Positions 1-64,000 of a DNA stretch of 64,000 nt are shown here, piece after piece. The DNA lies in NCBI RefSeq assembly GCF_028368995.1, contig NZ_JAQNDL010000001.1:1376001-1440000 (forward strand), in the 5' to 3' direction. Positions within the stretch are counted from its first letter, which is position 1, and the number at the start of each line of letters is the position of its first letter. A model generated the notes under the pieces. The model was not told the origin of the DNA. It was given only the letters and a program-made list of their open reading frames with translations, and did no database searches. Origin of the DNA: Nannocystis bainbridge. Its GTDB lineage: Bacteria; Myxococcota_A; Polyangia; Nannocystales; Nannocystaceae. The translations under genes were made by a program, and so were the position numbers.

Positions 1-861
1 GTCGAGCTGACGCGGCGGCAGATCCCCTACACCGTGCGCAGCGGCCTCCGCTTCTTCGAGCAGGCCCACATCAAGGACGTCGTCGCCTACCTGCGCGCGC
101 GCCAGAACCCGCAGGACAGCCTGTCGTGGATCCGTCTGCTGCGCCTGTGGCCGGGCGTCGGCGCGCAGACGGCCGAGCAGCTGGCGGTGCTCCTGGCCAA
201 AGAGACAGCCGCGGGCGCCGCCTCGGCCGGGCAGGTGCTGGCCGACCAGGCCGGCCAGGCGCGCGGGCGGGCCAAGCCGGCGCTCGAGCGGCTGGCCGAG
301 CTGTGGACGATCCTCGAGAACCCCGATCTGCGCAGCCCCGGCGCGATGATCCGCGAGGTCGTCGCCCGCCACTACGGCGAATACACCGACCGCAACTTCC
401 CCAACGCCGCCGCGCGCAAGGACGACCTCGAGCACCTCGCCGGCTACGCCGAGCGCTACGACGGCGCCAACGAGTTCCTCAGCGAGCTCGCCCTGGTCCA
501 GGGCATGAGCGCCGAGAACGTGCTCGGCGCCGAGGAGCCCGACGACATGTTGGTGCTGTCGACGGTGCACCAGGCCAAGGGCCTCGAGTGGCCGATCTGC
601 TTCGTGCTGTGGCTGGCCGAGGGCCGCTTCCCGATGGCCACCGCCGTGCGCGACCCGGCCGATCTCGAGGAGGAGCGGCGCCTGTTCTACGTCGCGGCCA
701 CCCGCGCCGCCGACGAGCTGTACTGCTGTTATCCGGTGATCGAGGAGAACCGCGACGGGCCGTCGCACATCATGCGCCCGAGCCGCTTCCTGGTCGAGAT
801 CGATCACAACCCGGCGGTGTTCGAGCGCTGGCAGATCGAAGAGTCGCCGGCGACCGGCTGA
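1..861 (+). CDS. UvrD/Rep/PcrA-family ATP-dependent helicase, C-terminal part (5' truncated by window edge)
   Basis: Frame open from base 1. SF1A motifs LSTVHQAKGLEW and EEERRLFYVAATRA, plus PSRFL. Confidence 0.92.
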   Translation, partial: VELTRRQIPYTVRSGLRFFEQAHIKDVVAYLRARQNPQDSLSWIRLLRLWPGVGAQTAEQLAVLLAKETAAGAASAGQVLADQAGQARGRAKPALERLAELWTILENPDLRSPGAMIREVVARHYGEYTDRNFPNAAARKDDLEHLAGYAERYDGANEFLSELALVQGMSAENVLGAEEPDDMLVLSTVHQAKGLEWPICFVLWLAEGRFPMATAVRDPADLEEERRLFYVAATRAADELYCCYPVIEENRDGPSHIMRPSRFLVEIDHNPAVFERWQIEESPATG

Positions 862-867
862 CCTCGC

Positions 868-932
868 GCGGATGGCGGCGCGGACATGCTCCCGGGAGCA
901 TGTCCGATCGCACATGCTCCTTCGGACACACC
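868..932. repeat. 14-bp-phased palindromic array (TGTCC-N4-GGACA family)
   Basis: Cores at 871 (GATG), 885, 899, 913 (CATG) and 927 (CACA), all 14 bp apart, directly after the helicase stop. Confidence 0.85.
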
Positions 933-1045
933 GAAGATTTGCCGCTCGCTGTGCGGCCGATCTGCCGTGGCGCTCGCCGCAATTATTGCCGGCGGACCGG
1001 GCAATCGTCGGTCACGACATTTCGGCCGGTCGGTCGCCGGGCACG

Positions 1046-1080
1046 AAAAAAGGCCGCCCCGGACGGGAGCGGCCTTTTTG
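1046..1080. terminator. Bidirectional intrinsic terminator
   Basis: AAAAAAGGCCGC-CCCGGACGGGA-GCGGCCTTTTT hairpin with A and T tails, between the convergent helicase and histone genes. Confidence 0.85.
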
Positions 1081-1113
1081 TTCGCTGCGTGCGACCCTCG
1101 CGGGTCGGACGGC

Positions 1114-1311
1114 CTACAGGTCGTAGGGGCGAACGGTGCTGCGGTTGTTGCTCTTGCAGCGCTCGATCGCGGCGCCGAGGAGCTCGTGGACCTTGTCGGA
1201 CACGGCCTGGATCAGCTCACCATCGCTGCGGAGACCCGCGTCGCGGATGACGTCCTTGACCTTGCTGCCGACGACGAGGATTTCCTTGGGTGCCTTGTTC
1301 TTGGTTGCCAT
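1114..1311 (-). CDS. Bacterial histone-fold protein (Bd0055-like), 65 aa
   Basis: MATKNKAPKEILVVGSKVKDVIRDAGLRSDGELIQAVSDKVHELLGAAIERCKSNNRSTVRPYDL. Has the LVVxSKVK start and the histone L2/alpha3 RxTV-x3-D motif. ATG at 1311; own terminator. Confidence 0.88.
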   Translation of the reverse strand: MATKNKAPKEILVVGSKVKDVIRDAGLRSDGELIQAVSDKVHELLGAAIERCKSNNRSTVRPYDL

Positions 1312-1774
1312 TGTTGGGTTCTTTCGCTCGTACGTCCGTGGGGACGAGAATGTGGAGGAGGTCGCGGTAGATCGGAGAAGCCCGACCTCGTTGCTCGGCA
1401 AGGACCATAATCCGGAACATCTGCTCTGCAAAGGCAAATTTGCAGCGTAGGAGCCAACTTTTTTCGGGGAGGGCCAGCGGGGAGGGGGTAGCGGCCCGTG
1501 TACCTTAGGTCTGACGGACTAGTCGGGCCCGCCGATCGCACCGACGCTGCCGCGGATGCGACCCCGCTAAAGCGGCGATATTCCATGAATCTGGCCTCTA
1601 AGCGCCGCCGCGGCCGCCGAATTGCTCGACGTCGGCGCGGCGCATGTCGATGCTGCGAGCAGAGTCCGATCTCCCTGAAGCCCGCGTCACAACCTGCGAG
1701 GTGCAGAAGATCGCATCTGCCCGCAGCGGTGACGATCGCCGGCCGGGTCACTCGCAGCTGCGTCGCTCCTTCCT

Positions 1775-2323
1775 TTAAGAGGAAGCAGCGAGGTCCTCGC
1801 AGGCGAGCGACCATGCGGACAGCAGCGCGGCTGCACGGGGGCCAGTGGCCGCGGCGAACAGAGATCTGCGGTCCGCCGACGGACGCGAAAGCGTGATCGC
1901 CAGGTGGTCCGCGGGCGGCGAACGCCACCGAGATCCCCACTCGACGATCATCGCCGTCCCGCGCTCGAGGCTCGGCTGTTCGGCCGCTTCGCCGAGCGCA
2001 CCGGACTCGAGCAGCAGCTCCTCGAGGTCGAGGGAATCGAACCCTGCGCCGCCGCCGAGGCCCTCGTCGTCGTCGCCGCCGAGGCGGAACAGATCGACGT
2101 GGACGAGGCTGGGGCCGCGGCCGTGGTGGACCATGCACAGGGTGAAGGTCGGGCTCTGGACCCGACCGGGATGAGACACGCCGAGCCCGACGGCGATCGC
2201 ACGGGTGAGCGTCGTCTTGCCTGCGCCCATGGGGCCGTGGAGCAGCACCACGTCGCCCGCTCGCAGACTCGCACCGAGCGCGCGCCCGCGCAGCGCCATC
2301 GCCTCCTGGTCGAGGTCGGTCAT
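1775..2323 (-). CDS. tsaE: tRNA threonylcarbamoyladenosine biosynthesis ATPase TsaE
   Basis: GDVVLLHGPMGAGKTT, VQSPTFTL, HVDLFRL and IVEWG motifs. Start could be GTG at 2383. Confidence 0.93.
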   Translation of the reverse strand: MTDLDQEAMALRGRALGASLRAGDVVLLHGPMGAGKTTLTRAIAVGLGVSHPGRVQSPTFTLCMVHHGRGPSLVHVDLFRLGGDDDEGLGGGAGFDSLDLEELLLESGALGEAAEQPSLERGTAMIVEWGSRWRSPPADHLAITLSRPSADRRSLFAAATGPRAAALLSAWSLACEDLAASS

Positions 2324-2459
2324 TTCCCGCGATCGTGGGGCGCCTTCGGCGTCCGCGCCCGTATTCGTCGGCCCTGCGCTCACGCCGCGAGTGTACACGC
2401 CGCGCGTCGCCCGGGCGGCCTTGTGCGCCGCGAAACTCCGGTGGTACAGGGCTGGTCCG

Positions 2460-4592
2460 ATGCTCGCAGTGGGCTCTCGTCTCCTCCGCCGCGCCGCCGC
2501 GTGCGCCCTCGTCGGCGCCGTCGCGTGCGAGCCGGGGCCGCCGCCGGAGCGGCGGGTGGCCGAGCCCGTCGACCCCTTGCGACCGCTCGACGTCCGCGGC
2601 CCCATCCCCGCCGGCATCAAGCTCGCCGACTACGTCCTCGACGCCAGCCTCGACGCCGAGAAACACACCGTCACCGGCACCGCGCGGATCACCTGGCGCA
2701 ACAGCACCCGCGCCCCCGTCGACGCGCTGGTGCTCCACCTCTATATGAACGGCTTCCGCGCCGAGGACACCGCGTGGATGGCCGAGGCCCGCGGCTCGCA
2801 CCGCGGCGCGCGGCAGGACAAGGGCGAGGGCAAGTGGGGCTACATCGACGTCCGCGCCGCTCGCCTGCTCGCGCAGGGACCGAGCGCCGACTTCAAGGCG
2901 CCCGAGCAGCGCGACGCTGCCGCCACCCCACTCACCCTCGTCGAGGGCGCCGACCCCAGCCTCGGCTCGCTCGCCTTGCCGCGCCCGGTCGGCCCTGACG
3001 AGACCATCACCGTCGAGCTCGACTTCTTCACCCAGCTGCCGCGGGTGTTCGCGCGCACCGGCTACGACGGCGAGTTCCACATGGTCGGCCAGTGGTACCC
3101 CAAGCTGGCGGTGCGCCACGAGGGCGGCTGGCAGGCCCACGTCTTCACGCTTCACAGCGAGTTCTACGCCGACTTCGGCGACTACGACGTCCACCTGGAT
3201 GTCCCCGAGGACATGGTCGTCGGGGCATCCGGCGTGCTGGTCGAGGAGCGGCCGCCGGAGGGCGGGCGCAAGCGGCTGCGGTACCGCGCCGACACCGTGC
3301 ACGACTTCGCCTGGGCCGCCTCGCCCGACTTCCTCGAGTACGGTGATACCTGGCGCGACGTCAGGATCCGCCAGCTCGTCCCGCGCGCGCTCGCGGGCGA
3401 CGTGCAGCGCCACCTCGACGCCCAGGTCGCCGCGCTCGAGAGCATGGACGCTCGCTTCGGGCCCTACCCGTGGTCGACGATCACCATCGTCCACCCGCCG
3501 GAGTCCGCCGGCGGCGCCCAGGGCATGGAGTACCCGACCTTCTTCACCACCTCCGACATCCTGCGCGTGCCGCTGCCGCTGCGCCTGCTCGGCATCCACG
3601 AGCTGCTCACCGGCGAGTTCACCACCATCCACGAGTTCGGCCACCAGTATTTCCAGGGCCTGCTCGCCTCCGACGAGGCGACCCAGCCGTGGCTCGACGA
3701 GGGCATCAACTCGTTCTCCAACACCCTCGCGCTCGACGACTGGCTCGGCGACGACGCCACCATCGCCCGCATCGGCAACCAGCGCGTGTCGACCATCGAC
3801 ATGATCCGCGTCGCCCTGCAGACCGCCGCCGAGCTCGACCCCGTCGACCGCCGCGCCGAGGACTACCGCGACTTCACCGGCACCTTCGGCGGCACCGTCT
3901 ACCGCAAGACCGCCGCCGTGTTCCACACCCTGCGCGCGCTGGTCGGCCCCGAGAAATTCGACCGCGCCTTCCGCATTTACTGCGACACCTGGCGCTTCCG
4001 TCACCCGACCGGCGCCGACCTGCGGGCCGCGCTCCTGCGTGAGATCGGCCCCAAGGTCAGGATCTCCGACACAGGTCCCGACGGCCAGCCGGTCGACCTC
4101 GACGTCGCCGACTACCTGGCCCAGGCGATCGAGACCACCGCCTCGGTCGATTTCGCCGTCACCCGGGTCGCCAACCGCCGGGCCGTCGGCGACGCCGGCT
4201 GGCGCCGCGGCCAGGACGGCGCGCTCGCGCTGATCGAGCCCGAGCCCGCGCCCGAGGGCGAGGAGCTGGGCGACGAGGCCAGCGAGGGCTTCGCGCTGAT
4301 CGTGCGCGAGGGCGAGTTCCGCGTCCCGGTCGAGATCGAGTTCGCGTTCAAGGGCGGCGCGCGCGAGCGGCTGTGGTGGGACGGCCAGGCCCGCTACCGC
4401 GTGTTCACCTTCCCCGGCAAGAAGCTCGCCGGCGTGGCGATCGACCCCGACGACAAGCTCCTGCTCGAGGGCGAGCGGCTCGACAACCGCGTGCGCGGCC
4501 CGGGCCAGCGCACCCCCGACGGCCTCAGCGATCCGGTCGCCCGCTTCCACGAGGCCATGGACCTCGCGGTGCTCGGAGGTCTCGGCCTGTGA
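2460..4592 (+). CDS. M1-family zinc aminopeptidase, probable lipoprotein
   Basis: GMEYP, HEFGHQYF and WLDEGIN motifs; lipobox-like AVAC after ATG 2460. Confidence 0.88.
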   Translation: MLAVGSRLLRRAAACALVGAVACEPGPPPERRVAEPVDPLRPLDVRGPIPAGIKLADYVLDASLDAEKHTVTGTARITWRNSTRAPVDALVLHLYMNGFRAEDTAWMAEARGSHRGARQDKGEGKWGYIDVRAARLLAQGPSADFKAPEQRDAAATPLTLVEGADPSLGSLALPRPVGPDETITVELDFFTQLPRVFARTGYDGEFHMVGQWYPKLAVRHEGGWQAHVFTLHSEFYADFGDYDVHLDVPEDMVVGASGVLVEERPPEGGRKRLRYRADTVHDFAWAASPDFLEYGDTWRDVRIRQLVPRALAGDVQRHLDAQVAALESMDARFGPYPWSTITIVHPPESAGGAQGMEYPTFFTTSDILRVPLPLRLLGIHELLTGEFTTIHEFGHQYFQGLLASDEATQPWLDEGINSFSNTLALDDWLGDDATIARIGNQRVSTIDMIRVALQTAAELDPVDRRAEDYRDFTGTFGGTVYRKTAAVFHTLRALVGPEKFDRAFRIYCDTWRFRHPTGADLRAALLREIGPKVRISDTGPDGQPVDLDVADYLAQAIETTASVDFAVTRVANRRAVGDAGWRRGQDGALALIEPEPAPEGEELGDEASEGFALIVREGEFRVPVEIEFAFKGGARERLWWDGQARYRVFTFPGKKLAGVAIDPDDKLLLEGERLDNRVRGPGQRTPDGLSDPVARFHEAMDLAVLGGLGL

Positions 4593-5362
4593 ACGCGCTG
4601 CGCCGCGTGCTCCGCGTCCCCGGCCTGTGGCTGGGCCTGTGCGCCCTCCAGCTCGGCCTCGCCTGGGGCCTGGCCCAGCCGGTCGCCGGGGCCGTGCGCG
4701 CCGCCATGGGCGGGCGCGTGTGGACCGACCCGCACCGCCTGATCGCCGCCCTCGCCGAGCTGCTGGTCCAGAACCCCGCCATCCTCACCGTGTTCGTCGC
4801 CGCCGCCATCACCAGCGGCTTGCTCGGCGCCGCGATCGCCCTGCTCGTGCGCGGCGGCGTGCTGCTGCGCCTGGGCGACGCCAGCGACCGGGGCACCCGC
4901 GCGTGGGCCGAGTTCGGCCGCGCCAGCCTCGGCAACCTGCCCGTGCTGGCGCTGATCGGCCTCTACGGCCTGGTCCTGCGCGTCGTCCTCAGCTTCGTCG
5001 CCAACGCCCTGGCCGGCGCGCACGCCCTCGTCGAGTTGGTCGTGCTCGTGCTCCTCCTGACCTTTGCGACCTGCGCCGGCGACCTCGCGGCCGCCCGCCG
5101 GGTCCTCCGCGGCGAGCGCGGCGTCCACCCGCGCGAGTACCTGCGCGCCTGCGCCGACGTGGCCAGGAGCCCGCGCCTGTGGCTCGCCTCCGGCGCCCTC
5201 ACCCTCGCCCGCTGGGCCATCGCCGGCGCCATCGTCGTGATCGCCGTGCACGGCAGCGGCGAGGCCTGGGCGTCCTGGTCCGCCCGCGGCCTCGCCTGCG
5301 TCGCCGTGTTCCTGGCGCTGTGGCGGGTCGCCGTCGCCGTCGAGGCCAGCCGGCGCGACTGA
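4589..5362 (+). CDS. Polytopic membrane protein coupled to the M1 peptidase
   Basis: GTGA start/stop overlap at 4589-4592; about 6 hydrophobic segments. Confidence 0.75.
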   Translation: MNALRRVLRVPGLWLGLCALQLGLAWGLAQPVAGAVRAAMGGRVWTDPHRLIAALAELLVQNPAILTVFVAAAITSGLLGAAIALLVRGGVLLRLGDASDRGTRAWAEFGRASLGNLPVLALIGLYGLVLRVVLSFVANALAGAHALVELVVLVLLLTFATCAGDLAAARRVLRGERGVHPREYLRACADVARSPRLWLASGALTLARWAIAGAIVVIAVHGSGEAWASWSARGLACVAVFLALWRVAVAVEASRRD

Positions 5363-5390
5363 TCCGCGGCTGCCTCTCGGGACAGCATCA

Positions 5391-5492
5391 CCTGTCCCCC
5401 GGTACACATTTTTAAACATGTCCCAAGGGACATGTCTCGAGGGACGCATCTATAAAAAATGTCCCGAGGGACATGTCTCGCAGGACATCCTT
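5391..5492. repeat. 14-bp-phased palindromic array
   Basis: Cores at 5417, 5431, 5445, 5458, 5472 and 5486 (one 13-bp step), e.g. TGTCCCAAGGGACA and TGTCCCGAGGGACA. Confidence 0.85.
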
Positions 5493-5595
5493 GCTCCGGC
5501 CCGAGCGGCCGCCCCGGCGCTCCGGCGCTGTGGCTCGCGCCGATCGCCGTTCCCTCGCAGCACCGGCCCCGCCCGCCGTGGTACGATGCCGGCGA

Positions 5596-7392
5596 ATGTC
5601 CATGCGCAGGATCTCCTGGTTGTTCGCCCTGGTCGCCTGCGGTCCTGCGGCCCAAGCTCCGGCCGGCCCTGCGCCGGCTCCGGAGGCGAACGTCGCCGTC
5701 GTCCCCGAAACGCCCGCCGCAGCGGGCAGCGTCACCGGCCGCCTCCGGGCCCACGACGGCAGCCCGCTGCGCGCCGGCGAGTTCGCGCTGATCCGCAACG
5801 GCTTCATGAAGCCGGCCGCGCGCGGCCCTCTGGGCGAGGACGGCAGCTTCCGCGTCGAGATCGAGCCCGGCATGTACATCCTCGCCGTCTCTGCCGTCGA
5901 CCACGCCCAGCTCGTGCAGGCGCTGCAGGTCACCGGCCCCGTCGAGGTCACGGGCAACCTCGGCACCTACGCGCGGCCCGAGCCTGGTGCGTCGCTGCAG
6001 GTCCACTTGCAGTGGCAGGACGCCGCCGGCGCGCAGCTGGGCGCCGAATCACGGACCGCGCCGCGCGGCCCTGCCGGCGCCTATCGCCTCGACCTCTCGG
6101 GCCGCCCGCCCCGCGCCGCCAGGCTGCGCTACCAGCTCGACAGCGGGACCGGCCGCACCTACAACGGCCCGCTCGCCGACCGCCACGAGAGCGACGGCGG
6201 CGGCGATTTTTGGTCGGTCGTCGACCTCGTCGGCCAGAGCGCGCTCGAGCTCGACCTCGCCAGGCTGCCGCCCGCGGACCGGCCCGCGCAGCTCGAGTGG
6301 CGCGGCGAGCCGTCCGGCATGCGCGCCCTCCGGCTCTTCCGCGACGCCTGGCAGCCCCGCGTCTCCGCGCTGCAGCAGAGCATGACGCACCAGGACGGCA
6401 AGCTGCTCGTCCCGGACGCGACCTGGCGGGCGACCATGGCCGCGCTCGCCGCCGAGGCGCTCGCCGAGGCCGACGCCGCCGCCGACGACGACACCCGCCT
6501 GCTGCTCCGCCTCGCCCACCTCGATCTGTTCACCGGCCACGACGACCACGCCGACGCCCGCGCCCGCGCCGACTGGCTGCTCGCGCGCGTCGATCCGCTC
6601 GACCGACGGCTCAGCGCGTTCTGGAACCTGACCAACCTCCTGTCCCGCGTCCTCGACACCGCCGACGAGACCTTCGCCGCGCGCGCCGAGGCGTGGCTGG
6701 CCCGCGCCGCCGCCCAGGAGGACGCCGGGACCGCCCTCGACGCCCTCTCGCTGCTCCTCTACCGCGCCCGCGACCGCGGCCTCGACGACCGCGTCGCCGA
6801 GCTGTACGCCAGCGCCCGCGAGCCGCGGTTCGAGGGCACCTTCACCGCCAAGTACCTCGCCGAGCAGTTCGACCCCGACCGCGCCCTGCAGCGCGGCAAG
6901 CCGCTGCCCGAGTTTCGCTTCCCCGCCCTCGACGTCGGCGCCCCCGCGGTGTCCCAGGCCGACCGTCGCGGCAAGCTCTACTTCATCGAGTTCTGGGCCA
7001 CCTGGTGCGGCCCCTGCGTCGCCGACATGCCCGACATCCACGCCGCCTACGCGGCGATCAACGGCGCCGCGCCCGGCCCCGGCCCCGACGGCCTGCACAA
7101 GCTCGGCGCCGTCGCCCAGCCGCGGATCGAGTTCGTGTTCGTCTCCTTCGACCAGGGCCCCGGCGTCGTCCAGGACTTCCGCGCCCAGCACTGGTCGATG
7201 CCGTGGACGCACGCGTTCGTCGGCCTCGCCGGCGAGCGCGAGGTCATGGCTCGCTTCGGCTTCTCCGGCGTGCCCACCGGCGTCCTCGTCGACGAGGAGG
7301 GCAAGATCCTCGAGCTCGGCGCCGACCTCCGCGGCGAGAGGCTGCGGCCCACGCTCGAGCGCGCGCTGGCCCGCGCCCCCCGCCCGATCTGA
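5596..7392 (+). CDS. Lipoprotein with C-terminal TlpA-like thioredoxin domain
   Basis: Lipobox LVAC; FWATWCGPC; GVPT cis-Pro motif. Confidence 0.85.
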   Translation: MSMRRISWLFALVACGPAAQAPAGPAPAPEANVAVVPETPAAAGSVTGRLRAHDGSPLRAGEFALIRNGFMKPAARGPLGEDGSFRVEIEPGMYILAVSAVDHAQLVQALQVTGPVEVTGNLGTYARPEPGASLQVHLQWQDAAGAQLGAESRTAPRGPAGAYRLDLSGRPPRAARLRYQLDSGTGRTYNGPLADRHESDGGGDFWSVVDLVGQSALELDLARLPPADRPAQLEWRGEPSGMRALRLFRDAWQPRVSALQQSMTHQDGKLLVPDATWRATMAALAAEALAEADAAADDDTRLLLRLAHLDLFTGHDDHADARARADWLLARVDPLDRRLSAFWNLTNLLSRVLDTADETFAARAEAWLARAAAQEDAGTALDALSLLLYRARDRGLDDRVAELYASAREPRFEGTFTAKYLAEQFDPDRALQRGKPLPEFRFPALDVGAPAVSQADRRGKLYFIEFWATWCGPCVADMPDIHAAYAAINGAAPGPGPDGLHKLGAVAQPRIEFVFVSFDQGPGVVQDFRAQHWSMPWTHAFVGLAGEREVMARFGFSGVPTGVLVDEEGKILELGADLRGERLRPTLERALARAPRPI

Positions 7393-7397
7393 CCGCG

Positions 7398-7462
7398 ATA
7401 ACATGCCCCGTAAGACATGTCCTTCAGGACATTCTCAAAAGGACATGTCTTTAAAGTCATCC
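7398..7462. repeat. 14-bp-phased palindromic array
   Basis: Cores at 7402, 7416, 7430, 7444 and 7458, starting about 10 bp after the stop at 7392. Confidence 0.88.
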
Positions 7463-7707
7463 GCTGTCAGGGCCGCGACGGCGCCCGCGTCGCGGTAGAC
7501 CGCCCGCCGCCGCGACCGCCGCCACGCCGCCGCGGACCCGGCGAGCGCACGTCCGCCTGACTGCGGCCCGGCGCGCCGCGTCGGCAGCAGCGCGGCGGTC
7601 AGCCCGCCGGCGTCGGCCTCTTCGGGAGCGCCGCCTGCCGGGTGCTACGCTCGAGCCTCGCGGATCCACGGTGCGCGAGCGCTGCGCCCTCGGAGCGGGG
7701 CTTTGTC

Positions 7708-8340
7708 GTGACTCTCGAAACCACCCAGGGCGACCGCTTCGCGCAAGCGCTCCTCGCCGGCGATCATCCGGCCGCGAACGCCTGCGCGCGCGAGGCGTTC
7801 ACGCGCGGGGTCGACTATTTGTACGAGGACGTCGTGAAGCCCGCGCTGGCGCGGATCGGCGAGATGTGGGCGCGCAACCAGATCACGATCGCCGAGCAGC
7901 ACGTGGCCACCGCGCTCGCGCAGTCGGTGCTCGGCGCGCTGTACCCCGAGTTCCCGTGGCCGCCGCCCGGGCCGCCGGCGATCATCGCCTGCGTCGCGGG
8001 CGAGCTCCACGAGCTGGGCGCGCGCATGGTCGCCGACCTGCTGACGCTCGACGGCTGGGACGGCATGTTCCTCGGCGCCGACGTCTCTGACGCCGCGCTG
8101 CTCGAACGGGTCGCGCAGACACGCCCGGCCCTGGTCGTGCTCTCGGTGACGATGGTCCCGGGTCGCCGCGGGCTCGCCCCGCTCGTCGCCAGCTTGCAGC
8201 GCCTGACCCCGGCGCCCAAGCTGCTCGTCGGCGGCGCGGGCATGCTCGGCAAGGAGGACCTCGATCTGCCGCCCGGCGCCGGCGCGGTGCTGTCGTCGGC
8301 GCGCGCCGCCGTCGAGTGGGCGCGGAGGTGGAAACCATGA
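7708..8340 (+). CDS. Cobalamin (B12)-binding domain protein, CarH-like sensor without HTH
   Basis: IGEMW-x9-QH helical bundle, GELHELG, FLGAD, VVLSVT and LLVGG motifs. GTG start inferred. Confidence 0.85.
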   Translation: MTLETTQGDRFAQALLAGDHPAANACAREAFTRGVDYLYEDVVKPALARIGEMWARNQITIAEQHVATALAQSVLGALYPEFPWPPPGPPAIIACVAGELHELGARMVADLLTLDGWDGMFLGADVSDAALLERVAQTRPALVVLSVTMVPGRRGLAPLVASLQRLTPAPKLLVGGAGMLGKEDLDLPPGAGAVLSSARAAVEWARRWKP

Positions 8341-9476
8341 GCGACGGCTCGCTGCTCACCGCCCTGCTCGCCCAGCCTCACGGCCTCGTCGTGCTCCACC
8401 TCGTCGACGGCGAGATCGTCGCCGCCAGCCCCGCCGTGCGCGCGCTGCTCGGCCCGTGCGCGTGCGGCGGCGCCCGCATGGAGGCGCTCGTCGCCACGGC
8501 CTCGGCGCCCAAGCTCGCCGCCGCGCTGGCCGCCGCCACCGCTGCCGTGTTCGAGCTGCAGGTGGTGTGCGACGCCGGCGACGCGCGGCCGCTGCGGTTC
8601 CTGGTCGTGCCGCTGCAGCCGCGCGAGCACCTCCTCGTCGCCGCCCCGCTCGACCCGCGGTACGGCGTCGACCTCGAGCGGCGGCTGCTCGCCAGCCACG
8701 GCGAGCTGGCCAACCTCACCCGCGACCTCAGCCGCCGCGCCGTCGAGATCGAGGCCGCGCGGGCCGGGCTCGAGGCGCTGGGCGCGTTGCGCGACGACTT
8801 CATGGCCGCGATGGCCCACGACCTGCGCGCCCCGCTGACGACGATCGGCCTGCAGGCCGAGATGCTGACGCGCGGCGCCGATCGTCCGTCGGCGGCCGAG
8901 GTCGCCCGGCGCGGCGGACTCATCGCCCGCAACGTCGCGCGCATGGACGCCCTGATGACCCGGGTCCTGGAGGCCGCGCGGCTGGGCGGCGGCGTCGTCG
9001 CGCTCGAGCGGCGCCGCGTCTCGCTGGTCGACCTCGCCCACGACGCCATGGAGGCCGTCCAGGGCGCCGCCGAGCGGGCCCGCCTCACCCTCGAGCTGCG
9101 CTGCCGCGCCGCCGACCCGTGGCTCGTCGTCGACGGCGTGCGGGTCGGCCAGGTCCTCGGCAACGTGCTCGAGAACTCGGTGCGCCACGCCCCGCCCGCC
9201 AGCACCATCATCGTGGCGATCACCGAAGAGCCCGCGCGCCTGCGCTGCACCGTGTGCGACCAGGGCCCCGGCGTCCCGCCCGGCCTGCGCGACCAGATCT
9301 TCGAGCGCTTCGGCCGCGGCGAGCACGCCGGCATGGCCGGCCTCGGGCTCTACATCGCCCGCAAGATCGCCCGGCTCCACGGCGGCGACCTGTGGGTCGA
9401 GGACGTCACGCCCGTCGGCGCCGCCTTCGTGCTCGAGCTGCCGCGCGCCCCTTCGGACATGCCCTCGGGGACATAA
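8337..9476 (+). CDS. Sensor histidine kinase (HisKA + HATPase)
   Basis: AHDLRAPL H-box, QVLGNVLENS N-box, DQGPG, GLGL. ATGA overlap with upstream gene. Confidence 0.92.
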   Translation: MSDGSLLTALLAQPHGLVVLHLVDGEIVAASPAVRALLGPCACGGARMEALVATASAPKLAAALAAATAAVFELQVVCDAGDARPLRFLVVPLQPREHLLVAAPLDPRYGVDLERRLLASHGELANLTRDLSRRAVEIEAARAGLEALGALRDDFMAAMAHDLRAPLTTIGLQAEMLTRGADRPSAAEVARRGGLIARNVARMDALMTRVLEAARLGGGVVALERRRVSLVDLAHDAMEAVQGAAERARLTLELRCRAADPWLVVDGVRVGQVLGNVLENSVRHAPPASTIIVAITEEPARLRCTVCDQGPGVPPGLRDQIFERFGRGEHAGMAGLGLYIARKIARLHGGDLWVEDVTPVGAAFVLELPRAPSDMPSGT

Positions 9477-9520
9477 ACCATGGGACATGCCCGATCGGGC
9501 ATGCCCTATGAGTCATATCC
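9454..9520. repeat. 14-bp-phased palindromic array overlapping the kinase C-terminus
   Basis: Cores at 9458, 9472, 9486, 9500 and 9514, between convergent genes. Confidence 0.85.
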
Positions 9521-9528
9521 CCGGACCG

Positions 9529-12500
9529 CTACGCCTCCTCGTCGCCCGCGTACGGCTGCGGCGCCAGGCCCAGGTCGGCCAGCACCGCGTACGCGGCCGG
9601 GATCACGATCAGCACCAGCACCGTCGACGCCGCCAGGCCGAACACGATCGACGCCGCCACCGGGATCAGCGACTGCGCGTGGCGGCTGGTCTCGAACATG
9701 ATCGGGAACAGCCCGGCGATCGTCGTCGCCGAGGTCAGCAGCACCGCGCGGAAGCGGTCGCGGCTGGCCTGCCCGGCCGCGGAGGTCGGCGAGTCGCCGC
9801 GGACCCGGGCCATGTTGATGAACTCCATCAGCAGGATCGAGTCGTTGACCACCACCCCGCAGATGGCGATGAGGCCGAAGATGCTCTGCGACGACAGCGG
9901 CATGCCCATCAGCAGGTGGCCCCAGATCACCCCGACGAACGCGAACGGGATCGCCAGCATGACGATGAGCGGCGCCACGAAGCTGCGGAACTGCAGGCTC
10001 AGCAGGGCGAACACCGCGAACAGCCCGATCATCATCCGCGTCAGCATCGAGCTCAGCGCCTCCGCCGACTGCTTGGCCGCCCCTCCGGCGGCCAGTCGGA
10101 CCTCCGGGAACTCGCGCTCGATCTCCGGCGCCGCCTCGGCCATGAAGCGGCTCATCAGCTCCGACGCGTTGGCCTCCTCCGCCGACACCCCGCCCGTCAC
10201 CGTCACGGTGCGCACGCTGTCGCGGCGGTTCAGGCGGGCGAAGCTGCTCGACAGCTCGATCGTCGCCAGCGACCCGAGCGGCATGTTGATCCCCGGCGCC
10301 ACCGTGATCGGCATCAGCTCGAGGTCGGCCATCGTGTCGCGGCCGCGCTGCTCGAGCTCGACGTACAGCTCGTAGTCCTCGCCGTGGGTGTGGAACGTCT
10401 GCACCGACACGCCCGTCAGCGCCGAGCGGACCTGCTGCGCCACCGCGCTGCCGGTCAGCCCGTGCGAGCCTGCCCCCGGGCGCAGGCGCACGCGCACCTG
10501 CTCGCTGCCCGGATCGAGGTTGTCGCCGACGTCGAACACCCCCGGGTTCTGCATGAACCACGCCTGGATCCGCTGCGACACCTCCTTCGCGCGCTCGAGG
10601 TCCTCGCTCTGGATCTCGACCTCGATCGCGTTGCCGGCCGGGCCGCCCCTGGTGCCCTCGGCGAACTTCGTCACCGCCGCGCTCGGCAGCGGCCCCGTCG
10701 CCTCGCGCCACGCCCGCGAGAACTTCTCGAGCGTGGTCGAGCGCTTCTCGATCCCGAGCAGGTCGACCGACACCGTCGCCAGGTGCGGCCCTGACTCGTC
10801 GGTCACGTCGGCGTTGTAGTTGAAGCGGGCCGACACGTTGCGGACCAGCGGCTGCTGCTCCGGCTGCTCCGGCGTCAGCGTGTCGTTCACCCGCCAGGCC
10901 GCGGCCACCACCCGATCGACCTCCTGCTGCGTGCGCTCCAGCGGCGCCCCTGGCGGCAGCGCCAGCCGGAATTCGGCCACGTCGCCCTCGGCCGCCGGGA
11001 ACGCCACGTAGCGCAGGCGCCCGCTCGACAGCATCCCGATCGAGCCGATCAGCAGCGCCACCATCAGCCCGAGCGTCGCCCAGCGGTGGCGCACCGCGAA
11101 ATCGACCGCCCCGCCGAGCCGGCGCTCGCGGAAGCGGGCGAACCCCGCGTCGAACCACACCCGCGCCTTGCTCTTCTGGTTGGGGTCGACGTCGCGGAAC
11201 GTGTGCGCCAGGTGGTTCGGCAGGATCAGGAACGCCTCGACCAGGCTGACCGCCAGCACCGCCACCAGCACGATCGGGATCACCTGCAGCACCCGGCCGA
11301 TCCGGCCCTCGATGCCCATCAGCGGCAGGAACACCGCCACCGTCGTCAGGAACGACGAGACGATCCCCGACGCGACCTCCTTGACCGAGTCGACCGCCGC
11401 GCGCATCGCCGACTCCCCGCGCTCGCGGTGGGCCGCGAAGTTCTCGGCCAGCACGATCGCGTCGTCCATCACCAGGCCGAGCGCGACCAGCATCCCCATC
11501 ATCGTCATCATGTTGATGGTCTGACCGAGCTGGCCGAGCACCCACAGCGACCCGAGCACCGACACCGGCAGGCCGACCGCGACCCAGAACGCCAGGCGCA
11601 CGTGGAAGAACAGCCACAGCGTCCCGAACACCAGCAGCAGCCCCTGCCACGCGTTCGTGAACAGCAGCCCGATCTGGTCCGACACCGCCGACGCCACGTT
11701 CTGCGTCAGCGTCAGCGTCACCCCGGTCGGCTTGCGCAGCTCCTGCTCGGCGATGAACCCCTCGATCGAGCCGAGCACGTCGAGGCTGTCCTGCCACGCC
11801 GTCTTCGTGACCCCGAGCGTGCACGCGCGCTCGCCGTTGAACTGCGTCTGCTCCTCCTCGATCGCGAACGTGTCTTCGATCCTCGCCACGTCCGCCAGCC
11901 GGATCTCCGCCCCCCCGGCCGCGCCCTTGACCACCAGCTCGGCGAGCGCCGACACCTCCGTGCGCTTGTCCGAGTAGCGGACCAGGATGTCGCCGCCGGC
12001 GCGCTCGATCGTCCCGATCGGGCTGTCCACGCTCTGGGCCTGGACCGCCGCCGCCACGTCCGCGACCGACAGCCCGTGGCGGGCCAGCGCCGACTGCTTG
12101 AGCTGGATCAGGATCTGGTGGGTCGAGAACCCCGCGATCGAGACCTGCGCCACGTGCTCGTCGCGCAGCAGCTCGCGCCGCAATTGCTCGCAGTAGAGCT
12201 TCAGGTCCTGGGCCGACATCGGCCCCGTGACCGCGATCGAGGCCACCGGCGCGCGGCGGGTCGCCGCCGCCACGATCGGCGGGTCGAGGTCCGGCGGCAG
12301 GTCGCGCAGCCCGTCGACCGCCGACTTGACGTCGGCCAGCACGTCGGCGAGCGGCACCTTGTCCTCGACGTCGATCGTGATCGACGCCGAGCCCTCGCGG
12401 GCCTGCGACGTCATCACCGCCACCCCGTCGAGCCCCGCGATCGCCTCCTCGATGCTCTGGACCAGCGTCTCGTCGACGATCTCCGCGTCGGCCCCGGGAT

Positions 12501-12645
12501 AGGCCGCGCTGATGCGGATCTGCGACGGCTCGAACTCCGGGTACGACTCGCGCCGGAGCCCCGGCAGCGCGACCATGCCGAGGATCACGCACACCAGCAT
12601 CAACAAGTTTGCGGCCGTCGGGTGCCGCGCGAAGTAGACGATCAC
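9529..12645 (-). CDS. RND (AcrB/AcrD/AcrF family) efflux permease
   Basis: 1038 aa; GLVMDDAIVLAEN, GVVVNDSILL and RFRAVLLTSATT motifs. Confidence 0.95.
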   Translation of the reverse strand: MIVYFARHPTAANLLMLVCVILGMVALPGLRRESYPEFEPSQIRISAAYPGADAEIVDETLVQSIEEAIAGLDGVAVMTSQAREGSASITIDVEDKVPLADVLADVKSAVDGLRDLPPDLDPPIVAAATRRAPVASIAVTGPMSAQDLKLYCEQLRRELLRDEHVAQVSIAGFSTHQILIQLKQSALARHGLSVADVAAAVQAQSVDSPIGTIERAGGDILVRYSDKRTEVSALAELVVKGAAGGAEIRLADVARIEDTFAIEEEQTQFNGERACTLGVTKTAWQDSLDVLGSIEGFIAEQELRKPTGVTLTLTQNVASAVSDQIGLLFTNAWQGLLLVFGTLWLFFHVRLAFWVAVGLPVSVLGSLWVLGQLGQTINMMTMMGMLVALGLVMDDAIVLAENFAAHRERGESAMRAAVDSVKEVASGIVSSFLTTVAVFLPLMGIEGRIGRVLQVIPIVLVAVLAVSLVEAFLILPNHLAHTFRDVDPNQKSKARVWFDAGFARFRERRLGGAVDFAVRHRWATLGLMVALLIGSIGMLSSGRLRYVAFPAAEGDVAEFRLALPPGAPLERTQQEVDRVVAAAWRVNDTLTPEQPEQQPLVRNVSARFNYNADVTDESGPHLATVSVDLLGIEKRSTTLEKFSRAWREATGPLPSAAVTKFAEGTRGGPAGNAIEVEIQSEDLERAKEVSQRIQAWFMQNPGVFDVGDNLDPGSEQVRVRLRPGAGSHGLTGSAVAQQVRSALTGVSVQTFHTHGEDYELYVELEQRGRDTMADLELMPITVAPGINMPLGSLATIELSSSFARLNRRDSVRTVTVTGGVSAEEANASELMSRFMAEAAPEIEREFPEVRLAAGGAAKQSAEALSSMLTRMMIGLFAVFALLSLQFRSFVAPLIVMLAIPFAFVGVIWGHLLMGMPLSSQSIFGLIAICGVVVNDSILLMEFINMARVRGDSPTSAAGQASRDRFRAVLLTSATTIAGLFPIMFETSRHAQSLIPVAASIVFGLAASTVLVLIVIPAAYAVLADLGLAPQPYAGDEEA

Positions 12646-14009
12646 GACGCCTCCCCGCGGGCCGCCCGCTGCAGCGCGGCCGTCCCCTCGTCATCGGCGC
12701 GCGGCGCCAGCAGCATCCCCGCCAGCGCCGGCACCAGGTCGGTCAGCACGATCTTGTCGCCGGCCTGCACCTCGCCGGTCACGCACACGTACTCCTCCTG
12801 CACCAGCGCCGCCTCGACCTTGCGCAGCTCGAGCTTGTCCTCCGCCCCGACCACGTACAGCGTCCCGTCGTGGTAGGCCGCGCGCGGCACCGCCAGGCAG
12901 TCGGGGCGCGGCGGCCCGCGCAGCTCGACCTCGACGTACAGCCCGCGGTTCAGCCGCGGCCCCTGCGGCGGTCCGCCGGCCTCGCGGTTGTCGTCGACCT
13001 GGACCACCGCGATCATCATCCGCGTGTTCGGATCGATGCCGCCGAACCTGCGGAACCGCCCCTTCCACGAGCGCTGCACGCCCTGGCCCTCGAGCCGCAC
13101 GATCGCCTCGATCGACTCCAGCCGCGACGGCCCACCCGGCGCCTGCTTCGTCTCCTCCGGCCGCCGCGGCGGCATCAGCGAGCCCAGGCTGCCGACCGGC
13201 ACCTGCGCCGGGATCTCGAACACGTCGATGCCGTCGCCGACGATCAGCGCCTGCCCGCCCGTCACCGCCTGCTCGAGCGCCGCGTTGACCTCGCGCAGCC
13301 GCATCGTGAACGGCGCCACGATCTCCGTCTTCGCCAGCTCGAGCTTGGTCGTCGCCACCCCCGCCTGCTGCTGCTCGAGCTGCGCCTCGAGCACGCGGCG
13401 GGTCGCCGGCAGCTCCCCGAGCGTGTTGCGGAACGTCTGCACCGTCTTCTCGGCGACGATGACCGCCTTCTCCGCCACCTCGACGTCGGTCAGCGGCGCC
13501 GCGCCCTGGTCGTAGAGCGAGCGCACCCGCGCCAGCTCGCCGCGGGCCAGCTCGAGCGAGCGCTCGTCGATCTTGAGGTTCGACGCCGCGCTGGCCTCGC
13601 GCGCCTTGATCTCCGCGATCTGGGCCCGCACCGCCTTCACCACCGCCTCCGAACGGCCTTGCTCGATCGCGTAGCTGCCCGGATCGATCTTCAGCAGCAC
13701 CGTGCCCTCTTGCACGATGCGCCCCGGCTCGAGCCGGTCCGCCACCTCCACCACCGTGCCCGACACCTGCGAGAGCGCCTGCCACTCGCGCTGGGCCTCG
13801 ACCGCGCCGTAGCCGACCACCCGCGGCACCACCTCGAGCGGCGCCAGCTCGAGCACGCGGACCGGACGGCCCTGCACCGCGGCGCTGCGCTGGCGCGGCG
13901 CCTCGCGGGAGGCTTGCAGCCAGGCGTACACGCCGACCCCGACCAGGACGAAGGCGACGAACGTGGCGACGCTGCGGAACAGGGGCTTGTCGTGCGTGGG
14001 AGTCGACAT
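12642..14009 (-). CDS. RND membrane fusion (periplasmic adaptor) protein
   Basis: N-terminal TM, lipoyl-like halves (QVSGTVVEV...IVAPF) and coiled hairpin; overlaps the RND permease start. Confidence 0.9.
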   Translation of the reverse strand: MSTPTHDKPLFRSVATFVAFVLVGVGVYAWLQASREAPRQRSAAVQGRPVRVLELAPLEVVPRVVGYGAVEAQREWQALSQVSGTVVEVADRLEPGRIVQEGTVLLKIDPGSYAIEQGRSEAVVKAVRAQIAEIKAREASAASNLKIDERSLELARGELARVRSLYDQGAAPLTDVEVAEKAVIVAEKTVQTFRNTLGELPATRRVLEAQLEQQQAGVATTKLELAKTEIVAPFTMRLREVNAALEQAVTGGQALIVGDGIDVFEIPAQVPVGSLGSLMPPRRPEETKQAPGGPSRLESIEAIVRLEGQGVQRSWKGRFRRFGGIDPNTRMMIAVVQVDDNREAGGPPQGPRLNRGLYVEVELRGPPRPDCLAVPRAAYHDGTLYVVGAEDKLELRKVEAALVQEEYVCVTGEVQAGDKIVLTDLVPALAGMLLAPRADDEGTAALQRAARGEAS

Positions 14010-14090
14010 GCGTCGACGCCGACTCTACACCGCCGCCGTCACCCGCAGTCGCGGCCGCGCCGGCGCTGGCGCCGCGATTACGTTCCCGTT

Positions 14091-14125
14091 ACAACATGTC
14101 CGAAGAATCATGTAGTGACATGCAC
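14091..14125. repeat. Short array of the 14-bp palindrome family
   Basis: CATG at 14095 and 14109 (14 bp), then 14119 (10 bp), upstream of the RND operon. Confidence 0.55.
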
Positions 14126-14333
14126 CGAGGAGGGCGAGGAGAATCCCTCACACCGAAGCGAGTCCCGGGCGAGAACTCTCCCCGACGCTCGACCCGCACG
14201 CCAGATTCTCCGCGCCGCGCGCCACCGCCCGCCCGAGATCGGCCCTCCTGCTGCCGCAGACCGCCGCCTCGGGCTCACCACCCGCGCCGTGCCCCGCTGC
14301 CGCGTTCACCGCCCGGCGATCGACCCAAACTAT

Positions 14334-14400
14334 TGTACATGTCCTCATGGACATGTTCTCGTGAGCATGTCCTCGTGAACATGCCCCATAGTACATACTC
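14334..14400. repeat. 14-bp-phased palindromic array
   Basis: Cores at 14338, 14352, 14366, 14380 and 14394, just beyond the stop of the minus-strand lipoprotein. Confidence 0.9.
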
Positions 14401-14406
14401 CGCCGG

Positions 14407-15354
14407 CTAGCGCTCGAAGCGGTGCCCGCAGTTCGCCGGCTTCATCCCGTTCTGCGGCGACCCGAGCCACAGGTCCTCGAGCACCAGCTGCTGCCCCTCG
14501 AGCTTGAACGTGCCCGCTCCGTCGACGTCGGCCGGCACGTAGTTGCCACCGGACGGCACGATCTCGAGCTCGCCCGTCGGCAGGTCGTACGTATAATCGG
14601 ACCAGTAGTCGAAGTAGATCTCGAACGGCAGCCACGTCACCCGTACCTCGCCGCTGGCGCGGAACCACAGCTCCTGGATCGCCACCTCCGGCGCCACCTC
14701 GACCCCGCCGCCGCACGGCAGCTGCGCGACCTCATGCCAAAGGCCGACGAATGGATTCGACTCCGGCGTGTACACGAACACGTCGGTCGTCAGCACCTTC
14801 GCCCCGTCCTCGACGTCGGCCGTGACCGTGAACGTCGCGCCCGGCGCCACGTCGGGCGCGATCGTCAGCTGCCCCGCGGCGTCGATCGAGGCGCCCTCGA
14901 CGGGGCTGATCGAGTAGGCCACACACGCCTCGACCGGCTGCTTGATATAACAACACTCGATCGCGCCGACCGACAGATCCAGCACATCGCCGGGCTTGCC
15001 CTCGTACGCCTGCCCGAACACGTTGAAGCCGAGCGTCATGAGCACCTCCGCGGCCAGCGGCGGCAGCTCGCACACCCCGTCGGTCGTCGCCTCCGTGCTC
15101 GCCTCCGTCGTCGCCGAGGTCACCTCATCCGTCGTCGGGCCCGTCGTCGTCGAGTTCGACGTCGTCGTCGTCGAAGTCGTCGAAGTCGTCGAAGTCGTCG
15201 GCGACGTCGAGCCCGCCGTCGTCGTGCCCTCGTCCGTCGCGGAGCTCGTCGTCGCGGACGTGCTGGCGGTCTCGGTCGCCCCGGTGTCGTCCCCGGAGCC
15301 TTGCGGACACCCGCCCACGACCAGCGCCGACATGAGGATCGCAGCTCGATGCAT
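14407..15354 (-). CDS. Lipoprotein with Thr/Ser-rich linker, unknown function
   Basis: MHRAAILMSALVVGGC lipobox, poly-Thr stretch, then a globular domain. Confidence 0.8.
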   Translation of the reverse strand: MHRAAILMSALVVGGCPQGSGDDTGATETASTSATTSSATDEGTTTAGSTSPTTSTTSTTSTTTTSNSTTTGPTTDEVTSATTEASTEATTDGVCELPPLAAEVLMTLGFNVFGQAYEGKPGDVLDLSVGAIECCYIKQPVEACVAYSISPVEGASIDAAGQLTIAPDVAPGATFTVTADVEDGAKVLTTDVFVYTPESNPFVGLWHEVAQLPCGGGVEVAPEVAIQELWFRASGEVRVTWLPFEIYFDYWSDYTYDLPTGELEIVPSGGNYVPADVDGAGTFKLEGQQLVLEDLWLGSPQNGMKPANCGHRFER

Positions 15355-15485
15355 GCCGCGACCCATACCACGCGAGCCCCGCGGTGTCGCGCGCACGATC
15401 GCCTATACCAGTGTGCATGGCCCCATGAGCCTCGTTTTGGCGCGATCGCACGATCCAGGTCAAACTCTCGCCCGGAGGAGTTCGC

Positions 15486-15899
15486 ATGCGTCGATCCCAA
15501 CCCACTGTCGGCCAGTACATGACCCGCGAGCCGCACGTCATCGACGGCGGCCTCAACCTCGTCGACACCTACACCCGGATGTTCCAGTTGCAGGTCCGGC
15601 ACCTGCCGGTCTACACCCAGGGTCACCTCGTCGGCATCGTCTCCGATCGCGACCTCGGCCACATCATGGCCACCCAGGGCCTCGACCCGCAGCACACCAC
15701 CGTCGAGGCGGTGTGCACCCCCGACCCCTACGTCTGCGACCCTGACGATCCGCTGGCGCACGTGGTCGCCGAGATGTCCCAGCGCAAGATCGGCGCCGCC
15801 CTCGTCATGCGCGGCGGTCAGCTCCACGGCATCTTCACCGTCGTCGACGCCCTCGAGGTCCTGTTGGTCCTGCTCAACGAGGAGCCGGCCGCCGCCTGA
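15486..15899 (+). CDS. CBS-domain protein
   Basis: VGQYMTREP, VRHLPV...LVGIVSDRDL and KIGAALV...GIFT; RBS GGAGGA. Confidence 0.92.
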   Translation: MRRSQPTVGQYMTREPHVIDGGLNLVDTYTRMFQLQVRHLPVYTQGHLVGIVSDRDLGHIMATQGLDPQHTTVEAVCTPDPYVCDPDDPLAHVVAEMSQRKIGAALVMRGGQLHGIFTVVDALEVLLVLLNEEPAAA

Positions 15900-16236
15900 T
15901 CGCGCCTGTCCCCACGGACATTCTTGTCATTGCAAGCGAGGCGCGCGTCGTTTCGCGCGCCTCGGTCTCGCGGCCCGCGGGGTCGCGCTGCGCCCACCTT
16001 TCGTCATTGTTGGGATCTCGTCCCGGCAGCAATCACGCGCCAGGCCTCGTCCACGCGCGCGAGCTCGCGGCCGTGGAGGCCGTAGCCCCCCACCGGTCGA
16101 GCTCGGCGAGCCGCCCGCGGGACCGGACACGACCGCATGATCATGGCCCGGACGCGATCGCGCGAGCGATCGCGATTCGCCGTGATGGCGCCGTTTTTCC
16201 CCGGCCCTGTTGACTCTGCAAGCGAATGCGGTTGCC

Positions 16237-17460
16237 ATGCGGGACATGCACAAGGTCAAGCTCCAGCTCGGCAGCGCCTCCGTACAGCTCGACGCCGGCA
16301 ACCCGCGCGTCCTCCTCGGCCGCGACCCGACCTGCGGCCTCCCCACCAGCGAGGTCAGCGTCTCGCGGCGCCACGCCGAGGTCGCGTTCGTCGGCGACCG
16401 GCTCGTCATCCGCGACATGGGTTCGTCGAACGGCACGTGGATCAACGGCGAGCCGGTGGGCGCCGACTCGCAGCCGCTGCAGCCGGGCCAGCAGGTGTTC
16501 CTCGGCCACATCCCGCTGCTCGTCGAGTGGATCGGCGGCGGTCAGGGCGGGGCCACGGTGCTCGGCGAGATGCCGGAGGAGCTCAAGGCGCTGATCGAGT
16601 CGCGCAAGCTGGCCAAGATGGCGCCGACCAGCCCGGTCGCGGCCACCGCCGCGGCCTTCCAGGACCCGCCGTCGCAGGGCGGGCCGATGAAGACGATGCT
16701 GGGGATCGGCGGGACCCTGGCGCCCAAGGCCGCCGACTACGCTTACCGGCGTCAGGGCTCCAACAACAACGGCGTGCTGCTGATCGCGCTGCGCGGCGAC
16801 ACCTTCACCAACGCCGCCCTCATCGACGGCTACCTCGAGTTCACCGCGCTCGACAACGAGACCGTCGCCTCGATCTTCGTCGAGCTGGTCGAGCACCACA
16901 AGCGCGGGCCCAAGAACGGCCACGTGTGGGACCGCGTGCTGGTGCGCCAGGGCCCGTGGCGGACCGCCAAGAACGAGGTCCTGCCGCTGACCTTCCAGCT
17001 GCGCGTGCCGCCGGGCACCTCGCCCTCGGGCCGCGACGTCCACTGGGAGGTCCGCGGTTACGTCGACATCGAGTGGGCCTACGACATCGCCGCTGCCAGC
17101 CCGATCACCGTCCGCAACCTCGACATCGAGAAGATCCGCGACGCCCTCGGCACCCTCGACTACCGCCTCGCCGAGCTCGACCCCGAGCCGCTCGGCCAGC
17201 GCTTCACCGGCAAGTTCCAGCCGCCGGTGCAGGCCCGCAAGGACTTCGGCATCACCGACATCAACCTCGCCGTCGAGTACCTCGGCGCCAACCTCCAGCT
17301 GTCCATGGAGGTCGAGAAGACCAGCCTCTTCAAGTTCGACAAGCAGACCAAGCTGGTGTTCGAGCTGGCGCAGTTCCGGGTCTCGACCACCCAGCAGCTG
17401 TCGCAGTTCCTGAGCGCCAAGATCGACGAGCTCATGGGCCGCGCCGAGGCGCAGTCTTGA
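16237..17460 (+). CDS. FHA domain fused to Spo0M-like (arrestin-fold) domain
   Basis: FHA motifs LGR, VSRRHA and DMGSSNGTWING. C-terminal part LPLTFQLRVPPGTSPS...VDIEWAYD resembles Spo0M. Confidence 0.7.
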   Translation: MRDMHKVKLQLGSASVQLDAGNPRVLLGRDPTCGLPTSEVSVSRRHAEVAFVGDRLVIRDMGSSNGTWINGEPVGADSQPLQPGQQVFLGHIPLLVEWIGGGQGGATVLGEMPEELKALIESRKLAKMAPTSPVAATAAAFQDPPSQGGPMKTMLGIGGTLAPKAADYAYRRQGSNNNGVLLIALRGDTFTNAALIDGYLEFTALDNETVASIFVELVEHHKRGPKNGHVWDRVLVRQGPWRTAKNEVLPLTFQLRVPPGTSPSGRDVHWEVRGYVDIEWAYDIAAASPITVRNLDIEKIRDALGTLDYRLAELDPEPLGQRFTGKFQPPVQARKDFGITDINLAVEYLGANLQLSMEVEKTSLFKFDKQTKLVFELAQFRVSTTQQLSQFLSAKIDELMGRAEAQS

Positions 17461-17562
17461 AGCACGAAGGCCCCCGCGAGCGACGCGGGGGCCGGGCCTG
17501 AAACGCGTCGGCCCCCCGCGTGCGTACGCGCGGAGGGCCGAGGCAGCGGGACCGGGTCTCGC

Positions 17563-18102
17563 TCAGGAGCAGGTCGAGAGGACGGCGATCTCGGCGCCCA
17601 TCTCCTCGCCGCAGTACCAGTTGTTGCCGTCCTCGTCGCAGCAACCCTGGCCGGTGAGGCCGGTGGTGGCGCACGCATCGCCCTCGACCAGGCCGGTCGG
17701 GCAAGCGATCGGGTTGGTGCCGTCCGGGTCCTCGCCCTCGAAGCCGCAGCTGTAGTAGTTGTCGCGCGGGCTCCAGCCGCACAGCGCACCACCGGTGTCG
17801 GTCGTGGTCGTGGTGGTCGTGGTGGTCGTCGTCGTCGCGTCGGTCGTCGTCGGCGCGGTGGTCGTCGGCGTCGTCTCGGTGCCGTCGGTCCCGTCGGAGT
17901 CCGTCGCGGTGCCGTCGGTCGAGTCGGTGCCCGCGGTCGTCTCGGTCGTCTCGGTCGTTTCGGTGCCGGCCGTGCCGTCGGTGGCGTCGGTCGTCGTGCC
18001 GAGGCTGGTAAAGTTCGTGTCGGTGCCGCCGGTGCTGATCACGCAGCCGGACATCGAACCGGCGACCAGCGCCGCGCCCAAGGTCATCTTGAATGAGTGC
18101 AT
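17563..18102 (-). CDS. Lipoprotein with Thr-rich stalk and small Cys-rich C-terminal domain
   Basis: MHSFKMTLGAALVAGSMSGC lipobox; poly-Thr; 8 Cys in the tail. Confidence 0.8.
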   Translation of the reverse strand: MHSFKMTLGAALVAGSMSGCVISTGGTDTNFTSLGTTTDATDGTAGTETTETTETTAGTDSTDGTATDSDGTDGTETTPTTTAPTTTDATTTTTTTTTTTTDTGGALCGWSPRDNYYSCGFEGEDPDGTNPIACPTGLVEGDACATTGLTGQGCCDEDGNNWYCGEEMGAEIAVLSTCS

Positions 18103-18184
18103 GGGCGGGACATAGCGGACCGGCGCGAACATCGTCAAGGTACCCGCCGAACCGGGGGCGCTCGCGTCCGCCCGCGGCGCTCGA

Positions 18185-19177
18185 TCAGCCTGTCCCTTCG
18201 GACAGCACAGTCCCCTCGACATCGCGCGTGACGTCGAGCCCGTCCCACACGATCGCGTCGCGCAGGCGCACACCGGGCGCGATCACGGCCCTGTCACCGA
18301 TCTGCACTCGTGGGCCCACGTGCGCCCCCGCGCCGATCACCGCGCCCTCGCCGATCCACGCCGCCGGATCGACGTGCGCCCCCGCACCGATCGTCGCGCT
18401 CGCGGCCACGCCCCGCAGGTGCCGCTCCGCGAACGGCAGGCGCACCCGGCCCTCGAGCACGTTGGCCACGCCTTGCAGGTAGCGCTGCACCGTCGAGTGC
18501 TCCCACCAATAATCGCGGGTCACCACGCCGGCGAGGCCTGTGCCGCTGTGGAACAGCTCGGTATACGCCGTGCGGATCACGCACTGCGGCCCTTGCGGAG
18601 GGATGCGGTCCAAGAACCGCGGCTCGAGGACATGAACCCCCGTGAACATCAGCGGCTCGGCCGCCTCGGCGCCGGGCCTGTGCGCCCCGAGCAAACCCAC
18701 GACCTGCCCGGCCGCGTCGACGCGCAGACTGCCCCAGCGCTCGGCCTCGGGGTCGGGGCGCAGCACCATCGTCGCCTCGGCCCCGGCCGCGCGGTGCGTC
18801 GCCAGCACGCGCGCCAGCTCGAGCTCGAGCAAGATCTTGCCGTTGACGACCACGATCGGCCTGCCGCTGCCGTCGTCGAGCAGGTGCCTCGCGTGACGCA
18901 GCGCGCCACCTGTCCCGAGGATCTCCCCGTCCTCGCGCGAATAGGCGATCGCCATCCCGAGCTTCGACCCGTCGCCGAGCTCGGCCTCGATCTGCTCGCC
19001 GAGGTGATGCAGGTTGACCACCACCTCGCGCACTCCTTGCGAGCGCAACCACAGCGCCACCCAGCGGACCAGGGGCGTGCCGCACACCGGCAACATCGGC
19101 TTCGGGCGCAAGCCACTGAGATCGCCGAGGCGTGTGCCGAGGCCGGCGGCGAGGATCATCGCGCGCGGAGCGTTCAT
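18185..19177 (-). CDS. Sugar-phosphate nucleotidyltransferase (mannose-1-P guanylyltransferase/MurU-like) with LbH hexapeptide tail
   Basis: AMILAAGLGTRL...PKPMLPV and ILGTGGAL motifs; hexapeptide repeats at the C-terminus. Confidence 0.9.
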   Translation of the reverse strand: MNAPRAMILAAGLGTRLGDLSGLRPKPMLPVCGTPLVRWVALWLRSQGVREVVVNLHHLGEQIEAELGDGSKLGMAIAYSREDGEILGTGGALRHARHLLDDGSGRPIVVVNGKILLELELARVLATHRAAGAEATMVLRPDPEAERWGSLRVDAAGQVVGLLGAHRPGAEAAEPLMFTGVHVLEPRFLDRIPPQGPQCVIRTAYTELFHSGTGLAGVVTRDYWWEHSTVQRYLQGVANVLEGRVRLPFAERHLRGVAASATIGAGAHVDPAAWIGEGAVIGAGAHVGPRVQIGDRAVIAPGVRLRDAIVWDGLDVTRDVEGTVLSEGTG

Positions 19178-19419
19178 GACGCCGCACCATAGCAACGCCC
19201 GATCGGGCCCCCAAGGAATCGGCTGGAACTGCGTCCGTCGGCTCGCTGCGCCCCGCGAGGGGCCGCCCGCAACACGCCCGCCGAGCTCGCCGGGCGGCCT
19301 CCTCGCCGCGCCGGTGGTGTCGCCCGGTTCGCCCACGCGGCGCGGCGCGAACGGGGCCTCGCGGCTGCTCGGTCCGCCGCGAGCTTGCGCCGCGCGCCGA
19401 GATCCGCGAGGATGACGAC

Positions 19420-19770
19420 GTGCAAGCGCCGCCTCCCGTAGAGGTCGACGAAGCCGAACTGCTCGCGCGTCTCGGCGGTCGCCGAGACCTCCTGGCGATG
19501 CTGGTCGGCCTCTTTTCTGCCGATCTGCCGCAGATCCACGACGAATTCTGCGCCGCGCTCGCGGCCGGTGACGCCGGCGCGGTGCGACGCATCGCCCACC
19601 GCGTGGTCGGCACCCTCGCCAACCTCTCGGGCGGCCCGCTGCTCGAATACGGCCGCGACATCGAGGAGCTGGCGGTCCCCGAGAACCTGCCGACCCTCGG
19701 CCCGCGGATCGACGCCTTCCGCGCCGCCCTCGACCAGCTCGAGCAGCGCCTGCGCCAGGCGTTCGGCTGA
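19420..19770 (+). CDS. Hpt (histidine phosphotransfer) domain protein
   Basis: RLGGRRDLL...F...D...AHRVVGTLANLSG pattern. Confidence 0.8.
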   Translation: MQAPPPVEVDEAELLARLGGRRDLLAMLVGLFSADLPQIHDEFCAALAAGDAGAVRRIAHRVVGTLANLSGGPLLEYGRDIEELAVPENLPTLGPRIDAFRAALDQLEQRLRQAFG

Positions 19771-19771
19771 C

Positions 19772-19846
19772 CCTGTCCGAACGGTCATGTCCCGCTGGAC
19801 ATGCCCGCTCGGCCATGACCCTTCGGTCATGTCTGCCAGAACAGCT
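19772..19846. repeat. 14-bp-phased palindromic array
   Basis: Cores at 19772, 19786, 19800, 19814, 19828 and 19842, filling the gap between convergent genes. Confidence 0.88.
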
Positions 19847-21692
19847 TGTCGAGCACCGCCGCCGTCAGCACCAGGCCGAAGGCCATCGACGCCAGCAGCC
19901 CGAGCGCGCGCCACAGCACCGCGCGCTGGGCCTTGCGCACCTCGACCGCCACCTCGGGGCCATGCCCGAGCATCTCGCGGGCCAGCCGTTCGGCCGCGCC
20001 GCGGTGGCTGACGACGATCAGCAGCGTCGTCACGGCTAGGAACAGCCCGCCGCCGCCGAGCAGCAGCAGGCGTACGCGCCCGGCCCACAGCCGGCGCAGC
20101 GCCGTCATGTCCGCGTCCTCGCGCCCGCGGGTCGTCAGCGCCGTGGGCGGCCCGTGGATCTCGACCGGCAGCGTCCCGATCAGCCACGCCTCCGTCAGCT
20201 GCTGCGCCTCCGCATCGAGGCTCACCGTCGCCAGCGCGTCGAGGTACTTGCCCTCGAGCGCGGCGTCGAACTCCTTCTCCACCCGCGGCATGCCCAGCCG
20301 CTCGCGCTGCAGCCCGATCAGCGTCGAAAGGGCCGGCTTCTGCCCCGGGCCCGGGCCGAGCACCACCCGCGCCAGCGCCGACGACTCGCCCGGCGCGTTG
20401 GTGAAGTGATACGCCTCGACCTGCACCAGCCCCGGCGACAGCCCGGCCGACGACCACGTGCGCGGCGGCTCCGGCCCGACCACCGGCGGCTCGAGCGTAT
20501 CGACCCACGCCCCGTCGGGCCCGCGCACGTCGACGAACACCGCCCGCTTGGGCCGCAGCCCGCGCGCCTTGATCGTCAATGTGTCGCCGGCCCCCGCTGT
20601 CCACGGCGCCGCGTCGACCGTCACCGCGCCCGCGAAGCTGACCATGCGGAACTTCCGCGCCGCGACCGGCTCGACGCTCGCGGCGCCGTCTTTCGCCGCG
20701 CTCCCGTCCTCGTCCTTCGCCCCCGGCCCCTTCGCCTCGCGCGCGATGTCCTCCGCGCTCGCCCCCGCATCCTTCGCGCCCGCGTCCTTGCTCGCGCTCC
20801 CCTTCGGCCCGACCTTCCCCTTCGGACCTGCTCCCTCGGACACGTCCTTCGCAGCAGGTCCTTCCGCACCTGACCCTACGGACATGTCCTGAGCGCCTGG
20901 CAGCGCCCGCACCTCGAAGCGGACCACGTCGGTGGCCAGCAGCCCGGCGACGCGGACCAGCCCCGCCGCGTCCGTCTCGCCGCGCACGACCGTCGCCGGC
21001 GCGTCGGCCGACGACTTGTGCGGCCCGAACTCGCCGTCGAGCAGGCGGACCTCGACCGGCCCCTGGCGCGGCTTTCCCTCCGCGTCGGTCACGCGGGCCA
21101 CCAGCGCGTTCTCGAAGCCGGCCGCCAGCCGGCCCAGCGGACGCAGCACGATGCGCAGCTTCTCGGGCTGCGATTCGGTGTCGTCCGCGTAGTTTTTCGT
21201 CGAACCCGACACCGTCGGCGTCCCGCGTCGGAGCGCGCGCGACGCGACGAGCTCCACCTCGACCACCTCGCGGAACTGCTCGTGCCCCGAGATCGCCAGC
21301 TCGAGCGTCGCCGGGCCCGGAGCCCAGTCAGGGGCCGTCAGCCGCCCTTGCGCCATCCCCACCGCGGCCGCGTCGCGCAGCGTCCCGAGCGACGCGCGCT
21401 CCTCGCCGCGCCGCAGCGTCGCCTCGACCTGCGCTTCCGGCACCGCCTGACCGGCGCCGTTCAACACCTGCACGCGGGCCGCCACCGGCTCGCCCGCGAC
21501 CCACTGCGGCTCGACCTGCACGATCGCCGAGTGCGTCACGTGCCACCCTGCGATCGCAAACGACGCGAAGATCGCCGCGCCCATCCCGAGCGGCGCGCCG
21601 ATCACGGGCAGCAAGTACACGAACCGCGACAGCGCGGCAGACCGAGTGATCTCGGCGGATTCGCTCGGCTCGCTCGGCGTCGCCACGGGCAC
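19827..21692 (-). CDS. Membrane-anchored hypothetical protein with Ig-like periplasmic region
   Basis: 621 aa; N-terminal TM, two C-terminal TMs, internal low-complexity AKD-rich loop. Confidence 0.7.
   Translation of the reverse strand: MPVATPSEPSESAEITRSAALSRFVYLLPVIGAPLGMGAAIFASFAIAGWHVTHSAIVQVEPQWVAGEPVAARVQVLNGAGQAVPEAQVEATLRRGEERASLGTLRDAAAVGMAQGRLTAPDWAPGPATLELAISGHEQFREVVEVELVASRALRRGTPTVSGSTKNYADDTESQPEKLRIVLRPLGRLAAGFENALVARVTDAEGKPRQGPVEVRLLDGEFGPHKSSADAPATVVRGETDAAGLVRVAGLLATDVVRFEVRALPGAQDMSVGSGAEGPAAKDVSEGAGPKGKVGPKGSASKDAGAKDAGASAEDIAREAKGPGAKDEDGSAAKDGAASVEPVAARKFRMVSFAGAVTVDAAPWTAGAGDTLTIKARGLRPKRAVFVDVRGPDGAWVDTLEPPVVGPEPPRTWSSAGLSPGLVQVEAYHFTNAPGESSALARVVLGPGPGQKPALSTLIGLQRERLGMPRVEKEFDAALEGKYLDALATVSLDAEAQQLTEAWLIGTLPVEIHGPPTALTTRGREDADMTALRRLWAGRVRLLLLGGGGLFLAVTTLLIVVSHRGAAERLAREMLGHGPEVAVEVRKAQRAVLWRALGLLASMAFGLVLTAAVLDKLFWQT
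20823..20890. repeat. Degenerate intragenic 14-bp-phased array
   Basis: Cores at 20827, 20841, 20855, 20869 and 20883 inside the CDS, encoding QDMSVGSGAEGPAAKDVSEGAGP. Confidence 0.65.
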
Positions 21693-21742
21693 CGGCCACC
21701 GTAGCAGACGCGACGCTGTTTCGGTATCCTCCCGCGCGCCTC

Positions 21743-23053
21743 ATGAAGCTCAGCGTCATCGGTACAGGGTATGTCGGCCTCGTCGCCGCCGCGGTGTTCG
21801 CCGACTACGGAAACGATGTCCTGTGCGCGGACATCGACGCCGGCAAGATCGACTCGATCAAGGCCGGCAAGCTGCCCATCTTCGAGCCCGGGCTCGAGCC
21901 GCTGGTCGAGCACAACATCCAGGCCGGGCGCCTGCGCTTCACCACCAGCAACGCCGAGGCCGCGGTCCACGGCGACGTCATCTTCCTCGCCGTCGGCACG
22001 CCGACGGCCGCCGACGGCAGCGCCGACCTGTCGTACCTCTACCAGGCCGCGAGCGAGATCGGGCGCCACATCACCCGGCCGACGATCATCGTCGACAAGA
22101 GCACCGTGCCGGTCGGTACCGCCGAGCGGATCGCCCGCATCGTCGGCGAGCAGACCCGCGTCCCGTTCACCGTCGTCTCGAACCCCGAGTTCCTCAAAGA
22201 GGGCGCCGCGGTCGACGACTTCATGCACCCCGACCGCGTCATCGTCGGCACCGACGACCCGCACGCGCGCGAGGTCCTGCACCGCCTCTACCAGCCGTTC
22301 TGCCGCACCAGCGACCGGATCCTGTTCATGGACGCGCGCTCGGCCGAGCTCACCAAGTACGCCTGCAACGCCTACCTCGCCGCGCGCATCAGCTTCATGA
22401 ACGACATGGCCAACCTCGCCGACGCGCTCGGGGCCGACGTCGAGCTGGTGCGCCGCGGCATGGGCTCCGATCCGCGGATCGGCAACAAGTTCCTCTACCC
22501 CGGCGTCGGCTACGGCGGCTCCTGCTTCCCCAAGGACATCCGCGCCCTGCTCACCACCGCCCGCGAGTTCGGCCACTCGCTCGAGATCGTCGCCAGCGCC
22601 GAGCGCATCAACGAGGCCCAGAAGCTCGTCATCGTCCGCAAGCTGCGCCAGCGGCTCGGCAGCGACCTGGCCGGCAAGACCTTCACCGTGTGGGGCCTGT
22701 CGTTCAAGCCCAACACCGACGACGTGCGCGAGGCCCCGGCGCTGAAGATCGTCCGCACCCTCGTCGGCGACGGCGCTCGCCTGCGCCTGCACGACCCCGA
22801 GGCCGGCAAGAACTTCATCGCCAACCTCAGCCCGCACGTCGCCGCCTCCTGCACCCTCGCCGCCGACCCCTACGACGCCGCCGAGGGCGCCCACGCGCTC
22901 ATCCTCGCCACCGAGTGGCGAGAGTACCGCAGCCCCGACTTCGAGCGCCTCAAGCGGATCATGGCCGGCACCCACCTGTTCGACGGCCGCAACCAGTGGG
23001 ACCGCCAGCACGTCGAGGCCCTCGGCTTCGAATACGCCGGCATCGGCCGCTGA
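21743..23053 (+). CDS. ugd: UDP-glucose 6-dehydrogenase
   Basis: IGTGYVG, AVGTP, KSTVPVGT, SNPEFLKEG, GYGGSCFPKD and FKPNTDDVRE motifs. Confidence 0.96.
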   Translation: MKLSVIGTGYVGLVAAAVFADYGNDVLCADIDAGKIDSIKAGKLPIFEPGLEPLVEHNIQAGRLRFTTSNAEAAVHGDVIFLAVGTPTAADGSADLSYLYQAASEIGRHITRPTIIVDKSTVPVGTAERIARIVGEQTRVPFTVVSNPEFLKEGAAVDDFMHPDRVIVGTDDPHAREVLHRLYQPFCRTSDRILFMDARSAELTKYACNAYLAARISFMNDMANLADALGADVELVRRGMGSDPRIGNKFLYPGVGYGGSCFPKDIRALLTTAREFGHSLEIVASAERINEAQKLVIVRKLRQRLGSDLAGKTFTVWGLSFKPNTDDVREAPALKIVRTLVGDGARLRLHDPEAGKNFIANLSPHVAASCTLAADPYDAAEGAHALILATEWREYRSPDFERLKRIMAGTHLFDGRNQWDRQHVEALGFEYAGIGR

Positions 23054-23089
23054 CCGCCCGGGCGCAGCGGCGCCGCTCGTGAGTCTCTC

Positions 23090-23153
23090 AGGACATGTTC
23101 ATCCGGACATGTCCTGAAGCCTATGTACTTTCGCGCATGCCCGTTCGGACAGC
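23090..23153. repeat. 14-bp-phased palindromic array
   Basis: Cores at 23094, 23108, 23122, 23136 and 23150, downstream of ugd. Confidence 0.85.
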
Positions 23154-23621
23154 CGGCGCTCGCCGCCCGCTCGTGCCCCTGACGGCCCGCGCGAGCGACC
23201 GCCCGCGCGGCCCGGCGCTGTCGTCGTGCCCCTGACGCTCGACCGAGCGCCCGCTCGCGTCGGGCGCCCGACCGTCCATTCACGCTCTCGCGCCTCTCGC
23301 CTCGCAACGCCCGCAGGCGCTCGAGCGACCGCGCATTCCACTCCTCAGCCCCCGACGCCACGCCCGCAGCCATCACCGCGCCGGCGATCGGGCAGTCGCC
23401 CCGCGGCCCCGTGAACCTCGCCCACCTCGCCGCAACTTCACCACCGCGACCGGCACCGCCCGCGCCGTCACACATGTCGGATTGTTCGCCGGGGTAACTC
23501 GCCCCATACGGGATCGTCCTCGAACCGCCCGCAGACTGGTCTCTGCGGGCTCTACCGCGATTGCGACGACGCGCTCGATGCATGACGCGCCGCGTGTTCG
23601 TCGCTCGCGCCTGGAGAACCC

Positions 23622-24995
23622 ATGATCCTGCAAGCCACTGTCATCACCCTGCTCACCTTCGCCGCCGACCCCTCGGCCCGCGCCCGCCTCTCGCAGCTCC
23701 TCGCCGCCCAGCGCAGCGCCCCCGACCCGGTCGCGCTCGCCCCCGAGGAGCCGCGCAACGAGCCCAGCATCAGCACCGTCTACCCCAGCCGGGCCTTCCT
23801 GGAGCGCACCCTCGACATCACCATCGGCGGCGACGACACCGAGTGGACCGACGCCGCCCTCGTCGACTTCGGCGACGGCATCCGCGTCGAGAGCGTGCGC
23901 GTCGCCAGCCCCACCGGCCTGGTCGCGCGCATCACCGTCGACGACGACGCCGCGCTCGGCGCCCGCGACGTCACCGTGCGCGAGGGCGAGGTCGAGGTCG
24001 TCTACGCCGGCGCCTTCACCCTCGAGGCGCCCCTCGCCTTCAAGGTCCTCAACGGCACGCGCGCCGCCGGATCGATCTTGAACGGCAAGCTCGTCCAGCG
24101 CGACATCACCACCCCGTTCGACCCGATCGACAACACCCTCACCTTCGACGACCCCGGCTTCACCGTCGATTACTTGTACGCCCAGCAGTACACCGCCGAG
24201 TTCGCCCTGCTCGTCGACGTCCCCGTGGCCGCCGGCACCTACGACCTCACCGTCGTCAGCGGTCTCGCCGGCGCCCAGCTGCGGTCGACCGGCCCTGACA
24301 TCCTCCCGATCGCCGCTCGCACCCCGCTCCCGCTCGAGGTCGGCGACAACCCCGGCGCGCTGAAGGAACCCTTCGGCACCAAGCTGTACAAGTTCACCCC
24401 GCCGGCCGAGCCGACCCGGCTCACGCTCTCCGTCACCGCCGACATCGAGGGCGCGAGCCCCATCCTCGCCGTGTTGCCCGCCAGCGGCCGCTTCGCCGAC
24501 CTGCTCGGCGCCGACGCGCGGGTCGTCGTCGACAGCAACAGCGCCGCGCCGATCTACGTCATCTACTGGGACGCCACCGGCGCCGACGCCCACGCCTACA
24601 CCATCAACCTCGCCACCGCCCCGCCGCCGCCGCCCGAGGCCGAGCCGAACGACGACTGTGCCGCCGCCACCCCGGTCACCGCCGCGTCGTCGACCCTCGG
24701 CGAGCTGCGCGACAACAGCGACGTCGACTGGTTCGTGTTCACCGCCGGGGCCGCCGACGTCGGCAAGACCGTGCACGTGCGCACCCAGCCCGGCCAGCCG
24801 ACCACCGACACCGTCGTCGAGGTATTCGCCGCCGACTGCACCACCTCGCTCGGCGGCCCCTCGCCCGACTTCGCCTACCACGAAGACTTCACCAGCACCG
24901 CCCTCGCGGTCGCCGGCCCCGTCTACGTCAAGGTCAGCCTCAGCGCCGAGGCCTCCGAGGGCGGCACCTACGAGCTGACGATCGCGCTCGAGTGA
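23622..24995 (+). CDS. Secreted Ig-like/PPC-like domain protein (paralog of 27809-29371)
   Basis: RBS GGAGA; EPND...DVDWF motif; colinear similarity with the downstream paralog. Confidence 0.8.
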   Translation: MILQATVITLLTFAADPSARARLSQLLAAQRSAPDPVALAPEEPRNEPSISTVYPSRAFLERTLDITIGGDDTEWTDAALVDFGDGIRVESVRVASPTGLVARITVDDDAALGARDVTVREGEVEVVYAGAFTLEAPLAFKVLNGTRAAGSILNGKLVQRDITTPFDPIDNTLTFDDPGFTVDYLYAQQYTAEFALLVDVPVAAGTYDLTVVSGLAGAQLRSTGPDILPIAARTPLPLEVGDNPGALKEPFGTKLYKFTPPAEPTRLTLSVTADIEGASPILAVLPASGRFADLLGADARVVVDSNSAAPIYVIYWDATGADAHAYTINLATAPPPPPEAEPNDDCAAATPVTAASSTLGELRDNSDVDWFVFTAGAADVGKTVHVRTQPGQPTTDTVVEVFAADCTTSLGGPSPDFAYHEDFTSTALAVAGPVYVKVSLSAEASEGGTYELTIALE

Positions 24996-25445
24996 TTCTT
25001 TTAAACCGATCCGCCGGCCGCCGGCCGCGAGCCACGCCTCGCGGCCGGCGCCGTCGTCTGCTCGCCGGCCGGCGTTCTACCTGTCCCGAGAGACATCCTG
25101 TTCATCGCGGCGGTCCGGGCGCCCACGCGCGCACGAGCCCGACGACCGGGCGCCGGCACCTCGCGGTCCCGAGGCGATCGTGCGCCCGCGGAATGTCGCC
25201 ACGCGATCGCCGGTCACGCGCCCCCTCCCATCAATTTGTGCGAGGCCACGAATCGGCACATACAGCGAATCGACCCCCGGCATGCGCCCAGGAGACGCAC
25301 GTGTCCGCTCGATCTACCGGCCCGCTGCGGGCGACCTCGACTGCAATGATGGGACTTGCGCCCGCCGGGCTCGACCTCGATTGCGACGGCACGGTACGCC
25401 CATTGCGATCGCTCTCTTCGCTCTCACGTCAAGGAGTCTGAAACC

Positions 25446-26009
25446 ATGTTCGTCCGTACAGTCCTGACTCTGGTCCTCTTCACCACCTCGACCGTCGCGG
25501 TCGCCCGCGAGCCGGTTCCGCCGGTCCGCTCCGGCTACGCCGGCGGGCTCGCCCCCGTCCTGCTCGCCGCGCGCACGCCTCAGTCGCCGGACACCAGCGA
25601 GCCTGTGCTCACCGAGCCGACCACGCCCTCGTCCGTCAGCCCGCCGAGCGCCACCCCGCCGCCGCAGAGCATCCGCCCGCCGCGGATCCAGGCCCACGAG
25701 TGGGAGCGCGAGCGGCGGAAGCTGCGGGCCCAGACCGCCGTCTCGTGGGTGCTCACCGGCATCGGTATGGCCGGTACGGCCGTCCCGCTGGGCATGTTGC
25801 GCCGGTGCGACGACCTCGACCGCACCCGCGCCGTCGACTGCAGCCAGGAGCGGCGGACCGCCGCGATCGCGGCCCCGATCTTCGGCGCCCTCACGCTCGC
25901 CGCGATCATCCCCGCGATCATCTACACGACCCGGCTCAGCCGCCACAACCGCTACAGCGGCATGGCCCGCCTCGGCGCCTCGCCTGGCGGCCTGCTGATC
26001 CGCTTCTAG
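25446..26009 (+). CDS. Hypothetical exported/membrane protein
   Basis: RBS AAGGAG; signal-like N-terminus, two hydrophobic segments, terminal Phe. Confidence 0.7.
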   Translation: MFVRTVLTLVLFTTSTVAVAREPVPPVRSGYAGGLAPVLLAARTPQSPDTSEPVLTEPTTPSSVSPPSATPPPQSIRPPRIQAHEWERERRKLRAQTAVSWVLTGIGMAGTAVPLGMLRRCDDLDRTRAVDCSQERRTAAIAAPIFGALTLAAIIPAIIYTTRLSRHNRYSGMARLGASPGGLLIRF

Positions 26010-26158
26010 ACGGCTCGCGCGCCCGGGTTCGCGCCCGCCACGCGCCATCGGGGTCCCCAGGCCCCGCCCGATCGTCCTCCGAGGAGACGCCGCGCCGCGC
26101 GGCCGACCGCATACACTACCGCGGTCGGCCGCGCGTCGCGGTCGCCGGCGCGATCGTC

Positions 26159-26205
26159 CCTGTCCCATGCGACATGTCCTGCGTAACCTGTCCCTGAGTA
26201 CATTG
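26159..26205. repeat. 14-bp-phased array overlapping a lipoprotein start
   Basis: Cores at 26159, 26173, 26187 and 26201. Confidence 0.7.
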
Positions 26206-27012
26206 CTCGCCTGCGGCGGCGGCGTCGGCCCGGGCGACGAGCCCACCGCCGCCACCACCTCCGGGCCTGCCACCGACACCACCGCCGCCGCAACCACCAC
26301 GGGCGACGCGACGGGCACCACCGGCACGACCACCGACCCGGAGCCGACCACGCTCACCCCGTGGCCGACCACCAGCGCCACCAGCGGCACCGACGGCCCG
26401 GTCGACGCCGGCCCCTGCCCTGGCTACGCCCTCGTCCTCGATCGGCCCGGACCTGTCCTTTGGGCCACCACCGACGGCAGCGTCTTCGAGAGCCCGTTCT
26501 TGCAGCCGGGCCAGGGCTTCACCTGCGTGCGCGTCGAGTTCGACCTGCAGACGCTCGCCAACCTCGACGACATCATCGCCATGGACCCCGAGGGCTGCCC
26601 CGAGTACTTCGGCATCGCCTCGGTGTTCGGCACCCAGCCCGCCGGCAAGGTCCTGGCCACCGTCTTTTATCACCCGATGGATCGCGCCCGCGGCGAGTGC
26701 CTGCCCAGCGCCAGCCGCCTCGAGGTCGGCAACCACCTCGCGTACACCGCCGACACCGTCGGTCCCTGGTCTCCGGGACAGGTGTGGCACGTCATCCTCG
26801 AGGCGAGGCCGTGGCTCACGCGGGTCACCGTGTTCAGCGGCGGCAAGCAGATCGGGCCGATGGTCACCGCCGCGCTCGACCCGCTCGACGTCGCCGTCAC
26901 CCGCGACCCCGTGGTCCGCCTCGGCCTGCCGGGCCCGGCCGAAGATCGCTTCTATCCGTGGTACGGCGCCACCTGGGCCAACCTGCAAGTCTGGGCCGAA
27001 GTCGCCCCGTGA
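26167..27012 (+). CDS. Lipoprotein with Thr-rich linker, unknown function
   Basis: LLAC lipobox; Thr-rich segment. Confidence 0.78.
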   Translation: MRHVLRNLSLSTLLACGGGVGPGDEPTAATTSGPATDTTAAATTTGDATGTTGTTTDPEPTTLTPWPTTSATSGTDGPVDAGPCPGYALVLDRPGPVLWATTDGSVFESPFLQPGQGFTCVRVEFDLQTLANLDDIIAMDPEGCPEYFGIASVFGTQPAGKVLATVFYHPMDRARGECLPSASRLEVGNHLAYTADTVGPWSPGQVWHVILEARPWLTRVTVFSGGKQIGPMVTAALDPLDVAVTRDPVVRLGLPGPAEDRFYPWYGATWANLQVWAEVAP

Positions 27013-27018
27013 AGCTCC

Positions 27019-27498
27019 ATGACCCGACCCTTCGCCGAAGCCACGATCGACATTGAAGCCTCCCCTGCGTGCGTTTGGGCGGTGATGCTCGACCTGCCGC
27101 GCTACCACGAATGGAACCCCTTCATCGTCGGCGTCGAGCACTCCGGGCCGGCCGCGCTGGACGCCGCGCTGCGCCTGCGCGTGCGCTGGAATGACGGCAC
27201 CGGCGCCAGCTCCGGCGAGCGCATCACCGAGCTCACCGCCCCCGACGGCGAGCGGCCCGGGCGGCTCGCCTACCGCTTCACCGGCCTCCTGCCGACATTG
27301 GGCCTGGTCCGCGCCACCCGCATCCAGCAAATCACCCCGCTGCCGGGCGGACACACCCGCTATTTCACCCGCGAGGAGTTCGCCGGGCTGTTGACCCGCT
27401 TCCTCCCGCTGGCCAAGGTCCGGGACGGCTTCGACCGCCACGCTCGCGCCCTCAAGGCTCGCGCCGAGGCGCTTGCGAGCGCCCCGGAAGCCCGCTGA
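27019..27498 (+). CDS. SRPBCC/polyketide cyclase-like protein
   Basis: IDIEASPACVWAVMLDLPRYHEWNPF...ALKARAE pattern. Confidence 0.9.
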   Translation: MTRPFAEATIDIEASPACVWAVMLDLPRYHEWNPFIVGVEHSGPAALDAALRLRVRWNDGTGASSGERITELTAPDGERPGRLAYRFTGLLPTLGLVRATRIQQITPLPGGHTRYFTREEFAGLLTRFLPLAKVRDGFDRHARALKARAEALASAPEAR

Positions 27499-27520
27499 CG
27501 GCCCCTTTACGGCCCGCCCG

Positions 27521-27664
27521 AGAACATGTCCTTCTGGACATGTCCTAAAGCCCATCCTGCGACCGGCCGCCGCCGCGGCCCCGCTCCAGGTCGCGCACGC
27601 AGCGCGAATGGCACGGCTGCACACGGATTGTCATGTCTCTCCGGACCTGTCCCGAAGGACATTT
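27521..27664. repeat. Two short 14-bp-phased arrays
   Basis: Cores at 27525, 27539, 27553 and at 27632, 27646, 27660. Confidence 0.8.
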
Positions 27665-27808
27665 ATCATCAGTCCCCGCGCGCCCGCGCGCCACGGTCAC
27701 GTGACCGCCGGGCGGCTCCGCGCGGCCGTGGGGCTGGCCCCAGAGCCGATCGGACCTCCCGCGGAATGCGTCACCTGCGCGTGGAGATTTCGTTACCATC
27801 CCGTTCAC

Positions 27809-29371
27809 ATGATGACTTCGCGCAATAGAGATAGACACCTTGATTTGTTGGTCGCGGCGATGGCCGTGATGCCGGTGATGGCAGTGGGATGTGGCGACTC
27901 GACCGCGAGCAGCGCCAGCGACTCCGACACGGAGACCGACGGCACCGGCTCCGAGTCCGACACCGACGCCCTGCCGACCACCACCGCGGGCCCGCCCGGC
28001 CCCCCCGGAGAGCCCGGCGAGCCCGGCGAGCCCGGTGAGCCCGGCGAGCCCGGCGAGCCTGGCCCGCCCGGCGAGCCCGGCCCCGGCAGCGACCCGAGCA
28101 TCAGCGGCATCGTCCCCGGCAAGGTCTATCTCGAGCGCACCCTCGACGTGGCGATCAGCGGCTTCGGCACCCAGTGGACCGACGCGGTCGCCGTCGACTT
28201 CGGCGAGAACGTGACCGTCAACAGCGTGACCGTGGCCAGCCCGACCGGCATCCTGGCCAACATCACCGTCGACGCCGGCGCCAGCATCGGCGCGCGCGAC
28301 GTGACGGTCAGCGAGGGCGGCAGCGACGTGGTGTACGCCGGCGCCTTCAAGGTCGAGGCCCCGCTGACGCTGCTGGAGCCGATCACCGGCACCCTCGCGT
28401 CCGGCTCGATCATCGTCGGCGACGCCTTCCAGCACGACATCTCGACCCCGTTCGACACCACCCAGACCGGCGACGGTCTGTTCGAGCCGATCGCCTACCC
28501 GAACATCCTCATCGGCGGCAGCGACCCGGGCATCTACGGCGACATCAACTCGGTCAACCTCTACAGCCTCAACTACCTGCTGTTCGTCGACGTGCCGGTG
28601 GCCGCCGGCACCTACGACGTCGGCGTGCTGAGCGGCCCGGAGGGCTCCGAAATCTCGTCGACGGCCCCGGCCGCGCTCGAGATCGCGGCCCGCGCTCCGG
28701 TCCCGCTGACCGAGGGCAACGAAGAGGTCGGCTCGATCGCCGAGCCGCTCGAGACCCAGCTCTACTCGTTCACCCCGCCGGCCGAGCCGAAGAAGATCAC
28801 CTTCTCGATCGCCTCCGCCGACGCCGAAGCCTCCGCGCGGGCGATCGCCTTGCCGGCCAGCGGCAGCTTCGCCGACCTGATCAAGTTCGACTCCGAGATC
28901 TCGGTCTACACCAACTCGGAGGACCCGTTCTACCTGGTCTACTGGGACAACAGCGGCTACTCGGGCTACGACTTCACGATCAACGTCACCGTCGCCGACC
29001 CGCCCCCGCCGGAGACCGAGCCGAACAACGAGTGCGCGCAGGCCAACGAGCTCACGCTGCCCTCGCTGACCTTCGCCACCCTGCCCGACCAGCAGGACGT
29101 CGACTGGTTCAAGTTCACCGCCACCGACGCCGACATCGGCAAGGTCATCCACGTGCTGACCCAGGCCGGCGACGACACCACCGACACCGTCGTCGAGGTG
29201 TTCGAGGGCGACTGCACCACCTCGCTCGGCGGCCCCTCGAGCGACGACGACTACCACGAGGATTTCACCAGCGAGGCGATCCCCGCCGCCGGTGACTACT
29301 TCGTGAAGGTCACCTACTCGGACTTCGGCTACACCACGCCGAACTACGAGCTCCAGGTCGTGATCGAGTAA
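27809..29371 (+). CDS. Lipoprotein with collagen-like repeat and Ig-like/PPC-like domains
   Basis: AVGC lipobox, about 11 G-X-Y triplets, EPNN...DVDWF motif; paralog of 23622-24995. Confidence 0.85.
   Translation: MMTSRNRDRHLDLLVAAMAVMPVMAVGCGDSTASSASDSDTETDGTGSESDTDALPTTTAGPPGPPGEPGEPGEPGEPGEPGEPGPPGEPGPGSDPSISGIVPGKVYLERTLDVAISGFGTQWTDAVAVDFGENVTVNSVTVASPTGILANITVDAGASIGARDVTVSEGGSDVVYAGAFKVEAPLTLLEPITGTLASGSIIVGDAFQHDISTPFDTTQTGDGLFEPIAYPNILIGGSDPGIYGDINSVNLYSLNYLLFVDVPVAAGTYDVGVLSGPEGSEISSTAPAALEIAARAPVPLTEGNEEVGSIAEPLETQLYSFTPPAEPKKITFSIASADAEASARAIALPASGSFADLIKFDSEISVYTNSEDPFYLVYWDNSGYSGYDFTINVTVADPPPPETEPNNECAQANELTLPSLTFATLPDQQDVDWFKFTATDADIGKVIHVLTQAGDDTTDTVVEVFEGDCTTSLGGPSSDDDYHEDFTSEAIPAAGDYFVKVTYSDFGYTTPNYELQVVIE
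27989..28087 (+). repeat. Collagen-like coding repeat (GPP/GEP, 9-bp unit)
   Basis: GPPGPPGEPGEPGEPGEPGEPGEPGPPGEPGPG. Confidence 0.9.
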
Positions 29372-29500
29372 CCCTCGGATTTCGCCCGCTCGGCGCTCGC
29401 TCCGCGGACCGCGGGCGAGCGCCGCGTCGCGACTGCAAAGCGCCGCTCGGCGGGTCCTGGCGCACTGTACATCCAATCAGCCCCGGGCTAAGCTGCGCCC

Positions 29501-32500
29501 ATGTCGGACGATTCCGCGCCCCTCGGGCTCGACCTCGCCGAAGTCGTCGCCGGCCTGATGCCGCCTGCCTCTTCGGACATGCCCTTGGGGACAGCCTTCT
29601 CGGCCCCGGTGGCGCGGTGGTTCGGCGAGCGGTTCGCCGGCCCGACCGAGGCTCAGCGGCGCGGCTGGGCCGCGATTGGCCGCGGCGAGGACACCCTGGT
29701 CATGGCCCCGACCGGCTCGGGCAAGACCCTCGCCGCCTTCCTCGCCGGCGTCGACGCCCTGGTCCGCCGCGGCCTCGTCGGCGCGCTGCCGGACGGCGTC
29801 ACCATCCTCTACATCTCCCCGCTCAAGGCCCTCGGCGCCGACGTCGAGCGCAACCTGCAACAGCCGCTGCGCGGCATCGAGGCCGCCGCCGCTGCGCTCG
29901 GCACCCCGCTGCCGAAGATCCGCACCGCCCTGCGCACCGGCGACTCGACCGCGACCGAGCGCGCGCGGATCTTGAAGCAGCCGCCGCACCTGCTCATCAC
30001 CACCCCCGAGTCGCTCTACCTGCTGCTCACCTCCGAGCGTGGCCGGGCCGCGCTCGCCGGCTGCCAGCAGGTCATCGTCGACGAGATCCACGCCCTCGTC
30101 GGCAACAAGCGCGGCGCCCACCTGGCCCTCTCGCTCGAGCGCCTCGACGCCCTGTGCGGCCGCAAGCTCCAGCGCATCGGTCTATCGGCCACCGTCGAGC
30201 CGCCGGCCGAGGCCGCCCGCTTCCTCGTCGGACATGTCCTCGAGGCCATGCCCGATCAGACATGCCCTGAAGCCCATGTCCTCGCGGACAGCCCGCGCGC
30301 GCGCCCGTGCCACCTGGTCGACGCCGGCCGGCGCCAGCCGCTCGACGTCGCGGTCGAGGTGCCGCAGGAGACGCTGTCGGCGGTGGCCTCGCGGACCGCG
30401 TGGGACGACCTCTACGCCCGCCTCGAGGCCTACCTCGGCGAGCACCGCACCACCCTGATCTTCGTCCCCAGCCGGCGCCTGGCCGAGCGCATCGCCCACG
30501 ACCTCGAGCAGCGGCTCGGCGAGGGCGTGGTCGCGGCCCACCACGGCGCGCTGGCCAAGCGGACCCGGCAGATGGTCGAGCTCAAGCTGCAGACCGGCGC
30601 GCTCAAGGCCGTGGTCGCCACCGCCTCGCTCGAGCTCGGCATCGACATCGGCGACGTCGAGCTCGTGGTCCAGGTCGGCTCGCCGCGCTCGATCAGCGTC
30701 CTGCGCCAGCGCATCGGCCGGGCCTGCCACTCGGTCGGCGGCACGCCCAAGGGCCGGATCTTCGCCACCACCCGCGACGACCTGATCGAGTGCGCCGCCG
30801 CGGTGCGGGCGATGAAGGAGGGCCGCATCGACCGCCCGGTCCAGCGCGAGGCCCCGCTCGACATCCTCGCCCAGCAGCTGGTCGCCACCTGCAGCGCCGA
30901 GGAGTGGGAGGTCGAGGCGCTGTGGGCCCTGGCCCGCCGCGCCGCCCCCTATGCCACTTTGACGCGCCGCGACTTCGACCAGGTCGTCGCCATGCTCGGC
31001 GACGGCATCGCCACCCGCCGCGGCCGCGCCGGCGCCCTGCTCCACCTCGACCGCATCCACGGCCGCGCCCGCGGCCGCCGCGGCGCCCAGCTGGCCGCCC
31101 TCACCTCCGGCGGGGCTATCCCCGACAAGGCCGACTACACCGTCGTCGAGGACGCCAGCGAGGCCGTGGTCGGCACCGTCGACGAGGACTTCGCGATCGA
31201 CAGCATGGTCGGCGACGTGTTTCGCCTCGGCTCGCACGCGTGGAAGATCCGCCGCGTCGAGGCCGGGCGCGTCCGCGTCGAGGACGCCCGCGGCCAGTCG
31301 CCCGCGATCCCGTTCTGGAACGGCGAGGGCCTGGCCCGCAGCGAGGCGCTGTCGGCCGAGGTCGCGACCTTGCGACATGAACTTTGGGACATGCTCGAAG
31401 GGCAAGCCGACGAGCGCGCCCGCGGCCTGCTGGCCGGCGACTGCGGCCTGTCGCAGCCGGCCATCGACCAGGCGATCGCCTACGTCGCCGAGGGCGCGCG
31501 CGCGCTGGGGGCCGTACCGACCCAGGAGTGCCTGGTCGCCGAGCGCTTCTTCGACGAGGCGGGCGGCATGCAGCTCATCATCCACGCCCCGTTCGGCGCC
31601 CGCATCAACCGCGCCTTCGGCATGGGCCTGCGCAAGAAGTTCTGCCGCACCTTCGACTTCGAGCTGCAGGCGGCCGCCACCGACGACGCGGTGCTGCTGT
31701 CGCTCGGCCCGCAGCACTCGTTCCCGCTCGAGGCGATCTTCCACTTCCTCCACGAGGAGGCGGTCGACGAGGCGCTGACGCAGGCGGCCTTGCAGTCGCC
31801 GATGTGGGAGACCCGCTGGCGGTGGAACGCGACCCGCTCGCTCGCCGTGCTGCGCCACCAGGGCAGCCGCCGGACCCCGCCGCCGATCCTGCGCATGAAG
31901 GCCGCCGACCTGCTGGCGGCCGTGTTCCCGGCCCAGGCCGGCTGCCAGGACAACCACGGCGGCGAGACCATCGAGCCGCCCGACCACCCGCTGGTCCACG
32001 AGACCACCCGCGACTGCCTGCACGAGGCCATGGACGCCGACGGCCTCAAGGCCGTGCTGCGGCGGCTGCACGGCGGCGAGATCCGGGCCCTCGCGCGCGA
32101 CACCGTCGCCCCCTCGCCGTTCTCGCACGGCATCCTGGCCGCCAACCCGTTCGCCTTCCTCGACGACGCCCCGCTCGAGGAGCGCTGGGCGCGTCAGGTC
32201 AAGACGGCCCGCCCCGGCGAGCTCGCGCTGCGCGGCGGCGACCTGCTCGGCCTCGACCCGCGCGCCATCGAGTCGGTGATCGCCGCCGTCGCCATCGAGG
32301 GCCCGGCCGGCCCGCGCGACGCCGACGAGCTGCACGACCTGCTGTGCGCCCCGCGGCTGCTGGCGCCGCGCCGCGAATGGGCCGACTCGTTCGCCGCCCT
32401 GGTCCGCGCCGGCCGGGCCGCCCTGCTCCGCCGCCCCGCATCGGATGTCCCCGGGGACATGTCCTCTGGGCCATTGTACATAGCCGCCGAGGTCATCCCG

Positions 32501-33877
32501 CTGGCGCTCGCGCTGTGGCCGGCCGCCACCACCGAGCCGGCGATCGCCCTGCCGCCGGCGCTGTCGGGCCCGATCGACCCCGAGGAGGCGGCGCTGCGGC
32601 TGGTCCGCGCGTTCGTGCAGACCGCCGCGCCGATGACCGCCGCCGCCCTCGCCTCCGCCCTCGGCCTGACCCGCGCCGACACCGAGGGCGCGCTGGCCCG
32701 GCTCGAGCTCGACGGCATCGTCCTCCAGGGCCAGTTCTCCACGCCGGCCGCCCCCGAGCCCGAATGGTGCGAGCGCCGCCTCCTGCAGCGGATCCACCGG
32801 CTCACGCTCGGGCGCCTGCGCGAAGAGGTGCGGGCGGTCGCGCCGGCCGAATTGGTGCGCTTCCTGGCCCGCTGGCAGCACGTCCAGCCCGGCACGCAAT
32901 TGCACGGACCGGAGGGCCTGCTCCGCGTCATCGAACAATTGGAGGGCATGGAGCTGCCGGCGCAATCGTGGGAGCGCGACGTCCTGCCGCGGCGCGTCCG
33001 CGACTACGACCCGGCCTGGCTCGACGAGCTTTGCCTCGCCGGCGAGGTCGCCTGGGGCCGCCTCACGCCGCTGCCGGCCGAGGGCTTGGAGCCCGGCGAG
33101 CTGCCGCGCGGCGCCGGCAAGGTCGCCCTGTTCCTGCGCGCCCACGCCCCGACCCTGGTCGCCCCGAGCGCCACCCCGCCCCACGAATGGCCGCACCTGT
33201 CGCAGCTCGCCCGCGACGTCGCCCGCGCGCTCGAGCGCGGCGCCGCCTTCGCCGCCGACCTGCGCGCCGCCACCGGGGCCGGCCACGACGACCTCGAGGA
33301 GGCGCTGTGGGAGCTCGCCCGCGCCGGCGCGATCACCAGCGACGGCTTCGCCGGCCTGCGCGCCCTGTGCGAGACCGTCGACCCGCGCAAGGGCCCGCGC
33401 CGGCTGCTGCGCGGCCGCTGGTCGCTGCTCGCCCGCGACCTGTGCGAACGGCCAGATCCATTCGGCGACGGCAGCCCGGTCGAGCTGGCCCGCCTCTACC
33501 TGCGCCGCTACGGCGTGGTCGCCCGCCCGCTGCTGACCCGCGAGACCGGGGCCCCGCCGTGGCGCGCGCTGCTCGACGTCTACCGCCGGCTCGAGGCGCG
33601 CGGGGAGATCCGCGGCGGCCGCTTCGTCGCCGGCCAGCAGGGCGAGCAGTTCGCCCTGCCCGAGGCGGTCGAGGCCCTGGCCGGCCTGCGCCGCGTCCCG
33701 GCCGACGCCGAGGAGCTCGAGGTCGCCGCCGTCGACCCGCTCAACCTGGTCGGCATCATCACCCCCGGCCCGCGCGTGCCCGCCGTGCGCGGCCAGCTGC
33801 TGCGCTACCGCGACGGCGCCCCGATCGCCGTCACCCGCCCGCTCGCCGGCGCCAGCCTCGCGGGCTTCGCGGTCTAG
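29501..33877 (+). CDS. lhr: Lhr-family SF2 helicase, long form with C-terminal winged-helix/glycosylase-like region
   Basis: APTGSGKTLAAF, YISPLKAL, ITTPESLY, DEIH, GLSAT, SLELGIDIG and QRIGRA motifs; GEIRGGRFV tail; 1458 aa. Confidence 0.93.
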   Translation: MSDDSAPLGLDLAEVVAGLMPPASSDMPLGTAFSAPVARWFGERFAGPTEAQRRGWAAIGRGEDTLVMAPTGSGKTLAAFLAGVDALVRRGLVGALPDGVTILYISPLKALGADVERNLQQPLRGIEAAAAALGTPLPKIRTALRTGDSTATERARILKQPPHLLITTPESLYLLLTSERGRAALAGCQQVIVDEIHALVGNKRGAHLALSLERLDALCGRKLQRIGLSATVEPPAEAARFLVGHVLEAMPDQTCPEAHVLADSPRARPCHLVDAGRRQPLDVAVEVPQETLSAVASRTAWDDLYARLEAYLGEHRTTLIFVPSRRLAERIAHDLEQRLGEGVVAAHHGALAKRTRQMVELKLQTGALKAVVATASLELGIDIGDVELVVQVGSPRSISVLRQRIGRACHSVGGTPKGRIFATTRDDLIECAAAVRAMKEGRIDRPVQREAPLDILAQQLVATCSAEEWEVEALWALARRAAPYATLTRRDFDQVVAMLGDGIATRRGRAGALLHLDRIHGRARGRRGAQLAALTSGGAIPDKADYTVVEDASEAVVGTVDEDFAIDSMVGDVFRLGSHAWKIRRVEAGRVRVEDARGQSPAIPFWNGEGLARSEALSAEVATLRHELWDMLEGQADERARGLLAGDCGLSQPAIDQAIAYVAEGARALGAVPTQECLVAERFFDEAGGMQLIIHAPFGARINRAFGMGLRKKFCRTFDFELQAAATDDAVLLSLGPQHSFPLEAIFHFLHEEAVDEALTQAALQSPMWETRWRWNATRSLAVLRHQGSRRTPPPILRMKAADLLAAVFPAQAGCQDNHGGETIEPPDHPLVHETTRDCLHEAMDADGLKAVLRRLHGGEIRALARDTVAPSPFSHGILAANPFAFLDDAPLEERWARQVKTARPGELALRGGDLLGLDPRAIESVIAAVAIEGPAGPRDADELHDLLCAPRLLAPRREWADSFAALVRAGRAALLRRPASDVPGDMSSGPLYIAAEVIPLALALWPAATTEPAIALPPALSGPIDPEEAALRLVRAFVQTAAPMTAAALASALGLTRADTEGALARLELDGIVLQGQFSTPAAPEPEWCERRLLQRIHRLTLGRLREEVRAVAPAELVRFLARWQHVQPGTQLHGPEGLLRVIEQLEGMELPAQSWERDVLPRRVRDYDPAWLDELCLAGEVAWGRLTPLPAEGLEPGELPRGAGKVALFLRAHAPTLVAPSATPPHEWPHLSQLARDVARALERGAAFAADLRAATGAGHDDLEEALWELARAGAITSDGFAGLRALCETVDPRKGPRRLLRGRWSLLARDLCERPDPFGDGSPVELARLYLRRYGVVARPLLTRETGAPPWRALLDVYRRLEARGEIRGGRFVAGQQGEQFALPEAVEALAGLRRVPADAEELEVAAVDPLNLVGIITPGPRVPAVRGQLLRYRDGAPIAVTRPLAGASLAGFAV
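30229..30292. repeat. In-frame intragenic 14-bp-phased array in lhr
   Basis: CATG at 30233, 30247, 30261, 30275 and CAGC at 30289; encodes GHVLEAMPDQTCPEAHVLADS. Confidence 0.85.
32444..32476. repeat. Intragenic short 14-bp-phased array in lhr
   Basis: Cores at 32444, 32458 and 32472 (TGTCCCCGGGGACA-TGTCCTCTGGGCCA). Confidence 0.7.
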
Positions 33878-33880
33878 GCA

Positions 33881-33970
33881 CCTGCCCGCACGGGCATGCC
33901 CGAACGAGCATGTCCGAACAGGCATGTCTGAAAGAGCATGATCGTTCAAACATGTCCTGAAGGCCATCCT
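33881..33970. repeat. 14-bp-phased palindromic array
   Basis: Cores at 33881, 33895, 33909, 33923, 33937, 33951 and 33965, starting 4 bp after the lhr stop. Confidence 0.92.
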
Positions 33971-34149
33971 ATCTCGGATGCTCCAGCCTCGGAGCTCGCG
34001 GTCGCTGCGGCGACTCGCGCGCGCGACTCACCCGCTCGTTCGGGCGTCTCTTGAAGGAGACCGTCCGGGTCCAGCGCGATCTGGCGCTCGCCCGCGGCAG
34101 CGAGCGCTCGCAACGCTCGCTGCCTCTCCAGCGATCGCCACGTCCGGCT

Positions 34150-35025
34150 TCACTCGCCGAGGCGGACCCGACGCAGCAGCACCTCTTGCGACACCGGGTA
34201 ATGATTGGACTCGCCGATCACCACCTCGCCGGCGTCGACCGCGTACGCGTGCTCCGCGTCGATCGCCAGGCTCCCGCGGTGCTGCGAGATCAGGTGCAGC
34301 TCCGCCTTGCCCGGGTCGCTGAGGTCGATCTGCGCCGGCGTCCCGTCGCCCCCGGTGTCGTCCGACACCGGGCACACGGACGAAAAATCGTAGACCAGCG
34401 GCAAGAACGCCTCCGGGTAGCCCGAGTTGTTGTCGATCCCGCCGGACACCGCCACCACCAGGATCGCGTCGTCCGCGGCCGCGCGCAGCTGCACGATGCG
34501 GCGGCTGGCGAAATCGAAGTTCTTGTCGACCAGCAGCCGCACCGCCGCTCCCGCGTCCCAGGCGACCGCGCCCTCGGGCGCCACCGCGAAGCGCAGCGAC
34601 GCCGGCTCGGGCGCCCCCTCGACCTCGCAGGTTATCGCCGTCGTCACCGCCGCGTCGGCCACGGTCACGCCATCGACCACACACTGCACGTCGAACTCGG
34701 CGAAATTGCCGGCCTCCCAGTCCTTGAACACCAGCTCGAACGCCGCGTTCGCGGCCGGATCGGGCTGCTCGCACTCCGCTGGCGACGGATCTCCGGTCTC
34801 CGACTCGCCCGCCGTCGCCGGCTCCTCCGTCTCGCCTGCCGTCGCCGGCTCGCCCGTCTCCGTCTCGCCTGCCGTCGCCGGCTCGCCCGTCTCCGTCTCG
34901 CCTGCCGTCGCCGGCTCGCCCGTCTCCGTCTCGCCCGACTCGCTCGTCTCACCCTTGTCGCTCGGGCAGCCGGACAGCGCCCATATCGCCGTCAATGCCG
35001 TGAAATGCTTAAGGCTAAAATGCAT
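34150..35025 (-). CDS. Lipoprotein with acidic 11-aa repeats
   Basis: MHFSLKHFTALTAIWALSGC lipobox; GETETGEPATA repeats. Confidence 0.8.
   Translation of the reverse strand: MHFSLKHFTALTAIWALSGCPSDKGETSESGETETGEPATAGETETGEPATAGETETGEPATAGETEEPATAGESETGDPSPAECEQPDPAANAAFELVFKDWEAGNFAEFDVQCVVDGVTVADAAVTTAITCEVEGAPEPASLRFAVAPEGAVAWDAGAAVRLLVDKNFDFASRRIVQLRAAADDAILVVAVSGGIDNNSGYPEAFLPLVYDFSSVCPVSDDTGGDGTPAQIDLSDPGKAELHLISQHRGSLAIDAEHAYAVDAGEVVIGESNHYPVSQEVLLRRVRLGE
34811..34936 (-). repeat. 33-bp coding tandem repeat (3 copies plus one shorter)
   Basis: GCCGTCGCCGGCTCGCCCGTCTCCGTCTCGCCT (plus strand) at 34838, 34871 and 34904. Confidence 0.9.
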
Positions 35026-35249
35026 GCACCCAGTCTGAAAGCGGACGCGACCCCGTTCAAGGCCGATCGCGCCGAACGGCCCGCACGCCGGCGAAGTATG
35101 GCCTCCGTCGCCATCGATCTGTCTCTTCGGACATATCATCGAAGCCTCGTCGTCGGCCCCTATGACTGCGATGTCGCATTGCCCCACGGTCGACCTCACC
35201 CGAGCGCGAGTTCGCGCCCTCGCACCGCCGACGACCGCGCAGTCCGCAG

Positions 35250-35274
35250 GCCACATGTCTCAAGAGACATGTTT
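35250..35274. repeat. Short element of the 14-bp palindrome family upstream of mbnP
   Basis: ACATGTCTCAAGAGACATGT; CATG at 35254 and 35268. Confidence 0.7.
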
Positions 35275-35384
35275 TGCCTGACCGCCCTCGGCAAAAGTGT
35301 CCTGCGACACCCGGTCGCACGGCCTGCGCGCTGCGACCTCGCGTCGCATCCCCGGGCGGCGCGACCTCCGCTATTCGTGTTCGA

Positions 35385-36218
35385 GTGAGAGCCCGCGCCC
35401 TGCCCGTCCTCCTCCTCCTCGCCTCGGCCTGCGCCGCGGGCGACCGCGAAGTCACCCTCCGCTTCGACGCGCGGCTCGGCAGCGAGCCGTTCGCCTGCGG
35501 CCGCGATTTCGCCGGGATCGGCACCTCGGGCGCCACCGTCACCCCGCTCGATTTCCGCGTCTACGTCCACGACGTCGCGCTCGTGCGCGCCGGCGGCGAG
35601 CGGGTCCCGCTGGTCGTCACCGACGACGACACCTGGCAGCACGACGGCCTGGTGCTGCTCGACTTCGAGGACGGCAGCGGCGCCTGCATGACCGGCAGCC
35701 CGGGCAAAAACGCCGAGGTCCGCGGCACCGCCCCCGACCACGACGATTACACCGGCGTCGAGTTCATCGTCGGCGTGCCCGACGAACAGAACCACCTCGA
35801 CGGCGCCACCGCCCCCGCGCCGCTCAACGCTCAGGGCCTGTGGTGGAGCTGGGCCGGCGGCTACAAGTACGTGCGCCTCGACGTGCGCCCGAGCACCCAG
35901 CCCGAATTCTTCTACCACCTCGGCGCCACCTCCTGCGCCGGCAGCGTCGCCGAGGGCTTCACCTGCGCCCATGCCAACCTCGCCACCGTGCGCCTCGACG
36001 GCTTCGACCCTGACAGCAACACCATCAAGATCGACGGCGCGGCGATCCTCGCCGGCGTCGACGTCGAGAAGGTCCCCGACGGCACCTCCGACAAGCTGCC
36101 CGGCTGCATGGCCTTCCCCGGCGACCCCGAGTGCCCGGCGATGCTCGCCCCGCTCGGCCTGCGCTACGAGAGCGACGAGGCCGGCGTCGCCCAGACCGTC
36201 TTCTCCGTCGTCGACTGA
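35385..36218 (+). CDS. mbnP: MbnP-family copper-binding lipoprotein
   Basis: DFRVYVHDV, LLDFEDG, GLWWSWAGGYKY (WxW motif) and HLGATSC; adjacent to an MbnH-like gene. GTG start inferred. Confidence 0.85.
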   Translation: MRARALPVLLLLASACAAGDREVTLRFDARLGSEPFACGRDFAGIGTSGATVTPLDFRVYVHDVALVRAGGERVPLVVTDDDTWQHDGLVLLDFEDGSGACMTGSPGKNAEVRGTAPDHDDYTGVEFIVGVPDEQNHLDGATAPAPLNAQGLWWSWAGGYKYVRLDVRPSTQPEFFYHLGATSCAGSVAEGFTCAHANLATVRLDGFDPDSNTIKIDGAAILAGVDVEKVPDGTSDKLPGCMAFPGDPECPAMLAPLGLRYESDEAGVAQTVFSVVD

Positions 36219-36227
36219 GGTCTCGCC

Positions 36228-36728
36228 ATGCACCGCGCGCTGCTCATCCTCCTCCTCGCCGCCCCGCTCGCCTGCGACGATCCCGGCGATCCCGCCCCGT
36301 TCATGGGCGACGACGATTTCGTCCGCGATCCCGCGCTCGACGTCGAGCTCGTCAGCGCCCACGGCGACGCCATCAGCCACGCCACCGGCGACAACTGCAT
36401 GCGCTGTCACCAGGAGAACGGCCCCGCGCCCGGCAAGTTCACCGCCGCCGGCACCCTCCACGACGCTTCGGGCGCCCCGTACGCGGACGGCCTCGTCGAG
36501 CTGCGCAGCGCCCCTGACGGCCTGGGCGACCTCGTCGCCGCGGTCGAGGTCGACAGCCTCGGCAACTTCTACACCACCGAGCCGCTGCCGCTGCCCGCCT
36601 CGTCTCTGTTCCCCACGGTGTACAGTGGCGACGGTGCGCGCAAGAGCTTCATGCCGTTCCCCACCAGCTCGGGCGCGTGCAACGTCTGCCACGCCGGCAG
36701 CTTCGGCGTGCGGCTCCCGGAGGCCTGA
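36228..36728 (+). CDS. Di-haem c-type cytochrome lipoprotein
   Basis: Lipobox PLAC; CMRCH and CNVCH; RBS GAGG. Confidence 0.85.
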   Translation: MHRALLILLLAAPLACDDPGDPAPFMGDDDFVRDPALDVELVSAHGDAISHATGDNCMRCHQENGPAPGKFTAAGTLHDASGAPYADGLVELRSAPDGLGDLVAAVEVDSLGNFYTTEPLPLPASSLFPTVYSGDGARKSFMPFPTSSGACNVCHAGSFGVRLPEA

Positions 36729-36729
36729 C

Positions 36730-37851
36730 GTGCGGCGCGCGGCTGTCCTTTGCGCCCTGTTCCTCGGGGCATGTCCCGAAGACCAGGCCCCGGCCGAGGC
36801 GCCGTGGGAGTGGCAGTTGCCGCCGGGCTTCCCCGAGCCGTTCGTGCCCGCGGACGACCCGATGTCCGCCGCCAAGGTCGAGCTCGGGCGCCACGTCTTC
36901 TACGACGAGCGGCTGTCGCACAACGAGACCATGTCGTGCGCCACCTGCCACGAGCAGGCGCGGGCCTTCACCGACGGCAAGGCCACCACCATCGGCTCGA
37001 CCGGCCACGTGCTCCCGCGCAACGCCATGAGCCTCACCAACGTCGCCTTCCAGTCGGTCTACACCTGGGCCAACCCCAAGCTGTCGACCCTCGAGGAGCA
37101 GGCGCTGGTGCCGATGTTCGCTGACTTCCCGCTCGAGCTCGGGGTCCAGCAGGACACCGACGCGATCGTCCGCCGCTTCGCCGACGACCCCGAATATCAA
37201 GAGCTGTTCGCCGCCGCCTACCCCGACGACGCCGACCCGTTCACCGTCGAGCGCATCGTCGGGGCCCTGGCGTCGTTCCAGCGCACGCTCATCTCGGGCG
37301 ACAGCGCCTACGACCGCTTCATCTACGACGGCGACGCCGCGGCGATGTCCGAGTCGGCGCAGCGCGGCATGGCCCTGTTCTTCTCCGAGACCGGCGAGTG
37401 CTATCATTGCCACGCCGGGCCCAACTTCTCGACGTCGTTCCGCAGCGCCGCCACCGAGCCCGGCCCGCCCGACTTCCAGAACAACGGCCTCTACGACCTC
37501 GACGGCGCCGGCGCCTACCCGGCCGGCAACGGCGGCCTCTACGAGTTCACCGGCGACCCGCGCGACCAGGGCAAGTTCCGCGTGCCGACCCTGCGCAACA
37601 TCGCAGTGACCGCGCCGTACATGCACGACGGCAGCATCGCCACCCTGGCCGAGGTCGTCGACCACTACGCCGCCGGCGGCCGCGTCACCGCCGAGGGTCC
37701 GCTCGCCGGCGACGGCCGCAAGAACCCCAACAAGAGCCCGCTGGTCCGCGAGGTCGAGCTGTCCCCGCAGGACCGCGCCGACCTGGTCGCGTTCCTCGAG
37801 AGCCTCACCGACGACGCGTTCCTGACCGACCCGAAATTCGGCCCGCCGTGA
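36730..37851 (+). CDS. mbnH: MbnH-family di-haem enzyme (bCcP/MauG superfamily)
   Basis: KVELGRHVFYD, CATCH, CYHCH and FRVPTLRNIAVTAPYMHDGS motifs; GTG start with LGAC lipobox. Confidence 0.88.
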   Translation: MRRAAVLCALFLGACPEDQAPAEAPWEWQLPPGFPEPFVPADDPMSAAKVELGRHVFYDERLSHNETMSCATCHEQARAFTDGKATTIGSTGHVLPRNAMSLTNVAFQSVYTWANPKLSTLEEQALVPMFADFPLELGVQQDTDAIVRRFADDPEYQELFAAAYPDDADPFTVERIVGALASFQRTLISGDSAYDRFIYDGDAAAMSESAQRGMALFFSETGECYHCHAGPNFSTSFRSAATEPGPPDFQNNGLYDLDGAGAYPAGNGGLYEFTGDPRDQGKFRVPTLRNIAVTAPYMHDGSIATLAEVVDHYAAGGRVTAEGPLAGDGRKNPNKSPLVREVELSPQDRADLVAFLESLTDDAFLTDPKFGPP

Positions 37852-38190
37852 CCGCAGCCGGCCACGGCGGCCACCGGCTCATTCGCGCGACGGGTACACG
37901 CCCTCGACGGCGATGATGTAACGCAGGCATCCGCCAGGTCGCGCATAGCCTCGCCCCCGCGCGGCTCCGGACGCGCATCGCATCCGACCGGCGAGACCGA
38001 GGGTCGAGAGCTCGCACCCATTGTAGACACGCGCTCCCGCCATTGCGCCTCCTAAAATCCGTGAACTCGCTCAGGATCGCCACGCTGCCCTCCGCGCGCT
38101 CGCTGCCAACGGTCCGCGGTGGCGCGTCCTTCGCTCTCGACTCGGCGAGAGGCGGCCACACTCGAGTCTTCGACGAGCCGCCGCCCGCGC

Positions 38191-39165
38191 CTACGGCACC
38201 AGCACCAGCTTGCCCAGCACCTCGCGCCGCTCCATCCGCGTCAGCGCCTCGCCGGCCTGCTCGAACGGCAGCGTCGCGTCGAGGTGCGGCCGCAGCTTGC
38301 CCTCGGCCACGGCCGCGAGGATGCGCTCGGCGTTGAGGCGGTTGCGCGCCGACTCGCGGGCCGCGAACGCGCCCCAGAACACGCCGACGATCTGGCAGCC
38401 CTTGAGCAGGACGAGGTTGAGCGGGATCTTGGGGATCTCGCCGGCGGCGAAGCCGACCACCAGATAGCGGCCCTTCCAGGCGATCGAGCGCAGGGCCGGC
38501 TCGGCGAACGGGCCGCCGACGGCGTCGTAGACCACGTCGACGCCCTCACCGCCGGTCAGCTGCTTGCAGCGCTCTTTGAGATCCTCGTGCGTGTACTCGA
38601 CGCCCTCGTCGGCCCCGCGCTCGCGGCAGAACGTCAGCTTCTCGCGGGTCGACGCCGCCGCGATCACCCGCGCCCCGAGCAGCTTGCCGATCTCGACCGC
38701 CGCGATGCCGACGCCGCCGGCCGCTCCGAGCACCAGCAGCGTCTCGCCCGGCTTGAGCTCGGCGCGGTCGACCAGCGCGTGCCACGTCGTCCCGTAGGTC
38801 AGCAACGTCGCCGCCGCGACCTCGAACCCGACCCCGTCCGGCAGCTTCACCACCGCCGTCGCCGGCACCACGACCCGCTCCGCGAACGCGCCGTGGACCA
38901 GCGTGGTCGCCACGCGATCGCCGACCGCCACCGCCGTGACCCCGTCGCCGACCGCCGCCACCTCGCCCGCCGCCTCCCCGCCCGGCACGAACGGCAGCGC
39001 CGGCTTGAACTGATACTTGCCGTGCGACAGCAGCACGTCGGGGAAGTTGACGCCGGCCGCTCGCACGTCGAGCAGCACCTCGCCCGGGCCCGGCACCGGC
39101 TCCGGCAATTCGTCGACGCGGAGGCCCGAGGGCCCGACCAGCTCGTGAACACGGACGGCGCGCAT
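38191..39165 (-). CDS. NADPH:quinone oxidoreductase (MDR superfamily)
   Basis: AAGVNFPD, PGGEAAG, GAAGGVG and GVDVVYDAVGG motifs. Confidence 0.93.
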   Translation of the reverse strand: MRAVRVHELVGPSGLRVDELPEPVPGPGEVLLDVRAAGVNFPDVLLSHGKYQFKPALPFVPGGEAAGEVAAVGDGVTAVAVGDRVATTLVHGAFAERVVVPATAVVKLPDGVGFEVAAATLLTYGTTWHALVDRAELKPGETLLVLGAAGGVGIAAVEIGKLLGARVIAAASTREKLTFCRERGADEGVEYTHEDLKERCKQLTGGEGVDVVYDAVGGPFAEPALRSIAWKGRYLVVGFAAGEIPKIPLNLVLLKGCQIVGVFWGAFAARESARNRLNAERILAAVAEGKLRPHLDATLPFEQAGEALTRMERREVLGKLVLVP

Positions 39166-39320
39166 GCGAGCGGGACTCTAGCAAGCACCCCCTCGCCCGT
39201 CGAGCGAGCCGCCGCCAGCCGCAGGGAGCTCGCTGCGGACATTCGTCTGTCCACAAGGACAGACTCGGTGCGCCCGTTGCCGCTAGAGTCCCGCGCGGTG
39301 ACTTCGCATCGGCTTCACCT

Positions 39321-39373
39321 AACCCATATTCGCTTGAACATGTCTTTAAGGACATTCTTGCTTCGACATGTCA
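39321..39373. repeat. 14-bp-phased array at the 5' edge of the low-GC AIPR segment
   Basis: Cores at 39325, 39339, 39353 and 39367. Confidence 0.8.
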
Positions 39374-39427
39374 TCTCGCATAAGACTGGCGCAAATATCA
39401 CACATGAACACATGAACAGCATGACAA

Positions 39428-41239
39428 ATGGCTAACATCGGGCTATCGTATGTCATGGCAGCCAGCCCTCTCTCTACAGCCCAAACTCAGGCCTACAATG
39501 ACGTCGTGACCGTGGCGAGGCCATCCGCCTCGGAAGGGCTAAAAAAGGAACGTGCGATTCTCTTGCTTTGGTTCATTCGCAATGTCATGGGAATCGATGA
39601 TCTTGAAGCATATGAATATATTTGTGATGGAGACAACGATCAAGGCATCGATGCAGTCATTTTTGAGCCTGGAGAGGAGACTTCAACCCTCGTCCTCTTG
39701 CAATCAAAGTACCCTGAAAGCCCAAAGCATGTGGGGGTCAACGAACTGAAGCATTTTGCGGGGACGGCCCAATATTTCAATTCAATAAAGTCCCTTACGC
39801 GACTGCTTAGCGAGAACCTCGAACCGGAACTTGATGCCTTGCTGCGCAGGTTCAAAGTACAAGATCGAATGGCGGCGGGCACGTTGCGCATACGGCTCAT
39901 TTTTGTGACCGCTGGAGTAATGACAGCGCAAGCAAAGAAGTACGCTGATACATTATGCGATCAGCAGGGCGAGGATTTCATCAGCCTCTACGATGCAGAA
40001 CGTCTCTCCCCCATCGTCCGGGCATTTAAAGGGCCCACCACGTACAAGGCAACAGTCACAATTGATTGCTCCGCACAGAATCGTTTCATCGTGGCAATCC
40101 CTGACGGACGTGTCGCGGTGTGTGCGGTTAAGGTTACTGACATCGTCAAGTGGCCAGGGATCAGCGATCGCACCATTTTCGATCTCAACGTCCGAAGAGA
40201 GCTACGCCGCAACTCCGTCCGGAAAGCTCTCGACCGTGCAATTGACAAAAAGAGCGACCATGCGAATTTCGTAGCATTCCACAACGGATTAACTGTCGTA
40301 TGCGAAGAGATTGATGACAAGAAACGCGATACGCTCGGCATCACGAACCTTTCGGTTGTAAACGGAGCGCAGTCAACTGTCGCTTTCCATGAAGCTCAAG
40401 CTTCACTTACTGACGCTCTGAGAGTCGTTGTAAAATTTGTAGAGGTCAAGCCCGATCAACAGGTTGCGCGAGAGGTCGCCATCCGTAGCAACACACAGAA
40501 TCCAGTCACGACAAGGAATCTGCGCGCAAGAGACGGTGTTCAGCTAAGACTGGAAGCCGAATTCAGGAATAGGCATCCGAAGATCACGTTTGAGACCAGA
40601 CCGGATCAGTCACTGCCACCAGGGGGGCGGACCATCCACAATGACGCTGTAGCGCAGCTCTTGTGTGCGCTTTACAACGAGATGCCATGGCTCGCCGTAA
40701 AACGGCTGCTGTTATTCGAATCCGAGGTGTATCCGCAGATCTTCAACGACAAGATCACGGCTGAGCATCTCATTTTGGCCGACGATGTTGCTAAATGCAT
40801 TCAAGATCGCAAGGATCTATTTCCACCGGAATACACCAAGAGCTGGCAGCTCACTCGACTCGTTGCGGCCTTTCTAGTCGGGCAGATGCTTCGCACATCT
40901 CGTTCGCTTGAGCAGATTCTACAAGACCCCGCTAGCGCACTGAACAACTCAGGCACCAAAGGAGTCTTGAACGAACTAGCACGCATGGCTGCAACGGTCC
41001 TCAGCCAACGGGCGGATGAGAAAAAGCAAGGTCAGGATTTCGACGACTTCAAGGTCGACTTTAAGCAGAAGTCGGTCTTGCACGACCTCGGAAAGCAGGC
41101 ACGTCAGCAATATCTCATGTTCCAGAAGATGCAGGCACCGCTGATGGCTAAATCGAAAGGCACGGCTAAGAAGAACACTTCAAAGAAGAACGCCGCGAAA
41201 AAGTCGGGAGGGACAACTCTGCCGAAGCGTCAAAAATGA
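39428..41239 (+). CDS. AIPR-family (abortive infection phage resistance) protein, low GC
   Basis: DGDNDQGIDA...QSKY nuclease-like N-terminus; IFDLNVR, FHNGLTVVC, VVNGAQST and SNTQNPV motifs. GC is clearly lower than the flanks. Confidence 0.88.
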   Translation: MANIGLSYVMAASPLSTAQTQAYNDVVTVARPSASEGLKKERAILLLWFIRNVMGIDDLEAYEYICDGDNDQGIDAVIFEPGEETSTLVLLQSKYPESPKHVGVNELKHFAGTAQYFNSIKSLTRLLSENLEPELDALLRRFKVQDRMAAGTLRIRLIFVTAGVMTAQAKKYADTLCDQQGEDFISLYDAERLSPIVRAFKGPTTYKATVTIDCSAQNRFIVAIPDGRVAVCAVKVTDIVKWPGISDRTIFDLNVRRELRRNSVRKALDRAIDKKSDHANFVAFHNGLTVVCEEIDDKKRDTLGITNLSVVNGAQSTVAFHEAQASLTDALRVVVKFVEVKPDQQVAREVAIRSNTQNPVTTRNLRARDGVQLRLEAEFRNRHPKITFETRPDQSLPPGGRTIHNDAVAQLLCALYNEMPWLAVKRLLLFESEVYPQIFNDKITAEHLILADDVAKCIQDRKDLFPPEYTKSWQLTRLVAAFLVGQMLRTSRSLEQILQDPASALNNSGTKGVLNELARMAATVLSQRADEKKQGQDFDDFKVDFKQKSVLHDLGKQARQQYLMFQKMQAPLMAKSKGTAKKNTSKKNAAKKSGGTTLPKRQK

Positions 41240-41246
41240 GGCTCCA

Positions 41247-43178
41247 CTACCCCGCCCCGAGCTCGTGCAGCGCCTGGGCGACGCGGCGCTCGTGCTCGGC
41301 CGCATCGTCGCGGACTTCGAGGCCCAGCTCGACCGCCCGGCGCAGCAGGTGCTCCGCCTCGAGCAGGCGGTGGAACGTCTGCGCTCGCTCGTCCTCGAGC
41401 GCGCGCAGGCGGTCGAGCCCGACCAGCAATTCCTCGCGGCGCTCGGGCGGCTCGCGGCGGGCCTCGCTGCCGGCCAGGGCGCGGACCAGCGCCCCCTCGT
41501 CGAGCCCCGCCAGGTCGGCGTCGACGCGGCGCAGGCGCTCGACTTGCCGCGCGATCAGCTCGACCAGCGGCGTCAGCGAGCCCGCGATCATGTCGAGCTC
41601 GGCGCGCGCTCCCGGGGCGACCGCGCGATGGTCGACCAGGCGCTGGACCGCCAGCGCCAGCTCGCCGACGCTCTCGCGCACCTCGGCGGCCGTGTCCGGC
41701 GTCAGCAGCCCGGCCAGCCGCGCCACCAGCGGATCGGAGGCCGGCAGGGCGGCCGGTGCGGCGCGCAGCCGCAGCAGCGTCGGCCGCTCCTTCTTTTGCG
41801 TCGCCACCGCGGCGAACAGCGCGATCATGGCGATCACGACCCCGAGCCCGGCGAAGATCAGCGGCACGAACAGCGGCGCCCCGAAGGCCGCCGTCAACGC
41901 CACCACCGCCGCCGTGATCCCGCCGGTCCAGCCGACCGCCTGCCAGCCGGTGCGCCGGATCGCCCGCGGCGAGCGATCGACCACCGCCACCTTCAGCTTG
42001 GCCGCGGCCAGGCGCGCGTGCAGGCGCTTGGCTGTCTCCGGGGACAGGTCCGAGAACAGCCGCAGCGGCAGCGCGTGGCGCCGCTCGAGCTCGGCCTTCG
42101 AATACATGCGAGCGTCGCCGATCACCAGGTTGAGCGCCGGCAGCTCGCCCTCGGCCAGCGTGCGCAACTCACCGGCCAGGAGGTCGAAGAACGCCGCGTC
42201 CTCCTTGGCCGCGCGCAGGTCGACCGCGCAGGAGCCGGCGGGCGTGTGCTCGAACTGCACGCCGACCCGGCCGCAGGCGAGGCACAGCCGCTGGCCGAGG
42301 CGCAGGCGGGCGCCGCAGTGCTGGCAGATCGTGCGGGCCGCGCTGGCGCCGGCCGGGCCCTCGCCGGCCAGCGCGGCGGCCAGCTCGCGGGCCGAGGCCG
42401 GGCGGGCACCTGGCTCGAGGGACAGGCAGCGCATCACCAGCGCGTCGAGCTCGACGGGCACCTCGGCCCGCAGCGTGCGCGGCGGCGCCGGCGAGGCCTC
42501 GCCGAGGAACGCCGGGCCCTCGCCGCGCGGCAGCAGCCCCGTGAGCCCGCGGTAGAGGATCACGCCGACGGCGTAGAGATCGGCGCGCGGGTCGAGGGCC
42601 GTGCGCGCCAGCTGCTCCGGCGCCGCGTACGGCGAGCCCTCGAGCAGCAGGCTCGAGGCGGTCCGCGTCGAGAGGATGTCGACCCGCGCCAGGCCGACGT
42701 CGGTCAGCCATAGCCCGTCGTCGCCGCGCACCACCAGGCGCGGGTGCAGGTCGCGGATCACCACCCCACGCGCGTGCAGCCCCGCGAGCAGCTCACACAG
42801 CGCGATCGCCAGCGCGACGACCTCGTCGATCGGCGCCGCCGCCCGCCGCCGCAGCCACTGCTCGAGCGTCTCGCCGCGTGGGTCGAGCCGCAGCCGCCAC
42901 GGCGGCGGCGCGCCCGGGGCCCGCGCATCGGCCGGGCCGGCCGCGAGCACCGGCGCCACCCCGGGCGCGTCGAGCTCGCGCAAGCGGGCCACGTCGCGCA
43001 CATAACGGCGCCGCATCGCCGGCTCGCGCGCCAGCTCGGGCGCCAGCCAGGCCAGCACCGCGCCGCGCCCGTCGCCGAGCCGGACCGGGCAGCGCAGCTC
43101 CGAGCCGACGCGCTCGGCCGCACCGACGACCTCGGCCCCCAGCTCCGCCGGCAACGTCGGGATCGCCGGCCCCTTCAT
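41247..43178 (-). CDS. Degenerate Ser/Thr kinase with Zn ribbon, 2 TM and coiled-coil tail
   Basis: IRDLHPRLV, DVG and GSPYAAPE; no Gly-rich loop; CQHC...CLAC. Start at 43178 or 43196. Confidence 0.8.
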   Translation of the reverse strand: MKGPAIPTLPAELGAEVVGAAERVGSELRCPVRLGDGRGAVLAWLAPELAREPAMRRRYVRDVARLRELDAPGVAPVLAAGPADARAPGAPPPWRLRLDPRGETLEQWLRRRAAAPIDEVVALAIALCELLAGLHARGVVIRDLHPRLVVRGDDGLWLTDVGLARVDILSTRTASSLLLEGSPYAAPEQLARTALDPRADLYAVGVILYRGLTGLLPRGEGPAFLGEASPAPPRTLRAEVPVELDALVMRCLSLEPGARPASARELAAALAGEGPAGASAARTICQHCGARLRLGQRLCLACGRVGVQFEHTPAGSCAVDLRAAKEDAAFFDLLAGELRTLAEGELPALNLVIGDARMYSKAELERRHALPLRLFSDLSPETAKRLHARLAAAKLKVAVVDRSPRAIRRTGWQAVGWTGGITAAVVALTAAFGAPLFVPLIFAGLGVVIAMIALFAAVATQKKERPTLLRLRAAPAALPASDPLVARLAGLLTPDTAAEVRESVGELALAVQRLVDHRAVAPGARAELDMIAGSLTPLVELIARQVERLRRVDADLAGLDEGALVRALAGSEARREPPERREELLVGLDRLRALEDERAQTFHRLLEAEHLLRRAVELGLEVRDDAAEHERRVAQALHELGAG

Positions 43179-43179
43179 A

Positions 43180-43352
43180 CTTGCCCCTTCCGCCATGTCT
43201 TCAAGGACATGCTCCCATCACCATGACCTATCCGACATGCTCTGAAAGACATGCTCGAACGAACAGGCACGGACAACCGCGTCCAGCCGGTGCGCGCCCC
43301 TGAAAGCTGTCCCCGAAGACATGCCCACGAGGACATGTCGTTTCGCGCCTGC
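43180..43352. repeat. Longest 14-bp-phased array (13 positions in register)
   Basis: Cores at 43180, 43194, 43208, 43222, 43236, 43250, 43264, then two decayed positions (43278, 43292), then 43306, 43320, 43334 and 43348. Confidence 0.92.
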
Positions 43353-43371
43353 CCCCGGCACCCCATCGCCC

Positions 43372-45222
<1,851 letters not shown>

Positions 45223-45386
45223 GCGATCGCAAGCGACTCTAGCACGACCGGCCGCCCGCCTGCCACGCCCGCAGCCGCGCGCGTGCACCGGCCACAGCGG
45301 CCGCGAGCGCTGCGAATCCGCCGCCGCGTGCCGCCGCACCTGCCCCTCCGGCCCTCTGCCTCGACGGGCTCGCTCACCACCCCACG

Positions 45387-45513
45387 ACCTGTCTCTCCGG
45401 ACATCTAATCCACGCCTCCACTCGACGACCTCGTCACACAACCTGTCCCTTCGGCCATCTCATTCTCCCACCTCGGCATCACCGCCGATACATACCTGTC
45501 CCTTCGGACATCT
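45387..45513. repeat. Three regularly interspaced 20-bp direct repeats built on the 14-bp palindrome
   Basis: ACCTGTCTCTCCGGACATCT (45387), ACCTGTCCCTTCGGCCATCT (45441) and ACCTGTCCCTTCGGACATCT (45494); 34 and 33 bp between them. Confidence 0.8.
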
Positions 45514-45594
45514 TCACCCCGTGGCCGCCTTCGCGCCTCGCATCTTTGTTCGCCCTCTGGAACACCGACCCCGAGCTCGCGCGTAGCACCCGGC

Positions 45595-46572
45595 ATGCCT
45601 GTCCCGCGTCGCTCGCTCCTGCGGGCCCTGCTCGCCGCGCCCGTCGTCCTCGCGCCTGCGCCCGCCTGGGCCCGCAAGTTCAGCCCGCCCGAGCTGAAGG
45701 CCCGGCTCGCGGCGCTCGGCGACCTGAGCAACCTCCCGCCCGACCTGCAGGCCGCCTTCAAGCCCGGCGACGACGATCGGCCGATCCCCAGGCCCGGCCG
45801 CCAGGATTGGCTGACCGAGCACCACGAGCCAGGCCAGACCTTCGCGCAATTCGTCGGCCAGCGTCACCATCGACCGAGCGAGGCGCGGCGCAAGCTGAGC
45901 GTGCTGCCCGTCGGCGCCATCGAGGGCGGCGATTGGCCGGCCCTCGCCGTCGTCGCCGACTTCGCCGCCCGCTTCTTTCAATTGCCGGTCGAGCGCCTCG
46001 ATCCCACCACGATGGCCGCGCTCAAGGCCCGCGGCCGCGACCGCGGCAGCTTCTATCAGTGGCACACCCGCACGATCCTCGCCGGCATGAAGCGGCGCGT
46101 CCCGAGCGACGCCTACGCCCTCATCGCCGTCACCACCGCCGACCTCTACCCCGACTCCGCCTGGAACTTCGTGTTCGGCTACGCCAGCTTCGACGAGCGC
46201 GTCGGCGTCTACAGCTTCGCCCGCTTCGACCCCGCCTTTTACGGCGAGCCGCGCGGCGCCGGCGTCAAGGCGACGATCCTGCGCCGCTCGCTCGGCCTGC
46301 TCGTCCACGAGGTCGGCCACATGTTCGGGCTCCACCACTGCATACATTTCCACTGCATCATGAACGGCTGCAACCACCTCGAAGAGAGCGACGCCGCCCC
46401 GCTCCACCTCTGTCCGCTGTGCCGGCGCAAGCTGCAGTATTCGGTCGCCTTCGACCCGGCCATCCGCGAACGCCAGCTCGGCGAGTTCTTCCGCGCCCAC
46501 GGCATGCCCGACGACGCCGCCCGCAGCGAGCGCCTGCTGGCCGCGATCGTCGCCGCCACGCCCGCGCCGTGA
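45595..46572 (+). CDS. Archaemetzincin (M54) Zn metalloprotease with Tat-like signal
   Basis: HEVGHMFGLHHC-x4-CIMNG...LCPLC; PRRSLL twin-arginine motif. Confidence 0.92.
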   Translation: MPVPRRSLLRALLAAPVVLAPAPAWARKFSPPELKARLAALGDLSNLPPDLQAAFKPGDDDRPIPRPGRQDWLTEHHEPGQTFAQFVGQRHHRPSEARRKLSVLPVGAIEGGDWPALAVVADFAARFFQLPVERLDPTTMAALKARGRDRGSFYQWHTRTILAGMKRRVPSDAYALIAVTTADLYPDSAWNFVFGYASFDERVGVYSFARFDPAFYGEPRGAGVKATILRRSLGLLVHEVGHMFGLHHCIHFHCIMNGCNHLEESDAAPLHLCPLCRRKLQYSVAFDPAIRERQLGEFFRAHGMPDDAARSERLLAAIVAATPAP

Positions 46573-46573
46573 T

Positions 46574-46622
46574 CCTGCCCCCTCGGACATGCCTGTAAAG
46601 GCATGTCCTTTGGCGCATGTCC
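46574..46622. repeat. 14-bp-phased palindromic array
   Basis: Cores at 46574, 46588, 46602 and 46616, right after the stop. Confidence 0.85.
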
Positions 46623-46765
46623 GCACAGTGTCTCCCTTCACGACCGAGTTTGACACGCCGGTCCGGCGCATCTGACGATGAAGCTTCGCTCATGCGCGTC
46701 GGACGTCGGCGAAGTCACGCCCGGGCCCACGTCGGCGGCGAGGCTGCTATCCTCCGCGCGTCCGC

Positions 46766-47497
46766 TTGCACGACCGCATCCACATCTTCGGCGTGTTCCA
46801 GATCCCCTGGCTCAAGGGGGCCCGGCCCGTGCGCGTGTACGTACCGCCGGACACCGGCCGGCCGCCGCCGGTGCTCTTCATGTTCGACGGCCAGAACATC
46901 TTCGACGACGAGACCTCGCACAGCGGCGGCTGGTACCTGCACCACGCCGCGCGCGACCTGTGCGCTCGCGGCGGGACGGCGCCGCTGATCGTCGGCATCG
47001 ACCACGGCGGGATCTACCGCATGCGCGAGCTCTCACCGTTCCGCATGCGCCAGCGCGGCCAGGCGCCGCACCTGGTGCGCTGGATGATCGACGAGCTGCA
47101 GCCGCAAATCCGCAGCAGCTTCCACGTGCGCCACGACCTCGCCGGCACGGCCGTGGGCGGCTCGTCGCTCGGCGGCCTGGCGGCCCTCTACGCCCACTGG
47201 CACCGCCCCGATGTGTTCGGCGCGGCGCTGTGCATGTCGCCCTCGCTGTGGGTCGCGCGCGAGAAGATGCTGAAGTTCGTGGCCGACCGCCCGCGCCCGC
47301 TCACGTCGCGCCTCTACCTCGACGCCGGCGGCAACGAGCCGCGCGTGCGCCCTGCGACCGAGCGCATGGTCAAGCACCTGCGCGCCCGCGGCTACGGCCC
47401 CGAGGCGATGCGCTGGGTGTTCGACCCCGGCGCCGTGCATCACGAGAGCGCCTGGCGCCGCCGCGCCCCCGCGGCCCTCGAGTTCCTGTTCGGTTGA
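46766..47497 (+). CDS. Putative esterase (alpha/beta hydrolase)
   Basis: VLFMFDGQNIF, GGSSLGG and HHESAW motifs; start codon uncertain. Confidence 0.88.
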   Translation: MHDRIHIFGVFQIPWLKGARPVRVYVPPDTGRPPPVLFMFDGQNIFDDETSHSGGWYLHHAARDLCARGGTAPLIVGIDHGGIYRMRELSPFRMRQRGQAPHLVRWMIDELQPQIRSSFHVRHDLAGTAVGGSSLGGLAALYAHWHRPDVFGAALCMSPSLWVAREKMLKFVADRPRPLTSRLYLDAGGNEPRVRPATERMVKHLRARGYGPEAMRWVFDPGAVHHESAWRRRAPAALEFLFG

Positions 47498-47558
47498 GCA
47501 TGTCCGATCGGACATGCTCAATCGGACATGCTCAATCGGACATGCTCGATCGCCCAGC
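47485..47558. repeat. 14-bp-phased array containing near-exact tandem copies
   Basis: ATCGGACATGCTCA twice plus ATCGGACATGCTCG at 47507-47548; cores from 47485 to 47555 in register. Confidence 0.92.
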
Positions 47559-47569
47559 GATCCCTCAGC

Positions 47570-48361
47570 TCAGCGGATCACCGCGAACGTCTGCTGATTG
47601 AGCGCCAGCAGCTCGCCCGCCGGCGACCAGATCTCGCGGAACTCCACCGAGTACCCGGCGTGCATCGCCACCGCGCGGGCGCGGTGGTACACCGGCTGGT
47701 CCGGGTCGAGCTGCGTGATGTCGGCCAGCGGCTGGAACGTGAAAGCCAGCGTCGCCGTCGGCCGCGGCGTCGTCAGGCGCGAGAACAGGGCCGGCCACCA
47801 GCCGTCGCACAGCATCGCCAGGTAGGCCGCGTCGCGCTGCTGCGGCGGCTGCTTGAAGCGGAACCAGCCCTCCGCGCGCGCCTCGTCGCCGCCGGTGAAC
47901 AGCGGCGCGTGGACCGGGCGGAACTCGCAGTGGCGGGCGAACACCGGCGCCTCGTCGGGCGTGCCCAGCGGCTGCTCGCGCGCCGGCGTGAACTCCGGCG
48001 GCCGCAGCTCGTTCCACTGCAGGCTGGCGTCGCGGGTGCGCGCGTGCACGGCCACCGCGTGGGCCTGGACCTCGCCGGCCTGGACCAGCCGGACCGCCAG
48101 CGTCGTCACCCCGGTGCCGGTGCGCAGGGTCTCGACAAGGAGGTCCGCCGGGCCAGCCTGGGTCGGCCCGCACAGCTCCGCGCTCAGCGACCGCAGCGGC
48201 CGCGTCGGGTCGTCCGCCACCGCCGCCGCCGCCCGCACCAGCAGGCCCAGCACCAGCCCGCCGAAGGCCCCGCGACCCTGCTGCCAGCCGTCCGGCACCT
48301 CGGCCTGGAAGCGACCGGGACCCGTGGAGGTGAGCGCGAGGAGAGCGTCGATCTCGGACAT
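47570..48361 (-). CDS. Acyl-CoA thioesterase (double hotdog, TesB-like)
   Basis: WQQGRGAFGG, PLRSLS and CDGWWP motifs. Confidence 0.85.
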   Translation of the reverse strand: MSEIDALLALTSTGPGRFQAEVPDGWQQGRGAFGGLVLGLLVRAAAAVADDPTRPLRSLSAELCGPTQAGPADLLVETLRTGTGVTTLAVRLVQAGEVQAHAVAVHARTRDASLQWNELRPPEFTPAREQPLGTPDEAPVFARHCEFRPVHAPLFTGGDEARAEGWFRFKQPPQQRDAAYLAMLCDGWWPALFSRLTTPRPTATLAFTFQPLADITQLDPDQPVYHRARAVAMHAGYSVEFREIWSPAGELLALNQQTFAVIR

Positions 48362-48422
48362 CGCCGCGACCTTAGCAAACACCGGCCCGGTCGCCCGCCG
48401 CTCGCGCGTGAGTCGCCTCGTT

Positions 48423-48524
48423 CATGAGTCACCGACGCGCGCGAAAATCACATGGCGCGAAGGGCAGGTCCCTTCGGACCTGTCCCGCGCGCCATGTCTT
48501 ATCGAACCTGCCCTGACGGCCAGC
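48423..48524. repeat. 14-bp-phased palindromic array
   Basis: Cores at 48423, 48451, 48465, 48479, 48493, 48507 and 48521. Confidence 0.82.
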
Positions 48525-49706
48525 TCAGTCGCGGCGGTACATCGTCACCACGCAGGCGCCGCCGAGCCCGAGGTTGTGCTGCAGCGCCACCTTCGCGCCC
48601 TCGACCTGGCGCTTGTCGGCCTGCCCGCGCAGCTGCCACACCAGCTCGGTGCACTGCGCCAGGCCGGTCGCGCCGAGCGGGTGGCCCTTCGACAGCAGCC
48701 CGCCGGACGGGTTGGTGACGAACTTGCCGCCGTAGGTGTTGTCGCCGTCCCACACGAACTTCTCGGCGCCGCCCTCGGGGCACAGGCCGAGCGCCTCGTA
48801 GGTCAGGATCTCGTTGGCGGTGAAGCAGTCGTGCAGCTCGACCACCTGGACGTCCTGCGGGCCCAGGCCGGCCTTCTCGTAGACCGCCTCGGCGGTCTTC
48901 TTGGCCATGTCGTAGCCGACCATCTTGATCATGCTGTTGTCTTCGAACGTGCTGGGGTAGTCGGTGCGCATCGCCTGCGACGCGATGTAGACCGGGTTGG
49001 CGATCCCCTTCTTCTTGGCGAACGCCTCCGAGCACAGCACCGCCGCCGCCGCGCCGCAGGTCGGCGGGCAGCACTGATAGCGGGTCAGCGGGTCGAACAC
49101 CTCGGGCGAGGCCAGGATCTCCTCGACGCTGAGGAGGTCGCCGAACAGCGCGTACGGATTGCGATTGGCGTGCTTGCGCGCCTTCTCCGACACCTTGGCG
49201 AACGTCTCGCGGCGGGTGCCGTACTTCCAGCGGTACTCACGACCGGCGCCGCCGAACATCTGCGCCGCCGGCGGGGCCTGGTTGAAGCCCTGCACGCGGT
49301 CCATCGTCCCGGCGAAGTTGTCGAGCGGCCCCGGCCGGTCGTTGAACTTGCTGCCGAGCGCGCCCTTCTCCATCTGCTCGAAGCCGACGACCAGCACGCA
49401 CTCGGCCTCGCCGGCGAGGATCGCCTGGCGGCCGAGCCACAGCGCCGTCGACCCGGTCGAGCAGTTGTTGTTGACGTTGACGACCGGGATGCCGGTGAGG
49501 CCGAGCTCGTAGACCGCTCGCTGGCCGCAGGTGCTGTCGCCGTAGACGTAGCCGGCGAACGCCTGCTCGACGTCCTTGTAATCGACGCCCGCGTCTTGCA
49601 GCGCCGTGCGGGCCGCGTTGGCCGCCATCACGTGGTAATCGTCGCTCGCGCCGGGCTTGGCGAACTTCACCATGCCGACGCCGATCACGTTGACTTTGTT
49701 GCTCAT
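48525..49706 (-). CDS. SCPx-type thiolase (lipid-transfer protein)
   Basis: [28 protein letters not shown] and QHNLGLGGA motifs; RBS GAGGA. Confidence 0.93.
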
Positions 49707-49741
49707 GGCTGTGATTCCTCTGCTTGGCTTTCGTTCGTCCG

Positions 49742-52726
49742 TTAGTTGCTCTGCTCGAGCGCCGCGAGCAGGTGGGCCGCCGCGACGTCGCCGTCGACGC
49801 GCAGCTTGCCGCGCTGGTAGAGCGTGACGAGCTTGGCCTTGCCCTGCGCGAGCGCGGCCAGGTCCTCGTCGGCCACGGTGATCGTGGCGGTCGCCGGGCC
49901 GGCGGCCTTGTCGACCAGCTTGCCGCCCTGCGGCCCGACTTGCAGGAAGAACGCCGCGTCGGGGTTCTTCACGCGCAGCGCGATCGTGACCTCGGGGTCC
50001 GACCTGAGCGCCGCCAGCCTGGCCGCGGCCTGGTCGAGCACCGCCGGCGCCTGCGCGGCCTTCGGAGCCGCCGCTGCCGCTGCGGGAGCGGCCGCCTTCG
50101 GCGCGCTGCCGGGCTTCACCTTGCTCATGTCGATCTTCTTGAGGAAGCCGAGCTTCATCGACGCCATCAAGTCGCCGCCGATCTTCAGCTTGCCCTCGCC
50201 GAACAGCTTCTGCGGGTCGGCCTTGCCGGTCGTCATCAGGATGAAGTCGCTGTCGCTGAGCTCGAGCGTGCAGTTCGCCCCCTCGACCTCGCCGGCGTGG
50301 ACCTTGCCCGGGTTCGACTTGAGGTCGAACACGTAGCTCGAGTCGGGGTTCTTGAGCCGGAACTGGAACACCGTGGCGACCTTGGCCGGCAGCTCGGCGT
50401 TGCCCTTCACGAACTCGCCGATCGCCGCCATGTAGTCGGCGCTGGTCGGCGTCGAAGGGGCCGCTGCGGCCGCGCCGTTGCCGACGACATCGCCGCCGCC
50501 CGCGCCCACGCGGGCCCGCGCGGCCGCCATCACCGTCGCCGGATCGAGCTTGGTCAGGAAGTTGAGCTTCGTCGACGCCATCAGGTTGCCGGCGATCTTC
50601 ATCTTCCCGCTCATGTAAAGCTTCTGCGCGTCGGCCTTGCCCGAGCACATGTCCATGAAGTCGGCGTCGTTCAGCTCGAGGGTGCACTCGGGCGGCGCCG
50701 CCTCGCCGGCCGCGACCTTGCCGTCCTTGAGGTCGAGCGTCCACGTGCTCTCGGGGTTCTTCAGCTTGAACTGGAACACCAGCCCGGCCTTCTTGGCCTG
50801 GTCCGGGTTCTTCGTCAGGAACTGATCGATCGCCGCGAAGATATCGGCGCTGATCGGCGTCGCCTCGGCGCTCGCGCTCGCCGTCGCGGCGACCGGCTTG
50901 GCCTTCGGCTTCGGCTGCGGGATCTCCGAATAGAACTCGATCGCCGCCTGCGACAGCACCACCTTGTCGCGCTCCTTCAGCTTGCAGCGGAGGATCACGC
51001 GGTTGTCCGACTCCTTCCACATCTCGGTCACCAGCGTCTCGCCGGGGAACACGCTCTCGCTGAAGCGGACCTTGATGCTCTTGAACTTGCGCGGGTCACC
51101 GGCGGCGAAGTGCTTGATCACGTGGCGGGCGGCCACGCCGAGAGTGCACAGGCCGTGGAGGATCGGCTTGGGGAACCCGAACGCGCCGGCGAACGCCGGG
51201 TCGACGTGCAGCGGGTTCCAGTCGCCCGACAGGCGGTAGAGCAGCGCCTGGTTGGGCCGGATCTGCTCCTCGGCCACCGCGTCGGGCTTGCGGTCGGGCG
51301 GGGTGTTGCTGTCGCCCGACGGGCCGCGGTCGCCGCCCCAGCCGCCCGCGCCGCGGATCACCGCGCCGAGCTCGTTGTAGGCGATGATCTCGCCCGACTC
51401 GTCCGAGCTCTCGGTGGCGAACACGATGAACGCGTTCTTGCCCTTGTCGAAGATGTCCTTCACCCATGTCCGATGGGTCAGCTTGGCGTGCGGCGGCAGC
51501 GGGCGCCTCAGCTCCGTGTACTGCTCGCCGTGCAGCAGGCGGTCGAGGCCGAAGTTGAACCCGGGCGCGGTGTGGCCGTCCTTGAACGCCTGCATGATGC
51601 CGGTCTGGGCCGGGATCACGGCGAACGTCGGCAGCGGCCAGAAGCCCTTGCCGTGCATCTCGTAGACGTAGCGCAGCTCGGTGTCGTCGAGCGGATCGGA
51701 CGCCGCGCCGACGCCGAGCGCGTACATCGAGAGGTCGCGCTCGTCGTACTCGGTGGTGACCTTCGGCATCTCGTAGCCGAGCGCCTGGTCGACGTCGACG
51801 AGGTCGTTGCCGCCCTTGCTCGCGCCGGCGTTGACGTTGTCCATCACCGGGCCGAGCGCGGCGGCGACGTCGGCCGGGTGCGTGGCCTTGGCGAAGTCGA
51901 CGATCGTGCTCCACTTCGACTTGACGAGCTCGGGCGTGATGGCGCGGCCGAGGCGGACCGTGTGGCCCTGCGTGCGCTCCCACCGGAGCTTGCTGAAGAA
52001 CCCGCCGCCGACCTCGTACAGGCCCCCGGTGTCCTCGCACGACTCGTGCGACAGCCAGGCGACCAGCGGGCTGACGTACTCCGGCCGCAGCGCGTCGATG
52101 AGCTCCTTCGGCAGGATCGTCTCGGTCATGCGCGAGCCGGCGATCGGCGCGATCGTGTTGGCGCGCACGTTGTACTTGCGGCCCTCGAGCGCGAGCGTGT
52201 TGCTGAAGCCGACCAGCGCCAGCTTGGCGGCGCTGTAGTTGGCCTGGCCGAAGTTGCCGTAGATGCCGGCGGCGCTGGCGGTGAAGATGATGCGGCCGTA
52301 GCCCTGGTCGCGCATCTTCGGCCACGCGGCGTGCGACACCTTGAACGCGCCGTTGACGTGGACCCGCTGGATGATGTCCCAGTCGCCGTCCGTCATCTTG
52401 TGGAACGAAACGTCGCGGAGGATGCCGGCGTTGTTGACGACGATGTCGATGCGGCCGAACGCGTCGATCGCCGTCTGCACGATCTTGGCGCCGTCCTCGA
52501 CGCTGTCGTAGTTGGCGACCGCCTCGCCGCCCGCGGCCCGGATCTCCTCGACCACCTTGTCGGCGGCGGCCGAGCTCTGGCCGTCGCCGCGCGTGCTGCC
52601 GCCGAGGTCGTTGACGACGACCTTGGCGCCCCGCGAGGCGAACAGGAGGGCGTGGGCGCGACCGAGCCCGTTGCCGGCCCCGGTGATGATGGCGACTCTT
52701 CCGTCGTAGCGAAGCTCGTTGGACAT
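49742..52726 (-). CDS. Peroxisomal multifunctional enzyme type 2-like (SDR dehydrogenase + hydratase 2) with three SCP2 domains
   Basis: [42 protein letters not shown] and ILHGLC; three SCP2-like repeats ([36 protein letters not shown]). Confidence 0.92.
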
Positions 52727-52895
52727 GATGGCACACGCGGCATATCGAGCCGCGCGAGCGGCGTCAACCGCCGGCCCGCTGCGCCCTCCGCCCGGCCTGC
52801 CACGTGGATCCGCGCGCGCTCCGACGCGGCGACGCGGGCGCGGCTGCGGGCCCCCGCCGGCGTCGTTCGCGGCGCCCGTGATACAGTCGCCGGCG

Positions 52896-54086
52896 ATGCG
52901 GATCGACGAGCTGCGAGGCCTGCGAGACCTGCTGGCGCGCGGCGGCGGACCCGAGCTCGTGTTCATGTCGCTGCGCGACGGCTCGCTGCGAGGCCCGGCG
53001 CGCGCGCGGGCCCTCGCCGACGAGCTGCGACGCTGGTCGACGGTCGCCGCGCCCGAGCGCTACGGCGGCAACCCCGACGCGCAGGACCTGGCCAGACAGC
53101 TGCAACGCCAGCTCCACCAGCTCCACGCCGAAGCCCTGCAACGCCTGTCCTCGGGTCCGTCTGGCCCCGCTGCAACCGTGCAGTCCGGGCCTGCGACCCT
53201 GCAGCAGGATCGATCCCCCGCGGCCCTCCCGGCGCATGCTTCTGCGGACCCGGGTCCCTACCGAGCGGCGGCGCCTCCGCCTCCTGGTCTGCGGGTCGAG
53301 GTCGCCGGTGTGATTCGGGAATTCGCCGACCACCTCGGCGACGGGGACCTCGCCGCGATCTGGCGCGCGGCGGGTGACGACGGCGACCCGTGCGTCGCCA
53401 AGGTCGCGCTCGCGGCCGCCGACAACGACCTGCTGTTCAACGAGGCCGAGGTGCTGCAGCGGCTGCACGCCGGCGATCCGCGCCAGCGCGACCTGCTCCC
53501 GCGCCTGCACGATCGCTTCTTCACCGCCGATGGCCGCGCCGGCAACCTGCTCGGCCTCGTCGAGGGCCTCGACGGTGCCGCTTTGCGCGCCCGCTTGCCC
53601 GAAGGCGTACCGCCCGAGCACATCGTCTGGATCGCCCGCCGCACGCTCAGCGTGCTCGGCCACGCGCACGAGCGCGGCGTGCTGCACGGCAACATCGAGC
53701 CCGCGCACATCATCGTCCGCCCGCGCGACCACCGGGTCGTGCTGGTCGACTGGTGCTACGCGATCGTCGAGCCGGCCCGCACCGGCCAGGGCTTCCGCGC
53801 CGTGCACGACGAGTACAGCGCCCCCGAGGTGGCCCAGCGCGGCCCGCCGACGCCCGCCGCCGACCTGCTGTCGGTCGGCCGCACGCTGGCGTTCCTGCTC
53901 GGCGGTGACCCGCTGAGCCTCGACCTGCCGGCCCACGTGCCCGACCCGCTGCAGCGCTTCGTCCGCTACCTGGCCCGCCCGAGCCGGCAGCAGCGGGCCC
54001 AGGACGCCTGGGACATGTACGCCGAGCTCGAGCGGATCCGCGAGGCCGTCTACGGCCCGCACGTGTTCCGCGAGTTCTTCGTCTGA
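52896..54086 (+). CDS. Kinase-like protein (probable pseudokinase) with J-domain-like N-terminus
   Basis: VAK, LHGNIEPAHI, LVDW and YSAPEV motifs; N-terminal helical segment RRWSTVAAPERY. Confidence 0.75.
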   Translation: MRIDELRGLRDLLARGGGPELVFMSLRDGSLRGPARARALADELRRWSTVAAPERYGGNPDAQDLARQLQRQLHQLHAEALQRLSSGPSGPAATVQSGPATLQQDRSPAALPAHASADPGPYRAAAPPPPGLRVEVAGVIREFADHLGDGDLAAIWRAAGDDGDPCVAKVALAAADNDLLFNEAEVLQRLHAGDPRQRDLLPRLHDRFFTADGRAGNLLGLVEGLDGAALRARLPEGVPPEHIVWIARRTLSVLGHAHERGVLHGNIEPAHIIVRPRDHRVVLVDWCYAIVEPARTGQGFRAVHDEYSAPEVAQRGPPTPAADLLSVGRTLAFLLGGDPLSLDLPAHVPDPLQRFVRYLARPSRQQRAQDAWDMYAELERIREAVYGPHVFREFFV

Positions 54087-54087
54087 G

Positions 54088-54148
54088 CGTGTCCTCGAGG
54101 ACATGCTCATTCGAACATGCTCCAAAGAACATGGCGATTCGGGCATTT
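54088..54148. repeat. 14-bp-phased palindromic array
   Basis: Cores at 54088, 54102, 54116, 54130 and 54144, right after the stop. Confidence 0.88.
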
Positions 54149-54261
54149 TGCCGCCGACTCCGCCACGACTCCCCGCGTCCGGCGGCCGCCCGGCCGGAAT
54201 GTACACACCTCGCGCGGAACTGCTCTCCTACGAATTAAAGGCCATACCTCTCTGAATGGGC

Positions 54262-54290
54262 TTGACGCGGCGCCGGACCTCGCGGATACT
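54262..54290 (+). promoter_or_regulatory. Putative sigma70 promoter for the tRNA cluster
   Basis: TTGACG (54262-54267), 17-bp spacer, GATACT (54285-54290). Confidence 0.65.
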
Positions 54291-54300
54291 CCGGTTCGCC

Positions 54301-54396
54301 ATGTCGCGCCTCAATCCCAATACGAGCAATCCTGCTCGCTTCCGCGTCCTCGGCAACGAGGAACGGGAGCTCGAGCGGATCCTGCGCGGGGGTTGA
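54301..54396 (+). other. Candidate 31-aa leader ORF (MSRLNPNTSNPARFRVLGNEERELERILRGG)
   Basis: ATG 11 nt after the -10 box and TGA at 54394-54396; overlaps strong hairpins. Confidence 0.35.
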
Positions 54397-54432
54397 GTGA
54401 TGGGCCCGCGCAGGAGAATCTCTCCAGCAGAC

Positions 54433-54506
54433 GCGGGCGTCGTCTAACAGGCCAGGATCCGGGGTCCTCACCCCCGAGACGCAGGGTTCGAGTCCCTCCG
54501 CCCGCG
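54433..54506 (+). tRNA. tRNA-Glu(CTC), atypical or possibly pseudo
   Basis: Acceptor GCGGGCG/CGCCCGC, anticodon arm CGGGG-TCCTCAC-CCCCG, T-loop TTCGAGT. C at position 33 and a C-C mismatch in the T stem; no CCA. Confidence 0.7.
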
Positions 54507-54513
54507 CATCAGC

Positions 54514-54587
54514 GCTCTGTTCGGCCAGCGGTTCAGGCCACCTCGCTTTCACCGAGGTTCGCAGGGGTTCGAATCCCCTACAGAGCA
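54514..54587 (+). tRNA. tRNA-Glu(TTC)
   Basis: GCTCTGT/ACAGAGC, CCTCG-CTTTCAC-CGAGG, AGGGG-TTCGAAT-CCCCT; no CCA. Confidence 0.9.
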
Positions 54588-54603
54588 AATGTCGCGTCCT
54601 CCC

Positions 54604-54675
54604 GGGTCGGTAGCTCAGCGGGAGAGCGATGGATTGTTAATCCATCGGTCGTGGGTTCGATCCCCACCCGGCCCT
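54604..54675 (+). tRNA. tRNA with GTT (Asn) anticodon and atypical acceptor
   Basis: GGGTCGG/CCGGCCC, GCTC/GAGC D stem, ATGGA-TTGTTAA-TCCAT, GTGGG-TTCGATC-CCCAC; G1-C72 and U73. Confidence 0.88.
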
Positions 54676-54677
54676 CT

Positions 54678-54713
54678 ATTCGCGGCCCCGCGAATCGCAT
54701 GCTCATGCGATTC
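54678..54713. terminator. Overlapping hairpins between tRNA cluster and convergent cls
   Basis: ATTCGCGG-CC-CCGCGAAT and GAATCGCATG-CT-CATGCGATTC inverted repeats; no clear U-tract. Confidence 0.45.
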
Positions 54714-54747
54714 TCGGGTCGCACCATTCGCCGCGCCGCGTCAGCCG

Positions 54748-56013
54748 CTAAAGCTGCGACTTGATCGGCCGGACCAGCTTCTCGGCCAGCTTCTCGCGCA
54801 GCGGGCGCGCGAGCCACGTGGCGAGCGTGCACGCGCGGGCGCGCTGGAGGTCGGCCTCGAACTGGGCCGTCATGCGGGCGGCGAAGCCGGCGTCGTAGAC
54901 GTTGAGGCTGGCCTCGTCGTTGAGGCGGAACGAGCGGATGTCGAAGTTGGTCGAGCCGACCGAGACCATCTCGCCGTCGACGATCAGCAGCTTGGTGTGC
55001 AGCATCGTCGGCGCGTACTCGTGGATCTCCACGCCCGCCTCCAGCAGCGGACCCCAGCCGGCCTTCGAGGCCAGGCGCACCGCCTCCGAGTCGGTGTGCA
55101 CGCCGGGCAGCAAGATCCGCACGCGCACGCCGCGGCGACGGGCCGCCAGCAGCTCTTGATCGATGAGCGCGTCGGGCACGAAGTACGAGGCGGCGAGGTC
55201 GATGCTGCGCGCGGCGGCGGCGATCGCCATCAGGTACATCAGGTGCATGCTCTCGCTGCCGCCGGCCGGCGAGCTGATGAACAGGTGCGCGGCCATGCTG
55301 CCGGCTCGGGTCGGCGCCGGGAAGTACGGCTCGCCGTTCAGCACCTCGCCGGTGGTCTTGATCCAATTGTCGTTGAAGGCCGCCTGGATCTGCGACACCA
55401 CCGGGCCCTCGACGCGGAAATGCATGTCGCGCCAGTGCTCGGGGTCCTGCGCGTGGCCGGTCCACAGGTCGGCGATGCCGACCCCGCCGGTGAAGCCGAT
55501 CTGGCCGTCGACGACCAGCAGCTTGCGGTGGGTGCGGTTGTTGAGCCGGCTCAGGTTGTACCAGCGGAGCGGCCGATAGCGCTCGACGCGGACGCCCGCG
55601 CGGCGCATCTCGTCGAGCAGCGCGTCGTCCATCTTGAGGACGCCGGCCCAGTCGAGGATCACGCACACCTTGACCCCGGCGCGGGCGCGCTCGCTGAGGG
55701 CCTCGCTGAACTCGCGGCCGATGGCGCCCGACCAGTAGATGTAGGTCTCGAACTCGATCGTGCTGCGGGCGCCGCGGATCGCCGCGAGCATCGCCGGGAA
55801 GATTTCGTCGCCGTTCTGCAGGTCGACGACGCTGTTGCCCTCGACGATCGACGGCCCCAGCAGGACGCCCATCTCGCGCCGGAACTGCGGGTCGCACACG
55901 TCGTGGTGGTGGTGCACCCGCCGCGCCAGCTTCTTCTCCGGCGTGGCGAAATTCGCCGCCAGCACCGTCACCAACACCACGAGCGCCGCGGTCGCCACGA
56001 TCGTCTCGATCAT
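54748..56013 (-). CDS. cls: Cardiolipin synthase (phospholipase D family)
   Basis: Two HKD motifs (THRKLLVVD, LHTKLLIVD) and GSTNFDIRSFRLNDE. Confidence 0.92.
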   Translation of the reverse strand: MIETIVATAALVVLVTVLAANFATPEKKLARRVHHHHDVCDPQFRREMGVLLGPSIVEGNSVVDLQNGDEIFPAMLAAIRGARSTIEFETYIYWSGAIGREFSEALSERARAGVKVCVILDWAGVLKMDDALLDEMRRAGVRVERYRPLRWYNLSRLNNRTHRKLLVVDGQIGFTGGVGIADLWTGHAQDPEHWRDMHFRVEGPVVSQIQAAFNDNWIKTTGEVLNGEPYFPAPTRAGSMAAHLFISSPAGGSESMHLMYLMAIAAAARSIDLAASYFVPDALIDQELLAARRRGVRVRILLPGVHTDSEAVRLASKAGWGPLLEAGVEIHEYAPTMLHTKLLIVDGEMVSVGSTNFDIRSFRLNDEASLNVYDAGFAARMTAQFEADLQRARACTLATWLARPLREKLAEKLVRPIKSQL

Positions 56014-56304
56014 GCGCGCAGGCTCCGGAGGTCGAACATCACGGGGATCTCTCGAGAATGGGGCACGCCGGCGGGGACGGAGCTTCGCACCTCTGGTCGC
56101 GCGGCGAGCGAGCGGCGCGGCCAGGGATGCATGACGAAGCGCACGCCACCCGCGGCATTCGCCGCGCCGGCGTGCCGGTCACCGCTTCGCCGCCGCGGCA
56201 AACCGCGGCCCGGACACATCAGCCACGTCCGCGGACGTTCGTCGGCGTCACCGCGCCGTCGCCGTCACCGGGCGCGGGACGATCGCCGCGCCGCTGCTCC
56301 GCGG

Positions 56305-56396
56305 CCCGCATGTCCCGAAGCGCATGTCTCGAAGCACATGCTCTCCAGGACATGTCGGTGAATCTATGTCCCCGAGGACATGTCCCCATGCTCCTG
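56305..56396. repeat. 14-bp-phased array overlapping the SDR C-terminus
   Basis: Cores at 56309, 56323, 56337, 56351, 56365, 56379 and 56393. Confidence 0.9.
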
Positions 56397-57146
56397 CGGC
56401 GGCGACAGCTGCTGCCCGAGCCCGCCGTCGACGTACAGCTCGGAGCCGGTGGTGAACGTCGCCGCAAAGGCGAGGAACACGACAGCGCGGGCCACCTCCT
56501 CCGGCGTGCCGATCCGGCCCATCGGCGTGATCGCGTCGCCCTCGCGCTCGAACGCCGCCCGCTCGTCCGGCGTGCTGCTGGCCGTGCCCATCGTCGGCGT
56601 GCGGATGAAGCCCGGGCTGACCGTGTTGACGCGCACGCCTCGCGGCAGCAGCTCGGCCGCCATCACCCGCGCGAACGCCCCGAGGGCCGCCTTGCTGGCC
56701 GAGTACACCGCCATGCCCGGGGTCCCGCTGGTGCTGGCAATCGAGGTCGTGAACACGATCGACCCGCCCGCGCGCACCAGCGGCGCCAGCCGCTGCGCCG
56801 CGAAGAACGCCCCGCGGGTGTTCACTGCGAACGTGCGGTCGTACGACGCCGCGGTGACGCGGTCGAAGGGCTCGAGCTCGGCCACCCCGGCGTTGATGAA
56901 CAGCAGATCGATCCACTCGAGGCGCGCGCGCACCGGATCGAGCAGCGCCTCGATTGCCGCCAGATCGGCCAGGTCCGACTGCAGCACCCGATCGCCGAGC
57001 TCGCGCCGGGCCGCGGCCGCGTTGCCCGGATCGCGGCCGGTCACCAGCACCTCGGCCCCGCCGGCGCGCAGCAGCTTCGCCGTCGCCAGCCCGATCCCGT
57101 GCGTCCCGCCGACGATCACCGCGCGCTTGTCTGCGTGGTCCGTCAT
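56364..57146 (-). CDS. Short-chain dehydrogenase/reductase
   Basis: [16 protein letters not shown] and RVNTVSPG motifs. Confidence 0.93.
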
Positions 57147-58039
57147 CACCGCGCTCCGCCCTCGGCTGACGCCGCCCGCAGCACCTTGATCATCGCCGCC
57201 GGCGCCTCGTGACCGAGGCCGGCCGCCATGCCGCGGTGGAACGCCCCCGCCGCGAACGCCGGGAAGCTGCTGTCGATCGCCGCCTCGCGGGCCTGGCGAG
57301 CCAGCAGCTCCATGCTGCGCCAGCAGATGTCGAGCGACGCCTCGGGCACCTCGTAGCGGTCGTGATGGATCGCCTCGGCGTCGGCCCGGACCATCTCGGC
57401 GAGCGCCGGCACGACCGCGACCATCAGCTCGCCGAGCGCGTCGACCGGGAGCTGCTCCGACTCCATCAATCGCGCCCCGTGATAGAAGCCGAGCAGCGCG
57501 CCGAACAGGCTGCCGAGCACGCCGAGGTCGAACGCCGCGGCCGCGCCCGGCGGCTCGCCGGCGAAGCGGACCGCGGCCACGTCGGCGAGCACGCCCTCGG
57601 CCGCCGCGAACGCCCGCGGCGCGCCCGACGTCAGGATGTTCGCGTGTGGTCCGCCGATCTGGCTCGGCACCGCCAGGATCGCGCCGTCGAGGTACTGCGC
57701 CCCGCGGGCCGTCGCCCAGGCCGCCAGCTCGCGCGCCTCGTGCGGGGTGCCGGTGCTGAGCTGGACCAGCGTCTTGCCGACCAGCGAGACCGTCTCGAGC
57801 AGCGAACGGGTCGCCGCGTAATCGGTGACGCACACGATCACCAGCGGGCTCGCGGCCACCGCCGCCGCGGCGCTCGGCGCCAGCGTGACGCCCGCGGCTG
57901 CGAGCGGCGTCGCCCTGGCCGGGGTCCGATTCCAGACAGTGACGCGGCGGCCCTTCGACGCCGCCGCGCGAGCGAGGGCCGTGCCCATCGCTCCCAGGCC
58001 GAGCAAGGCGGCCTCGTGGGTTGTGGAGTGCGAATGCAT
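57146..58039 (-). CDS. NAD(P)-dependent oxidoreductase, imine reductase-like (6PGD superfamily)
   Basis: [28 protein letters not shown] and YLDGAI motifs. Confidence 0.85.
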
Positions 58040-58154
58040 GCCCCAGGGATAGAGGCGCGGGCGGCCGCGGTCGCGCACGTTCGGACGCCGCGAGGACACG
58101 ATCGGACGACCGCCTGCGGTCAGCTCGCGCGCGCTCTCGGGTACGCTCGCGGCC

Positions 58155-58964
58155 ATGACCGGCACCGATCGGCTCGCGGCTCCCCTCGCCCCGCACCTCG
58201 CCCTCGAGACCCGCGACGCCGGCCTGGCCACGCTCGCGGCCTCCGCCGATCACCGCGTGCGCCTCCACGCCGGCCCGCCTTCGCACGGCCAGTGTCGCCA
58301 TCACCGCTTCGTCCACACGCGCGGCGAGATCGACGTCTACCCCGCCGGCACCAGCGACGAGTGGCACCAGGCCGATGCGAGCGTCGGGCTGGTGGTCTCG
58401 CTGGCGCCGGCGCTGGTGCGCCGGGTGGCCGAAGAGGCAGGTCGCGATCCAGCCCGCGTCGAGGTGGCGATGCGCCACCAGATCCGCGATCCGCAGCTCG
58501 AGCACATCGCCTGGGCGCTCGAGGCCGAGCGCGCGGCCGGTCACCCGGGCGGCGCGCTGTTCCGCGAGAGCCTCGGCCTGGCGCTCGCGGTCCGCCTGCT
58601 CGGTCCCGTCGCCGCCCCGCCGCGGCCCGCTCGCGGCCTCACCTCGCAGCAGCTGCGCGCCGTCACGGCTTACATCGAGGACCACCTCGACCGCGACCTC
58701 TCGCTGGCGACCCTCGCCGAGGTCGCCGGCCTCAGCGCCTCGCACTTCAAGACCTTGTTTCGCCGCTCGCTCGGCCTGCCGGTCCACACCTACGTGATCC
58801 ATCGCCGGGTCGACCGCGCCCGCGCGATGCTGCTGCACGGGCGCATGGCCGCCAGTCAGGTCGCGCTCGAGGTCGGCTTCTCGCACCAGAGCCACATGGC
58901 CCGCTGCATGCGCCGCGTGCTCGGCGTGACGCCGACCTCGCTGACGCGCCCGCTCGCGTCCTGA
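58155..58964 (+). CDS. AraC-family transcriptional regulator
   Basis: LSLATLA...LSASHF and [13 protein letters not shown]...GVTP; divergent from the oxidoreductase pair. Confidence 0.93.
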
Positions 58965-58983
58965 AGCGCGCGACGGCCTGGCC

Positions 58984-59610
58984 TCAGCGCGCGCCGAGCT
59001 TGAGCCGCCCGCCGACGCCCTCGATGCGCGTGTACCCCAGCGGCTTGCCATCCTCGTCGGTGCGCACGCACACCTTCTTGAGCCCGAGCATGTGCTCTTG
59101 CAGCCCGACCTCGGGGTCGATGAGGAAGCGGCAACAACCGTCCTTGCAATCGACCTGATCGCCGAAGTCCCACAGGCCGAGCACCACGCCCTTGCGCAGG
59201 TCGCGATCGACCGCGATAAGGCCGTCGAGGCCGACCGCCTGGGCCGTCTTGCCCGGCTCGCTGCCGTCGCACGCGCCGCAGTCCATCGCCACCACGATCT
59301 GCGAGCGATCGTCGAGCAGCGCCGGCACCGGCGCGTCGCGCTCCACCAGCCACGCCGCCATCTGCCGCGCGGCCGCCTCCGCGGTCGCCGGCACCGGTGC
59401 TCGCGGCACGACATCCTCGCCCGCGATCGCCTCGGGCGCCGCGACCTCGGCCGCGTCCGCCCGCGCGGCGCTGTCCTCCGTCTCGACGCTCCTGGCCGCT
59501 CCTGCCGCGCTGCCGACCGCGGTCACAGCCTCCGTGCGCGCCGCGGGCTCGCCGCAATTCACAAGCACGAGCCACGACGACAACATCCACGCCAGGTCCG
59601 GTGATCGCAT
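58984..59610 (-). CDS. Hypothetical Cys-containing lipoprotein
   Basis: VLVNC lipobox-like; CGAC and C-terminal Cys cluster. Confidence 0.6.
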
Positions 59611-59726
59611 GCGCAAGGCTCCATCGTCATGCGTATCACCGCGGCCCTGGCCGGCAATCACCGCAGCGACAGGCCCGTGCGCGCGCGCTTCTGCTAGCCT
59701 GCGCGCCGAGCCGAGGATCGCCGCCC

Positions 59727-60455
59727 ATGCACTCTTTTTGCTGGTACGAGCTCCGGACCACCGACCCGACCGCCGCGCGAACCTTCTATATCGATGCCCT
59801 CGGCCTCCTCGCCGCCGCGGGTGACGCCCGCTGGCGCCTCGCGAGCGGCGGGCCCGAGCTCGGCGAGTTCGCCCCGTTGCCGGCGCAGGCGGCCGCCCGC
59901 GGCGCTCCCGCGCATTGGCTCGGCCACATCGCCGTCGCCGACGTAGCGATCGCGGTGCAACGATTCGTCGCTGCCGGCGCGAGCCCGCTGGGGCCGACGC
60001 AGACGCGCCCCGACGGCAACCTCGTCGCCCCGCTGCGCGATCCGCTGGGAGCCGTGCTGGCTGTCACCTCGCGCCCGCCGGCGACGGCGACGCTCGCGTG
60101 GTGTGATCTTCACACCGGCGATCCCGCTCGCGCCGCGGCGATCTACGGCGAACTTTTCAACTGGGCACCGAAACAGCAGCACGACCTCGGGCCCGCGCGC
60201 GGCAGCTATCACGAGTTCGCGTGGCAGCCCGACGGTCACAGCGTCGGCGGCATGTCGGACGCGGCGCTGCGCCCGGGCATCCACACCCACTGGCTGTTTC
60301 ACTTCGCGGTCGACGACCTCGAGCTCGCGCTGGGACGCGTGCGCGGCGGGGGCGGCCGCGTGGCCGGCGAGCCGCTGCGCGGGCCCGGGGGCGCGCGCGT
60401 GGCAGTTTGCGAGGATCCGCAGGGCGCCGCCTTCGCCCTCCACGCGGCCACCTGA
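59727..60455 (+). CDS. VOC/glyoxalase family protein (tandem domains)
   Basis: FCWYELRTTD...FY, HWLGHIAVADV, DPLGA and DPQGAAF motifs. Confidence 0.9.
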   Translation: MHSFCWYELRTTDPTAARTFYIDALGLLAAAGDARWRLASGGPELGEFAPLPAQAAARGAPAHWLGHIAVADVAIAVQRFVAAGASPLGPTQTRPDGNLVAPLRDPLGAVLAVTSRPPATATLAWCDLHTGDPARAAAIYGELFNWAPKQQHDLGPARGSYHEFAWQPDGHSVGGMSDAALRPGIHTHWLFHFAVDDLELALGRVRGGGGRVAGEPLRGPGGARVAVCEDPQGAAFALHAAT

Positions 60456-60651
60456 CAGCAATTGCGTGACGGCTCGATGCGCCGCTCCTGGATCGAGGTC
60501 AACCTGCGCCACGCCCCGCCGACGAAGCGGCCTTTCGACTCGCATTGACCCACGTGAAACTTGCTGTGAACCCGCGAACGAGCCGCAAACGAGGAATGCA
60601 CGCAGCGCTGCGATCGAGTCAGGCCGCTCGCGCCACGCGTCCCCGCGCCTC

Positions 60652-61137
60652 TCATCCGCCCGCCGCGTGGCTCGTCGCGTCGCTGCCGCGGGCCCACGGC
60701 GGCGCCGTGCGGACCGCCAGGTCGCGCTCGGCGAACCACTGCTCGATCGCCCGGCGCAGCGCGGCGGCCTCGTAGGCGAACCACCGCTGACGCACCGGCG
60801 GCGCCGACAGCAGCGCCTCCTTGAAGCGGCGGAACGGCCCGCGGCCCTCCAGCGCCCGCAGCAGGCGCTCGCGCAACTGCGGGTCACCCACCTCCTCGCG
60901 GGCGAATCGCTCCATCCGCTGGAACCTCTCGTGCGTCGGCAGGCGATCGATCTCGAGGTAGCGCTGCGGCGCCGCGTCGATGCGCTCGCGCTCGCCGGGG
61001 TCGTCCTCGAACGGCCCGGTGACGCACACCTCGCCCGTCACCGTATCGTAGTAGGCGCGGTTCTCCGGGTCTGCGCATTCGAACGCGAACTCGATGGAGT
61101 CCCAGTCGGGCGCGGGGGCGTCGGCGGCGAGGCGCAT
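60652..61137 (-). CDS. UPF0158-family protein
   Basis: YYDTVTGEV, MERFA, ALEGRGPFRRFKEAL and RWFAY motifs. Confidence 0.88.
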   Translation of the reverse strand: MRLAADAPAPDWDSIEFAFECADPENRAYYDTVTGEVCVTGPFEDDPGERERIDAAPQRYLEIDRLPTHERFQRMERFAREEVGDPQLRERLLRALEGRGPFRRFKEALLSAPPVRQRWFAYEAAALRRAIEQWFAERDLAVRTAPPWARGSDATSHAAGG

Positions 61138-61228
61138 ACCGGGAGGGTCGCGCGATAACGCGCGGCCCGTCAAGGAAATTGCGCGAACTCGCGCGAAACT
61201 GCGCGAACTCGCCCGCCTGACGCGTTAT

Positions 61229-62857
61229 TCAGCGCGCGCGACCGCGGCGGACCACGGCCCGGCGCGGGCCCTCGGCGGCCTGCCGGAGCACGTGCAGGTC
61301 CGGCATCAGCGGCGGCGCATTGTCGGCACCACCCGCCTCGATCGGGCACAGCCACGGCAGCATGTCGCCATTGTTCGTCGCCTCGACCGCGAGCCCGGCG
61401 AAATTCAGCTCCCCGTCGGACGCCGTCGCCAGCTCGCCCGCGATCGTCAGCGCCGCCGTCGGCACCGTCAGCACGATCGCATAGCCGTCCGGGAACCCGC
61501 ACGGCGTCTTCACCCCCGCCAGCGCGGTCTGGTCGGTCACGGCGATCATCACCTTCGACGGCGTGTTCAGCACCGCCGAGAAGTTCAGCATCACCTCGGA
61601 TTGCTGCGGATCGGCCGCCAGATAATAGAACCCGCCGACCCCGAACGAGCCGGCGATCCAGTCGAAGCGGACCGCCACGCGCGTGTACGCCGGGTCCTGC
61701 ATCCGCGCCAGCATCGGCTCGATCTCCGTCGCCACCGCCGCGTTGCGCTGCGCCACCGTCGTCTGCGCCGCCGCCTGCACCGCCGGCTCGTCGGCCTGCG
61801 GCGCGGGCTTCACGTGGGCCAGCAATTGGTCGGCGGGCGCCTCCCCCTTCTCGACCGCCAGCTCCCACCCCGGCGCCCCGGCGCGGCGCAGCAGCAGCCC
61901 GGCGACCACCCCGAGCTCGTAGGGCTCGAGGTCGCTGGCGAACCGCGAACCGTCGCTGACGAACAGCCCGTCGGGCAGGTGCGATCGCGCCAGCGCCAGC
62001 ACCTCGGCGTCGTCGGACTCGCACCCGAGCTCCGCGATCGCGCTCATGATCAGGCTGACGTACTCGGCCGAGCCCTCGGTGCAATCATAGCTGCGGATCG
62101 CCTTCATCTCGGCCGCGTGCTCGGCCTGCAGGCGCGCGTGCCAGTGGGCCGCCGCCGCCAGGCCGTCGCCCTCCGCGACGATCTCTGCGCGCAGGGCCTG
62201 GACCAGCTGCCGGCGCAGGTAGCGGGGCTCCCACGGCTCCGGATAGGGCGCCGAGCGGCTGCCCATACCCGTCTTCCAGTCGTCCTGATCGGCGAGGAAA
62301 TGGAAGCCCTCGTGGAACATCAGCGACGCCGCAAAATCGGGCCACAGGGTGCCGCCATTGCTCACCCACCAGTCGTTCTGCGACTGCGTCTGATCGAGCG
62401 AGATGCCGAGCGACCTGACCCCGTCCAGCTCGCCGACGTTGAAGTACGACTGCCACTCCGGCGGCAGCGCCGCCAGCGTTCGCTGGGTGACGACCGGCGG
62501 TTTGCCTCCGCCGCCCTGATCGTTCCACACCCACGCCAGATCGTCGGCCAGCGACGTCAGCACCACCTGGCGCTGGCGCAGGTTGCCGGCGATGTCGGGC
62601 CACGCGCGCTCGGGGCAGCCGTACATCGCCGTGTCGAGGGCCGCCAGCAGCTGCTCGACGCGGGTCTTCGGCGGCTCCGCTTCGGGCCTGTCCTCGGGGA
62701 CAGGTATGTCCACGCTCGTCGCCCCCGGCTCGGCCTCCGCGAGCGTGCCCGCCGAATCGGTGATTTCGGGCATCCGTCCCCCGGAGCCGTCGACACAGGC
62801 GGCGAGCGCCGCGCTGGCGACGATCCCGACGCCAAAGGTTCGAGTCGCTGCGGTCAT
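61229..62857 (-). CDS. Lipoprotein with HExxH motif (putative Zn metallopeptidase)
   Basis: LAAC lipobox; FHEGFH and downstream EGSAEY. Confidence 0.72.
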   Translation of the reverse strand: MTAATRTFGVGIVASAALAACVDGSGGRMPEITDSAGTLAEAEPGATSVDIPVPEDRPEAEPPKTRVEQLLAALDTAMYGCPERAWPDIAGNLRQRQVVLTSLADDLAWVWNDQGGGGKPPVVTQRTLAALPPEWQSYFNVGELDGVRSLGISLDQTQSQNDWWVSNGGTLWPDFAASLMFHEGFHFLADQDDWKTGMGSRSAPYPEPWEPRYLRRQLVQALRAEIVAEGDGLAAAAHWHARLQAEHAAEMKAIRSYDCTEGSAEYVSLIMSAIAELGCESDDAEVLALARSHLPDGLFVSDGSRFASDLEPYELGVVAGLLLRRAGAPGWELAVEKGEAPADQLLAHVKPAPQADEPAVQAAAQTTVAQRNAAVATEIEPMLARMQDPAYTRVAVRFDWIAGSFGVGGFYYLAADPQQSEVMLNFSAVLNTPSKVMIAVTDQTALAGVKTPCGFPDGYAIVLTVPTAALTIAGELATASDGELNFAGLAVEATNNGDMLPWLCPIEAGGADNAPPLMPDLHVLRQAAEGPRRAVVRRGRAR

Positions 62858-62980
62858 GCGATTGCAAGGGTCACACCGCCGGCGAGCTTGTCCAGGCGCC
62901 GCGACGACCGCGAGGCCCCGCCTGTCGGCTCCGCCACAACGCCGCCCTCGCCGCCCGCGCGCGGCGCTCGCAGCCCGCGC

Positions 62981-64000
62981 TCACCAGCTGTGGTACGGCA
63001 GGATCGCGTCCTTCGTCAGCGCGTAGACCCGCTCCGGCTGGCTGGCGAACACCAGATCGCGCACGTCGCCGCCGGGGCGCTGGGTGGCCCACAGCACCGC
63101 CCCGTCCTGGTCGATCCGGAGCACCCGGGTGCGCGACTGGTCGCCGTCGTGCTCGCCGACGCCGACGAACATACCGCCGAACGGCTCCGCCTCGACCGGC
63201 CCGGCCCGCACCGACCAGCCGTCGGGCGGCGCCCACTCCTGCCACCACAGCTGCGCCCCGTCGGCCGTGGCGAACATCGCGTAGCCGAGCAAGCTGTCCT
63301 GAGGGACATCTCCATCGAATTGCGTCAGCGCCACCGCCAGCCCGGTCTGACCGGTCACCACCACGTCGGTCGGCAGCGCGTGCGCGTGCGTCGGCGCCGG
63401 CAGCATCACGTCCCACAGCGGCAGGCCCTCGGGCGACAGCGCCTCGAGGAACAGCTGGTCCGACGCATCATCGTCGGCGTGGCGCTCGCCGACGGCGTAG
63501 ATCGTGCCGACATCGTCGATCGCCACCCCACGATAGCGCACCGTCCAGCCGACCCCGACCGGCGCGTCGTGCTGCCACATCAGCGCGCCCCCGCCGTCGA
63601 AGCGCAGCACCCACGCCCCCGCGCCGCCGGCCGCGTGGTTGCCGACGACCGCGATGTCGCCGCCCGTCCACGCCAGGTCGGTGACCGCGACCGGCAGGTC
63701 CACGTAGTCGGTGAAGAACGCGGTCGAGCCGTCACCGCCGACGTTCGCCAGCCACATGTGCCCGCCCGAGCCCGGCTCCTGCGCCTCGGTGTCGACGATC
63801 CCCGCGACCACCGCCTGCCCCTGGATCCCCTGGGCCTGCAGCGGCGCCCGCCCGTGCTCGCCGGCCCACTCGGTGATGTCCCAAAAGCCAGGATCGTCGC
63901 CCCCCGGCAGCGACACCTCGAACAGCTGCGCCGCCGTCTGCCCCTCAGGCCCGAAGTCCGCCAGCGCGCGGCCGACGATCATCGCCGACGCGTCGAGGAA
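62981..64000 (-). CDS. Hypothetical beta-propeller-like protein (5' truncated by window edge)
   Basis: Repeated 'DxxGxxxW' strand motifs; frame open to window end. Confidence 0.7.
   Translation of the reverse strand, partial: FLDASAMIVGRALADFGPEGQTAAQLFEVSLPGGDDPGFWDITEWAGEHGRAPLQAQGIQGQAVVAGIVDTEAQEPGSGGHMWLANVGGDGSTAFFTDYVDLPVAVTDLAWTGGDIAVVGNHAAGGAGAWVLRFDGGGALMWQHDAPVGVGWTVRYRGVAIDDVGTIYAVGERHADDDASDQLFLEALSPEGLPLWDVMLPAPTHAHALPTDVVVTGQTGLAVALTQFDGDVPQDSLLGYAMFATADGAQLWWQEWAPPDGWSVRAGPVEAEPFGGMFVGVGEHDGDQSRTRVLRIDQDGAVLWATQRPGGDVRDLVFASQPERVYALTKDAILPYHSW

Follow-up and report, generated by a model that had tools for sequence, protein, structure and literature searches.

A palindromic 14-base unit in phased tandem arrays behind and within genes of Nannocystis

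The genome of Nannocystis, a soil myxobacterium, holds one palindromic word in thousands of copies, both behind genes and within working genes, a scale far above that of the earlier observation in one window (the 64,000-nucleotide stretch of DNA analysed here). The unit has the consensus (A/C)TGYCC-N4-GGRCA(T/G), and its anatomy, phasing, distribution, pattern of conservation, presence in genes and lack of known mobilisers are established. The best explanation, which we hold tentatively and would not call probable, is a sequence-specific palindromic word that is read by a putative Nannocystis protein, forms hairpins at gene ends and grows by slippage. Reading by a protein, the role of that protein and the growth mechanism are proposed in the following form. 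The reader would recognise the word on DNA or on single strands, and selection or transmission bias would maintain it across the entire genome. The word would accumulate where tolerated, mainly right behind stops and less in coding sequence, and at gene ends it would double as the hairpin that ordinarily sits there. Replication slippage would gain or lose whole units, leaving strictly phased arrays, and frame-preserving multiples of units would give in-frame inserts in genes.

Anatomy and phasing of the unit

The original prediction named 16 array loci, and all 16 are phased units, those at 868, 5391, 7398, 56305, 39321, 48423 and 43180 by direct reading and the remaining ones by a 10-mer scan with at most 2 mismatches. 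Single units, also predicted, exist (15907-15920, 44526-44539, 62689-62702 and 63295-63308 are examples). The array of 13 units claimed for the window was not found there, the largest having ~6-7. A chain caller reports 24 arrays in the window; the features are as follows (window positions; strand where one is assigned).

871-930: array of 3 cores, lying in the convergent gap that follows the stop at 861 (direct reading, scan and chain caller)
3200-3213: single unit in an M1 peptidase gene, on the conserved peptide LDVPEDMVVGA (10-mer scan)
5391-5489: array of two chains with an A/T-rich interruption, following the stop at 5362
7388-7461: array of 4 cores, beginning at the stop codon of gene 5620-7392
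9444-9531: array of 4 cores (span 5 units), filling the convergent gap 9476-9529
14324-14397: array of 4 cores, adjoining the stop of gene 14407-15123 (-)
15907-15920: single unit, 8 bases past the stop of a CBS-domain gene (sequence print)
19772-19845: array of 4 cores, filling a 57-base convergent gap
20827-20900: degenerate array within gene 19827-21692 (-), spanning 4 units with 2 scored cores
23080-23153: array with five core positions, after a UDP-glucose dehydrogenase gene
27511-27677: a pair of arrays, of 2 and of 3 cores, past the stop at 27498
30219-30292, + strand: in-frame array of 4 cores, at about residues 243-265 of the Lhr helicase
31362-31407, + strand: array of 2 cores in the Lhr gene, conserved in genomes G005 and G007
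33881-33968: array of 5 cores in a convergent gap, right behind the stop of Lhr at 33877
35240-35285: array of 2 cores in a divergent gap (chain caller)
39325-39384: array of 3 cores bordering a low-GC stretch
43180-43351: two arrays (~6 units; 2 cores) between two kinase genes
44526-44539: single unit with C...G extension, inside kinase gene 43372-45222 (-)
45481-45526: array of 2 cores in a divergent gap
46574-46633: array of 3 cores, beginning 2 bases past the stop at 46572
47485-47558: array of 4 cores in a convergent gap
48451-48524: array of 4 cores with CAGG/CCTG junctions, the whole being a long palindrome
54088-54147: array of 3 cores, beginning 2 bases past the stop at 54086
56309-56396: array of ~6 units, overlapping the 3' end of gene 56364-57149 (-)
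62689-62702: single unit with CC...GG extension, inside gene 61229-62857 (-)
63295-63308: single unit inside gene 62981-64540 (-) (10-mer scan)

Phasing is evident from the spacing of CATG. Among the 253 sites in the window, 38 pairs are 14 bases apart, 25 pairs 28 and 16 pairs 42, and none 13 or 15; when the window was simulated 200 times with a first-order Markov model, lag-14 pairs averaged 0.645 and never exceeded 4. The same autocorrelation over the genome gives 3,736 pairs at lag 14, whereas lags 13 and 15 have 72 and 262. A position-weight-matrix scan traced the arrays beyond the window, to ~2,400 with ~7,200 cores in the 11-Mb genome, the longest spanning 19 units; core-to-core spacing was 14 in 4,263 instances, 13 in 33 and 15 in 37. 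Spacing is kept and letters are not, as predicted. The most frequent 10-mer between CATGs has 14 copies among 3,736 units, adjacent units share 4.69 identities of 10 versus 4.58 for random pairs, and a mere 10 of 1,797 neighbouring-unit pairs are common to different arrays. Every array is unique in sequence.

The GGRCATGYCC junction is self-complementary, so that the hairpin arms are also direct repeats 14 bases apart, which makes slippage possible. Neighbours identical at 9 or more of 10 positions make up 3.0% of adjacent pairs versus 0.6% of random pairs, near-identical runs are also seen, and recent expansions are thus visible. In the array at 47485-47558, three near-identical units (96% matches by TRF) mark a recent 14-base expansion. 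An element that adds TG...CA-bounded units processively, the second of three readings offered originally, is therefore unneeded: ordinary slippage at such a junction could suffice, recent expansions are visible, and the genome has no multi-copy IS.

The unit is highly specific in sequence. Exact units number 2,828 with N4, as against 93 with N3, 54 with N5, 28 with N6 and 13-63 with scrambled arms; N4 is thus 30-100 times commoner than the other spacers. In ~96-97% of the 2,828, the letter at -1 is A or C and that at +14 is T or G, against a genomic G content of ~36%. Of 1,445 cores that lie between two strong cores and were not themselves ascertained on, 1,131 have an intact CATG, each of the four letters being present in 92-94%. 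Array boundaries fall at complete TG...CA units, and the usual context of single units is CC...GG rather than CATG. Protein binding, the first of the original readings, gains from the intact CATG, from the A or C at -1 (97%), from the preference for N4 and from the conservation of coding units described below, but no reader protein, not even a candidate, was found. Moreover, the 14-base phase can be explained without cooperative binding.

The prominence of CATG, the best-kept part of the unit, also raises the idea that this junction, or C-A/C-T-G more generally, is the target of a putative orphan amino-methyltransferase, arrays being methylation-dependent marks or sinks. The sole accepted second letter besides A is C, which, by our inference, matters as another base with an exocyclic amino group, and the palindromic hexamers ACATGT and GCATGC are depleted compared with ACATGC and GCATGT (odds ratios 0.3-0.54). 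However, single units are mostly of the CC...GG and not the CATG kind, and we consider this idea highly improbable. The anti-correlation of the letters beside CATG lies outside the predictions of the read-word model.

Placement behind genes and within them

By our own crude gene caller, on which all gene-gap and coding figures rest, arrays are held by 669 of 1,447 convergent gaps (46%), 691 of 4,349 tandem gaps and 140 of 1,460 divergent gaps, and 811 of 2,404 distances from an array to a gene 3' end are 0-20 bases. The predicted enrichment near stop codons, often between convergent genes, is therefore real. With the array masked, at most 16 bases remain in a quarter of the 630 array-bearing convergent gaps of 40-400 bases. 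Array density is ninefold higher in convergent than in divergent gaps; because of this excess, the view that the word is read by a protein needs the added assumption that promoters are avoided.

Such placement favors a serious though unlikely alternative, a REP-like RNA element that forms hairpins at 3' ends only, serves as a partial terminator and exonuclease barrier in the way demonstrated for E. coli REPs, owes its sequence to a founder and is harmless in genes. The array is often the sole foldable element between convergent stops, and array RNAs have folding energies between -24 and -36 kcal/mol and z-scores between -3.2 and -7.1 (the single unit at 62689-62702 gives an 8-bp stem at -13.9 kcal/mol). 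Arm letters pair across N4 above expectation (odds ratios 1.4-2.1 in the larger skew stratum), with one case of compensatory change, CTC..GAG to CCC..GGG, between G005 and G007. At the place orthologous to the array at 23080-23153, the array-poor genome G009 has a plain hairpin with a 12-bp stem. There is also a precedent in E. coli REP325, which is described as a partly Rho-dependent terminator and mRNA stabiliser (bioRxiv 10.64898/2026.03.23.713779). However, a hairpin would take any complementary letters at -1, where G and T are almost absent, and the stems are sequence-specific, A/T-richer than the genome and linked arm to arm by no more than 0.02 bits of mutual information. Only 2.4% of arrays are trailed by a T-rich run, and in tandem gaps folding is equally good for the sense and the antisense strand (422 vs 416). 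The sense strand has an excess of G.U, but a strong replication skew, and possibly mutation linked to transcription, confounds it. Conservation of the units deep in genes comes at the cost of rare codons. The third original reading, a 3'-end RNA structure, thus agrees with the placement and with the G009 hairpin but fails as the whole story, there being no U-tract, no strand difference, and conservation of coding units.

Arrays do lie mostly at gene ends and in gaps, as claimed, but they are not purely intergenic: the one at 30219-30292 is inside the Lhr helicase gene. At least 64 arrays (with at least 3 exact CATG cores and at least 30 codons from gene ends) are in frame within genes; these, and conserved single units deep in coding sequence, are a new observation. 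Pfam domains are found in 14 of 20 sampled host genes, including those for Lhr, MutL, DNA polymerase III alpha (DnaE-type), an RlmL-type methyltransferase and a P-type ATPase, and units are present in two Lhr genes, MutL and a DnaE-type gene. The Lhr array, common to G005 and G007, occupies the variable loop that separates the DEAD domain from Helicase_C, and this loop exceeds its counterpart in most outgroup genera by 20-30 residues.

Exact units wholly in called coding sequence number 1,063, versus 64 with the control spacer N3 and 41 with N5, although called 5' ends run long and some of these units may be upstream DNA. The 629 single units deep in genes show a strong bias in codon phase (61/213/355), and A or T fills 28% of their third codon positions although the GC3 of the hosts is ~0.83-1.0; deep coding units use rare codons. 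In a small sample of 15 alignable comparisons between G005 and G007, coding units were kept in 14 and control 14-mers in 10, with mismatches at 1 of 150 arm letters and 10 of 60 N4 letters; these units were ascertained on one genome, which can lower the apparent change at scored positions up to ~twofold. The unit in the M1 peptidase gene shows no indel against 11 homologues, and its peptide is conserved family-wide. Units on conserved peptides may be kept owing to the protein.

The in-frame arrays in real genes, most of the sampled hosts having Pfam domains, and the long Lhr loop speak for the relic of an extinct mobile element (MITE or RPE type), spread by an ancestral transposase into gene gaps and, in frame, into genes, whose copies now only drift and slip. 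The unit also has TG...CA ends, which are typical of DDE-transposon termini. Rickettsia palindromic elements (RPEs) provide a precedent, being frequent in-frame inserts in unrelated working genes that are translated as extra loops (PMC10969869). Nevertheless, we judge such a relic to be quite unlikely. By its length a single 14-base unit cannot enter in frame, and the gene unit tested sits on a conserved peptide without an indel; the inheritance of the arrays, considered next, also argues against it.

Inheritance of arrays and searches for mobilisers

Orthologous loci were aligned between G005 and G007 (19 arrays, a small sample of 51 units). CATG letters changed in 3%, the first C of YCC in the inner arm in 2%, outer arm letters in 12-24% and N4 letters in 25%, the apparent change at scored positions being lowered up to ~twofold since units were ascertained on one genome. 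The comparison rates are 8.4% at fourfold-degenerate sites and 7.8% in other non-coding DNA. N4 turnover is thus ~3 times that of other non-coding DNA, and a simple 'neutral spacer' is therefore no explanation. The arrays keep their place, and phase is retained in all 19 orthologous arrays without internal gaps. In five species the array at 23080-23153 has identical unit number and phase, and that at 19772-19845 has orthologous arrays of other sequence. Drift alone, as in a mobile relic, would not make CATG and arm letters slower than neutral sites. Also at odds with a relic, all arrays differ in sequence, and G005 and G007 show 1 clean presence/absence difference among ~58 arrays per genome.

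Searches for a mobiliser agree. A search for the Y1/RAYT transposase (PF01797) found none in this genome or in five other Nannocystis genomes, and the genome has no repeat of at least 400 bases with at least 4 copies except at contig ends. No CRISPR-like architecture was seen, an Rfam search matched three tRNAs and no other family, and no published description of the element was found in the literature searched, which upholds the original statements that it is neither a classical REP element nor CRISPR, that no RAYT accompanies it and that it is not recognised as a described element. A search for a small GIY-YIG gene gave none, the two PF01541 matches being in open frames of 523 and 1,264 residues. 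ComEC and DprA homologues are present, as they are in 10-11 of 14 control genomes.

Six large Nannocystis genomes have 1,550-2,090 copies of the single unit each, and five smaller ones have 114-959; the counts are 161 and 87 for two other genera and 0-8 for 28 other genomes. The unit is a mark of the genus Nannocystis, with low density in two sister genera. These counts bear on the possibility that a dimeric nucleoid or insulator protein polymerises along the arrays and that phase itself is selected. The spacing counts, the retention of phase in 19 of 19 arrays and the location of arrays where converging transcription meets would suit such a scaffold. However, single units are common, and the five smaller genomes have 0, 0, 1, 2 and 2 arrays of 3 cores, which argues that arrays are dispensable for the role of the unit. 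Slippage, together with selection that acts on every unit and at the CATG junction, would give equal phasing, and we regard a selected scaffold as very unlikely.

Comparison with known repeat systems

The unit resembles several genomic words and repeats in part. HIP1 of cyanobacteria, a solid palindrome of 8 bases, greatly exceeds expectation in coding and non-coding DNA and is kept across species, with no known mobiliser; it has no spacer and is not known to show tandem phasing or a 3'-end preference. The Nannocystis unit is likewise an over-abundant palindrome in both kinds of DNA without a known mobiliser, but it has the N4 spacer, the 14-base phasing and the preference for 3' ends.

The DUS of Neisseriaceae and USS of Pasteurellaceae, both DNA uptake enhancing sequences (DUES), are oriented, non-palindromic words of 9-12 bases that are not known to form phased tandem arrays, and for which a reader (pilin or uptake machinery) and uptake bias have been shown experimentally. 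Like them, the Nannocystis unit is a short word that recurs about once every 1.5-4 kb, characterises a genus and is rarer in close relatives; unlike them, it is a palindrome in phased arrays. About half of DUES are in terminators, mostly as inverted pairs, and those in genes show reading-frame bias and a leaning to genome maintenance (bioRxiv 10.1101/2025.10.24.684340; PMC2397512; PMC3630211). The gene-end arrays, the biased codon phases of the 629 in-gene singles and the Lhr, MutL and DnaE-type hosts are comparable features in Nannocystis.

NTS/dRS3, a palindromic repeat of 6-N8-6 type with hundreds of copies in Neisseria and others, is read by the single-strand nuclease Ssn, a GIY-YIG protein whose gene is flanked by the repeat (PMC11893778). 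A palindromic repeat with a dedicated reader is a model for finding a Nannocystis reader, although our search found no small GIY-YIG gene. NTS has oriented flanks and clusters near particular genes, whereas Nannocystis units are symmetric and evenly spread behind genes.

REP/BIME elements of Enterobacteria and Pseudomonas, which go with RAYT transposases, too are short imperfect palindromes, in hundreds to thousands, behind genes or between convergent genes and often clustered, and in E. coli they are described as terminators and stabilisers (bioRxiv 10.64898/2026.03.23.713779). They differ in that they alternate in orientation with linkers, whereas Nannocystis units abut with a fixed 14-base period, are fully symmetric without a GTAG-type head, occur and are conserved in coding sequence, and have no RAYT in 6 of 6 genomes searched. 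The in-frame arrays, at least 64 of them, recall RPEs. However, RPEs are ~100-150 bases long and form recognisable families with a conserved encoded peptide, whereas the Nannocystis inserts are stacked 14-base units with a free N4, most copies are intergenic, and single in-gene units arise without indels.

Phasing, extent and distribution of the arrays

The genome of Nannocystis bainbridge (11.05 Mb, 71.5% G+C, 5 contigs) carries a 14-base palindrome, (A/C)TGYCC-N4-GGRCA(T/G), whose units abut to form arrays with GGRCATGYCC cores at the junctions. Read directly, the window loci cited in the original prediction are runs of GGACATGTCC-like cores with four free letters between them. The window (C1:1376001-1440000) has 253 CATG sites, with 38 pairs at lag 14, 25 at lag 28, 16 at lag 42 and none at lags 13 and 15, while 200 first-order Markov simulations of the window give a lag-14 mean of 0.645 and a maximum of 4. 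The predicted lag-14 peak is equally clear in the whole genome, where CATG pairs at lag 14 number 3,736 and those at lags 13 and 15 number 72 and 262, respectively. A weight matrix made from the lag-14 units, circular for letters and not for spacing, puts successive cores 14 bases apart in 4,263 cases, against 33 cases of 13 bases and 37 of 15. Chaining the cores yields 2,435 arrays and 7,172 cores genome-wide, compared with 24 arrays in the window, so the family is not confined to the window. Array DNA amounts to 108 kb, of which 84 kb lies outside called genes (intergenic total, 1.69 Mb); one 14-base word makes up about 1% of the 11-Mb genome and about 5% of intergenic DNA. The prediction of up to 13 units per array in the window did not survive: the longest has about 6-7, and the longest in the genome spans 19 units.

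The outer limits of arrays fall on whole TG...CA units. Exact TGYCC-N4-GGRCA has 2,828 genome copies, against 93, 54 and 28 for controls with N3, N5 and N6 spacers and 13-63 for scrambled arms. The base preceding the unit is A or C, and that following it T or G, in about 96-97% of cases (flanking pairs A:T 1,112, C:G 539, C:T 473, A:G 399). The junction within arrays is CATG, which is intact in 1,131 of 1,445 unascertained cores (those flanked by two strong cores); array ends and single units usually have CC...GG. Information in the core declines from the centre outward to the N4 letters, which are A/T-rich and nearly free. The most frequent 10-mer between CATGs occurs only 14 times in 3,736 units, which, together with the 14-base steps, agrees with the prediction of fixed spacing and variable letters.

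The strict three-core pattern occurs 49 times in N. bainbridge, 9-30 times in five other large Nannocystis genomes, 0-2 times in five smaller ones, and not at all in 30 genomes outside the genus but within its family and class. Among the 80 matches listed in a search of one genome per species (185,579 species), at least 76 are Nannocystis (N. exedens, N. punicea, N. pusilla, N. radixulma, further strains and MAGs) and four are single strays. The unit itself is distributed more widely:

Copies of TGTCC-N4-GGACA per genome
Six large Nannocystis genomes: 1,550-2,090
Five smaller Nannocystis genomes: 114-959
Two other genera of the family: 161 and 87
28 further genomes: 0-8
Reversed control pattern: 0-10

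In G009, an array-poor Nannocystis, the units are mostly single and C...G-flanked; the word therefore predates the arrays, and it is the large-genome clade that characteristically stacks it.

Gene ends, hairpins and strand asymmetry

Placement was studied with our own codon-usage gene caller (8,130 genes, 84.7% coding), whose stops are exact and starts approximate. Arrays occur in 669 of 1,447 convergent gaps (46%), 691 of 4,349 tandem gaps (16%) and 140 of 1,460 divergent gaps (9.6%), or about 2.9, 0.9 and 0.3 per kilobase, respectively. The nearest 3' end is 0-20 bases away in 811 of 2,404 distances; an overlap with the stop, of at most 20 bases, is seen in 205 arrays. Arrays were thus rightly said to lie near stops, often between convergent genes.

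In convergent gaps of 40-400 bases, to which the hairpin survey was restricted, 61% of those lacking an array (n=373) have a 44-base hairpin of -22 kcal/mol or better, versus 28% of length-matched coding controls. When the array is masked in array-bearing gaps (n=630), a median of 54.5 bases is left, and in a quarter of them 16 or fewer. At a threshold of -18 kcal/mol, hairpins are present in 21% of the short remainders (20-60 bases) versus 62% of similar-sized array-less gaps; for longer remainders no such difference is seen. RNA folding of representative arrays gives -24 to -36 kcal/mol, with z-scores of -3.2 to -7.1. Both where the arrays lie and how they fold match transcript-ending hairpins; at one orthologous site a relative carries an ordinary hairpin. 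An intrinsic (Rho-independent) terminator is a G+C-rich hairpin followed by a U-tract. The arrays provide the hairpin, but a T-rich run within 20 bases downstream is found for only 2.4% of 846 tandem-gap arrays, and this identity was rejected.

These features bring the arrays close to REPs, which likewise are extragenic palindromes scattered over gene 3' ends and convergent gaps. REP325 is described as a partly Rho-dependent terminator and mRNA stabiliser (bioRxiv 10.64898/2026.03.23.713779). A purely REP-like role in RNA is a serious rival to any reading by protein, and by this analogy could explain the placement, but we hold it to be unlikely. Among tandem-gap arrays, 422 fold better on the sense strand and 416 on the antisense strand. 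With all units pooled, arm positions share no more than 0.02 bits of mutual information. Letters across N4 gave a weak sign of pairing only when unascertained cores were taken and split by the sign of local GC skew: pairing exceeds expectation in the larger stratum (n=1,049; odds ratios 1.4-2.1, p 0.0001-0.09), and the excess is that stratum's result, the smaller having n=396. The bases either side of CATG are anti-correlated in both strata (odds ratios 0.54 and 0.30, p < 1e-4), ACATGC and GCATGT being favoured over the palindromic ACATGT and GCATGC.

On the sense strand, T:G pairs number 665 versus 466 C:A. This excess was rejected as decisive proof of selection on RNA, since replication skew gives the same signal. 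In convergent gaps there is a difference between plus and minus strands (p = 3e-9), and the ratio of T:G to C:A tracks the sign of GC skew; the excess is largely due to replication skew. A smaller, transcription-linked part persists beyond skew, of which mutation bias could be the cause. The skew is unusually strong and uniform, about -0.05 to -0.1 across contigs C1, C2 and C5 and about +0.06 to +0.1 on C4 and the initial 1.5 Mb of C3, and it confounds strand-asymmetry tests in this genome. Its sign flips near C3:1.5 Mb, probably the origin or terminus, and gene strand bias is weak.

Other hairpins lie at the gene ends of the window and its orthologues. Ordinary terminators are found alongside arrays, as at about 1040-1080, where a G+C-rich hairpin is flanked by A and T runs. 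A second such terminator, a GGCCCCC...GGGGGCC hairpin in the convergent gap 17460-17563, is conserved in 5 of 5 compared species. The orthologues of the gap 19770-19827 in two sister species, the Nannocystis genomes G005 and G007, are expanded to 150-330 bases and contain perfect 28-base CATG-centred palindromes. With the A/T runs on their flanks, these palindromes have the look of tailed bidirectional terminators.

Units within genes and the history of the arrays

The original prediction placed most array starts close to stop codons. The arrays are not confined to gene gaps; they are in part coding. Of 129 coding-classed arrays spanning at least 4 units, 114 lie wholly within one open frame, which has a GC3 of about 0.83-1.0 to either side of the array. 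Arrays that span at least 3 units and keep a distance of 30 codons or more from either end of the called gene number 178, a few of which are true protein repeats; a conservative count (at least 3 exact CATG cores, same distance) gives 64. Among 20 further host genes sampled, 14 have Pfam domains.

Arrays and a unit within genes
30219-30292: array at about residues 243-265 of an Lhr helicase, in the DEAD-Helicase_C loop, common to G005 and G007
Second Lhr gene: array in the same loop as in the first
MutL gene: array in the linker
DNA polymerase III alpha-type (DnaE-type) gene: array in the PHP region
RlmL-type methyltransferase gene: array splits the domain match
Genes for a P-type ATPase, IucA/IucC, an enhancer-binding protein and kinases with WD40 repeats: further hosts
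3200-3213: single unit on the peptide LDVPEDMVVGA, conserved across 11 homologues up to Enhygromyxa, no indel

In the first Lhr, the cores are kept between N. bainbridge and G005, and the N4 letters and encoded residues differ. The loop is 20-30 residues shorter in three of six outgroup genera (G011, G013 and G047); of the rest, one has an intermediate loop and two have long loops of other sequence. The DnaE-type polymerase has about 44 more residues around the array than E. coli Pol III alpha, without exact boundaries, and a PDB search with its first 200 residues returned nothing. Housekeeping enzymes, including MutL, Lhr and the DnaE-type polymerase, are predicted to carry extra translated loops encoded by in-frame arrays.

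Single units, whose occurrence had also been noted, are numerous in coding DNA. There are 1,063 exact units fully within called coding DNA; the N3 control has 64 and the N5 control 41. Single coding units at least 50 codons from the called start number 629; their codon phases are distributed 61/213/355, and 28% of the third positions of the codons overlapped by single units are A or T. The unit at 3200-3213, without an indel on a conserved peptide, was written by codon choice and not by insertion. In a sample of 15 coding units (30 comparisons with G005 and G007, 15 alignable), the unit is retained in 14 of 15 and control 14-mers of the same alignments in 10 of 15; mismatches are 1/150 in the arms and 10/60 in N4, all small numbers. 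The word is sequence-specific beyond the needs of pairing and is retained within genes despite a rare-codon cost.

The arrays are not copies of one another. Among the 1,797 distinct pairs of adjacent units, 10 are found in another array as well, versus 0-3 in shuffles, and neighbours are identical at 4.69 of 10 letters versus 4.58 for random pairs. A small tail of recent duplicates exists, 3.0% of neighbours having at least 9/10 identity versus 0.6% of random pairs, and certain arrays are near-identical unit runs or 28- or 42-base super-units. Five other species have arrays at the matching place in orthologous gene gaps. In the gap after the UDP-glucose dehydrogenase gene, unit number and phase are equal in these five species and the letters different; at that spot G009 has a plain hairpin with a 12-bp stem, whose arms appear to resemble two cores with CCTG/CAGG junctions.

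G005 and G007 were compared over 416 kb (94.8% identical), with 58 arrays each, of which 29 are anchored on both sides and 19 are gap-free; the latter (51 units) were scored. Since arrays were ascertained in G005 alone, apparent change at the scored letters is lowered up to about twofold.

Change between G005 and G007
CATG letters: 3%
Outer arm letters: 12-24% (one inner arm letter, 2%)
N4 letters: 25%
Fourfold-degenerate sites: 8.4%
Other aligned non-coding DNA: 7.8%

The N4 letters change at about three times the rate of other non-coding DNA. A search aimed at insert boundaries found one clean presence/absence difference between the two genomes. Metagenome contigs from four runs come from relatives only, at about 90% identity, and carry no information on transcript ends or 14-base steps; their alignments end at arrays. 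Among RNA data, no pure-culture run was found to cover the window. Arrays break alignments between species, and masking or modelling them in annotation is advisable.

A dead mobile element like the Rickettsia palindromic elements (RPE) is a further serious rival. MITE- and RPE-type elements are recognized by mutually similar copies, terminal inverted repeats, target-site duplications and a parent IS. The Nannocystis arrays share with them an in-frame presence in protein-coding genes; the Rickettsia elements are described as in-frame gene inserts (PMC10969869). They differ in being mutually dissimilar and in showing one clean gain or loss. As for a parent IS, k-mer counting gave no repeat of at least 400 bases with at least 4 copies, contig ends excepted. 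By this analogy a dead element seems distinctly improbable. Every array has its own sequence, and the arrays are old and true to phase. Fresh duplications of 14 bases are occasional, and no mobiliser came to light.

Comparison with known systems and other features

REP elements mobilized as REPINs have a cognate Y1 (HUH) RAYT gene, usually REP-flanked. The window had been said to lack RAYT, and genome-wide searches agree: PF01797 has no match in six Nannocystis genomes (N. bainbridge and five others), while a control search matched 6 of 14 known genomes. The genomes are 80-91% complete, and a copy could have been missed. REPs are moreover asymmetric, with a GTAG-type 5' head and alternating orientation (BIME/REPIN doublets). 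The Nannocystis unit logo is symmetric and units abut head to tail at exactly 14 bases, as expected from the claim that they are not classical GTAG REPs. CRISPR arrays have 23-50-base repeats, unique spacers of similar length and cas genes; the 14-base period, the four free letters and the absence of cas among 43 window proteins scanned confirm that the arrays are not CRISPR. No published description of the arrays was found in the literature searched, supplements aside.

DNA uptake sequences (DUS/USS) are, by analogy, the closest parallel. The Nannocystis word is also over-represented at gene ends and in coding sequence, and shares their frame bias and genus-level distribution. About half of uptake sequences are described as lying in terminators, mostly as inverted pairs, and those in genes show a frame bias and lean to genome-maintenance genes (bioRxiv 10.1101/2025.10.24.684340). 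Uptake sequences are further marked by a receptor protein and by competent cells that preferentially take up word-bearing DNA. Homologues of ComEC and DprA are present, but also in 10-11 of 14 control genomes, and are uninformative. In the Ssn/NTS system the repeat is read by the GIY-YIG nuclease Ssn, whose gene it flanks (PMC11893778). A Pfam-level search for a small Ssn-type GIY-YIG gene returned only two PF01541 matches, in frames of 523 and 1,264 residues; arrays lie 0.5-4 kb from both, as for most genes. Genes flanked by arrays on both sides, sought as possible partners, number 90 of 8,130, not above chance. HIP1 is a further comparison case for the unit.

Taken together, the specificity of the word, its hairpin-like placement and the unique, phase-true arrays point to a putative genomic word read by protein, doubling as a gene-end hairpin and growing by slippage. 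We put this forward tentatively, as plausible though somewhat short of probable. A candidate reader protein, suggested by the conservation pattern, would recognise the word genome-wide, and at gene ends the word would double as a hairpin. Because the junction is self-complementary, the inverted arms are also direct repeats 14 bases apart, on which slippage may add units, as the geometry and the recent duplicates suggest. This would be a simple structural reason for the strict phasing, a hairpin with palindromic arms being a tandem repeat as well, and the reasoning may extend to other phased palindrome arrays of uncultured bacteria.

A narrower proposal, which we consider quite unlikely, takes DNA uptake or self-recognition signals as its nearest model: a palindromic 'self word' read genome-wide by a dedicated protein. 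Such a word would be written into genes through codon choice, double as a terminator hairpin at nearly half of convergent gene pairs, and multiply into phased arrays through its self-complementary junction. Winged-helix dimers of the PadR type bind ATGT-N8-ACAT boxes, which the Nannocystis unit presumably resembles, and in a variant of the proposal the reader would be of this type. If true, the 'self word' would be the first such signal in Myxococcota and the first as a spaced palindrome.

The arrays combine traits otherwise known separately. They are placed like REPs, occur genome-wide and inside genes like uptake sequences, and form in-frame inserts like Rickettsia palindromic elements, without any known enzyme of those systems. 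Since Nannocystis strains are cultured, any reader protein, methylation state and transcript ends are directly accessible.

Several other features of the window were observed:

27848-29371: collagen-like repeat gene (PF01391), with a 9-base tandem repeat at 28004-28081
34796-34941: 33-base tandem repeat at 34796-34935, 4.4 copies, 91% matches, in gene 34150-34995 (-)
35385-37851: MbnP-like gene (PF20243), then a di-haem cytochrome c peroxidase/MauG-like gene (PF03150)
39165-41240: region mostly left uncalled by the codon-usage caller, unlike its surroundings, with a 603-residue open frame
39400-39424: 8-base short repeat
54433-54675: three consecutive tRNA genes of 72-74 bases each (Rfam 39.7-69.2 bits)

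The two coding repeats are unrelated to the 14-base family. The pairing of MbnP with a MauG-like protein is typical of copper-related periplasmic systems. The region 39165-41240 looks atypical in composition; its open frame has an AIPR (abortive-infection) domain (PF10592, E = 3e-23), and the whole looks like a small acquired defence island adjoining an array. The tRNA genes, which begin about 290 bases past the array at 54088-54147, were all that an Rfam scan of the window returned at gathering score. Elsewhere in the genome, long multi-copy sequences are limited to repeats, each about 3.5 kb long, at two contig ends (C1:4515674-4536530 and C2:3026590-3033751), which probably explain the assembly breaks there.
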